A stretch of DNA of 64,000 nucleotides, taken from assembly GCA_003599025.1 (NCBI GenBank), contig QZIL01000002.1, positions 1,371 to 65,370 on the forward strand, in the 5' to 3' direction. This document shows, one piece after another, positions 1-64,000 of the stretch (position 1 is the first letter of the stretch; each line of letters begins with the position of its first letter). Under the pieces are notes generated by a model that saw nothing but the letters and a program-made list of their open reading frames with translations, was not told the DNA's origin and searched no databases. The position numbers and the translations under genes are program-made. This DNA is from Nitrospiraceae bacterium (GTDB lineage: Bacteria > Nitrospirota > Thermodesulfovibrionia > UBA6902).

Positions 1-231
1 CACTTTTCTAGGCCCGATTTTGTCCTGCAGTCTTCCGGCAGGAATCATGACCGCTGCAAATGTAACCAGGGCAATGGAAAAGGCCCACTGCGTAGTAGTC
101 CTGTCCCAGCCAAATTCAGTCTCGAGTGGTTTGACAAATACGCTGAAAGCATAAACAGTCCCGAGAATGATCTGGACTATCAGTGCCCCAGCCAGCACCG
201 TCCAGCGGCCGCTTTTGTTGTTCTCTGTCAT
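1..231 (-). CDS. MFS transporter, oxalate/formate antiporter (OFA)-like; N-terminal part only, gene runs off the window start
   Basis: Absent from the ORF track because no stop lies inside the window. The reverse-strand ATG at 231 reads MTENNKSGRWTVLAGALIVQIILGTVYAFSVFVKPLETEFGWDRTTTQWAFSIALVTFAAVMIPAGRLQDKIGPRKV. This is the typical TM1-loop-TM2 and GRLxDKxGPR signature of OFA-type MFS permeases. The listed ORF 116..307 is another frame and looks spurious. Confidence 0.7.
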   Translation of the reverse strand, partial: MTENNKSGRWTVLAGALIVQIILGTVYAFSVFVKPLETEFGWDRTTTQWAFSIALVTFAAVMIPAGRLQDKIGPRKV

Positions 232-584
232 GAATTTCCCTCCACATTAGAATTAGTAATAAAAGCCTGTTCCGGAACATTGTGGCAATATTGATGCCAT
301 ACATCAACCTGTTGAAATATATGAATTTTCATTTACACCTCTAATGTCATAAACAAGAAAATGACTGGCCGGTGACAGAATTGTGACATAGGCAAGAACG
401 CTTTTTTATAATGTCATTCATCGCTCTTGGACTTTTTCCTTTAGTTAACTCTATGTACTTTAGTTATAACTTATTGATTACTGATGAAATGGTAATGGTA
501 TGACTCATGAAGCTTGACTTTCAAAAATATCGTGATATATTTGTAAATATTAACAATCCTAAATTTCACAGAAAGGAAATAAAT

Positions 585-974
585 ATGAGAAACAGATGGG
601 GGAGTACACTAAAAATACTATTACTGTTGTTTTGCTGCGCATTCCTCCTGGGGTCCTGCGCAACAAAGGGAGTTCCGCCGGTCAAGGAGATAGCAACTGT
701 TGAGAGGTCCATCAATATGGCAAGGGAGAGCAATGCTGAGATTTACGCTCCCCTTGAATTAAGGTATGCGGAGGACAAATTGCAACAGGCAAAGGCGGCT
801 ATGCAGATGGAAGAATACACGAAGGCCGGCCGTTTAACAGACGAAGCAGCTATCGATGCACGACTTGCAGAGACAAAGGCATTAACCGAGAAAGAGAAAA
901 AGAGTGTGAAGGAGACCAAAGACAATATAGATATCCTGCGCAATGAGATCGAAAGGGCCAAAAAATACAAATAA
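585..974 (+). CDS. DUF4398-like helical lipoprotein
   Basis: Track ORF 507..974. I prefer the internal ATG at 585 (AGGAAATAAAT-ATG), which gives MRNRWGSTLKILLLLFCCAFLLGSC with a lipobox. The mature part (SINMARESNAEIYAPLELRYAEDKLQQAKAAM) resembles DUF4398, a domain that commonly precedes OmpA-family genes. Confidence 0.65.
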   Translation: MRNRWGSTLKILLLLFCCAFLLGSCATKGVPPVKEIATVERSINMARESNAEIYAPLELRYAEDKLQQAKAAMQMEEYTKAGRLTDEAAIDARLAETKALTEKEKKSVKETKDNIDILRNEIERAKKYK

Positions 975-1002
975 TAACACTATTAAAATGGAGAAAAATG
1001 CC

Positions 1003-2142
1003 ATGAAAAACAAAGGCACTAATTTATATTATCCGAAATTGCTAGCGATACTTTTTTTGCCGGCAGTACTGCTGCTGACACAGTGCGCAACAGTTCCTGA
1101 GAAAAACGAGGCGCTGGAACGGGCCCGTGCAGCTTATTCGAAGGCACAGAAAAATTCTGCTGTCAATACCTACTCGCCTGTAGCACTTTATGACGCATCC
1201 AAGTCACTTGAACTGGCTGAGAAGGCGAAGAGCCCGGAAGATATTCAGCACTTCTCTTACCTTGCTGAGAAACAGTCGCAGATCGCTGAACTGCTGGCTG
1301 AGAAAAAGACTTTCGAACTTGAGAAAGAAAAACTCAGCGCTGAACGGACCATGATGCTGATGCAGGTCAGGGAACGTGAAGCAGAGAAGGCAAGAAGCGA
1401 GGCAGAGAAAGCCAGGGGTGAGGCGGTTGCTGCAAGAGAGATAGCTGAGAAGCGGGCACTTGAGATTCAGAAGGCAAAGGAAGAGGCAGAGGCATTAGCG
1501 CGTCAGGCTGAGAAGGCAAGAAAAGAAGCAGAGGCAAAAACGCTGGAAATCCAAAAGGCAAAGACCCAGGCTGAAGCCAGGGCGCTGGAACTGGAGAAGG
1601 CGAAAAAAGAAGCAGAGGCAAGAACACTGGAGCTTGAGCAGGCCAGAAAAGAATCTGACATGAGGGCGATGGAGATTGCAAAGGCACGGGAAGAGACAGA
1701 AGCTGCACTGGCACAGAGAAAGCAGCTGGAAAGTGAAATCGAAACGCTGAAGGCAAAGAAAACAGAAAGAGGTCTCGTCCTTACACTGGGAGATATTCTC
1801 TTTGAAAGCGGAAAAGCTGCATTGATGCCGGGAGCGACAATGACAATAGACCAGCTCGTTGAATTCTTGAAGAAATATCCAAACCGCAACATAATAATTG
1901 AAGGGCACACTGACAGCATCGGGAGTGATACATTTAATCTGGGACTTTCTCAAGAGAGGGCCAAAGCAGTACAGGCGCCTCTGATAGCCAAGGGTATTGC
2001 AGCAGAGCGCATCACGACCAAGGGGTATGGCGAGAAATATCCTATAGCCAGCAATGCAAATCCAGCCGGAAGGCAGCAGAACCGCCGGGTGGAGATTATT
2101 ATCCTTGACGAAGGGGTCGGACCTGAAAAGATGATCAGATAA
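1003..2142 (+). CDS. OmpA-family lipoprotein: DUF4398-like N-domain, coiled-coil repeat region, OmpA_C peptidoglycan-binding domain
   Basis: Track ORF 943..2142. The ATG at 1003 follows GGAG by 9 nt and gives MKNKGTNLYYPKLLAILFLPAVLLLTQC (lipobox); ATG 988 is an alternative. The C-terminus LTLGDILFESGKAAL...IIIEGHTDSIGSDTFNLGLSQERAKAV...NRRVEIII is a classic OmpA_C domain. Confidence 0.85.
   Translation: MKNKGTNLYYPKLLAILFLPAVLLLTQCATVPEKNEALERARAAYSKAQKNSAVNTYSPVALYDASKSLELAEKAKSPEDIQHFSYLAEKQSQIAELLAEKKTFELEKEKLSAERTMMLMQVREREAEKARSEAEKARGEAVAAREIAEKRALEIQKAKEEAEALARQAEKARKEAEAKTLEIQKAKTQAEARALELEKAKKEAEARTLELEQARKESDMRAMEIAKAREETEAALAQRKQLESEIETLKAKKTERGLVLTLGDILFESGKAALMPGATMTIDQLVEFLKKYPNRNIIIEGHTDSIGSDTFNLGLSQERAKAVQAPLIAKGIAAERITTKGYGEKYPIASNANPAGRQQNRRVEIIILDEGVGPEKMIR
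1453..1704 (+). repeat. Six tandem 42-nt (14-aa) coiled-coil repeats inside the OmpA-family CDS
   Basis: In-frame units are RALEIQKAKEEAEA / LARQAEKARKEAEA / KTLEIQKAKTQAEA / RALELEKAKKEAEA / RTLELEQARKESDM / RAMEIAKAREETEA. They also generate the long spurious antisense ORFs 1367..1756, 1495..1953 and 1503..1919. Confidence 0.85.
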
Positions 2143-2167
2143 ATACTTAACTTACTCATCTTTAAAA

Positions 2168-2199
2168 GCAATAAGGCCTGGCCTTATTGCTTTTTTTTT
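2168..2199 (+). terminator. Rho-independent terminator after the OmpA-family gene
   Basis: GCAATAAGG-cctgg-CCTTATTGC followed by a T9 run, 26 nt after the stop codon. Confidence 0.8.
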
Positions 2200-2203
2200 G
2201 CTC

Positions 2204-2231
2204 TTGACATGCGCCTCTAAACTGATATGAT
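2204..2231 (+). promoter_or_regulatory. Sigma-70-type promoter for the 34-codon gene
   Basis: TTGACA (2204-2209), a 16-nt spacer, then TATGAT (2226-2231). A 7-bp hairpin GAGCAAT-tgatct-ATTGCTC (2240-2259) lies in the predicted 5' UTR. Confidence 0.55.
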
Positions 2232-2301
2232 TGAAATATGAGCAATTGATCTATTGCTCATAATACCATGTGCTCTGCTGGCCTGAAGGAGGTGAGACAG
2301 G

Positions 2302-2406
2302 ATGACAAAGCCTTTGAGCAAAAAGGCCCTTTTGAGGGAGGCCGCTTTCTGGGGAGGACTTAAGAAGATAGCAAAAGACAACCCCGGGAAGACCTGCCGT
2401 AAATGA
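2302..2406 (+). CDS. Small basic protein, 34 aa (MTKPLSKKALLREAAFWGGLKKIAKDNPGKTCRK); possible peptide precursor
   Basis: Below the ORF-track size cut-off. It has a strong SD (GAAGGAGGTGAgacaggATG), its own promoter upstream and a terminator downstream. It lies 370 nt upstream of a radical-SAM/SPASM gene. Confidence 0.5.
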   Translation: MTKPLSKKALLREAAFWGGLKKIAKDNPGKTCRK

Positions 2407-2451
2407 AAGGGCTGAAAAAGCTAAAGTTGCTGGTCAAGCAACAAAGACAGG

Positions 2452-2509
2452 GATATGGCAGCAGCTTAAAGTACATTCAGTGCGAAATGGTTGCTGCCAT
2501 ATCTTTTTT
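2452..2509 (+). terminator. Hairpin plus T-tract after the 34-codon gene
   Basis: A 12-bp stem GATATGGCAGCA (2452-2463) / TGCTGCCATATC (2492-2503) followed by TTTTTT. The 28-nt loop is long for an intrinsic terminator. Confidence 0.5.
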
Positions 2510-2779
2510 CACTTGAGCCATGAATAGTGACTTATAATCACTGCTGTCCAAAACAGTTGATACAGGAGAGGCTGAATGCCTAAGAAACACAATGACGACT
2601 CCTGTAAAAAAAGAGATTCAGGCAGTCAGTAAAACTGCCATACATCAATATGAACTGAGAAGATTTAAATTGCAAAGCAGGATATGCCATCTCAATATTC
2701 CGTCGATTCATTGTGTTTTTGAGGCATTTGGCCTTCCTTATAAATTTAGTTGGACATGTAAAAAATTAAAGCATTCACT

Positions 2780-3826
2780 ATGTCTATAAATAATTCATTT
2801 GATTTTTTTGTACAGTGGCACCTGACAGAAAGATGCAATCTTAATTGCACACACTGCTATCAGACGGGGAAGAAAACGCATGAAATGACTTTGCCGGAGA
2901 TAAAAGAGACCATAACTGAAATAACCGACACGCTCAACATATGGATGAAGACATACGGAATAAGCTTTACTCCAAGTGTTAATTTGACCGGCGGCGAACC
3001 ATTTCTGAAGAAAGACATATTCACAATCATCGATGAATTCCGCATCAGGGACTTTGAAATATTCCTTCTTACTAACGGGACTCTTGTAGATGCAGACATG
3101 GCCAAAAGACTGTATGCACTTGATATAAAAGGGGTGCAGGTCAGCATCGAAGGTCCGAAAAAAATACATGAGTCGATCAGGGGAAGAGGCAGTTTTTCTG
3201 ACTCTCTCCGTGGGGTATCCAATCTGCTTGAAGCAGGACTGGATGTGACCCTGAATGTGACTTTATCTTACTTGAATGCCGGACACTTTATGGACCTGTT
3301 CAATTTATCATCAGCCCTTGGTGTGCAGAAGCTGGGTTTTTCAAGGCTTGTTCCTTCAGGCAGGGGTGAGGCATTGGTCACGGAAATGTTGAAGACTGAA
3401 GAAGTGAAAGACCTGTATGACAACATCTTTTCCCTTAACACTAACAGCCTCGAAATCGTTACCGGAGACCCTGTAGCGTCCCAGCTAAGAAGGGGAACGG
3501 ATGACAGGGACTGCGGCGACATAGCTCTGGGAGGATGCGCAGCCGGGATTTCCGGATTGACAATACTGCCTGACGGTACACTTCTGCCCTGCCGGCGGCT
3601 GCCGGTCCCCATCGGAAACATATTAAAAGATTCATTGCGCGAGATTTGGGCCGCATCTGAAGTTCTTAATGCACTCCGCGACCGGAGTATGTATAAAGGG
3701 AGGTGCGGTTCCTGCAGGAAGTGGGCACACTGCAGAGGATGCAGGGCCATTGCTTATGCGTATTCAAATACGCAGGGACAGGGCGACTTTCTCGCTCCGG
3801 ACCCTCAGTGTTTTTTTAATCAGTAA
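2780..3826 (+). CDS. Radical SAM enzyme with C-terminal SPASM domain (peptide-maturase / AhbD-NirJ-like class)
   Basis: It carries the CNLNCTHC (CxxxCxxC) radical-SAM cluster motif, then NLTGGEPF. The C-terminal Cys-rich region GGCAAGISGLTILPDGTLLPCRRL...GRCGSCRKWAHCRGCRAIAY...PDPQCFF is typical of SPASM auxiliary clusters. Confidence 0.8.
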   Translation: MSINNSFDFFVQWHLTERCNLNCTHCYQTGKKTHEMTLPEIKETITEITDTLNIWMKTYGISFTPSVNLTGGEPFLKKDIFTIIDEFRIRDFEIFLLTNGTLVDADMAKRLYALDIKGVQVSIEGPKKIHESIRGRGSFSDSLRGVSNLLEAGLDVTLNVTLSYLNAGHFMDLFNLSSALGVQKLGFSRLVPSGRGEALVTEMLKTEEVKDLYDNIFSLNTNSLEIVTGDPVASQLRRGTDDRDCGDIALGGCAAGISGLTILPDGTLLPCRRLPVPIGNILKDSLREIWAASEVLNALRDRSMYKGRCGSCRKWAHCRGCRAIAYAYSNTQGQGDFLAPDPQCFFNQ

Positions 3827-3866
3827 AGGACCTGGTTATGTATGAAAGGGCCTGAACATCTCGCAC

Positions 3867-4031
3867 TTACTCAGCTGCCTTTATGTCCACAATCTTTTCG
3901 ACAGGCACCACGATCCACCCTGCTTCTGACTGAAGATGCACCTCGCCTGATCCAACCTCAATCAAGATTCCCCTGTATACAGTCTCAAATGTAATTACTT
4001 CAACCTCGCTGCCGGTCAATTCCTGCATCAT
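3867..4031 (-). CDS. Hypothetical 54-aa protein (MMQELTGSEVEVITFETVYRGILIEVGSGEVHLQSEAGWIVVPVEKIVDIKAAE)
   Basis: Below the track cut-off. Its ATGATG start overlaps the TGA stop of the upstream yihY-like gene (A-TGA-TG), which suggests translational coupling. I recognise no family. Confidence 0.3.
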   Translation of the reverse strand: MMQELTGSEVEVITFETVYRGILIEVGSGEVHLQSEAGWIVVPVEKIVDIKAAE

Positions 4032-4837
4032 GCCTTCCTGTTTATGCTATTTACAAATTCACCGCCCAGAAGAAATATACATGAGAGATAGTACATCCAC
4101 AGGAGGAACAGAATAAAGGTTGTCAATGAACCGTAAATGGTACCGATGTAAGAGACGTTTCCTACGGCCCATGTAAAGATATGTTTTGCAATCTCCCAGA
4201 GGACAGTAAATAGCAGTGCCCCGGCAAATGCAACTCTAGTGCCGACTTTTACATGGGGCACAATTTTATATACAGCAGTAAATGTAAGCAGGACAAGCAA
4301 AAAAGGGGCGACGTATCTCAATAAGATACCCGCCTTTGAACTTAAGCCGAGCCCGAATATCTGTATGGGATTGTGCCTGAGCACACTGGCAGAGGAACTT
4401 ACAGTGAATGACATGAGCCAGAAAAATATCACGAGGGTGACGATGAAAATGGTCCAGAACATAGACAGCAGGAAATGTCTTTTCTTGGGGACCTTGAATA
4501 TAACATCCATTGCCCGTTCAACTGAATAAAAGAGCTGCAGCGCCAGAAACCCATAAATTACGAGTGTTATAATACTGATTCCCCTGTATGTTATCAGGTT
4601 CCTGATTTCTGTCGTAATATCTGCCGTGGCTGAGGGGAAAAAACTGGTAAGCTTTGAAAGCAGGAAATGATACAGGTCCTGGTTCCCTCCGAGCACATAG
4701 CCGAAGAGGGCAACTATAAGAATACTCAATGGAATTAGCGAGACCATCAGAAAGTAGGCAATCGAGGCCGCAAGATAAAGGCAGTCATCCCGGAAAAATG
4801 ATTTCAGACTGCCGCCTATGGCTTTTAAAAAATACAT
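4028..4837 (-). CDS. YihY/BrkB (virulence factor BrkB / former RNase BN) family membrane protein
   Basis: N-terminus FFRDDCLYLAASIAYFLMVSLIPLSILIVALFGYVLGG, six predicted TM helices and C-terminal GSLTTFILFLLWMYYLSCIFLLGGEF are the YihY family pattern. Confidence 0.8.
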   Translation of the reverse strand: MYFLKAIGGSLKSFFRDDCLYLAASIAYFLMVSLIPLSILIVALFGYVLGGNQDLYHFLLSKLTSFFPSATADITTEIRNLITYRGISIITLVIYGFLALQLFYSVERAMDVIFKVPKKRHFLLSMFWTIFIVTLVIFFWLMSFTVSSSASVLRHNPIQIFGLGLSSKAGILLRYVAPFLLVLLTFTAVYKIVPHVKVGTRVAFAGALLFTVLWEIAKHIFTWAVGNVSYIGTIYGSLTTFILFLLWMYYLSCIFLLGGEFVNSINRKA

Positions 4838-4890
4838 TTATTTGTCTATTAATTCATAAAATGTATTTAACATATTCATGCAGTTATGGG

Positions 4891-6204
4891 CTACTCTTTC
4901 TTCCTCTCTCTGACATATATCTCAACAGGCACCCCCTCAAACGTAAAATGCTGCCGCAACTGCCTTTCCAGAAATTTTATATATGGCTCTTTAATACCTT
5001 CCTTGACATTAGTAAATATAGTAAACCCGGGGGGATCGGTTTTTACCTGGGTAATATAATATATTTTAACGCGCCTGTTGCGATACATCGGAGGCTCCTG
5101 CTTTGATAGCGCCTTTCTGAGAAAAATATTGAGCTCATGAGTGCCTATCCTCTTTGAACCTTCGGCAATTATCCTGTCAATGATAGGGAAAATATTCGTC
5201 ATCCTCTTCCTGCTCATTGCTGAAATGGTCAGAACAGGGACATGCCGCATAAACCAGAGTTTCTGATGTATCTGCTCTTTCACTTCTTCAACAGACACAG
5301 AGTCTTTATCTGCAAGGTCCCATTTATTGTAAATTATAAGGGCATTTTTTTTAGCGGCAAAAACAGCTCCGGCTATTTTCTGGTCCAGTTCAACAATCCC
5401 TGTGGAGGCATCAAGGACGATCAGTGCGATGTTGCTGTCCTCGATATTTTTCAAAGTCCTCATAAATGAGTATCTCTCAATAGTTTCCGCCATTTTGCCC
5501 TTTTTCCGGATGCCGGCCGTGTCTACCAGCACATATTTCCTGTTGTAATAGGAACATACCGAATCCACCGCGTCCCTTGTTGTGCCCGGGGTGGAGCTTA
5601 CGATCATCCTCTCCTTGCCGAGCAGGGAGTTCACCAGCGTTGATTTACCGACATTGGGCCTTCCCACAATCGCTATCCTGGGATATTCTGCTTTCTCTTC
5701 TCCGCCAACTGATAATAACGGTGACATCCCCTCCATAAGTTCCTCAAAGCCGTATCCGTTAAGTGCTGAGACAGGGAATATATCTACCCCAAGAGAATAG
5801 AAATCACCGAGATAGCTGCTTTCTTTTTTGGGGCCGTCTATTTTATTTACCGCATGAAACACCTTCTTGCCATATTTCCTCAGTTCATTGATAAGTTCAA
5901 TGTCCAGCGGCAGAAGACCGCTTTCACCATCCAGCAGCAACAGAATAATATCAGCCTCCTCAACCGCGAGAAGCAGCTGTTTTTTCACTTCCCCGGCAAA
6001 CTCATCTTCACCTTCATGCTGAAACCCCCCTGTATCCACGACCCAGAAGGACTTTTCTTCCCATGATGCCTCCCCGTAGAGCCGGTCCCGAGTAACACCG
6101 GGGAAATCTTCAATAATGGCACGCCGCTTCCTTATTATCCGGTTAAACAGTGTGGACTTGCCTACATTCGGTCTGCCTATAATGGCTACTATGGCCTTTC
6201 GCAT
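4891..6204 (-). CDS. der: Ribosome-associated GTPase Der (EngA), two tandem GTPase domains plus KH-like domain
   Basis: It has two P-loops, IIGRPNVGKSTLFN and IVGRPNVGKSTLVN, plus DTGG/DTAG and NKxD motifs and is 437 aa. Confidence 0.95.
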   Translation of the reverse strand: MRKAIVAIIGRPNVGKSTLFNRIIRKRRAIIEDFPGVTRDRLYGEASWEEKSFWVVDTGGFQHEGEDEFAGEVKKQLLLAVEEADIILLLLDGESGLLPLDIELINELRKYGKKVFHAVNKIDGPKKESSYLGDFYSLGVDIFPVSALNGYGFEELMEGMSPLLSVGGEEKAEYPRIAIVGRPNVGKSTLVNSLLGKERMIVSSTPGTTRDAVDSVCSYYNRKYVLVDTAGIRKKGKMAETIERYSFMRTLKNIEDSNIALIVLDASTGIVELDQKIAGAVFAAKKNALIIYNKWDLADKDSVSVEEVKEQIHQKLWFMRHVPVLTISAMSRKRMTNIFPIIDRIIAEGSKRIGTHELNIFLRKALSKQEPPMYRNRRVKIYYITQVKTDPPGFTIFTNVKEGIKEPYIKFLERQLRQHFTFEGVPVEIYVRERKKE

Positions 6205-6389
6205 TATCTTCCTGTCATATTTGAAAAAATCGGGGGAAATTAATATTAAGTCCTTAATTATAGCACAGGGCCGCCTTCATGAAAGCAGGGTATGATTTAA
6301 TGCCCTGATAATTAAAGCAAAAATAAGCAGCAGTTTTCTGGCCGGATATTAAATTGACCCGATTCGTGACCGCATGTTATCATTTAATA

Positions 6390-7019
6390 ATGAAGAAAAC
6401 CATTTTAATATGCTCTATTATTCTGGTTATCAATGCCTTCAGCATTACCTCCCGGGCTGACATTTATAAATATATTGACAGCAACGGCGTAATTCATTTT
6501 ACGAATGTCCCTGACGGCAAAGGTTATACAAAAATATTAAGTGAAAGCAGTTCCGCATTAAACGGTCCATACGATCATATAATAAGCAATAAGTCGTACA
6601 AATATAATATCGAGCCGGCAATAATCAAAGCCGTCATAACCGCCGAATCCAACTGGGACCCCGGGGCCATATCCCGTAAGGGCGCTATAGGATTGATGCA
6701 ACTTATGCCAACGACAGCGGAAGATATGAGGGTCAGTAACCCTTTTGACCCGGAAGAAAACATAGAAGGCGGCACAAAATACCTGAGGCACCTGCTCAAC
6801 AGGTTCAACGGAGACCTCAACCTTGCGCTTGCAGCGTATAATGCAGGGCCTGCAAGAGTGGAGAGAAACGGGGGCATCCCGGCAATACCAGAGACGATCC
6901 AGTACATTAAAAAAGTAAACAGGATCTACAGCGGTACATCTCAGAAGAAAAACACTCAAATATACAAAGTGACATATGACGACGGTTCAGTCCTTTATAC
7001 AAATACTCCTCCTGAATAA
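6390..7019 (+). CDS. Lytic transglycosylase (SLT domain) with N-terminal DUF4124-like segment
   Basis: Start taken at ATG 6390 (MKKTILICSIILVINAF signal). DIYKYIDSNGVIHFTN is the DUF4124 motif. AVITAESNWDPGAISRKGAIGLMQLMPTTA...AYNAG is the SLT catalytic core. Confidence 0.85.
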   Translation: MKKTILICSIILVINAFSITSRADIYKYIDSNGVIHFTNVPDGKGYTKILSESSSALNGPYDHIISNKSYKYNIEPAIIKAVITAESNWDPGAISRKGAIGLMQLMPTTAEDMRVSNPFDPEENIEGGTKYLRHLLNRFNGDLNLALAAYNAGPARVERNGGIPAIPETIQYIKKVNRIYSGTSQKKNTQIYKVTYDDGSVLYTNTPPE

Positions 7020-7066
7020 TTTATCATCTTCCAAATTTCTTCCCAATAATCTAAAATATTATCCCA

Positions 7067-8050
7067 ATGACAGATATTGCATTACTGCGTGACAGGATAC
7101 TGGAGCTCAAGGAAAAGAAAAAGGCCATTATCCTCGCCCACAATTACCAGCGCGAAGAAGTACAGGACATTGCAGACCATACCGGCGACTCCCTGGAGCT
7201 TTCCCGTATTGCCGCAACAATAGATTGCAGGATAATAGTGTTTTGCGGCGTGCATTTTATGGCTGAAAGCGCCTCGATTCTTTCTCCTGACAAAACCGTG
7301 CTCCTGCCTGAAATCAAGGCCGGCTGCCCGATGGCCGACATGATAACTGTGAGCGGCGCCCGGAACCTCAAGAACTATTTCCCCGGTTTTGAATATACGA
7401 GGGGCTACAGCTACCCTGCTGAATTCACCTTAAAGGAAATCAAGAAACTTCATCCAGGGGTCCCGGTTGTCACATATGTTAATACCACTGCAGAAGTAAA
7501 GGCAGAAAGCGATATCTGCTGCACTTCTGCCAATGGAGTAAAGATAGTGGAGTCCCTGAACACAGATAAAGTCATCTGTGTGCCCGACAAAAACCTCTCC
7601 GCCTGGATTGCCAGAAATACCAAGACAGAGGTGATCGCATGGGACGGTTTCTGCCACGTACATGACAGAGTGACTGCGGAAGATGTTGAGAGGGCAAGGC
7701 AGGAACACCCGGGGTCAGTGGTGCTTGCCCATCCGGAATGCAGGATGGAGGTACTCGAAAAGGCCGACCATGTAACCAGCACCTCAGGCATGATCAGGTT
7801 TGCGAAAGAATCCAGTGCAAAAGAATTCATCATAGGGACAGAGACAGGCCTGATGTACGGTCTCAGGAGACAGAATCCTGACAAGACGTTTTATCCATTG
7901 AGAAAAGACATGGTATGCCCGAACATGAAAAAGACCACTCTCAGCAGTGTATTGCACGCTCTTGAAAGTGAGACGTATAAGATAAAGGTCCCTGAAGAGA
8001 TCAGAGTACCCGCAAAAAGGGCTCTTGACAGAATGCTGGAAGTTAAATAA
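7067..8050 (+). CDS. nadA: Quinolinate synthase
   Basis: ILAHNYQREEVQDIADHTGDSLELS, VFCGVHFMAESA, CPMA, VTYVNTTAEVKA, and HPEC motifs match NadA across the full length. Confidence 0.9.
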   Translation: MTDIALLRDRILELKEKKKAIILAHNYQREEVQDIADHTGDSLELSRIAATIDCRIIVFCGVHFMAESASILSPDKTVLLPEIKAGCPMADMITVSGARNLKNYFPGFEYTRGYSYPAEFTLKEIKKLHPGVPVVTYVNTTAEVKAESDICCTSANGVKIVESLNTDKVICVPDKNLSAWIARNTKTEVIAWDGFCHVHDRVTAEDVERARQEHPGSVVLAHPECRMEVLEKADHVTSTSGMIRFAKESSAKEFIIGTETGLMYGLRRQNPDKTFYPLRKDMVCPNMKKTTLSSVLHALESETYKIKVPEEIRVPAKRALDRMLEVK

Positions 8051-8124
8051 CCCATTTCTTATGCCTTTGCTACCTAAGTAAAATAACCCTTCACAATCTG
8101 TCAGTTAAGTTATACTTATAAATC

Positions 8125-9270
8125 ATGACCCCTATTGAACAAAGCATAATTGACAGAATCAGGATTGAAGGGCCTATAACGTTTGAGGCCTTTATGGGCA
8201 TGGCGCTTTATCAGCCGGAGCTGGGCTATTATTCCTCCCCTCAGACGACCATAGGCAGTGACGGGGATTTTTATACAAGTCCTCACCTGCATCCGGTATT
8301 CGGGGCCGTAATCGGCAGGCAGCTCATGGAAATGTGGATGCTTATGGGAAAACCATCCTCTTTTCATGCCGTTGAAATCGGCGCAGGGGTCGGATACCTC
8401 AGCAGCGATATACTAAATTACTTGCTTAAACATTCTGAGGACCACTCCACTGCACAGGACAGAAACAGTTTCCTGAGTTCACTGAGATATGTAATTGTTG
8501 AGCCTTATGACCACTTTCAGGCAAAACAGAAGGCCCTGCTTAAAGACAGAAAAATATCCTGGGTGAAGTCGGTAAAAGAACTGAAAGATATTAAAGGCTG
8601 TATCTTCTCAAATGAACTTCTCGATGCATTTCCTGTGCATATTGTTGAAATAGACGATGGATTAAAAGAAGTATATGTGACTTATGTCAGAGACAACTTT
8701 GAAGAAAAACTGGATGACATCAGTACACCAGACCTGCTTCATTATATCAATCAGCAGCATATTGAATTACCATCCGGATACAGGACTGAAATTAATCTGC
8801 AGACCAGAAGGTGGCTTGAAGAAATAAATAAGGCTCTGACTCGGGGATTTCTGCTTACAATCGATTACGGATACACTGCAAGGGAATACTTCAGCAGCGA
8901 CAGAACAAAAGGCACCCTTCTCTGCTATCACAAGCACTTATTTAATGAGAACCCTTATCAGCATATCGGGGAGCAGGACATTACGGCACATGTTAATTAT
9001 TCTTCCCTTAAGATTTGGGGGGAGGAGCTTGGACTGAAAACCATAGGCTACTGTCCCCAGGGCACATTTCTCGTGGCTGCGGGGATAAATGAGGTCATAA
9101 CAGAACTCTATGCCGACTCACCCGACTATTTTTCAGAGATATCGAAAATAAAGGGGTTGATAGTCCCCCAGGGCATGGGAGAGTCTCACAGCATCATGGT
9201 CCAGTATAAAGGTGAAGGGCGGCCCAAGCTCCGGGGTTTCTCAATGAGGAACAATTCAGGGTCTCTCTAG
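8125..9270 (+). CDS. SAM-dependent methyltransferase, MidA/NDUFAF7 (DUF185) family
   Basis: GPITFEAFMGMALYQPELGYYSS...DFYTSPHLHPVFG...VEIGAGVGYL...SNELLDAFPVH is the DUF185 signature. Confidence 0.75.
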   Translation: MTPIEQSIIDRIRIEGPITFEAFMGMALYQPELGYYSSPQTTIGSDGDFYTSPHLHPVFGAVIGRQLMEMWMLMGKPSSFHAVEIGAGVGYLSSDILNYLLKHSEDHSTAQDRNSFLSSLRYVIVEPYDHFQAKQKALLKDRKISWVKSVKELKDIKGCIFSNELLDAFPVHIVEIDDGLKEVYVTYVRDNFEEKLDDISTPDLLHYINQQHIELPSGYRTEINLQTRRWLEEINKALTRGFLLTIDYGYTAREYFSSDRTKGTLLCYHKHLFNENPYQHIGEQDITAHVNYSSLKIWGEELGLKTIGYCPQGTFLVAAGINEVITELYADSPDYFSEISKIKGLIVPQGMGESHSIMVQYKGEGRPKLRGFSMRNNSGSL

Positions 9271-10064
9271 CTATTTGCTCTGCCCTGTCTTAAATATTTA
9301 TCTAATCTTTCCAGGCTCGTTATAGCGTCTTTCACATTGTGGGCTTCGAGGGTGTATACACAGTCAATTCCCTGCAATTCGTTGAACAACGTCACAAAAT
9401 CAAAATCACCATCGCCGATAGCAAGATGTTCATCCGCATTTCTCATGTTGTCATGCAGGTGGAGTTCCTTTATATAAGGCTTAATGATTCCAATCCATTC
9501 CTTGAGCGGGAGTTTTGAAAAGAGATTAAAATGACCCGTATCAAAGCATATCCCGAAATTCTCAGATGCCATCTCCTTTGAAAGAAGTCCGAGATGCTCC
9601 GGATCGTCCTCAAATATGTTTTCGACCGCTATTTTAACGCCTAATTCTGAGGCCCTTTTGTTGATAGGTTTCCACGTCTGCAGGCTTCCTTCAAGCCATA
9701 TATCCACCCTGCTGTCATATTTCCACTTGTCATATCCGGAATGAAATACAATCACCCTCGGCCTGAGGATTTCAGCAATGTCCAGTGTCTTTAAAAATCT
9801 ACTGATCGTGATGTCCCGGACCTTTGGGTCAACCCCGCCCGGAGAAAGGTCCATGAAAGGACCATGAATTGAGAGCTGCGGATTATAATCAAGTTTTTTT
9901 TTCAGCTTCAGGATATCGGACTTCTTTATTTTATCAAAACTCCTTGAGCCGAAATAAATCTCGAGGTTCCACTTGTTCTCCCTGAAATACGGGAGATACT
10001 TATCACACGCTTCATACGGGATATGAAAATGAGGGCCTGATAATGCCGGCTGTGATGCTGCCAC
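9267..10064 (-). CDS. Sugar phosphate isomerase/epimerase-type TIM-barrel protein (xylose isomerase-like fold)
   Basis: VFHSGY, AVENIFE, CFDTGHFNLF, and ELHLHDN metal-ligand motifs are typical of the AP-endonuclease-2 / xylose isomerase-like TIM barrel family. Its stop overlaps the end of the convergent methyltransferase gene by 4 nt. Confidence 0.6.
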   Translation of the reverse strand: MAASQPALSGPHFHIPYEACDKYLPYFRENKWNLEIYFGSRSFDKIKKSDILKLKKKLDYNPQLSIHGPFMDLSPGGVDPKVRDITISRFLKTLDIAEILRPRVIVFHSGYDKWKYDSRVDIWLEGSLQTWKPINKRASELGVKIAVENIFEDDPEHLGLLSKEMASENFGICFDTGHFNLFSKLPLKEWIGIIKPYIKELHLHDNMRNADEHLAIGDGDFDFVTLFNELQGIDCVYTLEAHNVKDAITSLERLDKYLRQGRANS

Positions 10065-10342
10065 TATTCGTTCACTGCTTTTTTACTGTCGCAGACCTTC
10101 TTGTCGCATGTTCCGCCGGAGCAGGCCGTGGACTTCTTTGCTTCAGTGGCCTTTTTCCTGTCATCAGACGGGTAATCAGTAACATACCATCCGGACCCCT
10201 TGAGCACAAACGAGGTATTGGTTATCAGCTTCTTTACCTCCCCGCCGCATGAACTGCATTGTGTAAGAGGCTCATCTGATATCTTCTGCATTATCTCGAA
10301 CTGCTGGTTGCATTTTGTACATTTGTATTCATATATCGGCAT
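10064..10342 (-). CDS. FmdB-family zinc-ribbon protein (CxxC_CxxC_SSSS)
   Basis: [40 protein letters not shown] is the FmdB regulatory zinc-ribbon signature. Confidence 0.85.
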
Positions 10343-10457
10343 AGTTATTTCCTTTTAAAGTGATCTGAATTTATCGGACTTGCTTCGGTATTCCGGACCT
10401 GATGTCATTATTTAATCGCTACAACATTTGCTTAAATATATCATATAGTTTCAATCC

Positions 10458-10486
10458 TTGACAAGTTTTCTCGGCTGTGTTAAAAG
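10458..10486 (+). promoter_or_regulatory. Candidate promoter giving a leaderless or near-leaderless nifU mRNA
   Basis: TTGACA (10458-10463), a 17-nt spacer, TAAAAG (10481-10486), then 5 nt to ATG 10492. No SD precedes this ATG. Confidence 0.3.
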
Positions 10487-10491
10487 AAGCT

Positions 10492-11325
10492 ATGTGGGAA
10501 TATACTGACAAAGTCAAAGACCTCTTCCTTCACCCCAAAAACGCAGGTGAAGTAGAAAATCCGGACGCAGTCGGTGAAGTGGGGAGCATTGTATGCGGCG
10601 ACGCGCTGAAGCTCACACTAAAGATAGATAAAGAAACGAACAGGATTACAGACGCTAAATTCAAGACCTTCGGCTGTGCAAGCGCCATAGCATCTTCAAC
10701 TGCAATGACCGAGTTAATAAAGGGCAAGACCCTTGATGAGGCCCTGAATATAACAAATCAGGACATAGCCGATTTTCTCGGGGGACTGCCGCGTGAAAAG
10801 ATGCACTGCTCGGTCATGGGATATGAAGCCCTTGAGGCAGCGGTGGCCAATTACAGGGGGGAAAAACCGTGTGAGGTCGACGAAGGAGAAATAGTTTGCC
10901 TCTGTTTTGGCGTTACGGACCAGAAGATCAGGCGGGTGATCAGGGAAAACAACCTGCATACAGTGGAAGATATTACAAACTATACAAAGGCCGGTGGCGG
11001 ATGCGGCGGATGTATATCGGATATTGAGGACATCCTGAAAGAAGTGTGGTCCGAAAAGGTGACGGAGGAGGCTGTTAAGCCAAAAAGGAAGCTAACTAAT
11101 ATTCAGAAGATCGCATTGATACAGGAGACCATAGAAAGAGAGATACGTCCCCTCCTTCAGGCGGACAATGGTGATATAGAACTTATTGATGTTGACGGAA
11201 ACAGGGTAATCATATCTTTAAGAGGGACATGCACCGGATGCCTGATGGCTGACGTAACGGTAAAGAACATAGAAAAGAAACTGAAAGAACTGGTAAACGA
11301 AGAAATCATCGTCGAGGTCGAATGA
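10492..11325 (+). CDS. nifU: NifU-type Fe-S cluster scaffold (IscU-like N-domain, BFD-like 2Fe-2S domain, NifU C-domain)
   Basis: MWEYTDKVKDLFLHPKNAGEVENPDAVGEVGSIVCGDALKLTL aligns from residue 1 with NifU, so I prefer ATG 10492 over the GTG at 10477. The protein also has central CxCFGV...GGGCGGC and a C-terminal LRGTCTGC motif. Confidence 0.9.
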   Translation: MWEYTDKVKDLFLHPKNAGEVENPDAVGEVGSIVCGDALKLTLKIDKETNRITDAKFKTFGCASAIASSTAMTELIKGKTLDEALNITNQDIADFLGGLPREKMHCSVMGYEALEAAVANYRGEKPCEVDEGEIVCLCFGVTDQKIRRVIRENNLHTVEDITNYTKAGGGCGGCISDIEDILKEVWSEKVTEEAVKPKRKLTNIQKIALIQETIEREIRPLLQADNGDIELIDVDGNRVIISLRGTCTGCLMADVTVKNIEKKLKELVNEEIIVEVE

Positions 11326-12491
11326 ACGTTGTATATCTTGACAATAACGCAACTACAAGGGTCGCTGATGAAGTAAGGGAGGCAATGCTCCCTTATCTGG
11401 ATGAACTGTACGGCAACCCGTCGAGCATGCACACCTTTGGCGGACAGGTGCACAGGAAGATAGAAGTTGCAAGGGAACAGGTTGCCACCCTGATCAATGC
11501 TGAACCAGAGGAGATAATCTTCACAAGCTGCGGCAGCGAGAGCGATAACACTGCCCTGATGAGCTCTATTCTTTCCAGTCCCGGGAAAAGACACATCATA
11601 ACCACCAGGGTGGAGCATCCCGCGGTATTGAATTTCTGCAAGACCATGGCAAGACAGGGCTACAGGGTGACCTTTCTGCCGGTTGACAAAGGCGGAAGGC
11701 TGGACCTCGCAGAACTTAGAGCTGCCATAACAGATGACACCGCAGTTGTTTCAATAATGTACGCCAACAATGAAAGCGGCGTTATCTTCCCTGTGCAGGA
11801 CATAGCGGATATCGTAAAGTCAAAAGACGTTACATTCCATACCGACGCTGTACAGGCTGCAGGGAAAATTCCCCTTGATGTCAAAAAGCTCTCCTGTGAC
11901 ATGATGTCTATCTCAGGGCACAAGATGCATGCAGCAAAAGGGGTGGCCGCACTGTTTATCAGAAGGGGCACACGTTTTTCACCTTATATAATCGGAGGCC
12001 ACCAGGAGAATGGAAGACGGGCAGGTACCGAAAATGTGGCCTCCATAGCCGGTTTTGGAATGGCTGCTGATCTTGCAAAAAAGCATCTGCAGGATGAGGG
12101 TGAAATGGTAAAAACACTCAGGGACAGGCTTGAACAGGGGCTACTGAATACGTGTCCCGATCCGAGGGTCAACGGCGACAGAGAAAACAGGCTCCCAAAT
12201 ACAACAAACATCAGCTTTGAGTATGTCGAAGGCGAAGCCATATTATTAAGGCTGAACGAATTCAACATCTGCGCCTCTTCCGGTTCTGCATGCACATCCG
12301 GCTCACTTGAGCCGTCGCATGTGCTGCGATCCATGGGAGTGCCCTTTACGGCTATTCACGGCTCTGTAAGATTTTCCCTCAGCAGATATACGACCGAAGA
12401 AGAGATAGACTTTGTCATTGAGAAAATGCCTCCGGTTATTAAAGAACTCAGGGAATTAAGCCCCTACGGAGCCAACCCTGCCTGTCATTAG
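11322..12491 (+). CDS. nifS: Cysteine desulfurase, NifS type
   Basis: VYLDNNATTRV, SCGSESDN, SGHKMHAAKGVAALFIR (PLP lysine), and ASSGSACTSGSLEPSHVL (active-site Cys loop) are present. It overlaps the nifU stop by 4 nt. Confidence 0.9.
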   Translation: MNVVYLDNNATTRVADEVREAMLPYLDELYGNPSSMHTFGGQVHRKIEVAREQVATLINAEPEEIIFTSCGSESDNTALMSSILSSPGKRHIITTRVEHPAVLNFCKTMARQGYRVTFLPVDKGGRLDLAELRAAITDDTAVVSIMYANNESGVIFPVQDIADIVKSKDVTFHTDAVQAAGKIPLDVKKLSCDMMSISGHKMHAAKGVAALFIRRGTRFSPYIIGGHQENGRRAGTENVASIAGFGMAADLAKKHLQDEGEMVKTLRDRLEQGLLNTCPDPRVNGDRENRLPNTTNISFEYVEGEAILLRLNEFNICASSGSACTSGSLEPSHVLRSMGVPFTAIHGSVRFSLSRYTTEEEIDFVIEKMPPVIKELRELSPYGANPACH

Positions 12492-12675
12492 AGAGCACCG
12501 CCAGTCCAGTCATTTCCATTTTGTAATTATTGTCCTCATTAAAGATAAACTGATGCAAGCGTCCCAACCTAAACTTCAATCATCCTCAAGGGACACAATA
12601 AAATAGGACCATCTATTGCTTCGTGATATATTAAATATTATGATGCTATATCCGGCTCAATTATCTTATTGAACA

Positions 12676-13035
12676 ATGGAAATACTAAAAAGATGGCTGA
12701 TATCAGGCGTTTCCCTTTTTGCTGCCGCATGGATCGTCCCGGGCATAAGCACGGAAGGGGATTCGCTGACCGTTTATTTAGTAATGGCTATCATACTGGG
12801 GCTAATCAATCTTACTGTGAAACCGGTACTCACACTGCTCTCCCTGCCGATCACAGTTCTTACTCTGGGACTGTTCATGCTTGTCGTTAATGCCATCATG
12901 CTCTGGCTTGCCTCTGCCATAGCAGTCAAACTGTTCAATCTGGGATTCTATGTTGACGGGTTCTGGTCCGCTTTCCTGGGGGCACTTATAGTAAGCGTTG
13001 TTTCCATGATACTGTCGTCTTTTGTCCGGGACTGA
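12676..13035 (+). CDS. Small 4-TM membrane protein, phage holin family IV / DUF360 (YvlD-like)
   Basis: LISGVSLFAAAWIVPGI...VMAIILGLINLTVKPVLTLLSLPITVLTLGLF.LVVNA is the PF04020-type pattern. Confidence 0.6.
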   Translation: MEILKRWLISGVSLFAAAWIVPGISTEGDSLTVYLVMAIILGLINLTVKPVLTLLSLPITVLTLGLFMLVVNAIMLWLASAIAVKLFNLGFYVDGFWSAFLGALIVSVVSMILSSFVRD

Positions 13036-13221
13036 CCCGGTCGTCAGCTTATTCCCTTTTTCTATCAAATTAATGTATAGTATTTCGCTGCCTGAATTAA
13101 AACGCGAATCTCCGGAAGGGCCTGAACGTCAAGGGAAAAGCACCGTTACATATGGTTAACCGCCCTGCTGTTTAATCCGACAACAATTTGTTCCGGAAAA
13201 TAAAAGAGGTAAAGGAGTGGT

Positions 13222-13422
13222 ATGTCAGGAGTGAAAATGTCATTACTGGATAAAAAAATTGCGCAATTCTGTGATAGCTCCACCGAGTTATTGACTGGTA
13301 TCCATGCCCGGCATAAGGGGGGTGCCAGGGGCAGGTCGAATCAGGCAAATAAATTGCTAAAAACCATCAACATACCAGACCCTGACATCGACGTGCCGGA
13401 TGAGGAACCTTTAGAATTATAA
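13222..13422 (+). CDS. Hypothetical 66-aa protein immediately upstream of the ABC-F gene
   Basis: It has a good SD (AAAGGAGTGGT-ATG), its stop lies 1 nt before the ABC-F start, and it has an acidic C-terminus. I recognise no family. Confidence 0.35.
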   Translation: MSGVKMSLLDKKIAQFCDSSTELLTGIHARHKGGARGRSNQANKLLKTINIPDPDIDVPDEEPLEL

Positions 13423-13423
13423 G

Positions 13424-15049
13424 ATGGTCCAGGCAAACAACTTAGACAAAAGCTATGGCCGGCAGGTCATTTTTGACAAGGCCGGATTTACCCTGAATCC
13501 GGGTGAACGCATCGGGCTTGTAGGCAGGAACGGGCATGGCAAAACAACTCTGTTCAAGATGATACTGGGGCAGGAGCGCCCTGATTCAGGTTGCATTAGT
13601 GTTCCGGGCGGATATACGATTGGTCATCTGTCACAGCATATCAGCTTTTCCGGGGAAACGGTGCTTAAGGAGGCATGCCTGAGCCTCCGGAAAAACGAGG
13701 ACGGCATTGATGAAACATATAAGGCGGAAATCATTCTTATGGGGCTGGGATTTGCCCTGGAAGATTTCGCCCTCGATCCACTCTCATTATCAGGGGGGTA
13801 CCAGGTCCGTTTAAATCTTGCAAAGGTGCTTGTCTCCGACCCGAACCTTCTCCTGCTTGACGAGCCGACCAACTACCTTGACATCGTATCTCTCCGCTGG
13901 CTTATACAGTTTCTGCGCAACTGGAAGAAGGAGCTCATAATTATTACACATGACCGTAATTTCATGGACAGCGTGACCACACACACCATGGCCATACACA
14001 GATGCAAAATGCGAAAAGAGGCCGGCCCCACTGAAAAGGTATATCAGCAGCTGCTCCTGGAAGAAGAGATACACGAAAAGACCAGGATCAATGATGATAA
14101 AAAACGTAAAGAGGTTGAGGACTTCATAAACAGGTTCAGGGCAAAGGCTACCAAGGCCAGGGCTGTCCAGTCAAGAATAAAGGCCCTGCAGAAAAAAGAC
14201 CGCCTCGAAAAACTTGCAGAGATCAGGAACCTTGATTTCGCATTCAGATCAGCGCCTTTTACAGGGAAGCAGCTTATGGAAGTCAAAGACCTTGCTTTTT
14301 CATTTGACAATGACGGTCCCGCGCTAATTAACAGACTGAGCTTCTCCGTTGGTAAAAAAGACCGCATAGCCATTATCGGGAAAAACGGCAAGGGCAAGAC
14401 CACCCTGCTGAACCTGCTTGCAAAAGAGCTGAAAGCTGGATCCGGCTCTGTCAGCCACCATGATCAGCTCCAGATGGCCTATTTCGGCCAGACAAATATA
14501 AACCGACTTAACCTGCACAAGACCATCGAAGAAGAGATCATGGATGTGCATCCTGAAGGCAACAGAGGCGCGGCCCGCAGGATATGCGGCATTATGATGT
14601 TTCCGGGAGACAATGCGGTAAAAAAAATCAGTGTCCTTTCCGGAGGGGAAAAGAGCCGGGTCCTGCTCGGCAAGCTGCTTGTCAGCCCTTCCAACATGCT
14701 CCTGCTTGATGAGCCGACAAACCATCTTGATATGGAATCCAATGATTCTCTTGTCGAGGCCATAGATGATTTCAACGGCTCTGTAATTATTGTCACCCAC
14801 AGCGAGATGATGCTCCACGCGCTCGCTACACGCCTGATAGTCTTTGATGACGGGAAGGTCACTCTATTTGAAGGCACATATCAGGACTTCCTTGACCGCG
14901 TCGGCTGGAAGAGTGAAAATGATGCAGGCTTGCCGCGTTTCAACAAGACCAGGGCACTGAACAAGTCTGCTAACAGAAAACAGCTCCGGCGCGAACGGGC
15001 AGAACTGCTGAAAAGAAAATCAGGGGTCTCGCGCATGAGCGCCGGTTAA
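13424..15049 (+). CDS. ABC-F family ATPase (two ABC domains, no TMD)
   Basis: It has two Walker A motifs (GRNGHGKTT, GKNGKGKTT), two signature motifs (LSGGYQVR, LSGGEKSR) and a charged inter-domain linker. Confidence 0.9.
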   Translation: MVQANNLDKSYGRQVIFDKAGFTLNPGERIGLVGRNGHGKTTLFKMILGQERPDSGCISVPGGYTIGHLSQHISFSGETVLKEACLSLRKNEDGIDETYKAEIILMGLGFALEDFALDPLSLSGGYQVRLNLAKVLVSDPNLLLLDEPTNYLDIVSLRWLIQFLRNWKKELIIITHDRNFMDSVTTHTMAIHRCKMRKEAGPTEKVYQQLLLEEEIHEKTRINDDKKRKEVEDFINRFRAKATKARAVQSRIKALQKKDRLEKLAEIRNLDFAFRSAPFTGKQLMEVKDLAFSFDNDGPALINRLSFSVGKKDRIAIIGKNGKGKTTLLNLLAKELKAGSGSVSHHDQLQMAYFGQTNINRLNLHKTIEEEIMDVHPEGNRGAARRICGIMMFPGDNAVKKISVLSGGEKSRVLLGKLLVSPSNMLLLDEPTNHLDMESNDSLVEAIDDFNGSVIIVTHSEMMLHALATRLIVFDDGKVTLFEGTYQDFLDRVGWKSENDAGLPRFNKTRALNKSANRKQLRRERAELLKRKSGVSRMSAG

Positions 15050-15057
15050 GCCCCCTT

Positions 15058-15729
15058 TTAATGATCAAAAGATTTTACTGCATGCATCAGCACCTCGTGG
15101 GTCCCCTTTAACTGCAGCTTGATCTTTATATGCTCGATGTATGTTTCCACGGTCTTTACGCTGAGGTTAAGGCGTTCTGCTATTTCATGTTTCTTAAGCC
15201 CCCGGCCGATAAGCTGATAGACTTCAAGCTCACGGTTGCTGAGGGTCTTGGTAGGCGAACCGGAATCGTCGAAGTTGTCTTTGACGAATCTGTGCAGGAG
15301 CTTAACATTTAATTTATCGCTTACGTATATTTCCCCGCCAAGCACCCTCCTTATCGCAGACAGGAGTTCCATTGAGGACTCCTGTTTCATTATATATCCC
15401 CTTGCACCCGCCTTAAGGCAGCGTTCGGCATAAGCAGCTTCATCGTGCATGGAAAGCACGAGGGCCGGCAGACCCGCATGTGAGTAAGCGAGGTTCTCTA
15501 TCAGCCTGATGCCGCTGCCGTCTCCGAGGGTTATATCGACCAACACAATATCGGGCCTGCTGCCGGCAATGGCCTGTAGAGCCTGAGAGGCATTATAAGC
15601 CTCCCCGCAGACAGCAAGGTCTTCCTCGCTGTTGATAAGGCGCGACAGCCCTTCGCGCAATATGGCATGGTCATCGACAATAAAAACTTTCTTCTTATGT
15701 ACCTTGTGTCCCGTCTTATTGTTCCTCAT
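15058..15729 (-). CDS. Response regulator, NarL/LuxR (REC + HTH_LuxR) family
   Basis: VFIVDDHAILREGL...PDIVLVDITLGDGSG is the receiver domain. LSNRELEVYQLIGRGLKKHEIAERLNLSVKTVETY is the LuxR HTH. Confidence 0.9.
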   Translation of the reverse strand: MRNNKTGHKVHKKKVFIVDDHAILREGLSRLINSEEDLAVCGEAYNASQALQAIAGSRPDIVLVDITLGDGSGIRLIENLAYSHAGLPALVLSMHDEAAYAERCLKAGARGYIMKQESSMELLSAIRRVLGGEIYVSDKLNVKLLHRFVKDNFDDSGSPTKTLSNRELEVYQLIGRGLKKHEIAERLNLSVKTVETYIEHIKIKLQLKGTHEVLMHAVKSFDH

Positions 15730-15785
15730 TTTCTCTCCTTCAGGTGTTGAATGTACGCTGCAGTTGCATTAAATTGTTGATGCCG

Positions 15786-15948
15786 GGCGGACGGGCATGG
15801 CGGAAAAGCTTTACCTGCGATCCCTTAGAGAGACCCACGAAAATATAAATGACGTCTTTCGGACCTCACCGCAAGTTACGTCATGCAGCCGAGGTTTAAT
15901 TCCAATATCAGATCGCATTGTAAAGGTTTTACGGCATGTCCGTCCGCC
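15786..15948. repeat. Imperfect 23-nt inverted repeat enclosing a nested hairpin, in the kinase-regulator intergenic region
   Basis: Arm 15786-15808, GGCGGACGGGCATGGCGGAAAAG, pairs with arm 15926-15948, GTTTTACGGCATGTCCGTCCGCC, at about 19 of 23 positions. An inner 7-bp inverted repeat ATGACGT (15849-15855) / ACGTCAT (15878-15884) is also present. Confidence 0.6.
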
Positions 15949-15973
15949 TGATTTATGCAACATTAAGGTGTAC

Positions 15974-17824
15974 TTATGTACTGGCCTCTCCTATTCCCGC
16001 TTTGATATTGCTTATCTCACTTTCTCTTTTATCAATGAATATACAGGTCACAATAGTGCCTTTATCGATTTCGGACCGGATATCAAGTGAGGCGTTGATT
16101 ATGGTCGCACGGAATTTCATTATTTCGAGTCCCATACTGTTCAGATGGTTTGTCATGACAAAACCCCGCCCGTCGTCTTTTATCGTCATTGTAATTATAT
16201 TATTTTCCCTGCTGAGGCGTACCTCAATATGTTTAGGTCTCGAGTGTCTTGCTGAATTTGTAATGGCCTCCTGGGCAATACGGTAGAGAGGCATCAATGC
16301 GCTTTCGTCATATAACATTACGAACTTACTGCATCTGAGATCGCAGGGTATACCGAATAACCTCTCCGAGTTTGATACAAGCTCGACCATGGCGGTCATC
16401 AGGCTGTACTCACCCTTTTCCAGTATGGGTGAAAGACCTGTTGAAAGGGTCCTTACCTGTGACTTTGACATCTCTACAAGATGTGTAATCCTGGCCGCAT
16501 CTTCGGCCTCAGGGACCATTTTCTTTCTCAATTCGTTTTCAAGCCCCTGCACCATAAAGGAGATAGCGGTAAGCTGCTGCCCGAGGTTATCGTGCAGGTC
16601 ATGCCCTATGCGCCGCTGCTCATGCTCCCTTAGCTCAAGAAGCATTTTTTCAAGATGCCTGCGCTCGTTTATCTCCCTGTTCAGATCTTCCCAGGAAGCA
16701 GTGGCCGTCTTTAAGTTCTCGATCATCTGATCAAATGTCCTTGACAACTGGCCGATTTCATCTTCTGCATCAGTACCTACCTTATAATCGAGGTCCCCCT
16801 GCCCTATTATTTCACTTCCCTTATGCAGCGACCTGATAGGGTTGGAAAATGACTTCGAGACACGAAAGGCCACCAGCATTACGCCGATTAATGTTGCAAT
16901 GAAAATCGCTATCATCCATTCCCTGAGCCGGTTGATGGGGGCGTAGACCTCTTTCAGGTCCTGTTTTGCCACAAAGCCCCAACGGGTCCGGGGGATATAG
17001 GTATAGGCAGCCAGTACAACTTCTCCTCTGTAATCAGGCGTCTCCATGATCCCGGTACCTCCACGTGTAGCTTCTGAAGCGACCCAGTCACTGATATTCA
17101 GCCTGAGGGGTGCGTCCTTCTGCCAGCGCAACTCATTGAGGGCATTGCCGTCTTTACTGACAATGAAGGTCTCTCCAGTGTCCCCAAGTCCCGTACGGTC
17201 TGACAAATGCCTGTACAGAGAAGCCTCAAGATTGAACCTGGCCACAAGAACACCGGTGACAACACTGCTGTCCTTCCTGCTGAAAACAGGGATGGAAAAC
17301 GCCATGCAGGCCTTGTCAAGAGTAGTTGAATAATGAATGTCCTCAATGAACAGCTTCCGGCTTTTCAGTGCCCCCTCAAAGTGGAAGTCATGTGCAGGCC
17401 GCTGGCCTTCACGTTCTTTAACAGTTGAAACAACTATTCTTTTGGTATCCGGGCTGACGATAAAGATCTCATAAAAGTCATCATAGTGCTGCAGATATCT
17501 CTTGAGGAGCTCGCGGGCCTCTGTGACAATGGCCGCCCTTTGCCTGTCATCTTCAGTCCAGCTTCCATACGACCCCAGCACACGCACATTGTTATCGTCA
17601 GCAATGGTGCGGATATCTACTATCCTTTCTTCCAGCCAGTGACTTAATTCAGCAACCTTAATGTCCCTTGTTGCCTCAAGCCGGTTGAATATTGATACCT
17701 TCATGGCATTCACCATATGAAAGTAAATCGCAATATTGACCATAATGAGGGGAAGCATGCCTATAATAAAGAACCAGAAGGCAAGTCGTGTGGCAATGCT
17801 GCTGAATTTAAACCTGTTTCTCAG
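15974..17824 (-). CDS. Sensor histidine kinase: TM, Cache-like periplasmic domain, TM, HAMP, HisKA_3, HATPase_c
   Basis: The HAMP domain reads NPIRSLHKGSEIIGQGDLDYKV...EIGQLSRTFDQM. The H-box is RRIGHDLHDNLGQQLT and the ATPase domain contains IKDDGRGF. The track ORF starts at ATG 17758, in the middle of the first TM helix. The frame is open to a CTG at 17824 preceded by GGAG, so the true start is uncertain. Confidence 0.85.
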   Translation of the reverse strand: MRNRFKFSSIATRLAFWFFIIGMLPLIMVNIAIYFHMVNAMKVSIFNRLEATRDIKVAELSHWLEERIVDIRTIADDNNVRVLGSYGSWTEDDRQRAAIVTEARELLKRYLQHYDDFYEIFIVSPDTKRIVVSTVKEREGQRPAHDFHFEGALKSRKLFIEDIHYSTTLDKACMAFSIPVFSRKDSSVVTGVLVARFNLEASLYRHLSDRTGLGDTGETFIVSKDGNALNELRWQKDAPLRLNISDWVASEATRGGTGIMETPDYRGEVVLAAYTYIPRTRWGFVAKQDLKEVYAPINRLREWMIAIFIATLIGVMLVAFRVSKSFSNPIRSLHKGSEIIGQGDLDYKVGTDAEDEIGQLSRTFDQMIENLKTATASWEDLNREINERRHLEKMLLELREHEQRRIGHDLHDNLGQQLTAISFMVQGLENELRKKMVPEAEDAARITHLVEMSKSQVRTLSTGLSPILEKGEYSLMTAMVELVSNSERLFGIPCDLRCSKFVMLYDESALMPLYRIAQEAITNSARHSRPKHIEVRLSRENNIITMTIKDDGRGFVMTNHLNSMGLEIMKFRATIINASLDIRSEIDKGTIVTCIFIDKRESEISNIKAGIGEAST

Positions 17825-18159
17825 GGGTTGCTCCTGTTATATCTATAACTGTAATTACTTTATTCAGGAAAATATTGTAGTAACTCCCTAACCCTGTTGC
17901 CAGGGGCCTGACTTTATTCAGTCATTACACTATAGGTTTCTTGTATCATTAACTGTGTTTGTTATCAAGTAAAATTAATTAATCAGCCTATAAGTAATAG
18001 ACCTAACAGACCTGCAACCCTCCCTTGGTATTTTCTTCCTTTCAGTGTCAGGCCAGCTCTACCGCATATGCCCCTTGACTTAATACACGAGTGTGTTAGG
18101 CTTTTTATAACAGGCTGAGATAAAACTCCGTATATTTATTTTCAGTATCAGGAGATGAC

Positions 18160-19023
18160 ATGAGACCTGAAGGGCTTAAAACAAGGATATTCCTGGATGG
18201 GGGAGACCCGGGTGAGACCCGGGAAGTCCTCGGTCTCCTCGGTTTTCTTGACGGGCAGACAACCAACCCGACCCTTATCGCCAAAAATCCTGACGCTCGC
18301 AGACGCCTGGAACAGGGCGGGAAATTCAGCGCTGAAGAAATATACCGGTTTTATAAAAGTGTCGTCAGAGAAATCTCGGCCTTTATACCGGAAGGGTCTG
18401 TCTCTGTTGAGGTATATGCAGACCGCGATACGACAGCTGAAAAGATGCTCCTTCAGGGCAAAGAGATGTCTTCATGGATTCCTAATGCGCATATCAAATT
18501 CCCCTCGTCAAGGGAAGGTCTGAGGGCTGCTGAACAGGCCGTCAGAGAGGGCCTGAGGGTCAACATGACCCTCTGTTTCACGCAGGAGCAGGCTGCTGCT
18601 GTATACGCAGCAACCCGGAGTGCAGAAAAAGGGACTGTTTTTGTTTCCCCTTTTATCGGCCGTCTTGATGACAGGGGCGAAAACGGCATGGACATCATCT
18701 CAAACATTATAAGGATGTACAGCAGAGGCGACGGGCATGTGGAAGTACTCACTGCAAGTGTCAGGACCTCTGCTCACATGTACTATGCCCTGAAACTTGG
18801 TTCAGATATCATTACAGCCCCCTTCAGGATTCTGAAGGAGTGGGGAGAGCAGGGACTTCGTATCCCCGGTGATGCCTATGAATACAATGCAGGGACTTTA
18901 ATGAAGATCCCCTATAAGGAAATTGCCCTTTCAAAAAAATGGCAGGATTATAACATCTCTCACGACCTGACGGACAAAGGGATTGAAAAGTTCTCAGAGG
19001 ACTGGAATTCACTTATCACATAA
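18160..19023 (+). CDS. Transaldolase-family protein
   Basis: IFLDGGDPGETRE...DGQTTNPTLIAKN...HIKFPSSREGLRAAEQA...GLRVNMTLCFTQEQA...VSPFIGRLDD is the class-I aldolase/transaldolase pattern with the Schiff-base Lys. Confidence 0.8.
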   Translation: MRPEGLKTRIFLDGGDPGETREVLGLLGFLDGQTTNPTLIAKNPDARRRLEQGGKFSAEEIYRFYKSVVREISAFIPEGSVSVEVYADRDTTAEKMLLQGKEMSSWIPNAHIKFPSSREGLRAAEQAVREGLRVNMTLCFTQEQAAAVYAATRSAEKGTVFVSPFIGRLDDRGENGMDIISNIIRMYSRGDGHVEVLTASVRTSAHMYYALKLGSDIITAPFRILKEWGEQGLRIPGDAYEYNAGTLMKIPYKEIALSKKWQDYNISHDLTDKGIEKFSEDWNSLIT

Positions 19024-19085
19024 CGCAGCTGCAGCAGACTTTCCCCTTTCTATGATTTCCAATTACAGACTATGGATTATATTTT

Positions 19086-19430
19086 TCAGACCCCGAGAGG
19101 CTCCCAGGATTTAAACATCAGCACTTCCTCCCCCGGATTCGGAAGCCCCGCTATCTTCCATGCCTGTACAGGATCGAGGAATTTCTCATTTAAACAGTTA
19201 CTGGGCTGGTGTACATTCTTGCAGACAGCACGGAGTATCGGAAAGAAATTGTATTTTTTATAGTATGTCCTGATGAATTTCAGTATATCGATCCTGTCTT
19301 CTGTCAGCTCCTCCACGCCTTCCCTTTCAGCCAGGGCACAGGCCACCTTTTCGTTCCAGTCTTCATAGTTAAGGAGAAAGCCGTCATCGTCTGTAGTGAC
19401 TTTCAGCTTTCCATATTCAAGTGTTTTCAT
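19086..19430 (-). CDS. DsrC/TusE-family protein lacking the C-terminal ..GCV cysteine
   Basis: Start at ATG 19430 (GAGGTGcatt-ATG). DEDGFL..EDWNEKVACALAEREGV.ELTEDRIDILKFIRTYYKKYNFFPILRAVCKNV...KIAGLPNPG is DsrC-like, but it ends EEVLMFKSWEPLGV instead of the canonical P(K/T)GCV. Confidence 0.75.
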   Translation of the reverse strand: MKTLEYGKLKVTTDDDGFLLNYEDWNEKVACALAEREGVEELTEDRIDILKFIRTYYKKYNFFPILRAVCKNVHQPSNCLNEKFLDPVQAWKIAGLPNPGEEVLMFKSWEPLGV

Positions 19431-19561
19431 AATGCACCTCGCTTCATGTCTAATTTTCTTTTTATACAGGCTATACAGAATCATTATCATAAATAAATCC
19501 GGACGTCAAGCGTCCTCTCAAAGGGCGTCATGTCGAATATGTCCGTGACTTCTACACTGCC

Positions 19562-19589
19562 TTGACTTTTTTTCAAAACATGCTAATCT
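19562..19589 (+). promoter_or_regulatory. Candidate sigma-70 promoter for the cytochrome c gene
   Basis: TTGACT (19562-19567), a 16-nt spacer, TAATCT (19584-19589). It sits about 60 nt upstream of the SD AAAGGAGGTGA. Confidence 0.35.
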
Positions 19590-19649
19590 TCCATTTAAGA
19601 TTGAAGTCAGACTGATTGCAGAGCTCTGAGTGAAAGGAGGTGATATCTA

Positions 19650-20075
19650 ATGACAATATTAATGAGAATAATCATATGCATGATAGTTTGTGGATTGCTA
19701 TCTACTGCTGCCTTTGCAGCCCACGAAGGAGATGTGGGATCGGCTGCTTTTTTATCCGGCGACATAGAAAAAGGCATGATGCTTTTTAAGGACACAAAGT
19801 TTGCCGGCGCAACATCCGGGAAGTCTTGCAACTCATGCCATCCCGACGGAAAAGGATTGGAGAAGGCCGCGGACAAAAAAGAGTTTAATATAATGGGTAA
19901 AAAGCAGACTACGCTTGAAGAAGCGGTTAATTTCTGTATTGAGATGGCTATTAAAGGAAAGGCCATTGACACCAGGTCAGACCAGATGACGGATATAGTC
20001 GCTTATATCAAGACATTGAAGGGAAAGAAGATGGAGAAAGAAAAGCCGATGAAGGAAAAAGGAACGGCTTATTAG
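19650..20075 (+). CDS. Secreted mono-haem c-type cytochrome
   Basis: It has a signal peptide MTILMRIIICMIVCGLLSTAAFA, a single CNSCH haem-binding motif, a strong SD and a Lys-rich C-terminal tail. Confidence 0.8.
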   Translation: MTILMRIIICMIVCGLLSTAAFAAHEGDVGSAAFLSGDIEKGMMLFKDTKFAGATSGKSCNSCHPDGKGLEKAADKKEFNIMGKKQTTLEEAVNFCIEMAIKGKAIDTRSDQMTDIVAYIKTLKGKKMEKEKPMKEKGTAY

Positions 20076-20094
20076 GATAATAAAATATGGTCAT

Positions 20095-20122
20095 GGGCGG
20101 CCTCGACAGGCCGCCTTCTTCA
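20095..20122 (+). terminator. GC-rich hairpin after the cytochrome c gene
   Basis: GGCGGCC-tcgaca-GGCCGCC followed by TTCTTC. The T-tract is weak. Confidence 0.35.
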
Positions 20123-20203
20123 CAAATGCAGCTTAAGTCGTTCTGTAGGCTTAATGTTAATTTATACTGATCAGACGGTAATAATAAAAAAGGAGGTGCG
20201 GTC

Positions 20204-20779
20204 ATGAAAGACAAAATCATATGGGAAACCGTCATGAATAATGCCCTGGGCAGGGCGGAGCGTGAAGGCAAATTGATTTTAGTCGATTTTTTCAATCCCG
20301 GATGAATAGGCTGTCAGCAGATGGATGCAGTTACGTATCCAGATCCCAAAGTCGCAAGTTTCATAGATCAGCATTTCATCCCTCTCAGACTTCATCATGA
20401 TGAGAAACCTTATGCGCAGGAGTTCAACATTCACTGGACCCCTAGCATACTCATACTGGATAAAACACGGAGTGAGCACCACCGCACCATGGGCTTTCTG
20501 TCGCCAGATGATTTTATTCCGTCTCTGTATATCGGAATTGCCAAGGCCTCTTTTGACTCCGAAAATATGGACAGGGCGCTGGTATATTTTGATAATTTGC
20601 TTACAGAATATCCAAAGAGCGACTTTGTACCTCAGGGGATATTTCTCAAGGGCGTCACAAGGTTTAAAATCACTCATGAAGCAAAGCTTCTGAGAGAGGC
20701 CTATGAAAAACTGAGTGCAAATTATCCGGCAAGCTACTGGACCAAGAGGGCATATCCGTACAGGCTTATCAGCACATGA
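20204..20779 (+). CDS. Thioredoxin-fold protein (Thioredoxin_7-like N-domain plus helical C-domain) with in-frame TGA read as selenocysteine in a UxxC motif
   Basis: ATG 20204 has an excellent SD (AAAGGAGGTGcggtc). The frame reads ...GKLILVDFFNPG-TGA(20303-20305)-IGCQQMDAVTYPD and continues into track ORF 20321..20779. The TGA occupies the position of the first Cys of the CxxC redox motif. Confidence 0.7.
20322..20341 (+). promoter_or_regulatory. Candidate bacterial SECIS hairpin
   Basis: U-GGAUGC-[AGUUAC]-GUAUCC-A forms 7 bp including one G-U pair, with a GU-containing apical loop. The stem starts 17 nt after the UGA. Confidence 0.45.
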
Positions 20780-20925
20780 AATTGTCTCGCTGTATGACAT
20801 TGCAGCAGAAAGGTATATAACATGTGTCTCCGGCAGTACTGATGGCGTGAAGAACACACTTGTTTTGCAGGGCAACTGCTTATTGTTATGGGCGCGTTAA
20901 TATGTTAACGATGTATTAACGGTAA

Positions 20926-21180
20926 TCAGCTGCCTTTTTCGAAATTCGTTATAAATTCCCCGATCTTGACCCCGAGATGGACACATTTGATATCGTTCAT
21001 GCACTCATCCGCATCGTTTTTATCAAGATATGTCTGTAGCTCATGGGAATTCTTCTTAAACATGATTATAAAAGCATTTTTCTCTTTACTGAAATCCAGC
21101 CCGACAGAGATATTGTGCTTCATTATCTCCGGGTACATTGCCATCACTTTGTCTTTCAACGCAACATTTGTATATCCCAT
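20926..21180 (-). CDS. Hypothetical 84-aa protein
   Basis: Intact ORF MGYTNVALKDKVMAMYPEIMKHNISVGLDFSKEKNAFIIMFKKNSHELQ... located between the selenoprotein and the TrxR-fusion genes. I recognise no family. Confidence 0.45.
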   Translation of the reverse strand: MGYTNVALKDKVMAMYPEIMKHNISVGLDFSKEKNAFIIMFKKNSHELQTYLDKNDADECMNDIKCVHLGVKIGEFITNFEKGS

Positions 21181-21339
21181 ACTTTCCTCCTTTGTTCAGC
21201 ATCGCAGGGTCATGTCCTTCAGCACCATCAAATAAACTTCGTGCCCTGACTTTATACGACCATTATATCAAATATATTTCTCATATCAAGTCCTGTTTTA
21301 CAGATTGCATTGCCGTACTTATCTGATAAAATACACGTT

Positions 21340-22947
21340 ATGGAAGACAAACTGATTTCTGAAGATGTGCGCAATTCACTGAAGAAGGCATTTACCCGTC
21401 TCACTGATACCGTGACTATTGAGGTCTACACACAGGAGGGCATGAATGATTCCTTCAATGAAGCAGCTGAAATCTTCATGAAAGCCATTTCGCAGCTTAC
21501 TGACAGGATAAAAGTCAATTTTTATAAAACCGGAGATAAAGCTGCAGGGCAGCGCGATGTAAAACGGTCTCCGACAATTCTTATTGATCCTGATAAATGC
21601 AAGATACGGTTTACAGGCTCTCCTGCCGGGGAGGAGGCCGCGGCATTTATCATGACCCTGCTCATGGCCTCCACAGGCAGGACATATCTTTCTGACGACT
21701 CACGGAAACGGCTCGATAGACTCAGGGAAAAAAGACTCGTGCGTGTCTTTGTAAGCCCGACATGTCCCTACTGCCCGCAGCAGGTCATATATGCTGTCTC
21801 TGCAGCGATCGAGAAAAAAGAGCTCATCTCAGTCGAGATCATCGAGATTTATGAGAACCCTGACCTCGCGGAAAAATACGGCGCCATGTCTGTGCCGACA
21901 ACCTTTCTGGGTGAAGAACTCATGGCAGCCGGTCTTCAGCCTGAAGACTCATTCATCGAATCAGTTGTTGAGGGAAAGAAGGTTGAATATGTAATGCCGG
22001 TGGGCCGGGAGGAAATGAGGGATTACGACATCGTTGTAGTCGGTGGCGGCCCGGCAGGGCTTACAGCCGCAATATACGGGGAGCGCAGCGGGTTGAAGTG
22101 TATAGTACTTGAAAAGGCAAATGTAGGCGGGCAGATATCTGTTACTCCGGTGGTCGAAAATTATCCGGGTTTTGCCCAGATCGCCGGGAAAACGCTCGTT
22201 GATCTCATGGCAAAACAGACGCTGGAATATTCTGCTCTTCTTCAGGGTGTGGGAGTCAGTGATGTTACAAACAAAGACGGGATACTGGAGGTGAGCACAG
22301 GCAGGGGGACTTACAGGACCAGGGCGCTTATAATAGCAACCGGCGCATACAGCCGGAAGCTGAATATACCGGGGGAGGACAGGCTTGCGGGAAGGGGAGT
22401 AGGCTACTGTGCAACATGCGACGGATATCTCTTCAAGGACGGGAAAGATGTCATTGTTGCCGGTGGGGGTAACAGTGCCCTTACAGATGCCCTGTACCTT
22501 GACAGCCTTGGGGCCCATGTAACGATCGTACACAGGCGAAACGCCTTCAGGGCAGAAGACAGACTTCAGCAGAGCGTATTCCAGAGAAACATACCTGTTG
22601 AATGGGACAGTATCGTTGAGGAAATCACCGGAGAAAAAAAGGTTGAGAAGGTGTCAGTCAGGAACAAAAAGACCGGAAAGAAAAAGAGCCTCTCTGCCCA
22701 GGGGGTTTTTGTTGCCATAGGATACGAACCGAACAACAGCATCGCAAAAAAACTGGACCTTGAGCTGGATAATGAGGGTTACATCAGGGTGGATGCTCAA
22801 ATGAGAACATCCATGCCCTCTGTTTATGCTGCCGGAGACATAACAGGCGGCATAAAGCAGATTGTTACAGCTGTGTCACAGGGCGCAACTGCCGCGCTTA
22901 CGGTATTTGAAGACATCGCAAGTCCCTACTGGAAGAAGGCCCTTTGA
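21340..22947 (+). CDS. Fusion of a glutaredoxin/PDO-like double thioredoxin-fold N-domain (CPYC) with thioredoxin-disulfide reductase (CATC); AhpF-like architecture
   Basis: The N-domain contains VFVSPTCPYCPQQV. The C-domain has DIVVVGGGPAGLTAAIY (FAD), GVGYCATCDGYLF (redox-active CxxC), VIVAGGGNSALTDALYL (NAD(P)H) and AAGDITGG. Start taken at ATG 21340. Confidence 0.85.
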   Translation: MEDKLISEDVRNSLKKAFTRLTDTVTIEVYTQEGMNDSFNEAAEIFMKAISQLTDRIKVNFYKTGDKAAGQRDVKRSPTILIDPDKCKIRFTGSPAGEEAAAFIMTLLMASTGRTYLSDDSRKRLDRLREKRLVRVFVSPTCPYCPQQVIYAVSAAIEKKELISVEIIEIYENPDLAEKYGAMSVPTTFLGEELMAAGLQPEDSFIESVVEGKKVEYVMPVGREEMRDYDIVVVGGGPAGLTAAIYGERSGLKCIVLEKANVGGQISVTPVVENYPGFAQIAGKTLVDLMAKQTLEYSALLQGVGVSDVTNKDGILEVSTGRGTYRTRALIIATGAYSRKLNIPGEDRLAGRGVGYCATCDGYLFKDGKDVIVAGGGNSALTDALYLDSLGAHVTIVHRRNAFRAEDRLQQSVFQRNIPVEWDSIVEEITGEKKVEKVSVRNKKTGKKKSLSAQGVFVAIGYEPNNSIAKKLDLELDNEGYIRVDAQMRTSMPSVYAAGDITGGIKQIVTAVSQGATAALTVFEDIASPYWKKAL

Positions 22948-22984
22948 CCTGTTTTCTGGACGGTCAACTGCTTGTCCCCGTATT

Positions 22985-23404
22985 TTAAGGACCGAGATAA
23001 CCAAGAAACTCCAGTTCCTCAAGCACCCATTCGTCTTCTGACAGCTCACCGCCGTCTACGTGCTGCAAGGCCCTGGCATATTCTTTCAGGAAGCAATATC
23101 CGAGACGTTTCCTGTCAGTGTCGAGTTTCTTTTCCATGTCAGTCACATTGTCCTTCACTGACCACCTGATCCCGAGGTTTCTGATCACGTCCGCAATCAT
23201 CTCTTCCTGTATTTCTGATTGAATTACCATCGTCATATCATTTTCAGACTCAACAACCAGCTTCATCGGCAGATGAGGCTCCCCGAGGGACAAATTGTTC
23301 TCAGCAGCCCACTCCATTATGTCCGGTACATATTTGACATTAAAAACAAGATAATCAAGACTAAGTTTTTCCAGGTCTTTTTTATATTTTTTTAATGAAA
23401 CCAC
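22985..23404 (-). CDS. Hypothetical acidic 139-aa protein
   Basis: Intact ORF with no family recognised. A 7-bp-arm palindrome TTATCAT-aataat-ATGATAA lies about 55 nt upstream of it. Confidence 0.45.
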   Translation of the reverse strand: MVSLKKYKKDLEKLSLDYLVFNVKYVPDIMEWAAENNLSLGEPHLPMKLVVESENDMTMVIQSEIQEEMIADVIRNLGIRWSVKDNVTDMEKKLDTDRKRLGYCFLKEYARALQHVDGGELSEDEWVLEELEFLGYLGP

Positions 23405-23600
23405 TTCTATCCTCCATTTCTGTTGCAGCCATTATAAATTCATTAATATAAAACCCTACCATATTATCATAATAATATGATAAGTTTCATTGTAAAAAGT
23501 AACAGGCAAAAAAATAACCGCTGTAACTGAATTATATCAAACATTCATTCTGCACCCTGAAATAAAGTTGGCCCTGTGGGAATTAGCTCCTGCAGGGCCT

Positions 23601-23632
23601 TAAAAATAAACTCCGGCAAACTCTGTTGCCGG
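23601..23632 (-). terminator. Rho-independent terminator downstream of the toxin-antitoxin cassette
   Basis: On the minus strand, CCGGCAA-cagagt-TTGCCGG is followed by AGTTTATTTTTA. A second 7-bp hairpin GGCCCTG..CAGGGCC lies just beyond it. Confidence 0.6.
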
Positions 23633-23730
23633 GGATAATAGCTGGCTCCGCGGGCGTGAGGCTCAGCAAAACTTTTTGAGCTATATTTTCGCATTTATAA
23701 TGGTTCCCGTACACTTAAAGAATCCGAGAA

Positions 23731-23749
23731 CCGCTTATCGGCTTTGCCG
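23731..23749. repeat. Direct repeat copy 1 (CCGCTTATCGGCTTTGCCG) flanking the TA cassette
   Basis: This is an exact 19-mer also present at 24698-24716. Similarity continues weakly for about 10 nt on the 3' side. Confidence 0.8.
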
Positions 23750-23828
23750 AAAATCCTGAGTATTACAAGGGCATCAAGACATTGTTTAGAAATATATCCT
23801 CTATCCCTGTTTCAGCTTCCTCAGAAAC

Positions 23829-24296
23829 TCAACGAGGATTCCTTCTTTTATCCGATAACTCTTTCTGAACCAATTCAAGCGTTAACAGTTCAACAGATTC
23901 TTTATCAAGTGCCCCCGATCTGAAAGAATCCCATATTATGCCAAGTGTTCCCTTTGGCTTAAGTCCTTTAAATCTAGCAACTGTCCTTGCTTTAGCTTCG
24001 TCAATAAAAACTCTGTCGATATTGTCTCTGACAGCAAGGCTTATAACTGCCCTTTCACCATGCCCCATAAAATTGGGAAGGTCTTTTAAAATTGTGATCT
24101 TATCAGGTTCGATTTTCCGGCTTTTAAGATATCCCATTATCTGTTTTGCATCTTCCTTCTTGTTTTTGAGTCCCCTGATAATTTCAGCTTCAACTTGTGA
24201 AGGGATGCGAAGATTATAATTATTTAGAAGCTTAAGTTTTTGCAGTTTGGCAAGAAAGATCAATGGAGAGGCGTTACATACAATCCTCTCGATCAT
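23829..24296 (-). CDS. DUF3368 (PIN-like) domain protein, putative toxin
   Basis: MIERIVCNASPLIFLAKLQKLKLL...IPSQVEAEI matches the N-terminal pattern of DUF3368 PIN-like nucleases. It is paired with an upstream UPF0175 gene. Confidence 0.75.
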   Translation of the reverse strand: MIERIVCNASPLIFLAKLQKLKLLNNYNLRIPSQVEAEIIRGLKNKKEDAKQIMGYLKSRKIEPDKITILKDLPNFMGHGERAVISLAVRDNIDRVFIDEAKARTVARFKGLKPKGTLGIIWDSFRSGALDKESVELLTLELVQKELSDKRRNPR

Positions 24297-24576
24297 TAAT
24301 TCATATCCTCTGCCAATTCTTCCATTGAGTAATCTATATGAATGTCGGCTTTTTTCAATTTCTCAATCATCTCCCATATATCTATGGAAAGCATCGAAGC
24401 CGCCTTCTGGAGGGTTATTTTGCGGTTCTTATAAAGATTAAGCACATTTGTTTCATTCAATACATTAAGCCCCTGTTCAATGCACGCGGTATCAGTTCTT
24501 CAACTTTTATTCCGTGCACCTTTGAAACCCTCTCGGCTTCTTTATAAAGATTGTCTTTCAGTTTTACCGCTTTCAT
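24296..24576 (-). pseudogene. UPF0175-family antitoxin gene interrupted by a frameshift
   Basis: The reverse-strand ATG at 24576 has a strong SD (GGGAGGTGAATA) and reads MKAVKLKDNLYKEAERVSKVHGIKVEELIPRALNRGLMY-stop (24457). The UPF0175 core LNLYKNRKITLQKAASMLSIDIWEMIEKLKKADIHIDYSMEELAEDMN continues in another frame to 24296, overlapping the toxin ATG. Total length is 281 nt, which is not a multiple of 3. The shift is near AACAGGGGCTTAATG. Confidence 0.65.
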
Positions 24577-24697
24577 TATTCACCTCCCATTTTCCGTTAT
24601 TATATCAGAGATCCCTTAACTCCACAAAAAGTTGTCCTCTCTCTCTACTAATGACATTCACGGTAATGGGGGGCGTGTCCAGTTGAAAAAAATTAGC

Positions 24698-24716
24698 CCG
24701 CTTATCGGCTTTGCCG
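24698..24716. repeat. Direct repeat copy 2 (CCGCTTATCGGCTTTGCCG) flanking the TA cassette
   Basis: Exact match to 23731-23749. It lies between the stop of the DUF4143 ATPase gene and the antitoxin start. Confidence 0.8.
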
Positions 24717-24763
24717 GATTTCTTGACGGTGGCTGAATTCTATAAAAAGGCTGACGCGGAGGA

Positions 24764-25972
24764 CTAAAGCAGTGTTTTAATAAACTGTGTGATATGCATA
24801 TGCCTTATGCCTTTTTCACCGCCTTCGATCATCTTGTCCATCGAGACAACGAATTTGGGGTAATTGTCGGATATCCGGAGCAAATTTCCAAATTCTCTGT
24901 CCCAGGTCTTTTTATCAGGCACAAGGTACGCTACCTGCACATAAAGCTTCTCTCCCTTCTTCTCGCCGACAAAATCGACTTCCCTTGTGCCCATCTGCCC
25001 TACTGTAACTGCATATCCTGATGCCCTGAGATGCATATAAACTATGTTTTCGAGTACCTTGTTAATGTCGGAGAGGCGGTAACTGATAAGTGCATGTCTT
25101 AGCCCGCAGTCCTGGAAATAATATTTATCATTGATCTCAAAAATCCGTTTGCCGCCTATCTCAGAGCGGCGCACCTTAAAGATGAGAAACGCGTCCGATA
25201 AGAAAGAAAGGTAATTGAGAACTATATTGGGTGAGATATTTGTCTTCTGGGATTTAAGAAAATCACTGATCTTCTTTGCAGAAACCAGACTCCCCACATT
25301 ATCCGCTACATACTCTACAAGTCTCTCAAGAAATGCTACGTTTCTAACGCTGTACCTTGCTACTACGTCCTTGAAAAGTATTGTGTTGGTTACGCTCTTC
25401 AGATAATCATAGACAACTTCATCGTTCATCTCCAGATTGATCAGATACGGGAGTCCCCCGTATTTGATATATTTCAAAAGGGAATCTTCGTTATTTTCAA
25501 GTTTGTGGAAAATCAGGAATTCGGGGTATGACAGGCTATAAACCTCAATTTCTACATATCTGCCCGATAAATAAGTTGCCAGCTCTCCAGAGAGAAGATC
25601 GGCATTGCTTCCGGTACAGTAAATATCATATCCACCGCTTGCCTGAAGGTCCCTCAGTGCCTTTTCAAACTGAGAAATACCCTGAATTTCATCTATAAAA
25701 AGGAAGAGCTTCTTCTTCCCTTTGGCTGACTGCTTAACATAGCGCAGCAGGTCCCGGTAATCCCGGATAGCTTCAAATTCATGCAGCTCCTTGTTGATAT
25801 AGAGGATATTGTTCTTTTTAATCCCCTGCCCGAAAAGCTCATCCATGATTTGAAGCAGCAGATAACTTTTCCCTACCCTCCTCTGACCCACAAGGACTTT
25901 GATTACGTCCTTATTCATGAAGGGTCTTATCCGCTCAAGATAATATGTCCGCTTAATATTCTTTTTATTCAT
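24764..25972 (-). CDS. AAA+ ATPase of the AAA_14/DUF4143 family
   Basis: YLERIRPFMNKDVIKVLVGQRRVGKSYLL (Walker A), LFLFIDEIQ (Walker B) and a C-terminal DUF4143-like region are present. Confidence 0.8.
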   Translation of the reverse strand: MNKKNIKRTYYLERIRPFMNKDVIKVLVGQRRVGKSYLLLQIMDELFGQGIKKNNILYINKELHEFEAIRDYRDLLRYVKQSAKGKKKLFLFIDEIQGISQFEKALRDLQASGGYDIYCTGSNADLLSGELATYLSGRYVEIEVYSLSYPEFLIFHKLENNEDSLLKYIKYGGLPYLINLEMNDEVVYDYLKSVTNTILFKDVVARYSVRNVAFLERLVEYVADNVGSLVSAKKISDFLKSQKTNISPNIVLNYLSFLSDAFLIFKVRRSEIGGKRIFEINDKYYFQDCGLRHALISYRLSDINKVLENIVYMHLRASGYAVTVGQMGTREVDFVGEKKGEKLYVQVAYLVPDKKTWDREFGNLLRISDNYPKFVVSMDKMIEGGEKGIRHMHITQFIKTLL

Positions 25973-26143
25973 GATTAAAACTCTTGCATTATTGTCTAAT
26001 AGTTTTAATTGTACTTAAAACTCATAATTTGAGCAACAAGGATTGTGCGATAATTAAGCCGGACGAAAAATATCATCCATTTCCCACAGAGTGTTCCCCA
26101 GGAGACACCCAGGACGGAAAGAATGACATGATGAGATTTATAG

Positions 26144-26533
26144 TTACGTGTTGCCGCCATGAAAAATAAAGTATATCGCACTTGCCCATAACACGATTGC
26201 CAGAATCAGGCTGATCAACACAGCGGCGCTGCCAAGGTCTTTTGCATGCTTGGCAAGGACATGATACTCGGGGGAGGTCATGTCCACAATCGACTCAATG
26301 GAAGAATTTATCAGTTCGACAATGAGGACTATCGTGTGGGCTACGAACAGCAAGCATTTAAAAGCGATAGACAGAGGCAGAAGAAACAGAATAACTGACA
26401 GGACAGCAAAAAAGAATATCTCCTGACGGAATGAGGCCTCGTTCTTAAAAGCAAAGCACAGACCATTAATTGAATATAAAAAAGCGGATATGATGCGGGC
26501 AAAACCCCTCTTTGTGTATGGCTTTCCGTTCAT
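26144..26533 (-). CDS. dgkA: Diacylglycerol kinase (prokaryotic DgkA family)
   Basis: The protein is 129 aa with 3 TM helices. AFKNEASFRQE and ELINSSIESIVD are DgkA motifs. Confidence 0.85.
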   Translation of the reverse strand: MNGKPYTKRGFARIISAFLYSINGLCFAFKNEASFRQEIFFFAVLSVILFLLPLSIAFKCLLFVAHTIVLIVELINSSIESIVDMTSPEYHVLAKHAKDLGSAAVLISLILAIVLWASAIYFIFHGGNT

Positions 26534-26539
26534 GAAAAG

Positions 26540-27205
26540 TCATGCCTCGTGATGGGGGACAGCGTGCCTGATCATCTTTCCTTCTGCGAGATAAATCACC
26601 ATCTCGGCTATGTTGGTCGCATGGTCGGCAATTCGTTCAAGATACTGCGTTACAAAGCTTATCTTCATCGCCCTTGAAACCGTCGTCGGGTCCTGGGCCA
26701 TGAAAAATGCCAGTTCTCTCAATACCTCATGCTTCAGGTCGTCTACTTCATCGTCCCTCATGATCACATCCATCGCAAGCTTTTTGTCTTTTCTTACAAA
26801 GGCATCAAGCGCATCACGCGTCATCCCCTGGGCGAGTTCTCTCATCTTCGGGATATCTATATATGGCTTCAAAATGGGCTCTTCGTTCAGTTCAATCGCC
26901 CGCTCCGCGATGTTGACCGCAAGGTCTCCCATCCTTTCAAGGTCCGTGGTTATCTTCATTGCGGTTGTGATAAACCGCAGGTCAACGGCCATCGGCTGTT
27001 TCAATGCTATGAGCCTTATTGAATCTTCGTCAATCTCCACGTCCAGCATGTTTATTATGCGGTCGGTCTCGATGACCCTGCCAGCCAGCTCATTGTCCCT
27101 TTTCACAAGGGCGTGTATGGAATTCCTGATCGCATCCTCGACCAAAGCGCCCATTTTCAGCAGCTTGTCCTTTAACTTATGCAACTCTTCATCGAAAACA
27201 CTCAT
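26540..27205 (-). CDS. phoU: Phosphate signalling complex protein PhoU
   Basis: It has two PhoU repeats with E(R)xGD motifs (DLERMGDLAVNIAE, YLERIADHATNIAE) and is the last gene of the pst operon. Confidence 0.9.
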   Translation of the reverse strand: MSVFDEELHKLKDKLLKMGALVEDAIRNSIHALVKRDNELAGRVIETDRIINMLDVEIDEDSIRLIALKQPMAVDLRFITTAMKITTDLERMGDLAVNIAERAIELNEEPILKPYIDIPKMRELAQGMTRDALDAFVRKDKKLAMDVIMRDDEVDDLKHEVLRELAFFMAQDPTTVSRAMKISFVTQYLERIADHATNIAEMVIYLAEGKMIRHAVPHHEA

Positions 27206-27969
27206 TATCCAAACCTCCCCGTGACATAGTCTTCGGTCAGTTTTTCCGAAGGTGCGGTGAATATTTTTTGGGTCATGTCGAATTCAATCAACTCACCGAG
27301 CATCATGAACCCGGTCCAGTCGGATATCCGCGCTGCCTGCTGCATATTGTGGGTCACGATAACGATAGTGACGTCCTTCTTCAGGACCGCGGTAAGCTCT
27401 TCTATCTTGGCCGTGGATATAGGATCAAGGGCCGATGTCGGCTCGTCAAAAAGCAGCACCTGCGGGTCAACTGCCAGGGCCCTCGCAATGACGAGTCTCT
27501 GCTGCTGCCCGCCGGAAAGTTCATACGCGCTTGCATTGAGCTTGTCCTTTACCTCGTCCCAGAGCACTGAATGCACAAGCGCCCGCTCAACCTGTTCTGC
27601 AAGGGCGGCCTTCTTGCTGACACCCTTGAGTTTCAACCCATAAGCGATATTGTCAAATATGCTCATGGGAAAAGGCGTCGGTTTCTGGAAGACCATCCCG
27701 ATCCGGCTTCTCAGGGCGATGAGGTCCGAGCTGTTTGAGAGGATATTCTCGCCCTGAAAAAGTATATCCCCTTTATAAATGTTCCCTGGATAAAGGTCAT
27801 GCATCCTGTTAAAACACCTGAGCAGAGTGGTCTTTCCGCAGCCCGACGGGCCGATCAGTGACGTGACCATGTTTTTGTGAATAGGCAGATTTATCTTTTT
27901 GAGGGCATGAACATTCCCCGCATAATGGAAATCAAGGTCTTTGACCTCGATCTCAATATTGTCAGCCAC
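27205..27969 (-). CDS. pstB: Phosphate ABC transporter ATP-binding protein
   Basis: [36 protein letters not shown], and [12 protein letters not shown] are present, and the C-terminus is typical of PstB. Confidence 0.95.
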
Positions 27970-28808
27970 TATTTATACCTCCATTTGATAATGAGTCGTC
28001 CGGCCATTGTAAGGACCAGTATGAATATCGTAATGACAAATGATGCGGCCCAGGCCTGCTCATGCCAGTTATCATAAGGCCCCATCGCGTACTGGAATAT
28101 GGTGACCGTCAGTGAAGCAACGGGCTGGCCCATATTTGTAGAGAAAAAAGAATTATTAAAGGCTGTAAACAGAAGAGGAGCGGTCTCTCCGGCCACTCTT
28201 GCTATCGAAAGCAAAATCCCCGTAAGTATCCCTGTTGCCGCGCCGCGGTACACCACCTGCGTAATGACTTTATAATACGGGGCGCCGAGCGCAAAGGCGG
28301 CCTCTCTCAGGGTCCAGGGGACAAGAGAAAGCATGTCTTCCGTAGTCCTGAGCACTACCGGGACCATAATGACCGAAAGCGCGACAGCGCCTGCCCAACC
28401 GCTGAAATGTCCGAGCGGCCTTACAAGAACGGCATATATAAAAGTGCCTATTACGATAGACGGGACACTGACCATGATATCTGAGAGGATGCTGATGATC
28501 AGCGCTATCTTTCTGCCTCTGGCGTATTCCGCAAGGAACGTGCCTCCAAGCACGCCGAGAGGCACGCCTATCAATGTCGCGAATCCCGTTATCAGCAACT
28601 GTCCGATAAAGGCATGCCTCAGCCCTCCCCCCGCAACCCCCGGAGGCACGGGATCATTAATAAAGAGACCCGGCTTCAACGCCTTTATCCCGTGTATGAG
28701 AACGTCGCCTAAAATGATTACAAGCCAGAAAAGTCCCAGCAAAGCTGCTAATGTGCACAGTACAAGAGCGACAAATCCTCCTATTTTCCTCCGACTCTGC
28801 CTTGTCAT
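27969..28808 (-). CDS. pstA: Phosphate ABC transporter permease PstA
   Basis: It is a six-TM permease with the EAAxALG-type motif [14 protein letters not shown], in operon context. Confidence 0.9.
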
Positions 28809-29746
28809 CGTGAATATTTCCTCTCAGCCCTGAGTAGAAAGAATTTCGCTATTGCAAGTGTGATAAAGCTCATTACGAACAGAATAAGAGCGAGATAATA
28901 AAGTGATGAAAAATACATGTCGGTGTCCGCTTCCGAAAACTCGTTGGCAAGGGTGACTGTAATTGTTGCCGCCGCATCAAAAAGGGATGTTGTTATCCGG
29001 TGGTTGTTTCCCAGGACAAATGCGACCGCCATAGTCTCTCCGAGCGCCCTCCCCAGGGAGAGGACAATGCCGCCGAATACGCCGAGCTTTGAATAGGGGA
29101 TAACGATGTTTTTGACGACCTCCCATTTTGTGGCGCCGAGCGCATACGCGGATTCCTTCACTATAGAGGGGGTGAGATTAAAGGCGTCTCTGGATATGCT
29201 CGCGGTAAAGGGGATGATCATGATGCTCAGGATAACGCTTGCCGTCAGGATGTCTATCCCCATAGGCGTCCCCTGAAAAAGGATGCCTATAAACGGCACA
29301 TCGGCAAATATCGATTTAAGCAATGGTTCTATATGCCTGCTCATTATCGGGGTCAGGGTAAAGAGCCCCCACATGCCGTAGATGATGCTCGGGATAGCAG
29401 CAAGGAGTTCAATGGCTGCGCCGATAGGCCCCTTTAAGAAATTCGGGGATATCTCTGTGACAAATATCGCGATCCCCACGGCAACCGGGATGGCGATCAT
29501 TAATGAAAGGAAGGTCGTCAGAATCGTTCCGTATATATTCGTCAGCGCCCCGAACGATTCCCTGACCGGGTCCCAATCCGTAGATGTAAGAAAATTCCAG
29601 ATGCCGAATTTTTCTATCGCGGGATAAGACTCGTCAACAAGGGTATAAAGTATCCCGGCAATAAGTATGATGACGGAGAAGGCAGAAACCGCGGTAATGG
29701 ACGAAAATATTGTATCAACAGAATTCTTTTTCGGAGTTGTCGGCAC
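28805..29746 (-). CDS. pstC: Phosphate ABC transporter permease PstC
   Basis: It is a permease with KESAYALGATKWEV, in operon context, and overlaps pstA by 4 nt. Confidence 0.9.
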   Translation of the reverse strand: MPTTPKKNSVDTIFSSITAVSAFSVIILIAGILYTLVDESYPAIEKFGIWNFLTSTDWDPVRESFGALTNIYGTILTTFLSLMIAIPVAVGIAIFVTEISPNFLKGPIGAAIELLAAIPSIIYGMWGLFTLTPIMSRHIEPLLKSIFADVPFIGILFQGTPMGIDILTASVILSIMIIPFTASISRDAFNLTPSIVKESAYALGATKWEVVKNIVIPYSKLGVFGGIVLSLGRALGETMAVAFVLGNNHRITTSLFDAAATITVTLANEFSEADTDMYFSSLYYLALILFVMSFITLAIAKFFLLRAERKYSR

Positions 29747-29819
29747 TTATCGTAACCTTTCATCGACAGGGGAAAAAGAGAGGCAGGCGCAAGACCTGCC
29801 CCTCCTTCGAAGTTATTGT

Positions 29820-30830
29820 CTACTGAATGCCGTTGGCCTTCCAGTAAGCCCTGATCTTTTCCTTCAGCGATCCGGGCAGCGGCACATATACAAGCTCTTT
29901 GGCCTTTGCATCGCCGTTTTTAAATGCCCAGTCATAAAATTTCACTACGTTTTTATTCTCATCTGTTTTTTCCTTTGCAAGGAGTATGAAGGTCGCGCCT
30001 GCAACCGGCCAGGCGTTTTTGCCGGGGGCGTTCACAAGCCAGAGATGAAAATGTTTTTTAGGGTCAAAATCACCTGTTGCGGCAGCATCTTCAAAAGCGT
30101 CGAAACTCGGCGCCACAAAATTACCCGCGGGATTCTTGAGAAGAGTATATGCGAGCCTGTTCTGCTCCGCATAGGCAAACTCGACATAGCCGATAGAGTT
30201 TGCTGTCCTTTGTGTATAATTTGCAACCCCTTCATTGCCTTTGCCGCCTATGCCGGCAGGCCATTTCACCGATGTCCCGGCCCCTACCTTATCTTTCCAT
30301 GAAGGGCAGACGCCGCTGAGATACTCAGTAAATATGGCGGTCGTTCCCGAGCCATCCGACCTGTGCACAACCGTAATCTCATTGTGCGCCAGATCTGTTT
30401 TAGGGTTTAAGGACTTGATGCCCTTGTCATCCCAATATTTGATATCTCCGAGATATATCTTGCAGACAGTGTCGGAATCAAGCCTCAGTTCTCCAGCTTT
30501 TACCCCCGGGAGATTCACCACAGGGACAACTCCGCCGATAACGGCAGGGAATTGCAGTAGATTGTCTTTGTTCAACTGCTCCGTTGTCAGAGGCTTATCA
30601 GATGCGCCGAAGTCCACGGTCCTCTCGGTAATCTGCTTGATCCCCCCGCCCGAACCGATGGACTGATAGTTCAACTGGGTCCCGGTCACCTTGTTATAGT
30701 CAAAAGCCCATGCGGAATACACGGGATAGGGAAATGTGGCCCCTGCTCCGTTTATCATCTCAGCCGCATACGCCTGAGCAAATGACATAATCAATAACAC
30801 AATAATTGTTAATTTCAAAATCGTCTTCAT
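29820..30830 (-). CDS. pstS: Phosphate-binding protein PstS
   Basis: A signal peptide is followed by INGAGATFPYPVYSAWA..YQSIGSGGGIKQ...FGASD, the PstS phosphate-binding signature. Confidence 0.9.
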   Translation of the reverse strand: MKTILKLTIIVLLIMSFAQAYAAEMINGAGATFPYPVYSAWAFDYNKVTGTQLNYQSIGSGGGIKQITERTVDFGASDKPLTTEQLNKDNLLQFPAVIGGVVPVVNLPGVKAGELRLDSDTVCKIYLGDIKYWDDKGIKSLNPKTDLAHNEITVVHRSDGSGTTAIFTEYLSGVCPSWKDKVGAGTSVKWPAGIGGKGNEGVANYTQRTANSIGYVEFAYAEQNRLAYTLLKNPAGNFVAPSFDAFEDAAATGDFDPKKHFHLWLVNAPGKNAWPVAGATFILLAKEKTDENKNVVKFYDWAFKNGDAKAKELVYVPLPGSLKEKIRAYWKANGIQ

Positions 30831-31174
30831 GTTGTCTCCTTTTCAGATTTTTAAGCTTTACTTCAAATGTTATGGCAGGCTTACAAAGAGATTAATTTTA
30901 AAACACTATTGCATTCCCCCTTTCTTCTGCAGCGTTAATGCCCTGCTATATGGTCTTCCTGGTCGTCAAAAACATTCTCTATCAGCTGGAAAACAAAAAG
31001 ATTCGGTTTGGCTTTGAGGACCATTATCAACACGATTACGCAGATTGAAAGGGCTATAACGAGTAAAATCATGCTCTACGATAGCATCAGGAATGTTACA
31101 GCAATATGAAACATGTGTTAAATTATGATGAAGAAGAGATTGTGTCGTGATGTACGTACCATGGACCACATTAT

Positions 31175-31429
31175 TTATGCAACCATTTCCGCATTGCACG
31201 GGACTTTATGGATTATCCTGATCATATAAAATCCGCCTGCTTCGTTAATAACGGTTTTGCACCCTAACAGAATTTCGGCAAACCCTTTTATTGCCATGCA
31301 TTTTTCATATTCCTTAGAATCACAAAAAACGAGAACCTCCCCTTTGCTCATGTCCGCGTTGACGGCATCTCTTATCTGCATAAAAGCGTCTTTGTAAGGA
31401 ATCCCTCTCATATCAAGAATCACAGTCAT
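31175..31429 (-). CDS. TusA/SirA-fold small protein lacking the catalytic Cys
   Basis: ILDMRGIPYKDAFMQIRDAVNADMSKGEVLVFCDSKE...IKGFAE aligns with the TusA pattern LDxRGLxCPxPxxxxxxALxxMxxGExLxVxxDD. The CP is replaced here by PY. Confidence 0.45.
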   Translation of the reverse strand: MTVILDMRGIPYKDAFMQIRDAVNADMSKGEVLVFCDSKEYEKCMAIKGFAEILLGCKTVINEAGGFYMIRIIHKVPCNAEMVA

Positions 31430-31591
31430 ACCTCCTCTTAAAAATTATTTTCATTTAAATATCATGAAATGTTCGTACATAGCATTGATTGCTATGAAGA
31501 TAACAGAAGAATGTTAAAACAATATTAAAGTCATATGAAATTCAGATTAAATCATGCGTTTGCATCCGCAATCACCGGACTTCCGTCTTTG

Positions 31592-31876
31592 TTAATACGG
31601 TCTGTTTTCCCTTCCTCGCAAAGTAAGATGATGCAGTTCTTCGCTCGCGGCCAGGTCTTTTATATACGCATAAATATCTATTGCGGATGGATCATACATT
31701 ATGGTTATGCTGCCGGTCAGTGGATTTGCGCTGATATCTTTTATGCCTTCAGATCGATTATCGGCAGATATTTTCTCTGCAAGCACTTTCAGTTCTGCCA
31801 TCGTCATCGATTTCAGCATAGGTATGTGTACTCTGATTCTTCCCGGTATGTGATGTTTGACGGTATAAGAAATCAT
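31592..31876 (-). CDS. HMA-like (HMA_2-type) domain protein, no CxxC (paralogue 1)
   Basis: From ATG 31876 it reads MISYTVKHHIPGRIRVHIPMLK...IKDISANPLTGSITIMYDP. The same xPGRxRV...N.xTGSxxIxY pattern recurs in three other proteins of this locus. The track ORF starts at a GTG at 31897. Confidence 0.6.
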   Translation of the reverse strand: MISYTVKHHIPGRIRVHIPMLKSMTMAELKVLAEKISADNRSEGIKDISANPLTGSITIMYDPSAIDIYAYIKDLAASEELHHLTLRGRENRPY

Positions 31877-32073
31877 TTTCCACCCATAACTATCCACTTT
31901 TTTTTAATTGTGATCGAGCGTCATCAATACGGTATCAAGATTATTGTTACACCGTTATAACACTAGTGTTACATTCCAGTGAAAAGTAGGCATGTAATGA
32001 AAGATCCTATAGACGCGCTGTTTTGACGGTGTTAGACTTCTTGTATCGATATACAAGAATCACTGGAGGCATT

Positions 32074-32364
32074 ATGGGATTACTCAATAATGGTTTAAAA
32101 GGGAATGTGTTGACCGGACTCGCAATCGGTCTCGGCGCTGCGATACTGGCCCCGGCAGTGCTCCCGGCGCTGGCAGGAGCGGCAAAGCCCCTGCTCAAAG
32201 CCGCCATCAAGGGCGGTCTTGTTCTCTATGAGAAGGGAAAAGAGACTTTTGCCGAGCTGAGTGAAGTCACGGAAGATATCATCGCGGAGGCCAAAGCCGA
32301 AATGGCTGAAGTACACAACGAAGCTGAGCCCGCCCCGGCTCCTGAAGGAGAAACGGGGGCATGA
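32074..32364 (+). CDS. DUF5132-like small protein
   Basis: Start at ATG 32074 (GGAGGcatt-ATG). GLAIGLGAAILAPAVLPALAGAAKPLLKAAIKGGLVLYEKGKETFAELSEVTEDIIAEAKAE matches the DUF5132 pattern. Confidence 0.6.
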   Translation: MGLLNNGLKGNVLTGLAIGLGAAILAPAVLPALAGAAKPLLKAAIKGGLVLYEKGKETFAELSEVTEDIIAEAKAEMAEVHNEAEPAPAPEGETGA

Positions 32365-32365
32365 T

Positions 32366-32845
32366 ATGCAGGTTGCTTTTGTAAGTCACCAGACAGGGAC
32401 CCGGCTCAGGATCAAGGTGCCTTCAAAGAGGAAGGACAAAGATTTTCTTTCTTCTCTTGCAGCAGAGATATCCGGGATTGATGGAGTAACAAATGTTGAG
32501 ATCAACAAGCATACCGGCAGCATATTGATCCATCATTCACATGTTCCCGTCAGCATTGTTGAAACGATAAAAGCAAATAAGCTTCTCGCATTTGCAGGTC
32601 AACGATTTGCCCGCACACACCTTCACCGGAGGGTCAACGATGCATTCAAGGAGGCTGACGTCGCCATGCGCGATATTACGGGGAACGAGCTGGATATCGG
32701 CGGGGCCGCGTTTCTCGCGCTTATAGGAGCAGGAATCTATCAGGTATGGAGGGGGAATGTCACTGCAATCCCCTGGTACGCAGCCGGATGGTATGCCCTT
32801 AATATTTTTCTTAAAGCTACTTCCGATAAAGAGCACTCCGTCTGA
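32366..32845 (+). CDS. HMA-like domain protein with C-terminal membrane segment (paralogue 2)
   Basis: The ATG lies 1 nt after the DUF5132 stop (ATGATATG). It reads MQVAFVSHQTGTRLRIKVPSKR...VTNVEINKHTGSILIHHS, followed by C-terminal hydrophobic helices GGAAFLALIGAGIYQVW..AIPWYAAGWYALNIFL. Confidence 0.6.
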   Translation: MQVAFVSHQTGTRLRIKVPSKRKDKDFLSSLAAEISGIDGVTNVEINKHTGSILIHHSHVPVSIVETIKANKLLAFAGQRFARTHLHRRVNDAFKEADVAMRDITGNELDIGGAAFLALIGAGIYQVWRGNVTAIPWYAAGWYALNIFLKATSDKEHSV

Positions 32846-32969
32846 TTTAACAGAAATTTAACCGGGCAGTCACGGGCCTGTAAAGGGGGGTTCGTTATCA
32901 TAATGTATCATTTTTTTTAATTGCATAACCAGTCGATTCATTTCAAAACGTCAAAAAAGGAGGTCTACT

Positions 32970-33650
32970 ATGACGAATGAACAAGCAATAGGCGAAGAGG
33001 ATTTTCAGGAAGGCATCGGCAGGGCCGGTTCCACGGTAAAGGAGGGCGTCATCAGCAGCCTTAAAGGAATCAATGAGATCGAGGCTGAGATCGTAACGCT
33101 TGTACGAAGCACCGTATCCAATGCGATCCGTGCAGCGGGGGAAGTAGCGACAGAGAGCGTCGATATCACGAGAGATGTCATGAAGGGCGCGATTCAGGCA
33201 ACTGAAGAAGTTGGCACAGGTCTCATCCTGAGCACCAAAAGCGTTGCAAAGGGAATAGTCATGGGCGTAAGTGACGTTGGCGGAGATGTAATTACCGTTT
33301 CCAGCCAGACAGTAAAAGGCGCTGTAAAGGGGGCTGCAGATATAGGAGCAGATGTGGCTCTCGTGGCGCGGCGGGCAGTTGACGGCGTAATCGAAGCAGG
33401 CAAGGAAGTCGGCGCCAATGCGGGTGATGTCGCAATATCTGCGGTAAACGGCGCTTTGGAAGCAGCAGGCGCTATCGGCAGCACGGCAGTGCACTCTGTC
33501 AGGGAGATGCTTCTGGGCGTGGTTGGAGGGGTAAAGGATGTTGCAAACGCCGCGCTCCCGAAACCGCGGAGGACTGAAACTGCTGCATCAGCCAGGACTG
33601 CGGCCCCGGTGAAGGTTACTACCAAGACACGGGGCAAACGGGGTAAATAA
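32970..33650 (+). CDS. Ala/Gly/Val-rich repeat protein with basic C-terminal tail
   Basis: It has a strong SD (AAAAAGGAGGTCTACT-ATG). Degenerate repeats of the type V..(K)GA(I/V)..A...G..V run through most of the 226 aa, and the tail is KPRRTETAASARTAAPVKVTTKTRGKRGK. I recognise no family. Confidence 0.55.
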   Translation: MTNEQAIGEEDFQEGIGRAGSTVKEGVISSLKGINEIEAEIVTLVRSTVSNAIRAAGEVATESVDITRDVMKGAIQATEEVGTGLILSTKSVAKGIVMGVSDVGGDVITVSSQTVKGAVKGAADIGADVALVARRAVDGVIEAGKEVGANAGDVAISAVNGALEAAGAIGSTAVHSVREMLLGVVGGVKDVANAALPKPRRTETAASARTAAPVKVTTKTRGKRGK

Positions 33651-33655
33651 TTAGT

Positions 33656-36600
33656 GTGGTCCATACCGTTCACGATTCAGTAAAAGGCCGGGTCAGATTT
33701 AGGGTTGAAGGACTTTACAGAACAGAGACTCTCAGGACAAAAATTGAAGAGGCGCTAGGTCGTCATCCGGACATAACAGGCTTTTCCTCAAATGTCCTGA
33801 CCGGGAGCGTTATTGTCAATTTCAACTCAGGCAATACCTCTGAAATAATAAGCAGGGTCATCGAGGCCGTGGTAAAGGAGTATAACGGCAATAATCATGC
33901 GCCCGGGAGACTTCGCTCACAACAAAATTCCCGCAGCCTGACCGCATCAGTCAATAGATCAACAGGGAGCAATACGGAGCCGGGCGGGAAACTGAACAAG
34001 AGCAGGCGACAGGTCCGCCAGAGCGTCATCCATGCAGAAGACCAGCCTCGTACGCATTGGCACCAGAAAAGCGCCGGTGAAGCCCTTGATTCTGCGGGTG
34101 TGATGCCGGCAGCGGGGCTTTCGGGCAGCGCCGCGTCTGAGCGGCTAAAAAAATTCGGACCAAATCTTCTCCCGGAATCCGTTCCTCGTTCCGGCCTCAG
34201 TATATTTTTTGACCAGTTTAAATCCCTTCCTGTTGCCCTTCTTGGGGTTGCGGCAGCCGTCTCCATAGCTACAGGAGGCATCGCCGATGCTGTCGTAATC
34301 GCGGGAGTGGTCGTCATTAACGGAGTCATCGGCTATACAACCGAGACACAGGCGGAAAAGACCATCCATTCTCTAAAAAGCCTTGTGAGGCCGTCTGCAT
34401 TATGCATAAGAGACGGGGCGCTGAATAATATTTCTGCTGAAAGTATAGTCCCCGGTGATGTTCTTCTCCTGAAACCGGGAAGTTATATAGCAGCGGACGC
34501 ACGGCTGATCGAATCACATCATCTGAGCGTTGATGAATCAGCGCTTACCGGTGAGAGCATGCCGGTCATAAAAAGCGTCCAGACGCTGACTGAATGGGAT
34601 ATACCGCTTGCAGACAGGACGAATATGGTTTATATGGGAACGCTTGTGACCGGGGGACAGGGCCTTGCAGTTGTAACGGCAACCGGTAAATTTACGGAGA
34701 TCGGCAAAATACAGACACTTGTAGGCGACGCGCGTCCTCCTGAAACGCCGATGGAACGGCAGCTTGACAAAATGGGCACACAGCTTGTTTTTATCAGCGG
34801 CGCTGTATGCGGTCTTGTCTTTGTGATCGGACTGCTTAGAGGGTACGGGTTCGTACAGATGCTCAAGACCTCTATTTCACTTGCCGTAGCAGCGGTGCCG
34901 GAGGGACTGCCGACGGTTGCGACTACAACACTGGCGCTCGGCATCAGGAATATGAGAAAACACAACGTCCTTATCCGTCACCTTGACGCGGTAGAAACCC
35001 TCGGCTCTGTACAGACCATCTGTCTTGACAAGACCGGGACCATTACCCTGAACAAAATGACCGTTACCTCCATGTTCATCGGGATGAAGAGGTTAAAGGT
35101 CTCTGACGGAAGATTCCGAAACGGCGACTGTGATATAAATCCGTATGAGTGCGATGAGCTGCTGAGACTTATTCATATCTCATGTCTATGTAATGAAAGC
35201 GACGTCTCCAGTGAAAACGGTGAGTTATTACTCAGGGGCTCGTCTACCGAGAACGCCCTTCTCCAGGTGGCAATAAGCACGGGCGTTCATGTGCCTGAAC
35301 TCCGGCACAAATTCCCTCTCAGGACTATAAGGCACAGGTCTGAAAACAGCAATATTATGGTCACCGTGCACGATATGCATCCTAATTCATCTCACGACAG
35401 GAGGGCGACGATATTCGCAGTAAAAGGCAGTCCGCAGGATGTCCTGTCAATCTGTGCGTGGCACATGCAGGACGGTCGTAAACTCCCCCTCACTACAGAG
35501 AGCAGGGAGGCGATTCAGATCGAAAATGAAAGGATGGCCGGAGAGGCCCTGCGGGTGCTTGGATTTGCCTATGAGTATTCCGATGAATTGAATGAATTGC
35601 CGGAAATGCCGAATATCACCGATAAGGCGCTCGGTTCCATGCCCTTTGTCTGGCTCGGTCTTTCCGGAATGATGGACCCTGTAAGAAACGGCGTAAAGGA
35701 GCTTATAGGCATGTATCATGTAGCAGGAATTGATACGGTCATGATCACCGGAGACCAGGGACCGACCGCTTACTCCATCGGCAAAGAACTGGACCTCAGC
35801 AACGGCAGTCAACTTGAAATACTCGATTCAACACACCTGAACAGCCTTGATCCGGATATCCTGAAGGCGCTGGCTGAAAAGGTACACGTATTCTCGCGCG
35901 TAAGTCCAGCCAATAAGCTCCAGATCGTCCAGTCGCTTCAGTCCTCCGGCAGGGTTGTGGCGATGACAGGGGACGGCATCAATGACGGACCGGCGCTTAA
36001 GGCTGCCGATATAGGCATTGCGATGGGGCACACCGGCACGGACGTGGCGCGTGAAGTCGCCGACGTCGTGATTGAAGACGACAACCTCGAGACTATGATC
36101 ATAGCGATCAGTCAGGGGAGAACTATCTATAACAATATCAGGAAATCAGTCCACTTTCTCCTTTCAACAAACCTGAGTGAGATCATGGTCATGTTCACTT
36201 CCCTGTCTACAGGCATGGGACAGCCGCTCACTGCCATGCAGCTGCTCTGGATCAATCTCATCTCGGACATAGCGCCGGGACTTGCGCTCGCGCTTGAGCC
36301 GCCTGAACCTGATGTGCTCAGCATGCCTCCGAGAAATCCTGCTGAACCGATTATCAGAAAAGATGATTTTAAACGGATAGCCTTTGAATCAGCAATGCTT
36401 TCAGCAGGGGCTATGGGGGCCTACGGCTATGGGATCATGAGATATGGAATGGGGGCGCAGGCAGGTACTATGGCATTTATGAGCCTCACCTTCGGACAGA
36501 TACTCCATGCATTAAGCTGCCGTTCAGAAAACCACAGTATTTATGACAATGCAGGGGCGAACGGCCGTTCGCCCCTACCGCCGAACCGTTATCTTAATGC

Positions 36601-36841
36601 CGCCCTTGCAGGCTCTGCGGCATTGCAGGGACTGGTAATGTTTGTGCCCGGTCTGCGAAACCTGCTCGGACTTTCGCCACTCGGTTTTGCAGACTGGCTT
36701 GTCGTTGGAGGCGCATCAGTAACGCCTCTCCTGATAAATGAAGCTACCAAGAAATCTCATGGAAAGCTGCTGAAGCCATTCGGAGGAGACACGAATGGCA
36801 ACGCTATAAGCGTTCATCACGCAGAGGAGGCATTGGCATGA
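33656..36841 (+). CDS. P2-type cation-translocating P-type ATPase with N-terminal HMA-like domain (paralogue 3)
   Basis: Motifs present are TGES (ALTGESMPV), PEGLP in TM4, DKTGTITLN, MITGD and TGDGINDGPALKAADIGIAMG, plus Cation_ATPase_N and C regions. The first ~70 aa, VHTVHDSVKGRVRFRVEGLYR...SSNVLTGSVIVNFN, are the HMA-like fold without CxxC. It has a GTG start. Confidence 0.9.
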   Translation: MVHTVHDSVKGRVRFRVEGLYRTETLRTKIEEALGRHPDITGFSSNVLTGSVIVNFNSGNTSEIISRVIEAVVKEYNGNNHAPGRLRSQQNSRSLTASVNRSTGSNTEPGGKLNKSRRQVRQSVIHAEDQPRTHWHQKSAGEALDSAGVMPAAGLSGSAASERLKKFGPNLLPESVPRSGLSIFFDQFKSLPVALLGVAAAVSIATGGIADAVVIAGVVVINGVIGYTTETQAEKTIHSLKSLVRPSALCIRDGALNNISAESIVPGDVLLLKPGSYIAADARLIESHHLSVDESALTGESMPVIKSVQTLTEWDIPLADRTNMVYMGTLVTGGQGLAVVTATGKFTEIGKIQTLVGDARPPETPMERQLDKMGTQLVFISGAVCGLVFVIGLLRGYGFVQMLKTSISLAVAAVPEGLPTVATTTLALGIRNMRKHNVLIRHLDAVETLGSVQTICLDKTGTITLNKMTVTSMFIGMKRLKVSDGRFRNGDCDINPYECDELLRLIHISCLCNESDVSSENGELLLRGSSTENALLQVAISTGVHVPELRHKFPLRTIRHRSENSNIMVTVHDMHPNSSHDRRATIFAVKGSPQDVLSICAWHMQDGRKLPLTTESREAIQIENERMAGEALRVLGFAYEYSDELNELPEMPNITDKALGSMPFVWLGLSGMMDPVRNGVKELIGMYHVAGIDTVMITGDQGPTAYSIGKELDLSNGSQLEILDSTHLNSLDPDILKALAEKVHVFSRVSPANKLQIVQSLQSSGRVVAMTGDGINDGPALKAADIGIAMGHTGTDVAREVADVVIEDDNLETMIIAISQGRTIYNNIRKSVHFLLSTNLSEIMVMFTSLSTGMGQPLTAMQLLWINLISDIAPGLALALEPPEPDVLSMPPRNPAEPIIRKDDFKRIAFESAMLSAGAMGAYGYGIMRYGMGAQAGTMAFMSLTFGQILHALSCRSENHSIYDNAGANGRSPLPPNRYLNAALAGSAALQGLVMFVPGLRNLLGLSPLGFADWLVVGGASVTPLLINEATKKSHGKLLKPFGGDTNGNAISVHHAEEALA

Positions 36842-38046
36842 AAAAGGACTTCATATTTTCCTCGGAGTCGGTCACTGAAGGGCACCCGGACAAGTTATGC
36901 GATCAGATCAGTGACGCGATCGTCGATCATTTTCTCCAGCAGGACCCTTTTTCGTCCGTTATAGCTGAGTGCGCTGTCTCGACCGCCATTCTCTTCATCG
37001 CTGCCAGGTTTTCATCTGAAGCATATGTCGACTTCTCAAACGTGGCGCGCAATGTTATAAGCCAGATAGGTTACGAACAGAAGGAGTTCAACAGTAAGAC
37101 CTGCAGCATTATTACGAGCCTTAAGGAACTGCCCCTCACTGAAGAACATAATTTCGATGAGCGGAAGCTCACGGAGGAGGAGATGGACCATATTCCGGTA
37201 AGGAACCAGGTCACGCTCTTTGGTTTTGCGTGCGATCAGACAGCCTCCTTTATGCCTCTTCCGGTATGGCTTGCACACAAGCTCTCAAGACGGTTGACAT
37301 CGGTAAGGGTACAGAAAATCCTTCCCTACCTCATGCCTGACGGCAAAACACAGGTGGGAGTTGAATATGTAGACAGCAGGCCGCGCAGGATCCACAGTGT
37401 TACTGTTATTGCTTCCCAGCTTAAGCCGTCTGTCAAAGGGGGGCCTGATCTTCAGCAGTTGAGGGACGATATTATTGACAACATAGTCACCCCGGCATTC
37501 CATGATGAAGAAATAAAGCCTGATGACAGGACAGGAATTTTTATTAATCCTGACGGCCCTTTCATCGTCGGCGGGCCTTCTGTCCATTCCGGACTCACCG
37601 GGCGCAAAAATGCGATAGACACCTATGGAGAGTATTCACGCCACAGCGGCGCAGCCCTCAGCGGAAAGGACCCGGTAAGGATCGACCGGGTAGGCGCGTA
37701 CGCAGCGCGCTACGCGGCCAAAAATGCGGTTGCGGCAGGACTGGCCCGTGAATGCGAGGTCCAGCTCAGCTATTCGATAGGTCGTGCACGGCCGGTCAGC
37801 ATCCAGGTCGAGACCTTCGGCACCGGCAGGATACCGGACGATAAGATTGCCGGACTCATCGGGAGACACTTTGATTTTCGTATCGCCGGCATACTCCGGC
37901 GGTTCAACCTAAGATACCTTCCCTCCATCATCAAGGGAGGGTTTTACAGAAAGCTTAGCGCCTATGGTCACGTAGGTAGAATGGACATCGGGCTCCCCTG
38001 GGAGCTGACAGACAAGTCGGCAGAAATCAGGGACGACGCAAAATGA
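36838..38046 (+). CDS. Divergent S-adenosylmethionine synthetase (MetK)-like protein
   Basis: SESVTEGHPDKLCDQISDAIVD, PDGKTQV, GLTGRKNAIDTYG, SGKDPVRIDRVGAYAARYAAKNAVAAGLA, and AYGHVGR align with MetK over the full length. Several catalytic motifs are altered (see findings). The start overlaps the ATPase stop (ATGA). Confidence 0.75.
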   Translation: MKKDFIFSSESVTEGHPDKLCDQISDAIVDHFLQQDPFSSVIAECAVSTAILFIAARFSSEAYVDFSNVARNVISQIGYEQKEFNSKTCSIITSLKELPLTEEHNFDERKLTEEEMDHIPVRNQVTLFGFACDQTASFMPLPVWLAHKLSRRLTSVRVQKILPYLMPDGKTQVGVEYVDSRPRRIHSVTVIASQLKPSVKGGPDLQQLRDDIIDNIVTPAFHDEEIKPDDRTGIFINPDGPFIVGGPSVHSGLTGRKNAIDTYGEYSRHSGAALSGKDPVRIDRVGAYAARYAAKNAVAAGLARECEVQLSYSIGRARPVSIQVETFGTGRIPDDKIAGLIGRHFDFRIAGILRRFNLRYLPSIIKGGFYRKLSAYGHVGRMDIGLPWELTDKSAEIRDDAK

Positions 38047-39020
38047 CACTGAGCGAGTTACTTGCAACATACACGGCGCATTCCGGCAATTTCACGTGGA
38101 TAAATATAGACGACCCTGACACCGAGCATTTAAACGCCCTGAAAACGCTCCACCCGTTCAATGACCTCAATCTCGAAGACTGTCTTTCAGAGACCCAGAT
38201 ACCGAAGATCGATGAGTATGATGACTACCTCTTCATCGTCCTCCACTTCCCGCGCTATGTGAAGGCAAAAAGATATTCCGTCCCCATACAGCTCTCGGTC
38301 TTCCTGGGGAAGAATTTTCTCGTGACCGTTCATAACGGCGAACTGAAGCCGCTGCAAAATCTCTTCTCCACGTACCGGAAAGGCAATCACCCTGTTGCGG
38401 AATCGAACGGCAGGAATCAACCTGCAAACGGCCTGTCATCGCCTGCAAGCCTGCTTTACTCGATCATTTACAATCTGTCTGAAAACCTGTTTGTGATGTC
38501 TTCAAAAATACTGACCAGCATTGTGGAGATTGAAGAGGCTGTCTTTGACGAGCACGTCAGCGCGGTCCACGAGGTGACCGGGCTTCGTCATAACCTTGCC
38601 AACTTCAGAAGGATCGTGTTTCCGCTGAAACGCGTCATCCATGATCTCGAAAAAAAGGTCCTGCAGTTTACGAGGGAAGACATGGGCATATACTTCAGCG
38701 ACCTCACGGACTACATAGACAAGGTCTGGACGACCCTTGAAGAATGCAGGGAGACGCTCGATATCTACAAGGAAACAGACATAATCATAAGCTCCAACAG
38801 GACCAACAAGATACTGACCGTCCTCACCATCCTGTTCACCTTTTCCATACCCGTGACAGTAATGGGGACCCTTTACGGCATGAATGTTCACCTGCCCGGC
38901 GGCGTGGACAAGCCATGGATGTTTCTCGGCCCCTATACGACCTTTATTGTCATAATGACCGCTTCGATCATGCAGGTGCTGTGCATGTTCTATATTTTCA
39001 GGCGATTGAGGTGGCTTTGA
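38043..39020 (+). CDS. corA: CorA-family divalent cation channel
   Basis: It has a cytoplasmic alpha/beta domain, two C-terminal TM helices and the YGMN signature (GTLYGMNVHLPGG). It overlaps the metK-like stop by 4 nt. Confidence 0.85.
   Translation: MTLSELLATYTAHSGNFTWINIDDPDTEHLNALKTLHPFNDLNLEDCLSETQIPKIDEYDDYLFIVLHFPRYVKAKRYSVPIQLSVFLGKNFLVTVHNGELKPLQNLFSTYRKGNHPVAESNGRNQPANGLSSPASLLYSIIYNLSENLFVMSSKILTSIVEIEEAVFDEHVSAVHEVTGLRHNLANFRRIVFPLKRVIHDLEKKVLQFTREDMGIYFSDLTDYIDKVWTTLEECRETLDIYKETDIIISSNRTNKILTVLTILFTFSIPVTVMGTLYGMNVHLPGGVDKPWMFLGPYTTFIVIMTASIMQVLCMFYIFRRLRWL
38969..39014 (+). repeat. 46-nt exact direct repeat, copy 1 (3' end of corA)
   Basis: CATGCAGGTGCTGTGCATGTTCTATATTTTCAGGCGATTGAGGTGG is repeated exactly at 40004-40049. 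Confidence 0.9.
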
Positions 39021-39121
39021 AGGAATAGACAGCGTGCCTGCCTGTTGTCAGACAGGTTACCTGACCCGGAGCATCGGTACCGCAGGTTTAACGAGACACA
39101 ATGAGACGAAGGAGACTTACC

Positions 39122-39673
39122 ATGACAGATACATTTGAAACAGTACTCGCAAATGTTCACACAGGCATTGGACAGGGTGGCGTTTTAGAGCAGATCGATA
39201 AACTGTATCGTAAGCAGCAAAGGCTGACATTATTTCAAATGCTCGAAAAGGTTGATAATGAAGAGATAGAATATTTTCCGGTCGTTCTCTATAAGCATAT
39301 TAAGCAAGTTGGGAAAAAGAGGCCGGCCTCATTGCGGTTCTCCCTGCCGCTATGGAAATATCATGATGAGATTTTTTGGCAATCGCTCGGCGATTATGTC
39401 ATTCTCGCAGTGCATCGTGTAAAAGACATAGACTTCGACAGGGAAAGAGGCCTGATGAAGGTGGAATATTTTGCTAAAATAAAAGGCCGGATAAAATATC
39501 CGGAAGACATCAGGGAGATAATCCGGAAGATTGCTTATCTTGTGGATACTGAAGCCTTACCGACTGATTTCACACGCTTCCGGCGCATGACAGAGCGGCG
39601 TGACAGCCTGGGCGAGATGAGCAAAGAACAGGCTGCACTCATCGGGGCGGCATTGAAGTTTATCCAAATATAG
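39122..39673 (+). CDS. Hypothetical 183-aa protein inside the corA-flanked insert
   Basis: Start at ATG 39122 (GAAGGAGActtacc-ATG). I recognise no family. Confidence 0.5.
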   Translation: MTDTFETVLANVHTGIGQGGVLEQIDKLYRKQQRLTLFQMLEKVDNEEIEYFPVVLYKHIKQVGKKRPASLRFSLPLWKYHDEIFWQSLGDYVILAVHRVKDIDFDRERGLMKVEYFAKIKGRIKYPEDIREIIRKIAYLVDTEALPTDFTRFRRMTERRDSLGEMSKEQAALIGAALKFIQI

Positions 39674-39699
39674 CAGAGGGCAATTCACACCAGCCCCAG

Positions 39700-39906
39700 A
39701 TGAGGCTTGTTCATAACGGGGTACAAGGAGCTATGCAAAAGGTTCTATCCGTAGTTAATCTCAAGGGCGGCGCCGTGATACTCACTGACCGGATTTCACA
39801 CGGGGCAGACGACTACCGCTTTGTAGCGCTCTGGCTTGACGAGCGCATCAGCGGGATGGCGGGATCCGGGTCAACTCAGGTTCGCCATATGATATCTTCT
39901 CTATAA
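39700..39906 (+). CDS. Hypothetical small ORF (weak)
   Basis: It is an open frame only. A possible internal start is MQKVLSVV after AAGGAG. I recognise no family. Confidence 0.2.
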   Translation: MRLVHNGVQGAMQKVLSVVNLKGGAVILTDRISHGADDYRFVALWLDERISGMAGSGSTQVRHMISSL

Positions 39907-39950
39907 AACAGGTTTGAACTTCTAAACAGTTCGGTCTTGCGCAGAACCGA

Positions 39951-40055
39951 TTATCGTTTCTCAGTTCTTACACAACTTTTATGATTGCTCTTGCCGCTTC
40001 ATGCATGCAGGTGCTGTGCATGTTCTATATTTTCAGGCGATTGAGGTGGTTATAG
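39951..40055 (+). pseudogene. Remnant of a second corA 3' end (last TM helix only)
   Basis: It reads LSFLSSYTTFMIALAASCMQVLCMFYIFRRLRWL-stop, compared with FLGPYTTFIVIMTASIMQVLCMFYIFRRLRWL-stop at the end of intact corA. An in-frame TGA lies at 39915. Confidence 0.75.
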
Positions 40056-40213
40056 CGGGATGATTTCTTCTGTTCCGATTCTTCGCCTCCACTGCCCGGT
40101 TCAGGGACCGTTCTGATACCTTCCAGCAAGTCGGCAAGATCATGACCTTCCGCCTTTCCTCTTCTCTCGTAGAGCTCATAGGCTGCATGACCTGTCATGT
40201 TTTGCGGATTCAT
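40025..40213 (-). CDS. DUF2934-like small protein
   Basis: Start at ATG 40213 (AAGGAGGTGcatcc-ATG). AAYELYERRGKAEGHDLADLLEG matches the DUF2934 core (AYxLWExRGxxxGxDxxDW). Confidence 0.55.
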   Translation of the reverse strand: MNPQNMTGHAAYELYERRGKAEGHDLADLLEGIRTVPEPGSGGEESEQKKSSRYNHLNRLKI

Positions 40214-40246
40214 GGATGCACCTCCTTTCATCTTAATCTCATTCTC

Positions 40247-40639
40247 CTATAAGACATGCCTGGACGGTGTAGCCATTCGTCTCAGCGTCTCGTAATGTTC
40301 CTGGCAGTTCCTGCAGTGGCGGGTAAAAGGAACGGCCCTCAGCCTTTCCTCCCCGATTTCATTATCACACGCTTCACATATGTGATAAGTCCCGTCATTG
40401 AGCCGCTTCAGTGCCTCATCAATTGATTTGATCAGATAAGCCTGGTTGCCGAACAGCGTGCTCTGCATATTCTCGATTTGAGTAATTACCGCCATATCAC
40501 CCTCATCAAATCCCGGACCAAGGATTTCTCTTACTTCTCCCGAACGCATGGTCTTCATACCATCTTTTGTGCTTTGCAGTATGATTTTTCTTTTTTCAAA
40601 AAGCATACTCTTTACTTCTTGACTCACGATATTTTTCAT
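40247..40639 (-). CDS. DksA/TraR-family C4 zinc-finger protein
   Basis: A coiled-coil N-part is followed by GTYHICEACDNEIGEERLRAVPFTRHCRNCQE, the CxxC-N17-CxxC DksA/TraR finger. Confidence 0.85.
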   Translation of the reverse strand: MKNIVSQEVKSMLFEKRKIILQSTKDGMKTMRSGEVREILGPGFDEGDMAVITQIENMQSTLFGNQAYLIKSIDEALKRLNDGTYHICEACDNEIGEERLRAVPFTRHCRNCQEHYETLRRMATPSRHVL

Positions 40640-40869
40640 AGCAGCCTCCTGATAAATTTATTAAATACAGGATCAGTATATAAAGAAGATGGTTGCCTTT
40701 TGATGACAGCCGTATGAAATCTCGGTTAAAGCGTAAGAGGGGCATGAGGACAGCTCTTATAATTTAACAACCTTTTAATTGAATCTTCATAATAACGTAA
40801 CGCTGCCGGGATTAAAATTAATTTCTTTAAAAGAAACTGAAAGACAGTTGCTTATCACGGAGCGCTGAC

Positions 40870-41628
40870 ATGAAAAGGAATTTGCGCATGCGTCGCATGC
40901 CTGACATCATACTCTACACAGTTGCATTCCTGCTGATCACCTGCTCCCACGTGTCCGGCCAGGAGAATTTCGGCCCGGAAGAATGGATCAGGCGGGCGGA
41001 ACGGACGTTGTCCTCAGTTACCAGTTACGCGGCCGTTTTTCACAAGCAGGAAAGGATAGGAGACACACTCAACAAGAAAGAAACGATTTATCTGAAATTC
41101 ATGAAGCCTTTTAAAGTTTATATGAAATGGATAAAGGAACCTTCTTGTGGAAGGGAGGCCATTTATGCGGACGGCAGCAATAAAAATCTCGTGAAGGTCC
41201 ATGAATGCGGACTTGCAGGGTTTATGGACCTGGACCTCGATCCTGGCGGGCACATAATAATGAGGGGGAGCCGTCATCCGATGACTGATGCCGGTATTGA
41301 GAACCTCGTTCATTTCATCGGACGGGAGATCCGGACAGGGATGAAAAACAAAGAGCTTGATGTTATCGACAGGGGCGATGAAATTGTTTATGGCCGCAAG
41401 ACCAGAAAGGTGGAATTCATCTTCCCCTCATCCGCGATAAAAGGGTATTACTGTTACAGGTCAATATTAAATATCGATATTGAAACCGATCTGCCGGTCA
41501 AGGCGTGTCTGTTCGACTGGAAGGACAGGGTCATCGAGAGGTATGGATATGAATCCCTGCATCTGGACCCCGGTCTCACAGATACTGACTTTGACCCATC
41601 CAACCCGGAATACGCGTTCAGGGGGTAG
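40870..41628 (+). CDS. DUF1571-like secreted protein (LolA-like fold family)
   Basis: It has a signal sequence, then SYAAVFHKQERIGDTLNKKETIYLKFMKPFKVYMKWIKEPSCGREAIYADG...HPMTDAGIENL, which resembles DUF1571. Confidence 0.55.
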   Translation: MKRNLRMRRMPDIILYTVAFLLITCSHVSGQENFGPEEWIRRAERTLSSVTSYAAVFHKQERIGDTLNKKETIYLKFMKPFKVYMKWIKEPSCGREAIYADGSNKNLVKVHECGLAGFMDLDLDPGGHIIMRGSRHPMTDAGIENLVHFIGREIRTGMKNKELDVIDRGDEIVYGRKTRKVEFIFPSSAIKGYYCYRSILNIDIETDLPVKACLFDWKDRVIERYGYESLHLDPGLTDTDFDPSNPEYAFRG

Positions 41629-41815
41629 GCCGTCCGCATTTCTCTTACATCCCGTATTCGGAACAACGGATTGTTTCACCGGCAAATTGCTTGAGCACTA
41701 CAGGAAGAGGCTGAGACATGCGGCTTTACATCATGATGACGGGAACATTAGCAGGGGGAATGCAACAGATATGCAACAGATATGCAATAGGGAGGTAAAA
41801 CAACAAAGCAGCCGC

Positions 41816-42187
41816 TCAGATCAGCAGACCGATGAGCGAAAGTGCGGAGCCTTCAAAGGCCTTTTCAAGCGCCATACCAAGGGCGGCCCTGCCTATAACA
41901 CGGCCTGTCTTTTCCGCGGCATTATGTAAGTATCCATCATTTGACATCGCCTTTTTCCGGTCGAAATACCCTTTGCGCTCAAGCAGGCCGATTATGTCCT
42001 CATAGTTCGTTGTGCGGTTGTTATAGTTAATCAGGAGACTCCCTGTGATGGGATTGAAGTCAACTGCGGCAATCCCCTGAATTGTGCTGAGGGCAAACTT
42101 GAGTTCGTCTGCGGCAGCATCGTTTCTCTTAAGAAGCGGGCTCTTTACCCTGAGCCTTCCCGGAACATTATGCATGTAATAGCTCAT
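41816..42187 (-). CDS. HMA-like domain protein (paralogue 4)
   Basis: ATG 42187 (AAGGAGGAAGC-ATG) overlaps the stop of the upstream zinc-ribbon gene (ATGA). It reads MSYYMHNVPGRLRVKSPLLKR...IAAVDFNPITGSLLINYNN and has a hydrophobic C-terminus SALSLIGLLI. Confidence 0.6.
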   Translation of the reverse strand: MSYYMHNVPGRLRVKSPLLKRNDAAADELKFALSTIQGIAAVDFNPITGSLLINYNNRTTNYEDIIGLLERKGYFDRKKAMSNDGYLHNAAEKTGRVIGRAALGMALEKAFEGSALSLIGLLI

Positions 42188-42483
42188 GCTTCCTCCTTGA
42201 GAAAATATTTTTTGAAGGTTTTGCATACCGGATATCCCGAACATCTGAACCTGATGACATTGCCCTCCAGCTTATAAACATTCATGGGCTTCCCGCATTC
42301 AGGACACACCGGCTTGCCCTGTACCATCGGCTTCCTTGTCCCCATGGTGAATTGCCTGCTGCACATAAGACACAGGTAACGCTGCTTCCCTGTCTTGATC
42401 CTGCCGTTTTTGTATACTGCATCAGCAGAACAGGCTGGGCACTGTATCTCTGCCTTGTCGGTCATGACAGTATCTGTTTTCAT
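42184..42483 (-). CDS. Double zinc-ribbon protein (InsA-like CxxC..CxxC ribbon plus topoisomerase-type C4 finger)
   Basis: The first ribbon is CPACSADAVYKNGRIKTGKQRYLCLMCSRQF, similar to the IS1 InsA finger. The second is CPECGKPMNVYKLEGNVIRFRCSGYPVCK, similar to zf-C4_Topoisom. Confidence 0.6.
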   Translation of the reverse strand: MKTDTVMTDKAEIQCPACSADAVYKNGRIKTGKQRYLCLMCSRQFTMGTRKPMVQGKPVCPECGKPMNVYKLEGNVIRFRCSGYPVCKTFKKYFLKEEA

Positions 42484-42596
42484 ATTATTATGATATACAT
42501 GCTATGTTGCGCAATGATGAACGGCATATTAAATTTCTGTAACATTTCCTGCGGGTGAAGACGAGGTGGGATGAGTTGTTCTGCGGACAATTATGC

Positions 42597-43040
42597 TTAT
42601 TTTACTTCTTCTGTTTCCTTGATCCATGTTTCAATCTTTGCCCTGATCGCGTCTCTTATCTTTCTTGTCTCCCGGAGTTTTTCTTCATGTGTCCCTTTCA
42701 GCGCTGAAGGGTCGGGAAAGCTCCAGTGCAGCCTCTTCGCAAATCCGGGAAAGACTGGGCATTTCTGGCCGCTGGTTTCATCACACACGGTTATAACATA
42801 GTGGAACAGCTTCCCCTGCCTGAGGAAATCAAAAACACTTTTTGCGACATTCCGGGAAATGTCCGTCCCTGTTTCCTTCATGACCTCCACGACAAGGGGG
42901 TTCAGTGCGCCCGGTTCAAGTCCTGCGCTTTCAGCCTCGAACCTGCCGGCCCCGAGGGTGTTTAAAAACACCTCGGCCATCTGGCTGCGCGCGCTGTTAT
43001 GGATGCATACGAAGAGGACTTTCTTTTTGCCCACGATCAA
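42597..43040 (-). CDS. arsC: Arsenate reductase, LMW-PTP (thioredoxin-coupled) type
   Basis: [16 protein letters not shown] is the CX5R P-loop. The distal cysteines lie in [18 protein letters not shown]. Confidence 0.85.
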
Positions 43041-43255
43041 TGCTCCAGGCTGTGCGAACTGACTGAGTAAGAGCCGAACTCAATCATATTCTGCAGCGAC
43101 CGTTTATATACTGAACATGCCTCATGATGCCTGCTCATGCATAATTTAATTTCAACACCTTCCATATTTTTAATAAGACTGTTGGCGGCCTCGCACACGC
43201 TCCCGCCTATACTGCCTTTAAGGTTCGGACAAATGACAACGCCTATGGATCTCAT
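43037..43255 (-). CDS. Hypothetical Cys-containing 72-aa protein co-transcribed with arsC
   Basis: Start at ATG 43255 (AAGGAGGGaacagga-ATG). It reads [51 protein letters not shown]... and overlaps the arsC start by 4 nt. I recognise no family. Confidence 0.45.
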
Positions 43256-43388
43256 TCCTGTTCCCTCCTTAACATAAGTTATAGACAAATTATAGAGGAC
43301 CGGCTGTTACATGTGCGTTACAGTAAGGTTAAGATTTTTTTACCATCAGCAGGCGCCGTGATACGTTACAGTCGACAATGTACAGGAT

Positions 43389-44402
43389 TTACAGCTGTTT
43401 TGCAGTGCTGATTTCATCTTTCAGAAGTATCTCCACAGACGCCTTCCCGCGCAGGGACTTTGCGTAGAGATCAGCTTCCTGTTTTGCCTTTTCCTCAACG
43501 AGGGACTGACGTATCTGATCCTTGACGCTGTCATATGCCAGGATGGTTTCCGGCTTTCTTTCGCTGACCTTGAAAATATGAAACCCATATCCGGTCTCTA
43601 CAACATCGCTTGTTTCTCCAGGCTTCAGACTGAAGACAACGGCTTCGAGTTCCTTTTCAAGCTGCCCTGTCCTGACATAGCCTATATCGCCGCCGTCCGT
43701 CCTTGTAGGACCATCCGACTGCTCACGCGCAAGGGCCGCAAAATCCTGCCCGGCCTTCAGCTTCTTCATGATCTGGTCGGCCTTCTTCCTCGCCTCCTGT
43801 TTGCGGGAGTCCTCCAATTTAGGGTCAAGGTGAATGAGGATATGGCTTGCCCTGACCTGAAGCGGCTGCTTGAAGAGGTCCAGACGGCCCTCGTAATAGT
43901 TCATCATTTCGCTGTCAGTGACCGCAACCTTTGCGGCAAAGCGCCGTTCAATAAACTGCTGCACTGCGCTGTTTCTCTCCAGCCTGGCCCGCAATATATC
44001 CTCCGACATATTTTTCCTGCTTAACTGGTTTCTGAACTCCGTCACGCTCGGGAACTGCTGCATCAGCGCATTTATCCCCTTATTGACAGAGTTCTCATCC
44101 GGCTTGATGCCTGCCTTCCGGCTCTCCTGATTGAGGATTTCGAGCCGGACCAGGCTTTCAAGAACATCTACCTGGACGGCTTCGACCTGGCGCGTGGTAA
44201 GAGGCCTTCCAAACTCCAGAAGCGCCCTCTGTATTTTCAGGACCGCTTCATCAAATTCCACCTTTTCAATCGGCGCCCCGTTCACCATGGCCGCTTTATT
44301 GACCGGCTGGGGCTTCGCATCTTCCGCCCTGGCGGGAAAGGACATAACCATGAGACTGACAACCATTAACACGATATGATAAGTTAAGACTCTTCTCAGC
44401 AT
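43389..44402 (-). CDS. Periplasmic SurA/PpiD-like chaperone with parvulin (PpiC) PPIase domain
   Basis: It has a signal peptide and a SurA_N-like helical part, then RASHILIHL...DFAALAREQSDGPTRTDGGDIGYV...GYGFHIFKV, the parvulin rotamase core. Confidence 0.85.
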   Translation of the reverse strand: MLRRVLTYHIVLMVVSLMVMSFPARAEDAKPQPVNKAAMVNGAPIEKVEFDEAVLKIQRALLEFGRPLTTRQVEAVQVDVLESLVRLEILNQESRKAGIKPDENSVNKGINALMQQFPSVTEFRNQLSRKNMSEDILRARLERNSAVQQFIERRFAAKVAVTDSEMMNYYEGRLDLFKQPLQVRASHILIHLDPKLEDSRKQEARKKADQIMKKLKAGQDFAALAREQSDGPTRTDGGDIGYVRTGQLEKELEAVVFSLKPGETSDVVETGYGFHIFKVSERKPETILAYDSVKDQIRQSLVEEKAKQEADLYAKSLRGKASVEILLKDEISTAKQL

Positions 44403-44418
44403 TTTTCTTTACCTCACT

Positions 44419-45105
44419 TTATTTATTAATTTTCTTTTTTTCAATTTCCTCACGGTACTGCTGGAGGAGCTGCTCCAGCTCCACCTTCTTTACCTGTGTC
44501 AGGGGCTCCTTCTCCAGAAGGATTGTCCCCAGTCCCTTGTTCCTGTAATTCGTCACCAGCTCCTCCGCGATAATACCGAGGTCGGCATTATTCGCTTTGC
44601 AGCGGCCCAGGTCCTGCGCCGTCTTTTCCTGTTCAGCCTGAACAGTCTTTTTCTCAGCCGCTGACTTTTTTAACTCTGCCTGAAGCGCCTGCTTTTCTTC
44701 GGCCAGCTTTTTCAACTCACTGTCAAGGTCCTTGTTCTTCCGTCCCGTTTCCCGGGCCTCTTTATCGGCCCTGACAGCCGCCTCTTCCGATGTTTTGACC
44801 CTCAGCTCCAGCCCCTGCATCTGTCCGTTAAGTTTATTTAACTGCGCATCAAGTGTCTGCTTCTCGCTTCCGAGCCTGTCCAGTTCCGCCTGGGCCTGCT
44901 GTTCGGAAACAGACTCCTCATATTTCCCCTCCGCCATCTTTTTTTGCATGAAGGCGACTTTCTTTCCGGCCTCCTTGATCTTTTCATGCGCGGCCTCCCG
45001 CTCCTTATTGACTCTGCTGTTGCCAATGCTCAATCCGATGATCAGGCCGATAATGAGCGCTGCTACGGGGATTATGATTTTTAAAGGCCGGGACATACTG
45101 TTCAT
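44419..45105 (-). CDS. Membrane-anchored coiled-coil protein
   Basis: An N-terminal TM helix (IIIPVAALIIGLIIGLSIG) is followed by about 190 aa of heptad-rich Glu/Lys/Gln sequence. I recognise no family. Confidence 0.6.
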   Translation of the reverse strand: MNSMSRPLKIIIPVAALIIGLIIGLSIGNSRVNKEREAAHEKIKEAGKKVAFMQKKMAEGKYEESVSEQQAQAELDRLGSEKQTLDAQLNKLNGQMQGLELRVKTSEEAAVRADKEARETGRKNKDLDSELKKLAEEKQALQAELKKSAAEKKTVQAEQEKTAQDLGRCKANNADLGIIAEELVTNYRNKGLGTILLEKEPLTQVKKVELEQLLQQYREEIEKKKINK

Positions 45106-45120
45106 TTTTTACCTCCAGAC

Positions 45121-46977
45121 TTAAAATCTTGCATTTAAATCCACCTGCAGCACATCTATCGCCTGCTTAGGGCCGCTTATCTCATCCGCGGTCAGCCATC
45201 GAAGGGTAAGCCAGGCGTTCTTCATCAGGCCATATTCCGCTCCCAGTATCCAGCCCCTGGCATTTGTGCCTCCAAGGTGAAAGTCAGAATCCGTGAAGGC
45301 ATCCACAACTGCGTCGCCCCCCAGGTATTTATAATAGAGATACGCCTTCCAGGACGGGACCCAATCGTCGGGTGTCTCAATAGCGGGGGAATCAACGGAC
45401 ATCCCGAACTGATAGCCTGTAATATCTTTTTCAGGATCTGCTAGCCCGGTAAGATCAGAAACCTCGGATTTATCAAACCCGTAGTTCTTGACAAAATCGC
45501 CGAGGAAAACAACATGAACAGGGTCCCAGAACCCGATATCGAGGGTCCCGGTCAGGTTCATCTCCTTGAACTTTGATGCAAGCCCCACCTTGAAACTGTT
45601 GTTCGGATCAATATAGAACAAGGTGTTTCCCTTTTGCTGATACTGGGGGGCCGACCAGTCGGTGGGTCCGCTTTTATCCAGGGAATTATTGTTTCTCACG
45701 CCGGTGATGTTACTGAATAAATAGTAGGCCGCTCCGACTTTCGCGGATATCCCTTTCTTATGCTTCTTTTCCATCCCGATCTGTCCGCCCGTGAGCCACT
45801 TGGCCTTGGTGGAGAAGTCATCATACTGCAGGGGGAAAGCGCCTTCGGTAAGATAAAATGTCCATGAGTCTGTAATTGGCTTCCGCAAATTCAGGGCAAG
45901 CCCCTCGAAGTTTAAATCGCTGTCCCACACAAGGTCTGATGAAAACCAGGGATTGGGCATCCTTCCGCCATATGCAGTGAAAAGGGTCGGGAGGTAACCA
46001 GGTGACTTCTGATTAAACTTGAGATAGGCCTGCTCCAGGACTATGCCGTCTTTGTTCATATAATCGCCCAGGAGGGTATTGGTTGAAACTGGATTTGACG
46101 AATTCCCTGTAGCGAGACGTAAAGCGGCCTGCAGCTTTTGAGTTCCAAGCGGGTCTTCCGATATGTCCAGCTCAGTTCCGAAGCGGACCCGGTACTTGAA
46201 GCGATACTGGTTCGACCGTGTGTTAATAAGCTCCTGTGTATCAGCGCCCTGAGATATCCTGGTGAACTCATCAAAGTTGTTCTCGTCATACCGGTCATTC
46301 TCATACCGCAGCCGAACATCGCCGCTGAAACGCACGCGCTTGGTCCACTCAGGCGCGGCCGCGGCAAGTTCGGCGACCTTTCCGCCGTACAGCAGCTCCG
46401 CGATCTTCTGTTCAACGTATGACACTTTTTGATTGAGCTCCGCGATCTTTTCTTTCTCCTGTGCAGACGCCTCTTCAGCGGCAGGGACTGCATCTGCCGT
46501 CTTTATTTCCTTCGGCAGCGCCTCCTGCGCTTCGGTCTTCAACTGTTCAGGGATGCTTTTCCTGATCTCCTCGGTGACACTCGCAGTGATCTTCCCGATC
46601 TGTTCCTTCTCACGGTCCTGAAGCTCCCTGGACAACTCCTCCCTGACCTGGGCCATGATCTGTTCCTTGAGCTTTTGCATAAGTTCAGCGGTAACGGCTG
46701 CTGATATCCTGTCGATCATTTCCTGCTCGCTGAGCTGTGAAGCCGCAGGACCACCGTCTTTTTCTCCGGCCGGGGCAGATCCATCCTCCCGGCGCTGCTG
46801 ATCAGACCGGTCCGCTTCACTCCGGGGAGGTGTCTTCTCATGCCTGATCGTCAGCGGCACAGGGGCCGTGGCGCATCCGAAAATAATCGTCAGAAGCAAA
46901 ACCGCGATGCCTTTACTGATATGTCTTCTCAATTCCGTTGATGCTGTAAACACCGTAACTATGTCACTTCTTTTCAT
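45121..46977 (-). CDS. Outer-membrane protein: signal/possible lipobox, Glu-rich coiled-coil N-region, porin-like beta-barrel
   Basis: The N-terminus LLLTIIFGCATAP is a possible lipobox. Roughly residues 90-200 are charged coiled coil. The remainder shows alternating aromatic/Gly beta-strand patterning, and the C-terminal ...VLQVDLNARF is an OMP beta-signal with terminal Phe. Confidence 0.65.
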   Translation of the reverse strand: MKRSDIVTVFTASTELRRHISKGIAVLLLTIIFGCATAPVPLTIRHEKTPPRSEADRSDQQRREDGSAPAGEKDGGPAASQLSEQEMIDRISAAVTAELMQKLKEQIMAQVREELSRELQDREKEQIGKITASVTEEIRKSIPEQLKTEAQEALPKEIKTADAVPAAEEASAQEKEKIAELNQKVSYVEQKIAELLYGGKVAELAAAAPEWTKRVRFSGDVRLRYENDRYDENNFDEFTRISQGADTQELINTRSNQYRFKYRVRFGTELDISEDPLGTQKLQAALRLATGNSSNPVSTNTLLGDYMNKDGIVLEQAYLKFNQKSPGYLPTLFTAYGGRMPNPWFSSDLVWDSDLNFEGLALNLRKPITDSWTFYLTEGAFPLQYDDFSTKAKWLTGGQIGMEKKHKKGISAKVGAAYYLFSNITGVRNNNSLDKSGPTDWSAPQYQQKGNTLFYIDPNNSFKVGLASKFKEMNLTGTLDIGFWDPVHVVFLGDFVKNYGFDKSEVSDLTGLADPEKDITGYQFGMSVDSPAIETPDDWVPSWKAYLYYKYLGGDAVVDAFTDSDFHLGGTNARGWILGAEYGLMKNAWLTLRWLTADEISGPKQAIDVLQVDLNARF

Positions 46978-47083
46978 TATGTTCTCTCATGACCTCTCTT
47001 TCTGGGAAGTAAAACCAAACACTCATTAAGCAGTTTTTTTTAACTTCTGACTTCTCACTTCTTACTTTCCAACTTCTTTGTTG

Positions 47084-47797
47084 TTAGCTCTTAAAAGTCA
47101 TTTTGATCTTCATCGTACGAGGCATGCCGTCAGGCGGCGAATCGCTGAAACTGATATTGCCCAGGACCTGGTTTACCGTCTCATCCATTTTATGGTTCCC
47201 TGATGAGCCTATGATCCTGTGCTCAACGATATCGCCATCCGTGTCCACTTTCAATTTCACAACTACCTGAAGCGTTCCTCTTGGCAGCCCGCCTTCCATG
47301 TCCCAGAGCTTCATGATCCTTTTATGGATCTCACTTTCCACAAAGTGTGCATATCCGCCGTATTTAGACAGGAGAGACAGATTGCCGAGCCCGTTCCCTC
47401 CTTCTCCGGCAAGGAGGCTTCTCCCCCCTTTTTTCGCAACCAGCCCGAAGGCGTCGCTCCCCGCTGTGCCGTCCGAATCCACGCCGAGGCTGTCCCCCGC
47501 AGGCGCGTTGTCCGGCTCACCGGCAGGCCTGTCATTCGAGGCCGCCTCTTGCGGGACCTGAGCAATAACTTCCTCCTTCTGCTCCTGCCTGACCGGCTCA
47601 GGCTCCGGCGGTTTTTCCTTTATCTGCGGCGGGGGCGGCTTCAACAGGGTCACCATGGTAACGTTGTTTTTTTTCTGCGGACTATCGTCAGATATCACCA
47701 TTATTATGAAATAAACTGCAACAACGCACAGAGCGACCATCAGGGCAATGAACCCCCATGAGGCAGCGGACATTTTTTCAGTTTGTCTGTCGGACAT
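47084..47797 (-). CDS. tonB: TonB-family energy transducer
   Basis: It has an N-terminal TM anchor, a Pro-rich spacer (LKPPPPQIKEKPPEPEPV) and a C-terminal TonB_C-like domain (LQVVVKLKVDTDGDIVEHRIIGSSGNHKMDETV). Confidence 0.8.
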   Translation of the reverse strand: MSDRQTEKMSAASWGFIALMVALCVVAVYFIIMVISDDSPQKKNNVTMVTLLKPPPPQIKEKPPEPEPVRQEQKEEVIAQVPQEAASNDRPAGEPDNAPAGDSLGVDSDGTAGSDAFGLVAKKGGRSLLAGEGGNGLGNLSLLSKYGGYAHFVESEIHKRIMKLWDMEGGLPRGTLQVVVKLKVDTDGDIVEHRIIGSSGNHKMDETVNQVLGNISFSDSPPDGMPRTMKIKMTFKS

Positions 47798-47806
47798 ACG
47801 TTCCTC

Positions 47807-48217
47807 CTATTTGACGAGCTTTTGCGTCACGAGCGCAAGCTGGGTAATCTCCAGCCTCTGGAGCAAATCCAGCACCTCTATGACGCCTTTGTACGCTATT
47901 TTTTCATCTCCCCGGATCACCACGGGCAAATTAGGGTCCGCAGCTTTGTATTGGCGGAGCCTGTCTTCCAGTTCTCCCATAGTCACAGGGAAGCTGTCGA
48001 GATACATGGTCCCTTCCGAGGTGATGGTGATCGCCTTTGTCGTGGCCTTGACCTTGCCGGCAGCCGCGCTCGCCTTTGGAAGGTTGACGCTGATCCCCTG
48101 TACGGACGCCGTCACTACGATCATGAACACTAAAAGGAGGTTCCATGCAAGGTCCAGCATGGGAACGACGTTGATCTCATCGTATATCTCATGTTCTTCG
48201 TAGGGGTTATGCCTCAT
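47807..48217 (-). CDS. exbD: ExbD/TolR-family protein
   Basis: From ATG 48217 it reads MRHNPYEEHEIYDEINVVPMLDLAWNLLLVFMIV, the canonical ExbD TM with conserved Asp. This is followed by VNLPKA....ITITSEG..YLD and VVIRGDEKIAYKGVIEVLD. It overlaps the exbB-like gene by 11 nt. Confidence 0.85.
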   Translation of the reverse strand: MRHNPYEEHEIYDEINVVPMLDLAWNLLLVFMIVVTASVQGISVNLPKASAAAGKVKATTKAITITSEGTMYLDSFPVTMGELEDRLRQYKAADPNLPVVIRGDEKIAYKGVIEVLDLLQRLEITQLALVTQKLVK

Positions 48218-50063
48218 GACGCGGCCCTTTCTCCTCTTCCAGCTTAAGAATGAAGTCATCGATGAAGACATTGACGTCCGCATTCATGTTCTTGATATTG
48301 CCGGTAATATAGCTGCTTGCGAACAGGGCTGGAATTGCGATCAGGAGGCCTGCCATGGTACAGGCAAGCGCAGAGGCGACCCCGGGCGCAATGGCTGCGA
48401 GGTTCGCTTCGCCGCTCTCTGCAAGGCTTGCAAAGGTGTTCATGACCCCCCAGACCGTGCCGAGAAGACCCAAAAACGGCCCGCCCGCAACACTCATGTT
48501 CATGATAACCATGCCAGCCGCCAGTTTTCTGCTTTCATACATGGCCTGCTTTTCCACCGCTGCTTTAAACCCGTTCATGGCCCTTTCCGACAACCCGCTC
48601 CCGTGTTTTGATGTTTCCCCTTTTTTCTCCATCAAACGCCTCAGCTCAACACAGCCTGCGCGATACACCCGGTAGAGCGTCGAATGCTGAAAGTCCTGTT
48701 CCTTGTCAAAGAGGGACATCGGATTATCCATCCCTCTGAAATTCTCCGAGAAGGTTTCGTTCCCTTTTCCGGCAAGACGGAATATTGTTATCTTCTGCTG
48801 AAAGATGTACACGGACGCGAATCCCATGAGGATCAGAAATCCGATAATAAGCCAGCCGTCAAGGGTGATGGTCCTGATAATGACCTTCATGAGATGGACT
48901 GTCAGCGATTCTCCGCTGCCTCCGCCTTCCTCCGGCTCCATGTAAGACATCAGCATGCCGTCCGGTCCCTGGCCCTGGAAGGCGGCCCTTATCCATCCGG
49001 CAGATCTGGCTGTGCCGGACAATTGCATCTCGTCCACATCTCCGGTAAAGACATTGCTCCCTTTCACCGATGCGCCGATGATGATGTCGGCAGCCGGCGC
49101 AGGGACCATTCCCTTGAGTTTGATATACGCGGCCTGTCTGCCGTCGAGATACAGTGTGATCTGGTTGTCAGGGTCTGCTGTCACGGCCAGATGGTGCCAG
49201 CCCTTCGGGGTCAGTACCGCTGTTTTCGGCGTCACCGTCGCCTGCCCCTTGCCGGTACTGAGACTACAGTAGACCTTCGATTCTTCCACTCCAACAGTGA
49301 ACGACTGCTTCCCGTCGTCCCAGGATAAAAAATGCGTATTGCCTTCAGACTGGTTGACGCGGACCCACGTGGAGAAGGTAAACCCCTTGGTAAAATTAAG
49401 CGACGACGCCCTGGTAATAGTCATCAACTCTCCGGCCCCGCTGAACTGGGCGCCGTTTCCCACAACTGAAGGGACACCGAGCTTCCCTGAAAACGAGGCC
49501 GCGTGATTGCTGTAGGCCGTTGCGTCACGCGGATTGCCATCCTCATCGCCCAGGTGATAGACAGCCACCTGGTTCACATCGTACGTGCCGCCCGCGTCCT
49601 GGCCGTCAGGTGCAGAATCATTCCCATAATACATCCATATGGAATCCTGACTGCCGCCCCCGGATATCCTGGGGACCTTGACCCATATGAGGGCGATCTC
49701 TTCTATAGGATCAAACTTCTCTATGTGATATTTCAGGGGAGACTTATCGTCAAGGCTTACAAACCTGAGGTCCGAACCATCCTCTTTTGCGCTTGGAAAA
49801 CTGAAGTTGCCTGTATGCAGGCGGACCAGCAGCGGGACATCAGCGACATTCTCATCGATTCCGGCCCCGTTTGAAGAAGTATCAAATTGAATCTTCATCC
49901 TCTGCTGCCACTTCCCGTCCCACCATGCATTAGCATCAGGGACCATAAACAGTCCGATAGTAATCATCAGCAACACAATCAGCGCTGAGATTTTATTCAG
50001 CCTCAGTTCCGATAAAAAGGCCCCCGGAACACCTCTTTCAACTTTGTCTTTCTTTCTGTCCAC
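48207..50063 (-). CDS. Fusion protein: DUF2341 + LamG/concanavalin-like lectin domain + MotA/TolQ/ExbB proton channel
   Basis: A signal-anchor is followed by WWDGKWQQRMKIQFDTS...VPLLVRLH...GSDLRFV (DUF2341). Next comes FTFSTWVR...GWHHLAVTAD...ITLYLDG..VDEMQLS (LamG-like). It ends with three TM helices containing GGPFLGLLGTVWGVMNTF...IAPGVASALACTMAGLLIAIPA (ExbB core). Confidence 0.8.
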   Translation of the reverse strand: MDRKKDKVERGVPGAFLSELRLNKISALIVLLMITIGLFMVPDANAWWDGKWQQRMKIQFDTSSNGAGIDENVADVPLLVRLHTGNFSFPSAKEDGSDLRFVSLDDKSPLKYHIEKFDPIEEIALIWVKVPRISGGGSQDSIWMYYGNDSAPDGQDAGGTYDVNQVAVYHLGDEDGNPRDATAYSNHAASFSGKLGVPSVVGNGAQFSGAGELMTITRASSLNFTKGFTFSTWVRVNQSEGNTHFLSWDDGKQSFTVGVEESKVYCSLSTGKGQATVTPKTAVLTPKGWHHLAVTADPDNQITLYLDGRQAAYIKLKGMVPAPAADIIIGASVKGSNVFTGDVDEMQLSGTARSAGWIRAAFQGQGPDGMLMSYMEPEEGGGSGESLTVHLMKVIIRTITLDGWLIIGFLILMGFASVYIFQQKITIFRLAGKGNETFSENFRGMDNPMSLFDKEQDFQHSTLYRVYRAGCVELRRLMEKKGETSKHGSGLSERAMNGFKAAVEKQAMYESRKLAAGMVIMNMSVAGGPFLGLLGTVWGVMNTFASLAESGEANLAAIAPGVASALACTMAGLLIAIPALFASSYITGNIKNMNADVNVFIDDFILKLEEEKGPRHEA

Positions 50064-50066
50064 CTC

Positions 50067-53000
50067 TTACTCCTCCTCTTCCTCTTGAACTAAATCTATG
50101 ACTTTCACGTCCAGCCACTTCATTAAGATGTCATCTATCATCTGGGCCGCCTGGGCAGTCCTTTCCGCAGCTATGCCGGGGGTCGCATCACCAGCCATCT
50201 GGCCGGGCTGCGCAACGGAGCCGGCGCCGCCTGTGAGACCTCCAAGGGCCGCGCCGCTTGTAGACGCCTGAGGCACGCCGACAGACCCTGCCGAGAAACT
50301 GATATTGGCCGAATTCTTGACTTCCAGCGCCGCAAGGATGATCTTTCCTCCTGTGATCCCTGCCTCGCCTGCATCGATCACGCCGCTTGGGGCGGTGAGA
50401 TGTATATCTCCAGGCTCCGGCATCGCCAGAGGTCCCGACCCGTCAGGATCAAAGGTCACGGCGCGGATGCCGCTGCCAAGGACTGGGGGGCTGAACACTT
50501 TTCTGTAAATGCCTGAGCCGGCGGGATATTCCTCCATCCTGGCAGGCGAAGCGCTGACAGCCGTTCTCGATCCCCGTCCGGCATTTATGTTTCCCTCGTC
50601 GCTCCAGATAGTGATATCACCGCCATAAAAGGTCATGATCCGTGATTCGTTTACGTTCACGTCATACCCGGTAAAGATGTTGATTGCGCCGCCTCCCCCC
50701 GTCCATACGCCGGTAAAGTCATCACTTTTCTGACCGGCAATGGGCAAGGCTGTCTTGCCGAGGTTCATGCTACCAGCGGCGATAACAAAGATATCGGACT
50801 GCCCGATCGACGTTCCTATCTGAGAGGCGATCATGTTTATGTTGCCTTCGCCTGAGGGTGTTCCAAGCAGCGGTTTGATTGTCGCGTCCCTTGTTGTCTC
50901 CCGAAGCTCGGCAGCCTCCGCTGATTTGCCTTCAGAAAGCAATTCCGCATACTGATCGCCTGCATCGCGAATATCGTCAAAGAAGGTCCTGATCATGTCG
51001 GCAGGCAGGTTCTGATCATACCCCGACAAGACGACGAGTGTGCTCTTTTCAGTGCCTAACAGGACATTGTTGCCGTTTCCGATCGCCTGGAGACCGCCAT
51101 ATATCAATTTCTGATCTACCACGGCGTTGTTTGAAGTTCCCAGGTCGATCGAGTTGCCTGCCTGGACCAGGAAAACGCCCGGGCCGCCCTGGATCAGGCC
51201 TCCTGTTTTGCTCTTTTTTTCATACTGCATCCGGATATCGCGCCCTGCCTTGATCATGGTGACATCCCCCGTACTAATGTTCTGTCCCTCATAGGTCATA
51301 TCGAGGATGTCCCGTCCTGCCCGTATCTCGGTCTTTTTCGCCGCGTAAAGTCCGAGGTTTCTGATGTCCCTGCCCGCGCTGATCCCGATTTCCCGGGTGT
51401 CGCCGGAGTGCAGCGGCGAGGCAAGTGCCTGGAGTACGGCATCTTCAGGCTTAAAGTAGCCATGATGGTTATAAAGAGTCCTTTCCGTATTCCAGGTCAG
51501 ACCGCCGTTACTTACTAAATCTTTGTAAACCCGGAAGAGGCCATACCAGTACTTTGGAGCGATATCGGACATCGTGATACCCGCCGCCTTGCCGGAATAA
51601 CTGGATGCCGTGCGTACTGCCTGTACAATATCCACCCCGGCATCAAGCCGAAGCCTGCCATCCGGAGAAGATGTCAGGGTAAGGTCATCACTGAGCAGTA
51701 GGATGTTCCCCCCGGCTTTAATTTCTACATTGGCCGGTAAGATTTTCGCGAACTTCGATATATCATGTCCAGTAGGTGTATATAGCGGAGATACACCGGC
51801 AAAGGTCAGATCTTCCCCTGCCTTCAGGCTGATACCGGTATATTGCGTGTAAGTGCAGTTTATCCAGTAGTATTGATTTAATTGATCGCTTGCAAGTGAG
51901 GGGTTCAACACCGAGCCGATCTTCATCGCTCCCTCAGCGGCCACGGACATCCGGCTGTCAAAGAGCTCGATCTGCTGGGACTTATCAGCGCTGCCGAAAT
52001 TCCCCATGGCGTGAATCTCTCCTTGCCCCATCCTGTTCAGTAACCGGCCATCGACGTTGCCGCCGGCATAGATGGCGAGGTCACCTTCGCCAAAGGCGCC
52101 TGCCTGGGTCAGGAAATCCGAACCAGTGCGGATGTAAAGATCGCCCCCCCCCATGGCGGCAAGACCGGACGTCGTATCAAACTGTTTCTTTTCTTTGGGT
52201 GATGATAAGGTATAAACAGACTGCCGCGCATAACTTGCCGAGAACCAGCCGTATTTTTCCAAAACGGTGTTATTCCGCGTGCTCCCCCCGGGCTTCAAGA
52301 TGGGCGTGAAATAATCCCAGGCATTCGTAGCAGGAGGCATGGCGCTGGTCCATTCTCCATTTGAAATCGTCCCCACATGCCGGCCCACATCCAGAGTGAT
52401 GTTCCCGCCATCGGCATATCTCCAGTAATATGTGAGGGTGTTGGAATTAGGGGTGTTAAAGTAATTGTCTTTATCAGCCAGCATGGGTTTAGGCTTACTT
52501 GACGGGTCATCATAAGGCGGGTCTACATCTGTCGTATCATCTGTTCGAAGCATACCAGTCGTGCGAATAGCGCCCAGGGTGCTCAGACCGGATACTATTG
52601 CCGTATTGAGCTGGAGGTCCCGGCCGATATCTATAGCGATATCCCCGGTGGCGGTCTGTATGGCGCCGCCGTTGATTATAAGGTCCCGTCCGATGTCCCC
52701 TTGTATGTCCCCGTAAGGAGAGGCAAGGTTATATCGCATGGTCGGATCAATCATAAAGCCTAACGGAGTGTCCTGCCCCCTGCCGACAAGCGTGTCTCGC
52801 CCCGAGGCGAATCTGACAGGCGCGTGTTCGGTGTAAACAACTTTCTGGTCCGCGATTTTCAGGTCCCCTTTGCCATGGACAACTGCAAGGGGGGCTGCGC
52901 CAACAGTGTACGAACCCGCGACGAGGTTGAATGCCCAGGAATCCCTGCCCGCGCTGCCCGGCAGGTTTGCCAGGGACGTAGGATGGTCGACAAGGTTGTT

Positions 53001-56000
53001 ATTGATGTAGAGATTGCCGCCTGCCCGGAGTGTAAGGACACCCGGCTCCTGTTCGCCGCCGAAGCGGACACCGCTCACGTCCCATTGCGTGTTCCAGTTG
53101 ATATCGCCGATGCTCACCACTTCGATGCCGGGAAGGTAGTGGAAGGAGGTGGTATCGGCGTCCACTTTGTTACTCAGCCTCTCGACAGGGGCATTTGCGT
53201 AGTGGGCATGAGCATCATCAAGCGCCGATGTAAAGTTAAAACCATCGTAGCCATACCTCCTGACGGCCTCCACGTAGAGCGCTGATGCGCCTGTTACAGA
53301 GTGGTTGAGTGAGATGGCGACATCTCTGAAACCTTCACTGTCATTTCTCCTGGCCCGCAGATAGACGATGCCGCCTTCGCTGCCGGACACATTTATCTCT
53401 TCCGCATTGACGATGACATCTCCTTCACTGGAACTGAGCTGAACATAACCACCCTCTCCGCCGTTTATTCCACCGGCTAAAATACTCCCATCGAGGTTGA
53501 GGTCATCTTGTGCATATAACTCTACTGTCCCGCCGTCCGGGTAGTAAGAACCCTCGTAAGCAGAGGCGTCAATTATCCCGTCAACATTGATTGCCCCACC
53601 GTCGGCAGTCAATTTGATCTTGTGCGCTTTTAACATCTCGCCGTTGTCAATGTCGATGTCTCCGGACCGGGCCCTGAGGTCGAGGGAAGCCGTGAAGCCG
53701 CCTTCTTCGACTTTACTGATCAGAGTAGAAAATTCAATGATCTCTTTCGCAAATTTATTCGTGTCAACGACCAGTGAGCCGCCGCGCCCGATGCTTTTAT
53801 CCTTTTTCTTTCCTGCGGCGCCCTTGACGTCGCCATAGATCATAACCCCTCCCACCGGCGCCGACAAGGTTATAATTCCTGCATCGCCCTGCGCACCGGC
53901 AGAGACATCGATGAGAGAGCCATTCTGCAGCTCGATTTTGCCGCTTTGTTCCTGTCCGGTTTCATCGATGAAGTTAGTTGCCAGGACCACACGCCCGCCG
54001 GGTGCGTCGTCAGTCCCCCGCGCAATGATCGAGCCGCCATCTTTCAAGATAATACCGTCTTCATCGCTGGGGGCCAGGAATTTGCCGTCTTCACCTTTTG
54101 CTCCCGCAGTTGTGAGTTTAATGTCCCCTCCGTCCACCTGCAGGACGGTCCCCAACTCGATTTTCCGTGCAGCAAACTCCAGTGTCCCGCCCGGGACACC
54201 GGTCGTCGCGGCCTGTCCATTATCCGGTCTCATCATCCTGATAAGGTTGGCCGGGTTGAGATCATTCTTGCCGGCCCCGGCAATCACACGAAAATCCGGC
54301 GGCTGATAGGTCCCTCCGGCCTCGTGGGCCGCGCCGGTCGTCACGCGTGCGGCTGTGATCTCAAGGTCGGCATTCCCCGTAGCAAGGCTCCCTTTCCCCT
54401 TGAAAACAACATCGCCTGCGCTGTTGAGCGCAATGGTCCTGAATCCTCCTAAAAGTATGTCTCCACTGCCCACTGTAACCTGTTCAGAGGCATTCACTGC
54501 AAAAATCCCCGCCTCTGTATCGTGCCCGGCGGTTGATGATGCATCCGTCCTGTCTCCTGAATTCGTGAGGGTAACTGCCGGCGCCGCAAGAGTAACTCCC
54601 GGACCATTATCTCCGATGATCCTTGCAGCGTCCATGGTAATGCTTTCTGCTGCGATAAGGTCATAGGCGTCCATAAACCTGATTTCTGTGGCAACGTCGG
54701 AATAACCTGCGATAAACGTCATGTCCTCAAACTGGCTGAATGCCTGAAGTAACTTCTTGTTCAGAAAAAGGCCGGCGTCATTTGATGTCTTCCGGGCCTC
54801 CGTGAATGTAATGGCCCGGCTTTTCAGCGTAATTGCACTGTTGTCCACCTGAAGGGCTCCCTGAATTTCATCTACTTTATTCACTTCGAAAATGATATTG
54901 TGGGCAGCATGCAAAAGGGAGTCCGGCCCGGCGGAAAGACTGCCCGGGGTATTCAGTGTGAGCACCCCTTCACCGCTGTCTTTATCTTTTTCCGTCCTGG
55001 CATAAAGCGTCGTGGGCCTCTCAGAGGTCCCCTCCATGATCGTAATATTGTCCCGGGCCGATACCGAGATGCCGGCTGCCTCCAGGTACGTTCCGCTTTC
55101 AAATATGATCGATTCCGTATTGAGCTTATCCTGCGGTGTATCAGGGTTCAGATATCCCAGTTCGACCTCTCTGAATTCCCTGTTTGACAGCCCGCGGGCG
55201 TCTATGGTTAATTTATCCTTCAGGTCCATGAGGTATGCAGTGGAATCAAAGCTGGTTTCGTAACCGAATCCACCGGGGAGAAGACTGCCGGTCATCTGCT
55301 CAACGCTTATGTTTTTGCCGCTCAGGGAGATTTTACCACCCCGGTAAATGGAGGCAAGCGGGCCGGCATTCAAGTCGCCGTCGATAATCGTAGTGTTCCC
55401 CTTGACTGTCAAATCCCCCGCATTACCCGCGATCATGCCCTGTTTGTCGAAATGCCCCTCTGTCATGACATCAGACGCGGACCTGACACTGTAGACCTGG
55501 GGCCGCGTGCCGAGTATCGTGGTGTCCGCAACGCCCGCATATCCGACGACCAGCGGATATCCATATTTCGACACCAACCACGGACCAGGGATGGATGGGC
55601 CGGCCTGAAGCTCGAGTATATAAGCCCCGGGCATGAAGGCATACCGCGCATTTTGTGCGTTCCCGGGGCCGAGCGGGACCATGGTATACATGCCCTCACT
55701 CAGACCACCCCCTCCCTTTAAATATACTGACGTCCCCGGCATCTGGAACCCGTTGTCCTTAAACACGATATAGCGGCCGCTCTTTTCAAGAGGATTACCG
55801 GTCCCTTCTATGCCCGGCAGGAACCTGTAGGCAAAAAATGAACCGCCGCCCGAGGCGTCAATCTTCGCTCCTTCACGGACAATGGTTTCATCAGCTTCGA
55901 GCTCAATACCCTTTTGGGGAAGAGTCTCTTGACCGAAAGGTAACGTTACGATATTTGTATCATCGGCGGCGTCGAACTGTCCCGGCTTCTTTTTGTCCTC

Positions 56001-59000
56001 GGTGACCCAGATGTTGTTGGAGTTGATCGCATCGTACAGTACCTCCGTATCTCCGGCGGTTGTCAAAACACTGCCCCCGGCCAGATAGATGCGGCTGCCG
56101 GCAGCGGTGGTAAGCGGGTTGTCATCATGATAAGGGTCCTCGTCGATGACAGCAGTTGTGAGTGTGATAGTCCCCAGGGGAGCTGCTAATGTGCCCCTGT
56201 GTTCGATCCCTGTGCCTGCCTCAACCGTAAGGTTTCCGCCTGCCGAGTAGATTGGACCGCCCGTACGTGTATCCGAGGGGAGAATGGTAATCTTGCCGTC
56301 GGCATGCAGGGTGTAATCAGAGTATATATTGGGATAGATTGTGCCGAGTGTATCCTGATACGTGTAAAAATTCCCCGGATAGATGCGGTCTGCTTTAAAA
56401 ATCATATCGCCTGCTGTGACAAGCTTGCCGGGTTTTACAAGCGCCTCTCCGGCTTTGCCTGAGAGCTTGTATGACGCCTGGCTCAGGCGAATGTCCCGCC
56501 TCGCTTCAATATGGACGTCCTTAAACCCGGTAAACTGCACGGTCCCGATCACATCGACCCATGTGCCTTTCAGGTTAATGAGAGCGTCTCCTGTCACGCC
56601 GCTTACCCCTGGTGTTTGTGTAACGGGGTAGTAACTGTTTGCCAGAACGATCCACGGCGCTTCAAGAGTCACCCCGTTCGACCCGGGACCCTCGATTTCC
56701 GGGGCATCGAGGGTCAACTTTCTGTTGAGTGCGACATTCATGGGCCCGCTGAACCGGAGAGATTTCCAGCTCCTCAGGGTCAGGTCATCGAAACCCAGGT
56801 CCTTATAACGGACAATGTCTTCGGCCCTGACAACCAGTGGATTGTTTTCATTTTGCCGGCTGATGGCCAGGGCGGCCCTCTTTATCCCTGCCATGTTCAC
56901 CCCGGTCTTCACATCGCCCATCCAGTCCATAGCATTTATGTAATTCAGAGTAAGGCTCCCGGGGTCTCCGGCCTCCTGGAAAGTGATAATGCTTCCATCC
57001 GCGGCCCTTATCCTGTTCTCGATTCTTTCAGACCCGGAGATGTCAATAATGGAACCTTCCTCCAGGGTCACATTGTACCCCGTAAGGGTAACGCTCCCTG
57101 CCTTGACCGGCTGATAATTCACCTCAAAGCCCTTTGGCGTTGTTGAAGGATCAGGCCGGTTGTAGCCTCCGGCCAATATTCTCGCGGTCGATTTGATTAT
57201 CATATCCGCGCTATTGCCTTCACCTTTAAGATTGATCGCACCCCCGCGAGCTTCGAGTGTCCCTGCTATCGTAACAGAGGTTTTCGCCTTACCCGAACCT
57301 GAAAAAGTGATTTCCCCCCCGGGCGCCGTCCGGACCGAGGCCCTTTCGGAAACAGTAATTCCAGCCTGATCGACATCAATGTCGTGCTGTCTTAAATTTC
57401 CCTGGTTATATCCCGTGGCCCCGGTAAAGTCACTGCCGGCAGTCCCTTTGAAGGAAGATGTCCCGGCCATGTATGCCGTGGACTCACTGAGCCTGAGGAG
57501 ATCGGGCCGGACGGGGACCTCAGCGCCCGCGACATTTGCCGCCTGCAGGGCAGACACAGGGGCGTTCAGCCGTACCAGAGACGTGGAGATGGCAATGTCG
57601 GGATCTATAACAATGTCTCCATAACTTTTAAGCGTGATGTTCGTAAAGCCTGTATCGTCGAAGCGATCGCCGGCCAGCAGGAGCGTCCCGCTGTTCAGAT
57701 CATCTTTGTACAGACCGCCAGATGCCGCATTAAAACCCGACCAGTCATTCCCTTCGGACCCCACACGGATCTCCGTGGATGTCAAGGTGATGGAGCCTCC
57801 TGATATCTTCCCGCTCCCATCAGCCAGTGCATATCCCCGGAGATCTCCATCAAGCATGATATTCGATCCCTGGATGGTCAATGCGCCTGCATTCGCGCCC
57901 TTGACTTTGCCCCCGGGGTCAATAGAATAACCGCCGCTTACATCCGCAATGGCCCCGGCCTGTATGAAGACACCATCTCCCAAATCCGTTTCATCAAGAA
58001 TTTCAATAACGCCGCCCCCGGTCAGGCCGTATCTGAAATCGGTATTGCCTGCTTTTCCCGCATGAGTATTGTCGATCCTCTCCCCTGAAACATCCAGCAT
58101 GCTTCCTTGTCCGAGGACAATCCTCTCCTGCAGCGGAACAAAGCTGCCTTCCTCTTTAAGGTTCCCGTTATAATCCGTGGGACTTGTAAGGTTCTCCCTG
58201 ATTAACATCCTGATCGTACCGGCAGGCGCCTTAATCTTCCCTCTGTGCTCAATCCTGCGCGTATCAATTTCAAAAGCGCCTCCCGGCTGCAAAGTAATAC
58301 CGGCCCCCTGCGCCGTCTGGACAGTCTCCAGCGCCGCTAACTGTATGGTATCCAGTTTCGCGTCATTCAGGGTCTTCGCTGAAAGGACAGTAGGCTGTTT
58401 CTCCGGCAAGCTGGAATCAGGGGTGATACCGGAATGGGGTGATGTTTCGGAAAGGATTAATATAGAAGACGGCTGGCTGCTCAACGCTTCATTATATGTA
58501 TCAATATCGCCTAAGATAAACGTGCCTGCCTTCGGAGCTTCAAGGCCGCGCGCCGCAGAAATGGCATACTCCTCTGATCCCCTGTCTGTAGTTACAAGAT
58601 TCTGGTGAATTCCACGCATCACACTCCCGTCGAGCCGACCGTCCAGGTAGACCGTAGCCGCTTTCAACCTGAGTGTACCTGCATCGCCGCCCTTTAACTG
58701 GCTGGGGACATGCGTCTGCAGCGGAGATGCGCCGCCGTAATAAAGGCCGTAATATGAGTCCTTAGTGCCGAACCGTTCAAATACCTTCTCATACTGCCCG
58801 ATAGTCTTGTCATACCTGATATTCAAGGGGGCACTGCTGATATCATATATCTTCTTGCCTGACACTAATTTTGTTGAATTTATAAAACCCTCGGCATAGC
58901 GGGCCGCGCCGCCGGAAAAATCAAGCAGCGCCCCCTCTTTGATAATTATGTCGCCCGCATTGACTGTTATGTCTATCATCCCGGTCTGGGACTTCCACTT

Positions 59001-60473
59001 CCACGTTCCGGTTTTGTCGTCTTTTTCTTTTCTAAGGGCGCCCCCGATGCTGCGCTCCAGGGCCGTCCTTTCCCCGCTCAGGTACACCTGTGAAAGATCG
59101 CCGATGGCAGTGCCTGAAGTGACAGGGGTTGTGATCTTCATTCCCGGTACGAGACCGCTCTTCTGTCCATAGGCATCGCGGAGCTCGACACTGGTCAGTT
59201 TGAAGTCAGAGAGGATTGATGGAGGAAGATATGCCTCAACGCCGCTTACATCGATACGGCTGCCTGCTTCGAGATATACCCTCTGTCCGGCTTTCAGCAC
59301 GACATTTCCTGCAGGCGCAGTAACGGCCCCCCTCAGCTCGATCGAGCCTGCTGACGTCTCTGAAATACTGCCTTCAGGATCCAGAATATCCAGGCCCTTG
59401 ATGGTCACCTCAGGCTGGATAATAAATGTATCACTGACCGTTTCTGTTGTTGACGGGTTGACCGGAAGGGAGATTTCACTGTTCTTCCCTGTTGTTACTT
59501 TGCCTGCGGCCCTGAGCTCTACCTCTCCTTTGTTGTTCTTGAAGGCGGTCATGGACCGAATCGTCCCCATCTGATCAACAGCTCCTCCGTACATGCCTGC
59601 CAGTCCCCCATCGGCATACAGCCGTCCCCCTTCCTGGTTCACGGAATAGCCGGACCCGGCTTGTTTTACGATGACATAATAAGCCACTCTATTATTGTTA
59701 TGTACCAGATCTGCATCAGTACCCGCAATCAGGCCTATCTGCCCTGCCGGGGTGTTAATCACTCCGGCATTTTCTGTAAAAGGCCCGAGGAGAAAGACCT
59801 GCCCTCCGTCTTTGGCGTTTATCTCTCCATGGTTCGAGACGAAGGCGTTAGGATCAAGCGTTGCCGTGTCGTCAATCTCTTTGCGGTAATTCTCATGTTT
59901 GAATTTGAGGACGTTGCCGATAAAATCCTCATCCTTGATGTTCAAAGCCGAGGCCGCGAGGCTGCCGACGTTGATCCTGGAGCCAGGGCCGAAGAGGATG
60001 CCGTTCTGGTTTATGAGATATATCTTTCCGTCTGCTGTAAGTTTTCCTAAAATGTAGGAAGGGTCCTTGTCCCATATCCGGTTGAGGGCGGCCCAGTCTG
60101 CATTTCCCTTCTGGTCGAAACGGACCTCTGAATCAGCTCCGATATCAAAGGTCTTCCAGTTTATTATGGCCTTTTCTTCGGTCTGGTTAATTGTCATTTT
60201 ATTGCCCTGAATACCCGGCGTTTCCGCGCCCCTCTCAATGTTGTTTAACTCTGGAAGAGCATGCGCCGATGGTCCATTGAACGTCCTCATCCCCCCGGAA
60301 AAGCCGGGGATAGTGACCCCGGGACCTGTTTTATTGGGTAAATTTATATTAGGAGCCGCGGACTTTCCGCTGTATACGCCGGGTTGGGCGGCCAGTACGA
60401 AATCAGGAAGCAGCACAAGGAGGCACAAAATCACCCGGAGCATCTTGTCTATAAAGCCCTTTAACATATTCAT
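50067..60473 (-). CDS. Giant two-partner-secretion exoprotein (TpsA; filamentous haemagglutinin family), 3468 aa
   Basis: After the signal peptide, the N-terminal TPS domain reads NQTEEKAIINWKTFDIGADSEVRFDQ...ALNRI...SYILGKLTADGKIYLINQNGILFGPGSRINVGSLAASAL. About 3000 aa of Gly/Asp/Thr/Ala-rich beta-helix-type sequence follow. The conserved C-terminal region GDITIWSDEGNINAGRGS... is like the C-terminal domain of FHA-family proteins, and the acidic tail is QEEEEE. Confidence 0.9.
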   Translation of the reverse strand: MNMLKGFIDKMLRVILCLLVLLPDFVLAAQPGVYSGKSAAPNINLPNKTGPGVTIPGFSGGMRTFNGPSAHALPELNNIERGAETPGIQGNKMTINQTEEKAIINWKTFDIGADSEVRFDQKGNADWAALNRIWDKDPSYILGKLTADGKIYLINQNGILFGPGSRINVGSLAASALNIKDEDFIGNVLKFKHENYRKEIDDTATLDPNAFVSNHGEINAKDGGQVFLLGPFTENAGVINTPAGQIGLIAGTDADLVHNNNRVAYYVIVKQAGSGYSVNQEGGRLYADGGLAGMYGGAVDQMGTIRSMTAFKNNKGEVELRAAGKVTTGKNSEISLPVNPSTTETVSDTFIIQPEVTIKGLDILDPEGSISETSAGSIELRGAVTAPAGNVVLKAGQRVYLEAGSRIDVSGVEAYLPPSILSDFKLTSVELRDAYGQKSGLVPGMKITTPVTSGTAIGDLSQVYLSGERTALERSIGGALRKEKDDKTGTWKWKSQTGMIDITVNAGDIIIKEGALLDFSGGAARYAEGFINSTKLVSGKKIYDISSAPLNIRYDKTIGQYEKVFERFGTKDSYYGLYYGGASPLQTHVPSQLKGGDAGTLRLKAATVYLDGRLDGSVMRGIHQNLVTTDRGSEEYAISAARGLEAPKAGTFILGDIDTYNEALSSQPSSILILSETSPHSGITPDSSLPEKQPTVLSAKTLNDAKLDTIQLAALETVQTAQGAGITLQPGGAFEIDTRRIEHRGKIKAPAGTIRMLIRENLTSPTDYNGNLKEEGSFVPLQERIVLGQGSMLDVSGERIDNTHAGKAGNTDFRYGLTGGGVIEILDETDLGDGVFIQAGAIADVSGGYSIDPGGKVKGANAGALTIQGSNIMLDGDLRGYALADGSGKISGGSITLTSTEIRVGSEGNDWSGFNAASGGLYKDDLNSGTLLLAGDRFDDTGFTNITLKSYGDIVIDPDIAISTSLVRLNAPVSALQAANVAGAEVPVRPDLLRLSESTAYMAGTSSFKGTAGSDFTGATGYNQGNLRQHDIDVDQAGITVSERASVRTAPGGEITFSGSGKAKTSVTIAGTLEARGGAINLKGEGNSADMIIKSTARILAGGYNRPDPSTTPKGFEVNYQPVKAGSVTLTGYNVTLEEGSIIDISGSERIENRIRAADGSIITFQEAGDPGSLTLNYINAMDWMGDVKTGVNMAGIKRAALAISRQNENNPLVVRAEDIVRYKDLGFDDLTLRSWKSLRFSGPMNVALNRKLTLDAPEIEGPGSNGVTLEAPWIVLANSYYPVTQTPGVSGVTGDALINLKGTWVDVIGTVQFTGFKDVHIEARRDIRLSQASYKLSGKAGEALVKPGKLVTAGDMIFKADRIYPGNFYTYQDTLGTIYPNIYSDYTLHADGKITILPSDTRTGGPIYSAGGNLTVEAGTGIEHRGTLAAPLGTITLTTAVIDEDPYHDDNPLTTAAGSRIYLAGGSVLTTAGDTEVLYDAINSNNIWVTEDKKKPGQFDAADDTNIVTLPFGQETLPQKGIELEADETIVREGAKIDASGGGSFFAYRFLPGIEGTGNPLEKSGRYIVFKDNGFQMPGTSVYLKGGGGLSEGMYTMVPLGPGNAQNARYAFMPGAYILELQAGPSIPGPWLVSKYGYPLVVGYAGVADTTILGTRPQVYSVRSASDVMTEGHFDKQGMIAGNAGDLTVKGNTTIIDGDLNAGPLASIYRGGKISLSGKNISVEQMTGSLLPGGFGYETSFDSTAYLMDLKDKLTIDARGLSNREFREVELGYLNPDTPQDKLNTESIIFESGTYLEAAGISVSARDNITIMEGTSERPTTLYARTEKDKDSGEGVLTLNTPGSLSAGPDSLLHAAHNIIFEVNKVDEIQGALQVDNSAITLKSRAITFTEARKTSNDAGLFLNKKLLQAFSQFEDMTFIAGYSDVATEIRFMDAYDLIAAESITMDAARIIGDNGPGVTLAAPAVTLTNSGDRTDASSTAGHDTEAGIFAVNASEQVTVGSGDILLGGFRTIALNSAGDVVFKGKGSLATGNADLEITAARVTTGAAHEAGGTYQPPDFRVIAGAGKNDLNPANLIRMMRPDNGQAATTGVPGGTLEFAARKIELGTVLQVDGGDIKLTTAGAKGEDGKFLAPSDEDGIILKDGGSIIARGTDDAPGGRVVLATNFIDETGQEQSGKIELQNGSLIDVSAGAQGDAGIITLSAPVGGVMIYGDVKGAAGKKKDKSIGRGGSLVVDTNKFAKEIIEFSTLISKVEEGGFTASLDLRARSGDIDIDNGEMLKAHKIKLTADGGAINVDGIIDASAYEGSYYPDGGTVELYAQDDLNLDGSILAGGINGGEGGYVQLSSSEGDVIVNAEEINVSGSEGGIVYLRARRNDSEGFRDVAISLNHSVTGASALYVEAVRRYGYDGFNFTSALDDAHAHYANAPVERLSNKVDADTTSFHYLPGIEVVSIGDINWNTQWDVSGVRFGGEQEPGVLTLRAGGNLYINNNLVDHPTSLANLPGSAGRDSWAFNLVAGSYTVGAAPLAVVHGKGDLKIADQKVVYTEHAPVRFASGRDTLVGRGQDTPLGFMIDPTMRYNLASPYGDIQGDIGRDLIINGGAIQTATGDIAIDIGRDLQLNTAIVSGLSTLGAIRTTGMLRTDDTTDVDPPYDDPSSKPKPMLADKDNYFNTPNSNTLTYYWRYADGGNITLDVGRHVGTISNGEWTSAMPPATNAWDYFTPILKPGGSTRNNTVLEKYGWFSASYARQSVYTLSSPKEKKQFDTTSGLAAMGGGDLYIRTGSDFLTQAGAFGEGDLAIYAGGNVDGRLLNRMGQGEIHAMGNFGSADKSQQIELFDSRMSVAAEGAMKIGSVLNPSLASDQLNQYYWINCTYTQYTGISLKAGEDLTFAGVSPLYTPTGHDISKFAKILPANVEIKAGGNILLLSDDLTLTSSPDGRLRLDAGVDIVQAVRTASSYSGKAAGITMSDIAPKYWYGLFRVYKDLVSNGGLTWNTERTLYNHHGYFKPEDAVLQALASPLHSGDTREIGISAGRDIRNLGLYAAKKTEIRAGRDILDMTYEGQNISTGDVTMIKAGRDIRMQYEKKSKTGGLIQGGPGVFLVQAGNSIDLGTSNNAVVDQKLIYGGLQAIGNGNNVLLGTEKSTLVVLSGYDQNLPADMIRTFFDDIRDAGDQYAELLSEGKSAEAAELRETTRDATIKPLLGTPSGEGNINMIASQIGTSIGQSDIFVIAAGSMNLGKTALPIAGQKSDDFTGVWTGGGGAINIFTGYDVNVNESRIMTFYGGDITIWSDEGNINAGRGSRTAVSASPARMEEYPAGSGIYRKVFSPPVLGSGIRAVTFDPDGSGPLAMPEPGDIHLTAPSGVIDAGEAGITGGKIILAALEVKNSANISFSAGSVGVPQASTSGAALGGLTGGAGSVAQPGQMAGDATPGIAAERTAQAAQMIDDILMKWLDVKVIDLVQEEEEE

Positions 60474-60490
60474 TGGTCCCTCCAGGCCGA

Positions 60491-62092
60491 TTAAAAAATT
60501 GCCTTTACCAGAAAATGGACTCTCTGGTCGCCGCTCTTTATCCTGTCCGTCGACCTGAGGGCCACTGCCCAGTCCAGTTCGTATTCAATATTCTTTGTTA
60601 TCGAGCCCCGCACTCCTGCCCCCGCCCCCTCTATTTTTGTGCTCTTGTCCTGTCCGGGAAGCGGTGATTTGATGGACATTGCCGCCACGTCATAGAAGAT
60701 ATAGGGGCCCGTCCGGAGCCACTTTCCAATTCCGGTCGTTTCAACAGGGTCAGGGAAAGAGACCTCCAACGTACAATGCACACCGTTGTCTCCTGAGGCT
60801 TCGCTTTCTTTATATCCCCTCACGGTGTCCATGCCGCCTGCCGTATATTGCTCATTGTCGATAAGCGGCTGATCAGACACCTGTCCGTCCACTTTAGCGA
60901 AAAGGACCATTCCGAGCGGCAGCTTCTGTGTCCGCTGGATGCCCAGATTGGCATAGAGGTAATTTGCCCTTGCCTTGAAGCGCTTGTCCTCAAACTCCGT
61001 TTCCCTGGAGCCTAATCCGCGCAGGGACAGGTTAAGTCCCCCGCTGAACTGGGTCGTCCCGCCCAACTCATCAGGCAGTGAAGCGCTGTACGAAAGTGAG
61101 AGCGGCAGATACGAAACGGGGGTCTCCGTTGTCTCTCCGCTTTCTGTTGTGAAACCGACGGCCTGATCGAAATGCTTGTAATCTATGCCGAGTGTCATGT
61201 TATGGTCGTAGAGCTTATATGACGGCAGGGGCATCACATAGCGCGCCCCGAATATCTCCCCCTTGCCTGTCACCTTGAACCCCTCGCCGAACGCGGTGTC
61301 ACTGTCAGACCAGATGCCGTAAAACGCAAGCTGGCGGTCTTTGTCCCATGGCGACGGAAGTACATATGAAGCGCCCAGCACCTGCGCCTCCTTTATCTTC
61401 TGCGGCGATGCCTGGTACTGAAAGGACAGGCTGTGTTCCTTTTGCCAGAGATTGTCATAGCGGACCATGGCGTTCAGCCGCAGTTCAGACGTGTCATGAC
61501 TGGCCCTGTTGTTGAGCTCAAGGGAGCCGTGCAAAGGCAGACGGTCCTCAACTTTCAGCTCTATATCGATGGTCCCCGGTTTCTTTCCGGGGGACATACT
61601 CGGGGTGACCTTGAAATCAGGATTTCTGTTCAGGAAGGCGATATCACTCTGCACGTCCGGCAGATAGATTATCCTTCCCGGCCAGAGGGACTTCAGGTCC
61701 CTCATGACCTTCCCCGATGTAAAATACCGGTTTCCGGTGACCTTCACTTGCCCTATCCGTCCCTCTATTACCTCAAGCTTTACGATGTTGTCCTGCAATG
61801 TCTGTTCCGGGATATTCACGATCACCGAAGGATACCCTGCATTGTGATAGAGCCTCTCAAGGGCGTCCCGCGCCTTTTCTACGTCAGCAACTGTCTTTCC
61901 GGTGCCGGTGAAGGGCATAACGGCGGCCCTCAGCTCAAGCGGGGACAAAAGGCTGTTCCCTGTTATTTCAAAATCCCTGATCATAAATCCTATGTCCTCG
62001 TTGTCCGCAGCCGGGCATTCTTCATGCGCCAGCGCATTGATCACAAAAATAGCAGCCATAAGATAGAAGATGAACGGAGTAATCCTCTTCAT
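60491..62092 (-). CDS. TpsB transporter (ShlB/FhaC/HecB family; POTRA domains plus Omp85-type barrel)
   Basis: POTRA reads IRDFEITGNSLLSPLELRAAVMPFTGTGKTVADVEKARDALERLYHNAGY. A second POTRA follows, then a barrel containing the TAGGMDTVRGY (VRGY/F L6 loop) motif and a terminal Phe (LVKAIF). Confidence 0.9.
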   Translation of the reverse strand: MKRITPFIFYLMAAIFVINALAHEECPAADNEDIGFMIRDFEITGNSLLSPLELRAAVMPFTGTGKTVADVEKARDALERLYHNAGYPSVIVNIPEQTLQDNIVKLEVIEGRIGQVKVTGNRYFTSGKVMRDLKSLWPGRIIYLPDVQSDIAFLNRNPDFKVTPSMSPGKKPGTIDIELKVEDRLPLHGSLELNNRASHDTSELRLNAMVRYDNLWQKEHSLSFQYQASPQKIKEAQVLGASYVLPSPWDKDRQLAFYGIWSDSDTAFGEGFKVTGKGEIFGARYVMPLPSYKLYDHNMTLGIDYKHFDQAVGFTTESGETTETPVSYLPLSLSYSASLPDELGGTTQFSGGLNLSLRGLGSRETEFEDKRFKARANYLYANLGIQRTQKLPLGMVLFAKVDGQVSDQPLIDNEQYTAGGMDTVRGYKESEASGDNGVHCTLEVSFPDPVETTGIGKWLRTGPYIFYDVAAMSIKSPLPGQDKSTKIEGAGAGVRGSITKNIEYELDWAVALRSTDRIKSGDQRVHFLVKAIF

Positions 62093-62098
62093 CTTTCG

Positions 62099-62989
62099 CT
62101 ATTTCCCCATGCCGCTTGCGGCCAGCTTTGCGTGCTCAGCCTTGTCGACCGTCACGTCACAGAACAGTTTTTCCCCTCCGAATGGATGCCTGTAGTTAAT
62201 GGTAATAATTTCGTCAGTTACGTCGGTAATACGGCCTACAAGGGGACCGCTGCGGACCAGGCTGCCTTTGCGGGCTTTGATATCGAGTTTATAATTCTTT
62301 TCATCATGATAAATACGTCCCAGTCCAAAAGGTGTCTGTATCACATCTCCGGGAGTAGCGTTAAAACGGACCGTTACCTTCCCCCCGGTGACAGCGGTAA
62401 CTCTCCCCGGGAATGACGGGTCGATGCTAAATGATTGCCCTACTTCCGGTGACTTGCCGGTCCGGTCCGCGTATTCGTCCACCGGCATTGTCATTACCTT
62501 CGGCCGCGTGCGAACACGCGCCATTCGCAGTATGTAATACTCTTCGTCTTTCGCCGATGACTCCAGGGCAGTGATCTCCAGTTGACGCCGCTCTCCCTCT
62601 TGCATGCCGGCCACCGCTCTGGCAAGCCGTTCCAGGACCGCTTCATCAAAGGGCTCTTCAGGCCTTAATGGGAACGGCTCATCAGGGCGGACCGCTACAA
62701 CCGAGAGGGGGCCGGTCTCTTTTCTCGTGACAAAAATACCGGACTTCGACTGTTCATCGGGGACGCTGCCGGAGGCCGCGACCACTTCTCCGCTTTTCAA
62801 ACGGCATAAATAACTGATTTCAGCCCTGTCCCCGGTCTCAACAATCCCGGCCTTTGCAGTGTCTGAGACATCACCTTGAACATCCTTAGCAGTGTCTGCT
62901 GCCCAACTAAACACGGATTGCGTCAGCAGCAAAGCCGCCGTCAAACTGATCATAGTCCCGCGGGAAAATATCCGGGGATTACCCCTCAT
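62099..62989 (-). CDS. Secreted FKBP-type PPIase, SlyD-like with insert-in-flap domain
   Basis: Start taken at ATG 62989 (GGGGGAGAca-ATG), giving MRGNPRIFSRGTMISLTAALLLTQSVFSWA; the track ORF extends to 63079. GDRAEISYLCRLKSGEVV, VAGMQEGERRQLEI, and INYRHPFGGEKLFCDVTV match FKBP/SlyD (DFNHPLAGKxLxFxV). Confidence 0.7.
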   Translation of the reverse strand: MRGNPRIFSRGTMISLTAALLLTQSVFSWAADTAKDVQGDVSDTAKAGIVETGDRAEISYLCRLKSGEVVAASGSVPDEQSKSGIFVTRKETGPLSVVAVRPDEPFPLRPEEPFDEAVLERLARAVAGMQEGERRQLEITALESSAKDEEYYILRMARVRTRPKVMTMPVDEYADRTGKSPEVGQSFSIDPSFPGRVTAVTGGKVTVRFNATPGDVIQTPFGLGRIYHDEKNYKLDIKARKGSLVRSGPLVGRITDVTDEIITINYRHPFGGEKLFCDVTVDKAEHAKLAASGMGK

Positions 62990-63044
62990 TGTCTCCCCCA
63001 GCGATTGTGTCCGCGCAAAAACCTGTTTTTGATATGCCGATTTT

Positions 63045-63251
63045 TTATAAAGCTCCATGATGCACACCATTCCCTCCATTTTTCTTTATCCCGTTCCCTC
63101 CATGCATGAGCGCCGTCTGTGCGACTTCGACCTCCTCGGATTTTTCTACCCGCCCGAGGCTGCCCTGGGTGAAGTTGATTTTTAGGTACCCGCTGAATTC
63201 CTCATCGGAAAGACTCTTGATTGCATCGGCAAGTCTTTTCATTCTGTCCAT
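63045..63251 (-). CDS. Small protein, YezD/DUF2292-like; first gene of the TPS operon
   Basis: Start at ATG 63251 (ACAGGAGGTttatca-ATG). FSGYLKINFTQGSLGRVEKSEEVEV resembles the DUF2292 pattern (GSVTIxxxxGRVVQIEKTEK). Confidence 0.4.
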   Translation of the reverse strand: MDRMKRLADAIKSLSDEEFSGYLKINFTQGSLGRVEKSEEVEVAQTALMHGGNGIKKNGGNGVHHGAL

Positions 63252-63493
63252 TGATAAACCTCCTGTCATAAGTCAAACCTCGTGATATGAACTTATTGAA
63301 TTACACTTCAATGCCACACATTGGAAAGTAAATGCAACAGAGAATTACAAGTTGATGACTGGTATCGTACCACCCGCTTTGTTAATACATCATTACATGG
63401 TTGTTAAACTTTTATTAAAAGAAAGTAAGGGCGTCGGAGTAAAGATTTTTTCCATTCAGCCGATAATGAATGCCAGGATATGCAACACTATTA

Positions 63494-63584
63494 GTCGTTT
63501 TCGATAAAGGCAAACCATGGGCAACCATGGGACGCAAAGCCACGGGTCCCGATTATCGGGACAGCCGGGTCGCCGAAAAAACGA
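63494..63584 (+). ncRNA. c-di-GMP-I (GEMM-I) class riboswitch aptamer
   Basis: The conserved core is GGCAAACC(63509-16)-AUGG-GCAA-CCAU-GGGACGCAAAGCC(63529-41), with a 6-bp CCAUGG/CCAUGG stem capped by a GNRA loop. The second hairpin is CGG-GUCCCGA-UUA-UCGGGAC-AG-CCG, followed by GGGUCGCC. The closing P1 stem pairs UUUUCG(63498-503) with CGAAAA(63574-79). This is a near base-for-base match to the invariant blocks of the V. cholerae Vc2 aptamer as I remember it. Confidence 0.8.
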
Positions 63585-63638
63585 GTCCCTCCGGAGCAGG
63601 GCCGTTTTCGGTAAGCAAAACAGCTTTGGGAGGGATGG
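63585..63638 (+). promoter_or_regulatory. Riboswitch expression platform with anti-SD element
   Basis: UCCCUCC (63586-92) is complementary to the SD GGAGGGA (63629-35) of the protease gene. CCGUUUUCGG (63602-11) can compete for the 3' strand of P1. Confidence 0.5.
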
Positions 63639-64000
63639 ATGTTCAATCCGCAGAGGCTCATCGTCATTATTTTTTTTCTCATCGGCATTACTGCATCAGG
63701 AAGCAATAAGACAATCTCAGACCACACCTTAAAACCCCACTTTATTCCCCGCGATGTTTATTATTCATGGCAGTGGCATCTGCCCGGGATAAAGGCCCCT
63801 GCCGCATGGGACATTACAAGGGGAGACCCGGGGGTCATCATTGCGGTGCTTGATTCAGGAGTGGACAGCGCACACCCGAACTTAAGCGGAGGCAAGGTGA
63901 TGAACGGGTATAATTTTGTCGATGATACTTCAAATACATTGACCGATTCCTATGGACACGGGACCATGATCGCGGGAATTGCAGCGGCCCCCACTGGAAC
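63639..64000 (+). CDS. Subtilisin-like (S8) serine protease, N-terminal part; gene runs off the window end
   Basis: Not in the ORF track because there is no stop in the window. It reads MFNPQRLIVIIFFLIGITASG (signal) ...WHLPGIKAPAAWDITRGDPGVIIAVLDSGVDSAHPNL (catalytic Asp) ...DSYGHGTMIAGIAAA (catalytic His). Confidence 0.85.
   Translation, partial: MFNPQRLIVIIFFLIGITASGSNKTISDHTLKPHFIPRDVYYSWQWHLPGIKAPAAWDITRGDPGVIIAVLDSGVDSAHPNLSGGKVMNGYNFVDDTSNTLTDSYGHGTMIAGIAAAPTG

What the first reader, a model, noticed from the sequence alone, without database searches (positions are those of the whole stretch)
43389..63251. Two-partner secretion system hard-wired to its own ExbB-ExbD-TonB motor, two PPIases and a coiled-coil/beta-barrel pair (20-kb operon)
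Ten genes from 63251 down to 43389 are all on the minus strand. Junctions range from an 11-nt overlap to a 55-nt gap, apart from one 107-nt gap at 46978-47083. In order they are:
- a YezD-like 68-aa protein;
- a secreted SlyD/FKBP PPIase;
- TpsB;
- the 3468-aa TpsA;
- a DUF2341-LamG-ExbB fusion;
- ExbD;
- TonB;
- a 618-aa coiled-coil plus beta-barrel OM protein;
- a 228-aa membrane-anchored coiled-coil protein;
- a SurA/parvulin PPIase.
Classical TPS systems need only TpsA and TpsB, and no energy source at the outer membrane is known for them. ExbBD-TonB normally powers plug-containing TonB-dependent receptors, and none is encoded here. The tpsA stop (50067) lies 3 nt from the exbB-like start (50063), so adjacency is unlikely to be accidental.
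Hypothesis: a proton-motive-force-driven step acts in export, anchoring, retraction or release of a giant beta-helical exoprotein. The lectin-like periplasmic domain of the ExbB fusion and the coiled-coil proteins would form an envelope-spanning scaffold, and the two PPIases would act as dedicated periplasmic chaperones. To my knowledge the only precedent for TonB-dependent protein export is the Oar/PopC case in Myxococcus, which is unrelated to TPS.
Basis: partly seen in the sequence, partly recalled or inferred. Interest (0 to 1): 0.8.

Follow-up and report, generated by a model that had tools for sequence, protein, structure and literature searches.

The report
Giant secreted adhesin with dedicated motor
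In sediment anaerobes from at least two phyla, a 3,468-residue fibre protein exported by a simple two-protein system is always encoded next to its own proton-driven motor. That export route has no known energy source at the outer membrane, so these cells probably pull on, tension or release a surface adhesin using membrane energy.

Summary
The ten-gene minus-strand operon (43389-63251) is real, and every domain call except "YezD" holds. The host is a Nitrospiraceae MAG.

**Linkage.** The adjacency is not accidental.
- In 25 of 27 informative species-level genomes (Nitrospirota and many Desulfobacterota orders), the DUF2341-LamG-ExbB fusion sits directly after a TpsA or TpsB.
- It is followed by ExbD, a TonB-like protein and a Porin_5 barrel, and usually by the coiled-coil protein.
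- No searchable paper describes this linkage.

**New here.**
- All 31 complete motor-linked TpsA tails examined end in about 40 disordered residues, then a conserved strand motif (KW-L-x-V-x-V-φ-x-F), then an acidic tail. This has the form of a TonB-box or TolA-box docking strand.
- The TpsB family lacks the N-terminal plug helix.
- The Porin_5 protein models as a plug-less, OmpM-like stalked porin, not a TonB-dependent receptor.
- c-di-GMP riboswitches and PEP-CTERM (PepA-like) genes flank the module in relatives. The window has one riboswitch ahead of a divergent subtilase gene.

**Best reading.** This is a c-di-GMP-linked, cell-tethered adhesin fibre. Its periplasmic C-terminal handle is gripped by a dedicated Ton/Tol-like motor. 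The mechanism is inferred, not shown.

The parts
63045..63251 (-). First gene of the operon. It encodes a 68-aa conserved small protein with no signal peptide, core motif G-Y-I-K-I-N-F-[ST]-Q-G-S-[IL]-G-R-[VI]-E-K. Function unknown.
   Evidence: ORF. 19 non-identical homologues sit next to the module in relatives. No Pfam or NCBIfam family matched, so YezD is not supported.
62099..62989 (-). Divergent SlyD-type FKBP-like protein with a signal peptide. It is a lipoprotein in most relatives. The longest ORF starts at 63079; the start at 62989 fits the length of the homologues.
   Evidence: Sub-threshold FKBP_C and FKBP26_IF hits. Found directly upstream of tpsB in 27 related loci.
60491..62092 (-). 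TpsB, an Omp85-type transporter with POTRA domains and a ShlB barrel. Only about 13 residues lie between the signal peptide and POTRA1, so there is no H1 plug helix or linker.
   Evidence: Pfam ShlB 79.9 bits and POTRA_2 55.1 bits. In the alignment to CdiB 6wim, query residue 29 pairs with chain residue 47. 42 family members have equally short N-termini.
50067..60473 (-). TpsA, a 3468-aa beta-helical exoprotein. The TPS domain is encoded at 59559-60209 and DUF3739 at 50271-50624.
   Evidence: Pfam TPS 85.9 bits and DUF3739 102.2 bits; TIGR01901 76.6 bits. In the AF2 model of residues 3000-3468 the beta-helix continues to about residue 3394.
50160..50261 (-). Disordered, poorly conserved G/A/S/T/Q-rich linker of TpsA (about residues 3405-3438). 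It is proposed to thread the TpsB pore.
   Evidence: pLDDT is below 50 at model residues 406-439. Column information is low, about 1.3-2.3 bits.
50091..50117 (-). Conserved C-terminal strand motif of TpsA, W-L-D-V-K-V-I-D-L (residues 3453-3461), followed by the acidic tail QEEEEE. It is a candidate docking strand for the TonB-like C-domain.
   Evidence: Present in 26 of 26 genome-derived motor-linked TpsAs and in 5 further metagenome tails. Frequencies are W 21/26, V 24/26 and F/Y 22/26, at 3-3.9 bits per column.
48207..50063 (-). Fusion of a signal-anchor, periplasmic DUF2341 (49578-49781), LamG (48990-49421) and a 3-TM MotA/TolQ/ExbB channel (48279-48590).
   Evidence: TolQ and ExbB structures, E 2e-19 to 2.5e-15. 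The channel threonines T536 and T569 are invariant in A1.
47807..48217 (-). ExbD/TolR-type subunit of 136 aa (from M23), with the transmembrane Asp (PMLDLAW).
   Evidence: Pfam ExbD 91 bits. Sequence. Homologue length.
47084..47797 (-). TonB/TolA-like protein. It has an N-terminal TM helix without His, a Pro-rich spacer, a conserved LG[LV]D.EG.AGSDAFGL..KKGGR motif and a TonB_2 C-domain.
45121..46977 (-). Porin_5 outer-membrane lipoprotein. It has a lipobox Cys35, a disordered segment, two long stalk helices (residues 84-207) and a plug-less beta-barrel (residues 215-618).
   Evidence: Pfam Porin_5 E 1e-121. AF2 model with pLDDT 74. Best fold match is OmpM1 8bys (E 5e-13, TM-score 0.72 on the target), then OmpF-type porins.
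44419..45105 (-). 228-aa protein with an N-terminal TM anchor and a periplasmic coiled coil.
   Evidence: Sequence. Found immediately after Porin_5 in 18 of 21 loci.
43389..44402 (-). SurA-N + parvulin periplasmic chaperone/PPIase, the last gene of the operon.
   Evidence: Pfam Rotamase 100.5 bits and SurA_N_3 49.7 bits. Present in only 6 of 21 loci.
63500..63578 (+). c-di-GMP-I-GGC riboswitch aptamer in the divergent intergenic region. It lies on the strand of the neighbouring subtilase gene.
   Evidence: Rfam RF03167, 73.3 bits (gathering score 59), E 1.8e-15. Same-clan riboswitches flank the module in 12 related loci.
63639..64000 (+). Divergent gene for a secreted Peptidase_S8 (subtilase), cut by the end of the window. 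It lies downstream of the riboswitch.
   Evidence: PF00082, 35.8 bits. No hit to its 120-aa N-terminal fragment next to the module in relatives.

Best explanation
This is a conserved envelope-spanning adhesin machine that I could not find described in the searchable literature.

**Shown**
- A two-partner secretion pair (TpsB and a 3468-aa beta-helical TpsA) is genetically fixed to a dedicated proton-channel motor. The motor consists of DUF2341-LamG-ExbB, ExbD and a TonB/TolA-like protein.
- The same unit includes a stalked, plug-less Porin_5 barrel and, usually, an inner-membrane coiled-coil protein.
- The linkage holds across Nitrospirota and many Desulfobacterota orders.

**Inferred mechanism**
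1. TpsA is exported N-terminus first through TpsB and folds outside as a beta-helical fibre.
2. Its last ~65 residues stay behind. The disordered linker threads the TpsB pore, which in this family has no H1 plug helix.
3. The conserved strand KW-L-x-V-x-V-φ-x-F is thereby presented in the periplasm.
4. The C-domain of the TonB-like protein binds that strand by beta-strand augmentation, as TonB binds a TonB box and TolA binds the TolB N-terminus.
5. The ExbB-fusion/ExbD motor converts proton flow into a pull on this handle. Membrane energy would then tension, retract or forcibly release the tethered fibre.
6. The stalked porin and the coiled-coil protein brace the two membranes at the site.
7. 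The five LamG/DUF2341 modules on the ExbB pentamer bind a periplasmic partner, either glycan or the fibre itself.
8. The FKBP-like and SurA-like proteins chaperone the unfolded giant protein during periplasmic transit.

**Biological role (inferred).** Nearby c-di-GMP riboswitches and PEP-CTERM (PepA-like) genes in relatives place the system in an aggregation or biofilm programme.
For: **Linkage**
- 25 of 27 informative genomes have a TpsA C-terminus (24) or TpsB (1) directly upstream of the fusion.
- ExbD and TonB follow in every locus with enough downstream sequence, and Porin_5 in 24 of 25.
- The coiled-coil gene follows in 18 of 21 loci.
- The same order is seen in contigs found by exact protein look-up and in metagenome loci centred on TpsB.
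- tpsA and the fusion gene are 3 nt apart, with a ribosome-binding site inside the end of tpsA.

**C-terminal handle**
- The AF2 model shows the beta-helix ending near residue 3394. A segment with pLDDT below 50 follows, then a short structured element.
- The motif is present in 31 of 31 complete tails. It is the only strongly conserved element after the helix end.

**Docking precedent**
[quoted passage not shown] **Periplasmic C-termini of TpsA proteins are known**
- FhaB prodomain (PMC4542190, PMC8263021).
- CdrA, cleaved by periplasmic LapG (PMC4694147). All three.

**TpsB lacks the H1 helix and linker**.

**The motor looks functional**
- ExbD has the transmembrane Asp.
- The channel threonines of the fusion are invariant.

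**Porin_5 has no plug** and resembles OmpM1.

**Regulatory context:** riboswitches and PEP-CTERM neighbours.
Against: - No binding, localisation or expression data exist. The TonB-tail contact is an inference from the motif's form and position only.
- AlphaFold-Multimer could not be run.
- In the monomer model the motif region is a low-confidence helix, not a strand.
- Porin_5 proteins also carry short conserved strands in their periplasmic extensions. These are PVTIxHESTPS after the lipid Cys in Nitrospirota and AILVVPRDQEY in several Desulfobacterota, and either could be the TonB target instead.
- The TonB-like TM helix lacks the His used for coupling in E. coli TonB and TolA.
- One genome (L028) has the motor trio without TpsA or Porin_5.
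- Absence of H1 is read from sequence, not from a structure.
- In the window itself the riboswitch faces the subtilase gene, not the operon. No PEP-CTERM gene is seen inside the window.
Confidence: 0.45

Rival explanations
1. The motor energises export itself. PMF-driven TonB action on TpsB, or on the translocating chain, would be needed to open the plug-less TpsB or to drive passage and folding of the 3468-aa substrate.
For: The linkage is the same. TpsB lacks the usual H1 gate, so another gating principle may be needed. Oar/PopC shows that a Ton system can serve protein export (PMC6434023).
Against: No conserved TonB-box-like strand is visible at the TpsB N-terminus, which is short and variable. 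A TonB pull is directed inward, whereas export is outward. The conserved motif lies on the last part of TpsA to leave the periplasm.
Confidence: 0.15
2. This is a TonB-energised uptake system. TpsA would be a surface capture protein, as HxuA is for HxuC. Porin_5 would be the gated channel and the LamG domains would bind the imported glycan or ligand in the periplasm.
For: Porin_5 is always present. It has periplasmic N-terminal extensions with short strand-like motifs in many lineages. HxuA/HxuB/HxuC is a precedent for TPS combined with a TonB-dependent receptor (PMC4873976, listed). A PstS-like binding protein is a conserved neighbour.
Against: The model has no plug domain and resembles general or OmpM-type porins. 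The Porin_5 strand motifs are not universal; they are absent in L016, L018, L021, L029 and L030. No inner-membrane transporter is conserved in the locus. The c-di-GMP and PEP-CTERM context points to adhesion.
Confidence: 0.1
3. The motor is a Tol-like envelope-tethering or matrix-export device for the whole c-di-GMP-controlled surface island. It would serve the stalked porin, the PEP-CTERM protein and the PstS-like protein. It would sit next to tpsA only because all are co-expressed, with no direct contact to TpsA.
For: The channel subunits score higher with TolQ/TolR than with ExbB/ExbD models (126 vs 81 bits, and 82 vs 62 bits). OmpM-like stalked porins are outer-membrane tethers. In L001 an exosortase and a sedolisin-like gene are inserted between tonB and Porin_5. 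PEP-CTERM genes are conserved neighbours.
Against: The tightest and most conserved junction is tpsA followed by the fusion gene. This reading leaves the universally conserved TpsA tail motif unexplained. Exosortase lies in the locus in only one genome seen.
Confidence: 0.15
4. This is a surface-motility apparatus. The motor would move the giant adhesin along or through the envelope to propel the cell, as GldLM moves SprB in Flavobacterium or Agl-Glt (with TonB-like GltG/J) acts in Myxococcus.
For: It combines a giant adhesin, a PMF motor, a TonB-like protein and outer-membrane barrels. The TonB-like protein gives a weak GltJ hit (E 0.0034).
Against: There are no other Glt or Gld homologues in the operon. 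The c-di-GMP riboswitch and PEP-CTERM floc-type context favours sessile aggregation. From my own knowledge, gliding is not a known trait of these lineages.
Confidence: 0.08
5. The adjacency is accidental or an assembly artefact of two unrelated operons.
For: This is a MAG. One relative (L009) clearly has a chimeric junction, where the fusion gene is joined in frame to carB.
Against: The same order occurs in 25 of 27 informative species-level genomes from two phyla. These include Mb-scale contigs and an isolate genome, and the order also holds in independent metagenome contigs.
Confidence: 0.01

Closest known systems
Two-partner secretion with a periplasmically retained TpsA C-terminus (Bordetella FhaB/FhaC; Pseudomonas CdrA/CdrB with LapG)
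   Same: It has an N-terminal TPS domain, a beta-helical shaft and an Omp85/POTRA transporter. As in FhaB and CdrA (PMC4542190, PMC8263021, PMC4694147), the C-terminal segment could stay in the periplasm and control tethering or release. As with CdrA, there is a link to c-di-GMP.
   Different: It has a dedicated ExbB-fusion/ExbD/TonB-like motor, a stalked porin and a coiled-coil protein in the same operon. TpsB lacks the H1 plug helix. The tail is a ~65-residue linker plus strand motif, not a large prodomain. There is no LapG/LapD, and a riboswitch takes the place of a protein c-di-GMP receptor.
Ton (ExbB-ExbD-TonB with TonB-dependent transporters) and Tol-Pal (TolQ-TolR-TolA-TolB-Pal) systems
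   Same: It has a MotA/ExbB-family channel with conserved threonines, ExbD/TolR with the transmembrane Asp, and a Pro-rich periplasm-spanning protein with a TonB-family C-domain. The proposed partner motif is a short hydrophobic strand on a disordered terminus, like the TonB box and the TolB N-terminus (PMC7066135).
   Different: There is no plug-containing receptor and no TolB, Pal or CpoB. ExbB carries a ~350-residue periplasmic DUF2341-LamG module. All subunits score below the equivalog cut-offs for both systems. The TonB-like TM helix has no His. The proposed target is the C-terminus of a secreted fibre.
Oar/PopC of Myxococcus xanthus (TonB-dependent protein secretion; PMC6434023)
   Same: A Ton-type energiser is tied to the fate of an exported protein.
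   Different: Oar is a classical plug-containing TonB-dependent transporter and PopC is a soluble protease. Here the outer-membrane partners are an Omp85 transporter and a plug-less porin, and the substrate is a giant fibre.
OmpM-type outer-membrane attachment porins (Veillonella OmpM1, PDB 8bys)
   Same: It is the best fold match to the 618-aa protein: a porin-like barrel preceded by a long periplasmic helical stalk.
   Different: No SLH domain was detected. Instead the N-terminus is a lipid-anchored disordered segment in Nitrospirota, or carries SHOCT-like LLxLLKxKGVISxEEA repeats in Desulfobacterota. Sequence identity is only 14%.
PMF-driven adhesin machines (Flavobacterium GldLM/SprB; Myxococcus Agl-Glt with TonB-like GltG/GltJ)
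   Same: The logic is the same: a proton-driven motor of the MotA/ExbB superfamily is coupled through the periplasm to a large surface adhesin.
   Different: The secretion route differs (type Vb rather than type IX or Glt). No other shared components were found, and there is no evidence of motility.

Membership tests
Two-partner secretion (type Vb) | TpsA with an N-terminal TPS secretion domain | tested here: met
   PF05860 85.9 bits (cutoff 33.5) and TIGR01901 76.6 bits (cutoff 29.1).
Two-partner secretion (type Vb) | Cognate Omp85-type TpsB with POTRA domains and a ShlB-type barrel, encoded next to tpsA | tested here: met
   PF03865 79.9 bits and PF08479 55.1 bits. The gene ends 17 nt before tpsA.
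Two-partner secretion (type Vb) | N-terminal H1 helix and linker that plug the resting TpsB barrel (as in the FhaC and CdiB structures) | tested here: not met
   About 13 residues separate the signal peptide from POTRA1. The alignment to CdiB 6wim starts at chain residue 47 for query residue 29. The same holds in 42 relatives. This is a sequence-level test only.
Ton system | ExbB and ExbD proton-channel subunits | tested here: met
   PF01618 87.4 bits and PF02472 91 bits. PDB hits to the TolQ and ExbB pentamers. However, all scores fall below the exbB and tolQ equivalog cut-offs.
Ton system | TonB with a membrane anchor, a Pro-rich spacer and a TonB C-terminal domain | tested here: met
   TIGR01352 34.5 bits (cutoff 27.1) and PF13103 43.8 bits. 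Architecture. The TM helix lacks the SxxxH His.
Ton system | Partner is a plug-containing TonB-dependent transporter with an N-terminal TonB box | tested here: not met
   None of the scanned ORFs matched a plug or TonB-dependent-receptor family. The Porin_5 model has no plug. The rest of the genome was not available.
Tol-Pal system | TolQ-TolR-TolA together with TolB, Pal and CpoB | tested here: not met
   No TolB, Pal or CpoB domains occur in the operon. tolQ scores 126 bits (cutoff 221) and tolR 82 bits (cutoff 127).
OmpM-like stalked attachment porins | Beta-barrel porin with a periplasmic coiled-coil stalk | tested here: met
   The AF2 model has helices at residues 84-207 and a barrel at 215-618. 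Foldseek to 8bys gives E 5e-13 and TM-score 0.72 on the target. This rests on a model, not an experiment.
OmpM-like stalked attachment porins | N-terminal SLH domain that binds peptidoglycan | tested here: not met
   Only PF16930 was found. The N-terminus is a lipobox followed by a disordered segment.
c-di-GMP-I riboswitch (Rfam clan CL00126) | Aptamer scoring above the Rfam gathering threshold | tested here: met
   RF03167 73.3 bits (gathering score 59) at 63500-63578 (+). Ligand specificity of the GGC variant was not tested.
FKBP-type PPIase (SlyD-like) | FKBP_C domain above the Pfam threshold | tested here: inconclusive
   17.4 bits (cutoff 21.1) and FKBP26_IF 18.9 bits (cutoff 27). Relatives give similar weak hits. 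Only the duplicated second module of L115 passes the threshold.
YezD / DUF2292 | Match to the family model | tested here: not met
   No hit at E<=1 for four family members.
PEP-CTERM / exosortase system | PEP-CTERM-type sorting signal proteins and an exosortase in the locus | tested here: not met
   Nothing in the window matches protein A or B. In relatives protein A carries VPLPA-CTERM; TIGR03370 scores 30.7 and 28.8 bits (cutoff 25.35). An exosortase gene lies inside the operon in L001.

The most novel reading that the evidence does not exclude
A new class of energised type V machine. A TonB/TolA-like protein, driven by a lectin-decorated ExbB-ExbD motor, grips a conserved C-terminal handle of a two-partner-secreted giant beta-helix through the plug-less TpsB pore. 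It uses the proton-motive force to retract, tension or eject the fibre. That would make cell-cell or cell-surface adhesion in anaerobic sediment bacteria an actively powered, c-di-GMP-gated process.
Probability: 0.3. Interest if true: 0.9.

Novelty: new variant of a known kind. Interest (0 to 1): 0.8.

Why it matters
- **Energy at the outer membrane.** Type V secretion, including TPS, is the textbook case of outer-membrane transport without an energy source. The Ton and Tol motors are known to act on plug-type receptors or on TolB-Pal. A TPS pair welded to its own Ton/Tol-like motor across two phyla would show that membrane energy is also applied to a secreted adhesin fibre.
- **A function for an uncharacterised fusion.** It would give a first functional context to the DUF2341-ExbB fusions. 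Recent stator-evolution work (PMC12505986) flags these as uncharacterised. It would do the same for the Porin_5 and DUF3739 families.
- **Testable predictions.** The study yields a defined tail motif, a motor, and a cultured carrier (Desulfobulbus elongatus DSM 2908).
- **Ecology.** The carriers are syntrophic and sediment anaerobes, in which aggregation is ecologically central.

Tried and rejected
- **Extending the contig.** I tried to extend the window beyond 64000 by exact protein look-up of TpsB, the small protein and two TpsA start variants. None was on record. What follows the subtilase gene is therefore unknown.
- **Promoters and terminators.** The scan of the operon gave counts no higher than in shuffled sequence, so it says nothing about internal transcript ends.
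- **PDB sequence searches.** Porin_5, the TpsA C-terminus and the TonB-like protein gave nothing useful.
- **Fold search of the TpsA C-terminal model.** It gave only non-significant generic beta-helices.
- **YezD.** Rejected.
- **A TonB-dependent receptor in the window.** None was found among the ORFs scanned, which included every ORF of at least 594 aa.
- **Porin_5 as a TonB-gated receptor.** Considered, then downgraded. The model has no plug, and its strand motifs are not universal.
- **The tail as a PEP-CTERM signal.** Rejected. It has no hydrophobic helix or basic cluster, and it is acidic.
- **The subtilase as a conserved maturation protease.** The N-terminal fragment available gave no hit next to the module in relatives.
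- **AlphaFold-Multimer of TonB with the tail.** I did not submit one.
- **Literature.** All ten searches found no paper that links TPS with ExbBD/TonB, or that discusses DUF3739 or Porin_5 in this context.

Full report
**1. Observation**

The window carries ten consecutive minus-strand ORFs from 63251 down to 43389.

Pfam and NCBIfam give the following:
- a small protein with no family match;
- a protein with only sub-threshold FKBP hits;
- TpsB (ShlB + POTRA_2);
- a 3468-aa TpsA (N-terminal TPS domain, C-terminal DUF3739);
- a DUF2341 + LamG + MotA/ExbB fusion;
- ExbD;
- a TonB_2/tonB_Cterm protein;
- a Porin_5 protein (E 1e-121);
- a coiled-coil protein with an N-terminal hydrophobic anchor;
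- a SurA_N + parvulin protein.

The tpsA stop (TAA, 50067-50069) is followed by GAG and then GTG at 50063. A GAGGAG ribosome-binding site lies inside the end of tpsA. The shorter 586-aa NCBI gene call would remove a signal-anchor segment that is conserved in homologues.

Downstream of 43389 the genes are unrelated: a low-molecular-weight phosphatase, HMA, DksA-type, CorA, MetK and a P-type ATPase. The rest of the window is housekeeping, with no TonB-dependent receptor.

The ExbB fusion is 100% identical to a protein of a Nitrospiraceae MAG on a contig of 89,798 nt.

**2. Is the linkage conserved?**

The fusion has hundreds of relatives (896 clusters at E<=1e-10). The 120 best are listed, and all but one carry the full DUF2341-LamG-ExbB architecture.

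Exact look-ups of two homologues show the same neighbourhood:
- P0041 (68% identity): TpsA(TPS+DUF3739), TpsB, fusion, ExbD, TonB, Porin_5, a ~230-aa protein, SurA-like.
- P0118 (51% identity): DUF3739 protein, fusion, ExbD, TonB, Porin_5.

I scanned one genome per GTDB species with the fusion alignment. This returned 30 loci with the full fusion. They come from:
- Nitrospirota;
- Syntrophobacteraceae;
- Desulfuromonadaceae, Geobacter and Geoanaerobacter;
- Desulfosarcinaceae and Desulfobacterales;
- Desulfarculaceae;
- Desulfatiglandaceae;
- Desulfobulbaceae, including the isolate Desulfobulbus elongatus DSM 2908;
- a few MAGs labelled NC10, Pirellulales and WOR-3.

I then ran tblastn with the ten window proteins:
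- A TpsA C-terminus lies immediately upstream of the fusion in 24 of 27 informative loci, and TpsB in one more.
- ExbD and TonB follow wherever sequence exists.
- Porin_5 follows in 24 of 25 loci.
- The coiled-coil gene follows Porin_5 in 18 of 21 loci, and the SurA-like gene in 6 of 21.

There are two exceptions:
- L009, where the fusion gene is joined in frame to the start of carB. This is a chimeric junction.
- L028, where the motor trio sits beside a PBP_like_2 gene, a response regulator and an ABC transporter.

A metagenome scan centred on TpsB shows the order small protein, FKBP-like, TpsB, TpsA in all relatives with TpsB at 46% identity or more. Where contigs are long enough, the fusion follows TpsA.

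The adjacency is therefore a conserved system, not chance.

**3. Anatomy of the parts**

*TpsA.*
- The AF2 model of residues 3000-3468 (48-sequence alignment, pLDDT 81) is a continued beta-helix with one helical hairpin. DUF3739 forms its last rungs, up to about residue 3394.
- About 35-40 residues then have pLDDT below 50, followed by a short low-confidence element.
- Only generic beta-helices match in the PDB.
- Aligning the last 90 residues of 26 motor-linked TpsAs shows low conservation in the linker and a sharp peak at the extreme C-terminus. The frequencies are W 21/26, L 19/26, V 24/26, V/F 25/26 and F/Y 22/26, followed by an acidic tail of variable length.
- Five more metagenome tails carry KWLDVKV[IM]DF.

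*TpsB.*
- The family has only 5-15 residues between the signal peptide and the first POTRA strand.
- The alignment to CdiB starts about 40 residues into the solved chain.
- The H1 plug helix and linker known from the FhaC and CdiB structures therefore appear to be missing.

*Motor.*
- The fusion has a signal-anchor, a ~350-residue periplasmic DUF2341-LamG module and a three-helix ExbB/TolQ channel with invariant threonines.
- It matches the TolQ and ExbB pentamer structures equally well.
- It scores below every equivalog cut-off.
- The DUF2341-LamG module on its own recurs as tandem cassettes. Up to 24 matched stretches occur in giant 1,500-7,800-aa proteins, and about 30 clusters of ~600-aa fusions appear among the 150 best-scoring hits listed. 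This marks it as an adhesin-type binding module.
- ExbD has the transmembrane Asp.

*TonB-like protein.*
- It has a TM helix without His, a Pro-rich spacer, a conserved LG[LV]D.EG.AGSDAFGL..KKGGR motif, and a TonB-family C-domain ending in PPPDGMP.

*Porin_5.*
- The model (63 sequences, pLDDT 74) has a lipobox Cys35, a disordered stretch, two long helices (residues 84-207) and a plug-less barrel (residues 215-618).
- The best PDB match is the outer-membrane attachment porin OmpM1 (E 5e-13), followed by OmpF-type porins.
- Its N-terminal extension varies. Many homologues have SHOCT-like LLxLLKxKGVISxEEA repeats, and only some have strand-like motifs.

**4. Regulatory and genomic context found on the way**

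Rfam finds a c-di-GMP-I-GGC riboswitch at 63500-63578 on the plus strand, at 73.3 bits. It lies in the 370-nt divergent region, ahead of a secreted Peptidase_S8 gene that starts at 63639 and is cut by the end of the window.

Riboswitches of the same clan occur in 12 related loci:
- directly before tpsB in L122 and L124;
- directly before tpsA in L116;
- in most of the remaining loci, before a conserved gene pair.

The conserved gene pair consists of:
- protein A, ~250 aa, with a VPLPA/PEP-CTERM sorting signal and weak similarity to the flocculation protein PepA;
- protein B, a 400-550-aa PstS-like protein.

A and B flank the module in about 30 loci. They sit either upstream of the small protein, or downstream on the other strand as small protein, riboswitch, A, B. 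In L001 an exosortase gene lies inside the operon. No A or B homologue lies inside the window, and I could not extend the contig.

This context argues for a c-di-GMP-linked aggregation or matrix function.

**5. Mechanism**

*Shown.* The gene set, its conservation, the predicted topologies and the tail motif are established.

*Inferred.* TpsA stays tethered with its linker in the plug-less TpsB pore and its C-terminal strand in the periplasm. There the TonB-like C-domain binds it by strand augmentation and transmits PMF-derived force.

The basis for this inference is established knowledge:
- TonB-TonB-box and TolA-TolB complexes both use a short hydrophobic strand on a disordered terminus and transmit force (PMC7066135).
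- TpsA C-termini can remain periplasmic and control tethering or release (FhaB: PMC4542190, PMC8263021; CdrA/LapG: PMC4694147).

What the force achieves is open. It could be retraction, tensioning, or forced release analogous to TolA stripping TolB from Pal.

The rivals, each weighed in its own section, are:
- export energisation;
- TonB-gated uptake through Porin_5;
- a Tol-like tether or PEP-CTERM-related device with no TpsA contact;
- motility.

**6. Comparison and novelty**

The parts are members of known families: TPS, the MotA/ExbB superfamily, the TonB C-domain and porins. The system fails the defining tests of a classical Ton system (no plug receptor), of Tol-Pal (no TolB or Pal) and of canonical TpsB (no H1).

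The only paper found that mentions DUF2341-ExbB fusions lists them as uncharacterised (PMC12505986). The only precedent found for Ton-dependent protein export is Oar/PopC (PMC6434023), which uses a classical receptor. Ten full-text searches found nothing that links TPS with ExbBD/TonB.

I rate this a new variant of known kinds, with a substantial chance of being a new kind of energised adhesin machine.

**7. Limits**

- All evidence is comparative and predictive.
- Most carriers are MAGs.
- The TonB-tail contact, the periplasmic location of the tail and the absence of H1 all need experiments or multimer modelling.

Noticed in passing
window 63500-63578 (+), with the adjacent gene at 63639-64000 (+): A c-di-GMP-I-GGC riboswitch (73.3 bits) sits ahead of a secreted Peptidase_S8 gene that is transcribed divergently from the operon. 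A cyclic-dinucleotide-controlled subtilase next to a giant adhesin operon recalls SphB1 and LapG-type control of adhesin release. No hit to the 120-aa N-terminal fragment of the subtilase was found at this position in relatives.
   Followed up: partly
L089 6369-8377; L098 3355-5451; L114 4903-7359; L124 3121-5369; L004, L010, L012 and L022 downstream on the minus strand: A conserved gene pair flanks the TPS-motor module in about 30 related loci. It consists of a PepA-like PEP-CTERM/VPLPA-CTERM protein (~250 aa) and a PstS-like PBP_like_2 protein (400-550 aa). A c-di-GMP-I riboswitch precedes the pair in at least 8 of the 26 related loci scanned with Rfam. No homologue of either protein is seen inside the window.
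   Followed up: partly
L001 13343-16892: In a 2.8-Mb Nitrospiraceae contig, a sedolisin-like (Pro-kuma_activ) 815-aa gene and an exosortase (EpsH) gene are inserted between the tonB-like gene and the Porin_5 gene of the same module.
   Followed up: no
window 60491-62092 (-), and TpsB homologues in L086-L160: The whole TpsB clade has almost no sequence between the signal peptide and POTRA1. It therefore appears to lack the H1 plug helix and linker regarded as typical of TpsB transporters.
   Followed up: partly
window 48909-49931 (-): The DUF2341-LamG module of the ExbB fusion (341 aa) gives up to 24 matched stretches, tandem cassettes at 25-34% identity, in giant proteins of about 1,500-7,800 residues. 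1,313 cluster representatives match at E<=1e-30. It looks like a reusable building block of giant, presumably surface, proteins.
   Followed up: no
L114, L115 and L123 (FKBP-like gene upstream of tpsB); L116 and L156: In some relatives the FKBP-like lipoprotein is duplicated in tandem and fused to a C-terminal thioredoxin-like domain (Thioredoxin_7). In others a single module carries the thioredoxin-like domain.
   Followed up: no
Porin_5 homologues in L004, L010-L018, L022, L026, L030, L031, L033 and L038 (N-terminal 60-250 residues): One to several SHOCT-like helical repeats (LLxLLKxKGVISxEEAxxL) precede the coiled-coil stalk of the Porin_5 barrel in Desulfobacterota. The window's protein lacks them. 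It instead has a lipobox and a PVxLTIRHEKTPP segment that is conserved in Nitrospirota.
   Followed up: partly
L009 9788-11566: The fusion gene of an NC10-labelled MAG is joined in frame to the preATP-grasp domain of carbamoyl-phosphate synthase, directly after carA. This is almost certainly an assembly chimera or a deletion junction.
   Followed up: yes
L028 85-9153: In one MAG the DUF2341-LamG-ExbB/ExbD/TonB trio has no TpsA or Porin_5. It lies between a PstS-like PBP_like_2 gene and an OmpR-type regulator plus an ABC transporter (SBP_bac_11, two permeases, and an ATPase with a TOBE domain).
   Followed up: partly
L018 19415-21261: Two cobalamin riboswitches and one c-di-GMP-I-GGC riboswitch are clustered about 4-6 kb downstream of the module in a Desulfosarcinaceae genome.
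   Followed up: no

What the first reader, a model, noticed from the sequence alone, without database searches (positions are those of the whole stretch)
43389..63251. Two-partner secretion system hard-wired to its own ExbB-ExbD-TonB motor, two PPIases and a coiled-coil/beta-barrel pair (20-kb operon)
Ten genes from 63251 down to 43389 are all on the minus strand. Junctions range from an 11-nt overlap to a 55-nt gap, apart from one 107-nt gap at 46978-47083. In order they are:
- a YezD-like 68-aa protein;
- a secreted SlyD/FKBP PPIase;
- TpsB;
- the 3468-aa TpsA;
- a DUF2341-LamG-ExbB fusion;
- ExbD;
- TonB;
- a 618-aa coiled-coil plus beta-barrel OM protein;
- a 228-aa membrane-anchored coiled-coil protein;
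- a SurA/parvulin PPIase.
Classical TPS systems need only TpsA and TpsB, and no energy source at the outer membrane is known for them. ExbBD-TonB normally powers plug-containing TonB-dependent receptors, and none is encoded here. The tpsA stop (50067) lies 3 nt from the exbB-like start (50063), so adjacency is unlikely to be accidental.
Hypothesis: a proton-motive-force-driven step acts in export, anchoring, retraction or release of a giant beta-helical exoprotein. The lectin-like periplasmic domain of the ExbB fusion and the coiled-coil proteins would form an envelope-spanning scaffold, and the two PPIases would act as dedicated periplasmic chaperones. To my knowledge the only precedent for TonB-dependent protein export is the Oar/PopC case in Myxococcus, which is unrelated to TPS.
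Basis: partly seen in the sequence, partly recalled or inferred. Interest (0 to 1): 0.8.

Follow-up and report, generated by a model that had tools for sequence, protein, structure and literature searches.

The report
TonB-type motor wired to TPS adhesin
This operon links a giant two-partner-secreted surface protein to its own proton-driven ExbB-ExbD-TonB motor, and it proves to be a distant copy of the uncharacterised pdtA-PA0699 locus of Pseudomonas aeruginosa, so the gene association is not new but how it works is still an open question.

Summary
The ten minus-strand genes exist as described (43389-63269). TpsB, TpsA, DUF2341-LamG-ExbB, ExbD, TonB, a Porin_5 barrel and a SurA/PpiC PPIase are confirmed. 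The "YezD" label has no support and the FKBP label only marginal support.

The linkage is not chance:
- 24 of 25 ExbB-fusion loci with at least 2 kb of upstream sequence, from Nitrospirota and Desulfobacterota, have a DUF3739-type TpsA immediately upstream.
- 5 of 5 DUF3739 hits in 251 Desulfobacterota genomes have the fusion immediately downstream.
- 0 of 11 generic Verrucomicrobiota TpsA genes have an Exb neighbour.

P. aeruginosa PA0690-PA0699 (pdtA, pdtB, exbB2, exbD2, tonB4, PA0696 to PA0699) has the same domains in the same order. I verified this on a P. aeruginosa contig and on Klebsiella, Methylosinus and Burkholderia replicons. That locus is still called uncharacterised.

New here:
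- These TpsAs carry a conserved strand-like motif (WLDVKVIDL in the window) in a predicted disordered C-terminal tail.
- The "barrel" is a plug-less porin of 16-18 strands with a helical periplasmic stalk, not a TonB-dependent receptor.

Best reading: a dedicated motor acts on the TPS module, possibly through the TpsA tail. That step is inferred, not shown.

The parts
63045..63269 (-). It is not a conserved core part.
   Evidence: No Pfam or NCBIfam match, even at E <= 10. tblastn finds relatives near four other clusters, in varying position and strand.
62099..63079 (-). 326-aa secreted protein that is weakly FKBP/SlyD-like. It is a lineage-specific accessory.
   Evidence: All FKBP hits are below threshold. 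A hydrophobic signal-like segment is present. Among 30 relatives it was found only in G127, of the same genus.
60491..62092 (-). TpsB transporter: POTRA domains plus an Omp85/ShlB barrel. Only about 13 residues lie between the predicted signal cleavage site and POTRA1, so no FhaC-like H1 helix is evident.
   Evidence: Pfam ShlB 3e-22 and POTRA_2 7e-15. Sequence. 33% identity to P. aeruginosa PdtB, E 1e-91.
50067..60473 (-). TpsA, a 3468-aa exoprotein. The TPS domain covers residues 89-305 (about 59559-60209) and DUF3739 covers residues 3284-3401 (about 50271-50624). No toxin or other domain was found.
   Evidence: Pfam. The last 368 aligned residues are 31% identical to the PdtA C-terminal part, E 5e-27.
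50070..50288 (-). Predicted disordered C-terminal tail of TpsA (residues 3396-3468). It carries the conserved strand-like motif WLDVKVIDL at 50091-50117, followed by an acidic end.
   Evidence: AF2 gives pLDDT below 50 for residues 327-399 of the 399-residue segment. The motif is present in 23 of 25 TpsA tails, against a shuffle mean of 0.45 and a maximum of 4. PdtA has VITVQVLGF.
48207..50063 (-). ExbB-type proton-channel subunit. A signal peptide and a periplasmic DUF2341 plus LamG (concanavalin-like) module precede the three transmembrane helices.
   Evidence: Pfam. Alignment A1 shows an invariant AWW..W start of the mature protein. 35% full-length identity to P. aeruginosa ExbB2, E 7e-109.
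47807..48217 (-). ExbD (136-aa form), with the conserved transmembrane Asp.
   Evidence: Pfam ExbD 8e-26. Sequence. 51% identity to ExbD2.
47084..47797 (-). TonB-like protein: an N-terminal transmembrane helix (with no His in it), a Pro-rich spacer and a TonB_2 C-terminal domain.
   Evidence: Pfam TonB_2 3e-11 and TonB_C 2e-6. Sequence. Only weak similarity to TonB4, E 0.01.
45121..46977 (-). Porin_5 outer-membrane protein. It has a lipoprotein-type signal (..FGC), a long charged helical periplasmic stalk, and a plug-less barrel of 16-18 strands ending in ..ARF.
   Evidence: Pfam Porin_5 1e-121. AF2 model. Foldseek's best matches are the OmpM1 attachment porin, OprB, OmpF, PorB, AlgE and DcaP. 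33% identity to PA0696, E 2e-67.
44419..45105 (-). 228-aa coiled-coil protein with an N-terminal hydrophobic segment and a small conserved C-terminal domain. It is the PA0697 counterpart.
   Evidence: No family match. Its C-terminal part resembles the gene in the same position in Klebsiella (E 4e-6), Methylosinus (E 4e-9) and P. aeruginosa (E 6e-5).
43389..44402 (-). SurA_N plus PpiC-type parvulin PPIase. It is the PA0699 counterpart.
   Evidence: Pfam Rotamase 1e-28 and SurA_N_3 5e-13. 29% identity to PA0699, E 5e-21.

Best explanation
The operon is the Nitrospirota member of a widely but patchily distributed module, best known as P. aeruginosa pdtA-pdtB-exbB2-exbD2-tonB4-PA0696-PA0697-PA0699.

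Shown:
- A special class of TpsA is almost always encoded next to a dedicated ExbB/ExbD/TonB paralogue. This TpsA class has a DUF3739 beta-helix end followed by a flexible tail that bears a conserved strand-like motif.
- The ExbB of that paralogue carries a periplasmic DUF2341-LamG module.
- A plug-less porin with a periplasmic helical stalk, a coiled-coil protein and a parvulin PPIase usually accompany them.

Inferred:
- TpsB exports the giant beta-helix N-terminus first, and the C-terminal tail stays in the periplasm, as happens for the FhaB prodomain and the C-terminal half of CdiA (established knowledge, not tested here).
- The proton-driven ExbB5-ExbD2 motor, through the TonB-like protein and/or the ring of lectin-like domains, grips that tail by beta-strand pairing, as TonB grips a TonB box. 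It then applies force or a conformational signal that controls holding, completion of export, or release of the surface protein.
- The stalked porin and the coiled-coil protein form the envelope-spanning scaffold, and the PPIase chaperones the unfolded giant in transit.
For: - Starting from the ExbB fusion, 24 of 25 loci with at least 2 kb of upstream sequence have the TpsA C-terminus immediately upstream. ExbD and TonB follow in every locus with enough downstream sequence, and Porin_5 in 23 of 24 such loci. These loci come from Nitrospirota and many Desulfobacterota orders, including the isolate Desulfobulbus elongatus DSM 2908.
- Starting from the other side, all 5 DUF3739 matches in 251 Desulfobacterota genomes have the fusion directly downstream.
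- As a specificity control, 0 of 11 generic Verrucomicrobiota TpsA genes are followed by ExbB, ExbD or TonB.
- A second, independent architecture in Verrucomicrobiota (L080) reads TpsB-TpsA-plain ExbB-ExbD-TonB-ExbD, with no porin, coiled-coil protein or PPIase in the next 9 kb. The shared minimum is therefore TPS plus motor. Its TpsA ends in a TonB-box-like ..GRVTVILP...
- The same domains occur in the same order in P. aeruginosa, on a Klebsiella plasmid, in Methylosinus and in Burkholderia.
- The tail motif is conserved in 23 of 25 tails, against 0.45 expected, and lies in a low-confidence segment that does not pack on the beta-helix.
- The genome has another ExbB beside a true TonB-dependent receptor.
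- In P. aeruginosa the genes are co-induced (PMC2729926, PMC7035377).
Against: - No binding or energy dependence was tested.
- The motif is C-terminal, whereas canonical TonB boxes are N-terminal. It could instead be a chaperone or TpsB recognition signal, or a site for the LamG ring.
- TPS export has been reconstituted without any energy input (review PMC5422565).
- P. aeruginosa tonB4, tpsA and tpsB transposon mutants showed no change in VreI-induced zebrafish lethality (PMC2729926). That assay does not measure secretion.
- The window's TonB resembles TonB4 only weakly (E 0.01).
- L036 has the motor but no Porin_5 in 9 kb, and L017 has the motor but no TpsA in 10 kb.
Confidence: 0.45

Rival explanations
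1. Nutrient capture in the manner of HxuCBA. The TpsA is an extracellular binder or scavenger and the Porin_5 channel is the import route. The motor acts on the porin's periplasmic stalk to gate or energise uptake, and TPS export itself needs no energy.
For: - HxuA/HxuB works with a TonB-dependent importer (PMC4873976).
- The P. aeruginosa locus is induced by phosphate starvation together with an alkaline phosphatase secretion system (PMC7035377).
- Porin_5 has a diffusion-porin fold.
- A Methylomagnum plasmid places a Porin_5 gene next to phoU and 8 kb from a TPS pair.
Against: - Porin_5 has no plug and no conserved N-terminal strand motif. Its N-terminus is helical, with SHOCT-like repeats in most homologues.
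- The Verrucomicrobiota variant keeps TPS plus motor without any adjacent porin.
- This reading does not explain the conserved TpsA tail motif.
Confidence: 0.25
2. A Tol-like envelope tether. The motor, the TonB/TolA-like protein, the stalked porin and the coiled-coil protein locally tie the outer membrane to the inner membrane and cell wall where a very large adhesin is anchored. They carry mechanical load rather than driving secretion.
For: - The ExbB and ExbD parts score better against TolQ/TolR models than against ExbB/ExbD models (126 vs 81 bits; 82 vs 62 bits).
- The best structural match of the porin is OmpM1, an outer-membrane attachment porin with a coiled-coil stalk.
- Two coiled-coil elements long enough to span the periplasm are present.
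Against: - No TolB or Pal is present.
- The genome has a separate TolQ-sized paralogue.
- The Verrucomicrobiota variant lacks the porin and the coiled-coil protein.
- The stalk helices are predicted with low confidence.
Confidence: 0.15
3. Trans-envelope signalling. The TonB-like protein and motor report the state of the surface protein to a regulator, as in cell-surface signalling. In Pseudomonas, VreA has a TonB/TolA-like C-domain.
For: In Pseudomonadota the module sits beside a VreA/ECF sigma/anti-sigma trio (PMC2729926).
Against: There is no sigma/anti-sigma pair on this contig, and the only FecR match is on contig C38. Most Nitrospirota and Desulfobacterota loci show none in their flanks.
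Confidence: 0.07
4. Chance adjacency of an ordinary TonB system and an ordinary TPS pair.
For: None beyond the fact that both kinds of genes are common.
Against: The linkage is near-obligate in both directions across several phyla, and it is absent for generic TpsA genes.
Confidence: 0.02

Closest known systems
P. aeruginosa pdtA-phdA-pdtB-exbB2-exbD2-tonB4-PA0696-PA0697-PA0698-PA0699 (sigma-VreI/PhoB regulon)
   Same: - TpsA with TPS plus DUF3739 and the tail motif.
- TpsB.
- ExbB with DUF2341 plus LamG (35% identity over the full length).
- ExbD (51% identity).
- A TonB-like protein.
- Porin_5 (33% identity).
- A coiled-coil protein of about 220 aa.
- A PpiC-type PPIase.
The last six are in the same order.
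   Different: - In the window tpsB precedes tpsA.
- There is no YbjN (PA0698) gene, no PA0691-like gene and no adjacent VreA/VreI/VreR or LysR.
- The window has an extra FKBP-like gene and an extra small ORF.
- The window's porin is a predicted lipoprotein, and its stalk has lost the SHOCT-like motif.
- Regulation by phosphate is unknown here.
HxuCBA of Haemophilus influenzae (TPS pair plus TonB-dependent haem receptor)
   Same: A TPS exoprotein is functionally tied to the Ton system.
   Different: In Hxu the link runs through a classical receptor with a plug, and the motor is the housekeeping one. Here there is no receptor, and a dedicated motor is encoded in the operon.
Canonical ExbB-ExbD-TonB with TonB-dependent transporters
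   Same: A MotA/ExbB channel, an ExbD with the transmembrane Asp, and a TonB with a Pro-rich spacer and a C-terminal domain.
   Different: - ExbB has a periplasmic module of about 370 residues.
- The TonB transmembrane helix lacks the His.
- The only barrels in the operon are an Omp85 transporter and a plug-less porin.
OmpM (Veillonella) and DcaP (Acinetobacter): porins with an N-terminal periplasmic coiled-coil stalk
   Same: The predicted architecture of the Porin_5 protein is a helical stalk plus a general-porin barrel. OmpM1 is the top Foldseek match (E 5e-13, target-normalised TM-score 0.66).
   Different: There is no SLH domain and no detectable sequence similarity. Oligomeric state is unknown.
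FhaB/FhaC and CdiA/CdiB (TPS systems whose C-terminal part is held in the periplasm)
   Same: A giant beta-helical TpsA with a C-terminal region likely to be retained in the periplasm. This is a model for how a tail could meet a periplasmic partner.
   Different: The window's TpsA has no prodomain, toxin or immunity features. Those systems have no associated motor.

Membership tests
Two-partner secretion (type Vb) | TpsA with an N-terminal TPS secretion domain | tested here: met
   PF05860 at residues 89-305, E 5e-24, 85.9 bits against a cut-off of 33.5.
Two-partner secretion (type Vb) | Cognate TpsB with POTRA domains and an Omp85/ShlB barrel, encoded next to TpsA | tested here: met
   POTRA_2 and ShlB are both over their cut-offs. 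The gene ends 17 nt before the tpsA start.
Two-partner secretion (type Vb) | Export of TpsA depends on TpsB | not testable with these tools
   This needs genetics or biochemistry.
Pdt-type TPS/ExbB2-ExbD2-TonB4 locus (P. aeruginosa PA0690-PA0699) | TpsA ends in DUF3739 followed by a tail with the hydrophobic strand motif | tested here: met
   DUF3739 E 3e-29. Motif WLDVKVIDL in the window against VITVQVLGF in PdtA.
Pdt-type TPS/ExbB2-ExbD2-TonB4 locus (P. aeruginosa PA0690-PA0699) | ExbB carries N-terminal DUF2341 plus LamG and is followed by ExbD and a TonB-like gene | tested here: met
   35% full-length identity to ExbB2.
Pdt-type TPS/ExbB2-ExbD2-TonB4 locus (P. aeruginosa PA0690-PA0699) | Porin_5 protein (PA0696), coiled-coil protein of about 220 aa (PA0697) and PpiC PPIase (PA0699) downstream, in that order | tested here: met
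   Porin_5 E 2e-67, PPIase E 5e-21. The coiled-coil match is weak (E 6e-5 to PA0697, 4e-9 to the Methylosinus copy) but sits in the same position.
Pdt-type TPS/ExbB2-ExbD2-TonB4 locus (P. aeruginosa PA0690-PA0699) | YbjN-family gene (PA0698) in the cluster | tested here: not met
   No PF10722 match anywhere in the genome, which is 70% complete. It is also absent from the Nitrospirota and Desulfobacterota loci annotated.
Pdt-type TPS/ExbB2-ExbD2-TonB4 locus (P. aeruginosa PA0690-PA0699) | Adjacent VreA/ECF sigma/anti-sigma cell-surface signalling trio and phosphate-starvation control | tested here: not met
   None in the window. The single FecR match is on contig C38. Regulation itself is not testable here.
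TonB-dependent transporter system | A 22-strand barrel with an N-terminal plug and TonB box as the motor's outer-membrane partner | tested here: not met
   There is no Plug domain on contig C2. The operon's barrel has 16-18 strands, has no plug and has a porin fold.
Tol-Pal system | TolB and Pal encoded with TolQRA | tested here: not met
   No TolB or OmpA-like Pal domains in any operon protein.
Contact-dependent inhibition (CdiA/CdiB/CdiI) | A pretoxin/VENN region, a variable C-terminal toxin and an immunity gene | tested here: not met
   TpsA has only TPS and DUF3739, and the next gene is exbB.

The most novel reading that the evidence does not exclude
Type Vb secretion is not always free of an energy input. 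In this widespread class, a dedicated proton-driven Ton-like motor grips a TonB-box-like strand in the periplasmic C-terminal tail of the TpsA, and pulls on, holds or releases a giant surface beta-helix. That would be a force-transmitting adhesin machine, comparable in logic to motor-driven surface adhesins of gliding bacteria.
Probability: 0.3. Interest if true: 0.85.

Novelty: new member of a known kind. Interest (0 to 1): 0.6.

Why it matters
Reviews of two-partner secretion state that no energy source acts at the outer membrane (PMC5422565). Yet a specific TpsA class is almost never found without its own ExbB-ExbD-TonB paralogue, from Pseudomonas to Nitrospirota.

The window shows that this module is ancient or highly mobile. 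It also shows that the module does not depend on the Pseudomonas regulatory context. The comparison yields two concrete handles for experiments: the C-terminal tail motif of TpsA and the DUF2341-LamG ring on ExbB.

Because P. aeruginosa has the same locus and is genetically tractable, the open question of what the motor does for the secreted protein becomes directly testable.

Tried and rejected
- YezD identity of the first ORF: no support.
- Firm FKBP identity of the second gene: only marginal hits.
- A TonB box at the N-terminus of Porin_5: the alignment shows helical SHOCT-like repeats there, not a strand motif.
- Sequence search of Porin_5 against PDB: no hit. Only the fold search was informative.
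- A link to exosortase/EPS sorting, prompted by an exosortase and a pro-kumamolisin gene inserted in one relative and by EPS-type neighbours on this contig. It is not conserved across loci, so I dropped it as the core explanation.
- A conserved PstS-like binding protein as a shared neighbour: the copies near the window and on the two methanotroph plasmids are not homologous by BLASTP.
- Operon boundaries from consensus scans: uninformative, with counts equal to the shuffles.
I solved this through the plasmid collection and a protein look-up.
- Literature searches for DUF3739, Porin_5/PF16930 and tonB4 found no functional study of this module.

Full report
**Observation**

Pfam confirms most of the labels:
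- TpsB (POTRA_2 plus ShlB).
- A 3468-aa TpsA with an N-terminal TPS domain and a C-terminal DUF3739.
- A 618-aa protein combining DUF2341, a concanavalin-like LamG domain and a MotA/ExbB channel.
- ExbD.
- A TonB_2 protein.
- A Porin_5 protein (E 1e-121).
- A coiled-coil protein with no family.
- A SurA_N plus parvulin PPIase.

The small first ORF has no family match, even at E <= 10. The 'FKBP' gene reaches only sub-threshold scores.

The 3-nt gap between the tpsA stop and the exbB start depends on a GTG start at 50063. That start has a GGAGGAG ribosome-binding site just upstream. Its encoded N-terminal extension is conserved in an 86% identical relative. The alternative ATG start used by a gene caller would leave a signal peptide that is too short.

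ExbD keeps the transmembrane Asp expected of an active motor. No Plug-domain receptor is on this contig. Four are elsewhere in the genome, one of them 3.5 kb from a plain ExbB. This motor is therefore an additional paralogue.

**Is the linkage more than chance?**

I looked up three relatives of the ExbB fusion (51-70% identity) on their contigs. All three have the order TpsA(DUF3739)-[TpsB]-fusion-ExbD-TonB-Porin_5-small protein; a PPIase follows in two of them, but not in the 51% identical relative.

A scan of species-representative genomes returned 80 loci. I scored them with tblastn using the window's proteins.
- Of the loci with a full-length fusion and at least 2 kb of upstream sequence, 24 of 25 have the TpsA C-terminus ending within about 10-400 nt of the fusion start, or about 3.7 kb upstream where tpsB lies between (L015, L026, L030).
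- ExbD and TonB follow in every locus with enough downstream sequence.
- Porin_5 follows in 23 of 24 such loci.
- The loci come from Nitrospirota and many Desulfobacterota lineages: Geobacter-like, Syntrophobacteraceae, Desulfosarcinaceae, and the isolate Desulfobulbus elongatus DSM 2908.

In the reverse direction, a family search for DUF3739 in 251 Desulfobacterota genomes found five matches. All five have the fusion directly downstream.

As a specificity control, I examined eleven other TpsA genes from 201 Verrucomicrobiota genomes. They lack this C-terminal region, and none is followed by ExbB, ExbD or TonB.

One Verrucomicrobiota genome (L080) shows an independent arrangement: TpsB-TpsA-plain ExbB-ExbD-TonB-ExbD, without porin, coiled-coil protein or PPIase. 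A second, L077, shows TpsB-TpsA-ExbB-ExbD before its contig ends. The shared minimum is therefore TPS plus motor.

**Precedent**

A literature search shows the opposite.
- In P. aeruginosa PAO1, PA0690-PA0699 are pdtA (TpsA), phdA, pdtB (TpsB), exbB2, exbD2, tonB4, PA0696 ('putative outer membrane porin'), PA0697, PA0698 (YbjN) and PA0699 (PpiC-type PPIase).
- All are induced by sigma-VreI and phosphate starvation (PMC2729926, PMC7035377).
- Llamas et al. (2009) already noted that TPS, ExbBD and PA0696 homologues travel together in several Proteobacteria.

I verified the homology by sequence.
- A Klebsiella quasipneumoniae plasmid carries the whole set, with the same Pfam domains, next to an ECF sigma/anti-sigma pair.
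- Methylosinus (alpha) and Burkholderia (beta) replicons carry it too.
- A P. aeruginosa contig fetched through its 'DUF2341 domain-containing protein' shows this order: TPS+DUF3739 (4181 aa), DUF772, ShlB, DUF2341+LamG+ExbB (608 aa), ExbD, TonB_2, Porin_5, a 220-aa protein, YbjN, Rotamase, a 141-aa protein, LysR.

| Window protein | P. aeruginosa counterpart | Identity | E-value |
|---|---|---|---|
| TpsB | PdtB | 33% | 1e-91 |
| ExbB fusion | ExbB2 | 35% over the full length | 7e-109 |
| ExbD | ExbD2 | 51% | 4e-41 |
| Porin_5 | PA0696 | 33% | 2e-67 |
| SurA-like PPIase | PA0699 | 29% | 5e-21 |
| Coiled-coil protein | PA0697 | 22% | 6e-5 |
| TonB | TonB4 | 26% | 0.01 |

The window is therefore a new, distant member of a known but unexplained module.

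It differs from the Pseudomonas locus in several ways:
- tpsB comes before tpsA.
- There is no YbjN gene and no adjacent signalling trio.
- It has an extra FKBP-like gene and a small ORF. The FKBP-like gene recurs only in one same-genus genome; small-ORF relatives turn up near four other clusters.

**New anatomy**

First, the TpsA tail. I aligned the last 400 residues of TpsA from 23 loci.
- The DUF3739 region continues the beta-helix.
- Near the very end there is a conserved hydrophobic, strand-like motif: WLDVKVIDL in the window, VITVQVLGF in PdtA, TISVEILGY in Klebsiella.
- A simple pattern for this motif matches 23 of 25 tails. Shuffled tails give a mean of 0.45 matches and a maximum of 4.
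- The two exceptions are the Verrucomicrobiota proteins, which end instead in ..GRVTVILP.., an even more TonB-box-like strand.
- The AF2 model of the last 399 residues has a confident beta-helix up to about residue 324. It then gives pLDDT below 50 for the final 73 residues, which carry the motif. A conserved motif in an unstructured tail is what a partner-binding site looks like. This is an inference.

Second, the Porin_5 protein.
- The AF2 model (mean pLDDT 69.7; the barrel is mostly above 80) has long N-terminal helices and a barrel of 16-18 strands with no plug.
- Foldseek ranks the Veillonella attachment porin OmpM1 first. OmpM1 is a porin with a coiled-coil stalk. OprB, OmpF, PorB, AlgE and DcaP follow.
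- Most homologues have one or two SHOCT-like helical repeats at the N-terminus. The window copy has a lipoprotein-type signal and a charged helix instead.

Third, the ExbB fusion and TpsB.
- The mature ExbB fusion begins with an invariant AWW..W motif. With ExbB's known N-out topology (established knowledge), this places five DUF2341-LamG modules in the periplasm around ExbD.
- TpsB has almost no sequence between its signal peptide and POTRA1, so it seems to lack the FhaC-type plug helix.

**Mechanism**

Shown: a dedicated motor is genetically locked to a particular TPS class.

Inferred: the TpsA tail remains periplasmic, as do the C-terminal parts of FhaB and CdiA. The TonB-like C-domain or the lectin-like ring engages it, so that proton-motive force controls holding, completion of export or release of the giant surface protein. 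The stalked porin and the coiled-coil protein act as scaffold, and the parvulin as chaperone.

I rate the whole explanation at 0.45. The orthology and functional coupling are close to certain. The tail-gripping step is perhaps 0.3.

Rivals:
- A nutrient-capture system in the manner of HxuCBA, with the porin as the energised or gated channel (0.25).
- A Tol-like local envelope tether (0.15).
- Signalling (0.07).
- Chance adjacency (0.02).

The Verrucomicrobiota variant, which has no porin, argues that the motor's essential partner lies within the TPS pair.

**Distribution**

The module is rare and patchy.
- The fusion was found in 2 of 120 other genomes sampled across the phylum.
- Among 30 relatives it was found in 1 of 6 other same-genus genomes and in none of the rest.
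- It was found in about 2% of the Desulfobacterota sampled.
- It also occurs on Klebsiella plasmids.
- The operon's G+C (0.51-0.55) exceeds that of the first 30 kb of the window (about 0.44-0.47).

Together these points suggest horizontal spread.

**Verdict**

The claim of novelty must be lowered to 'new member of a known, uncharacterised kind'. Interest remains moderate to high, because the module challenges the energy-free picture of type Vb secretion and can now be tested in P. aeruginosa.

Noticed in passing
window 43000-63300 compared with 1-32000: The operon region has G+C of 0.51-0.55, against about 0.44-0.47 in the first 30 kb. The module was found in only one of six other same-genus genomes. 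It looks like a horizontally acquired island.
   Followed up: partly
window 42597-43288 (minus strand): Two more same-strand genes follow the PPIase: an 83-aa ORF with no family and a low-molecular-weight phosphotyrosine phosphatase (Wzb-like). They are not conserved next to the module in relatives.
   Followed up: partly
L012 (G000:C2:65000-84999): Upstream on the same contig lie two subtilases, a PstS-like binding protein, a group II intron reverse transcriptase (L012:5991-7241), a TPR protein and a Wzz/GNVR chain-length determinant (L012:14379-15959). This is an exopolysaccharide-type neighbourhood.
   Followed up: no
L007:13343-16892: In a 68% identical relative, a pro-kumamolisin-type peptidase and an exosortase (EpsH) gene are inserted between tonB and the Porin_5 gene. 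This hints at a link to PEP-CTERM protein sorting in that genome only.
   Followed up: partly
G000: C34:277-513, C34:19072-19302, C87:11433-11663, C7:30631-35715: DUF2341 also occurs in four very large open frames (1330-3339 aa) elsewhere in the genome. The domain is therefore not specific to the motor subunit.
   Followed up: no
alignment A2 (Porin_5 homologues), columns about 180-290: Most Porin_5 proteins of this module carry one or two SHOCT-like helical repeats (..LLKxKGVISxEEA..) at the periplasmic N-terminus. The Nitrospirota copies add a lipoprotein-type Cys, and the window copy has lost the repeat.
   Followed up: partly
L080:3412-12276 and L077: The Verrucomicrobiota variant has a TpsB with three POTRA domains (832 aa), a short TpsA (1336 aa), a plain ExbB, ExbD, TonB and a second ExbD. 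Its TpsA C-terminus is ..GRVTVILP...
   Followed up: partly
L095 (K. quasipneumoniae plasmid pKqq_SB98_1) and hit H9 (K. pneumoniae plasmid): The complete module with its ECF sigma/anti-sigma pair is carried on a conjugative IncFIB plasmid next to IS elements and an ars operon. The module is therefore mobile in Enterobacteriaceae.
   Followed up: partly
L016:9905-12163; G099:C2:2699988-2701790: In one Nitrospirota relative the ExbB fusion and ExbD lie in one open frame of about 753 codons, reported with one internal TAG. This could be read-through, a fusion or a sequencing artefact.
   Followed up: no
window 33656-39020: This stretch holds a P-type cation ATPase with an N-terminal HMA_2 domain, a SAM synthetase and CorA, and a second small HMA_2 protein lies at 41816-42244. 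It is unrelated to the finding.
   Followed up: no
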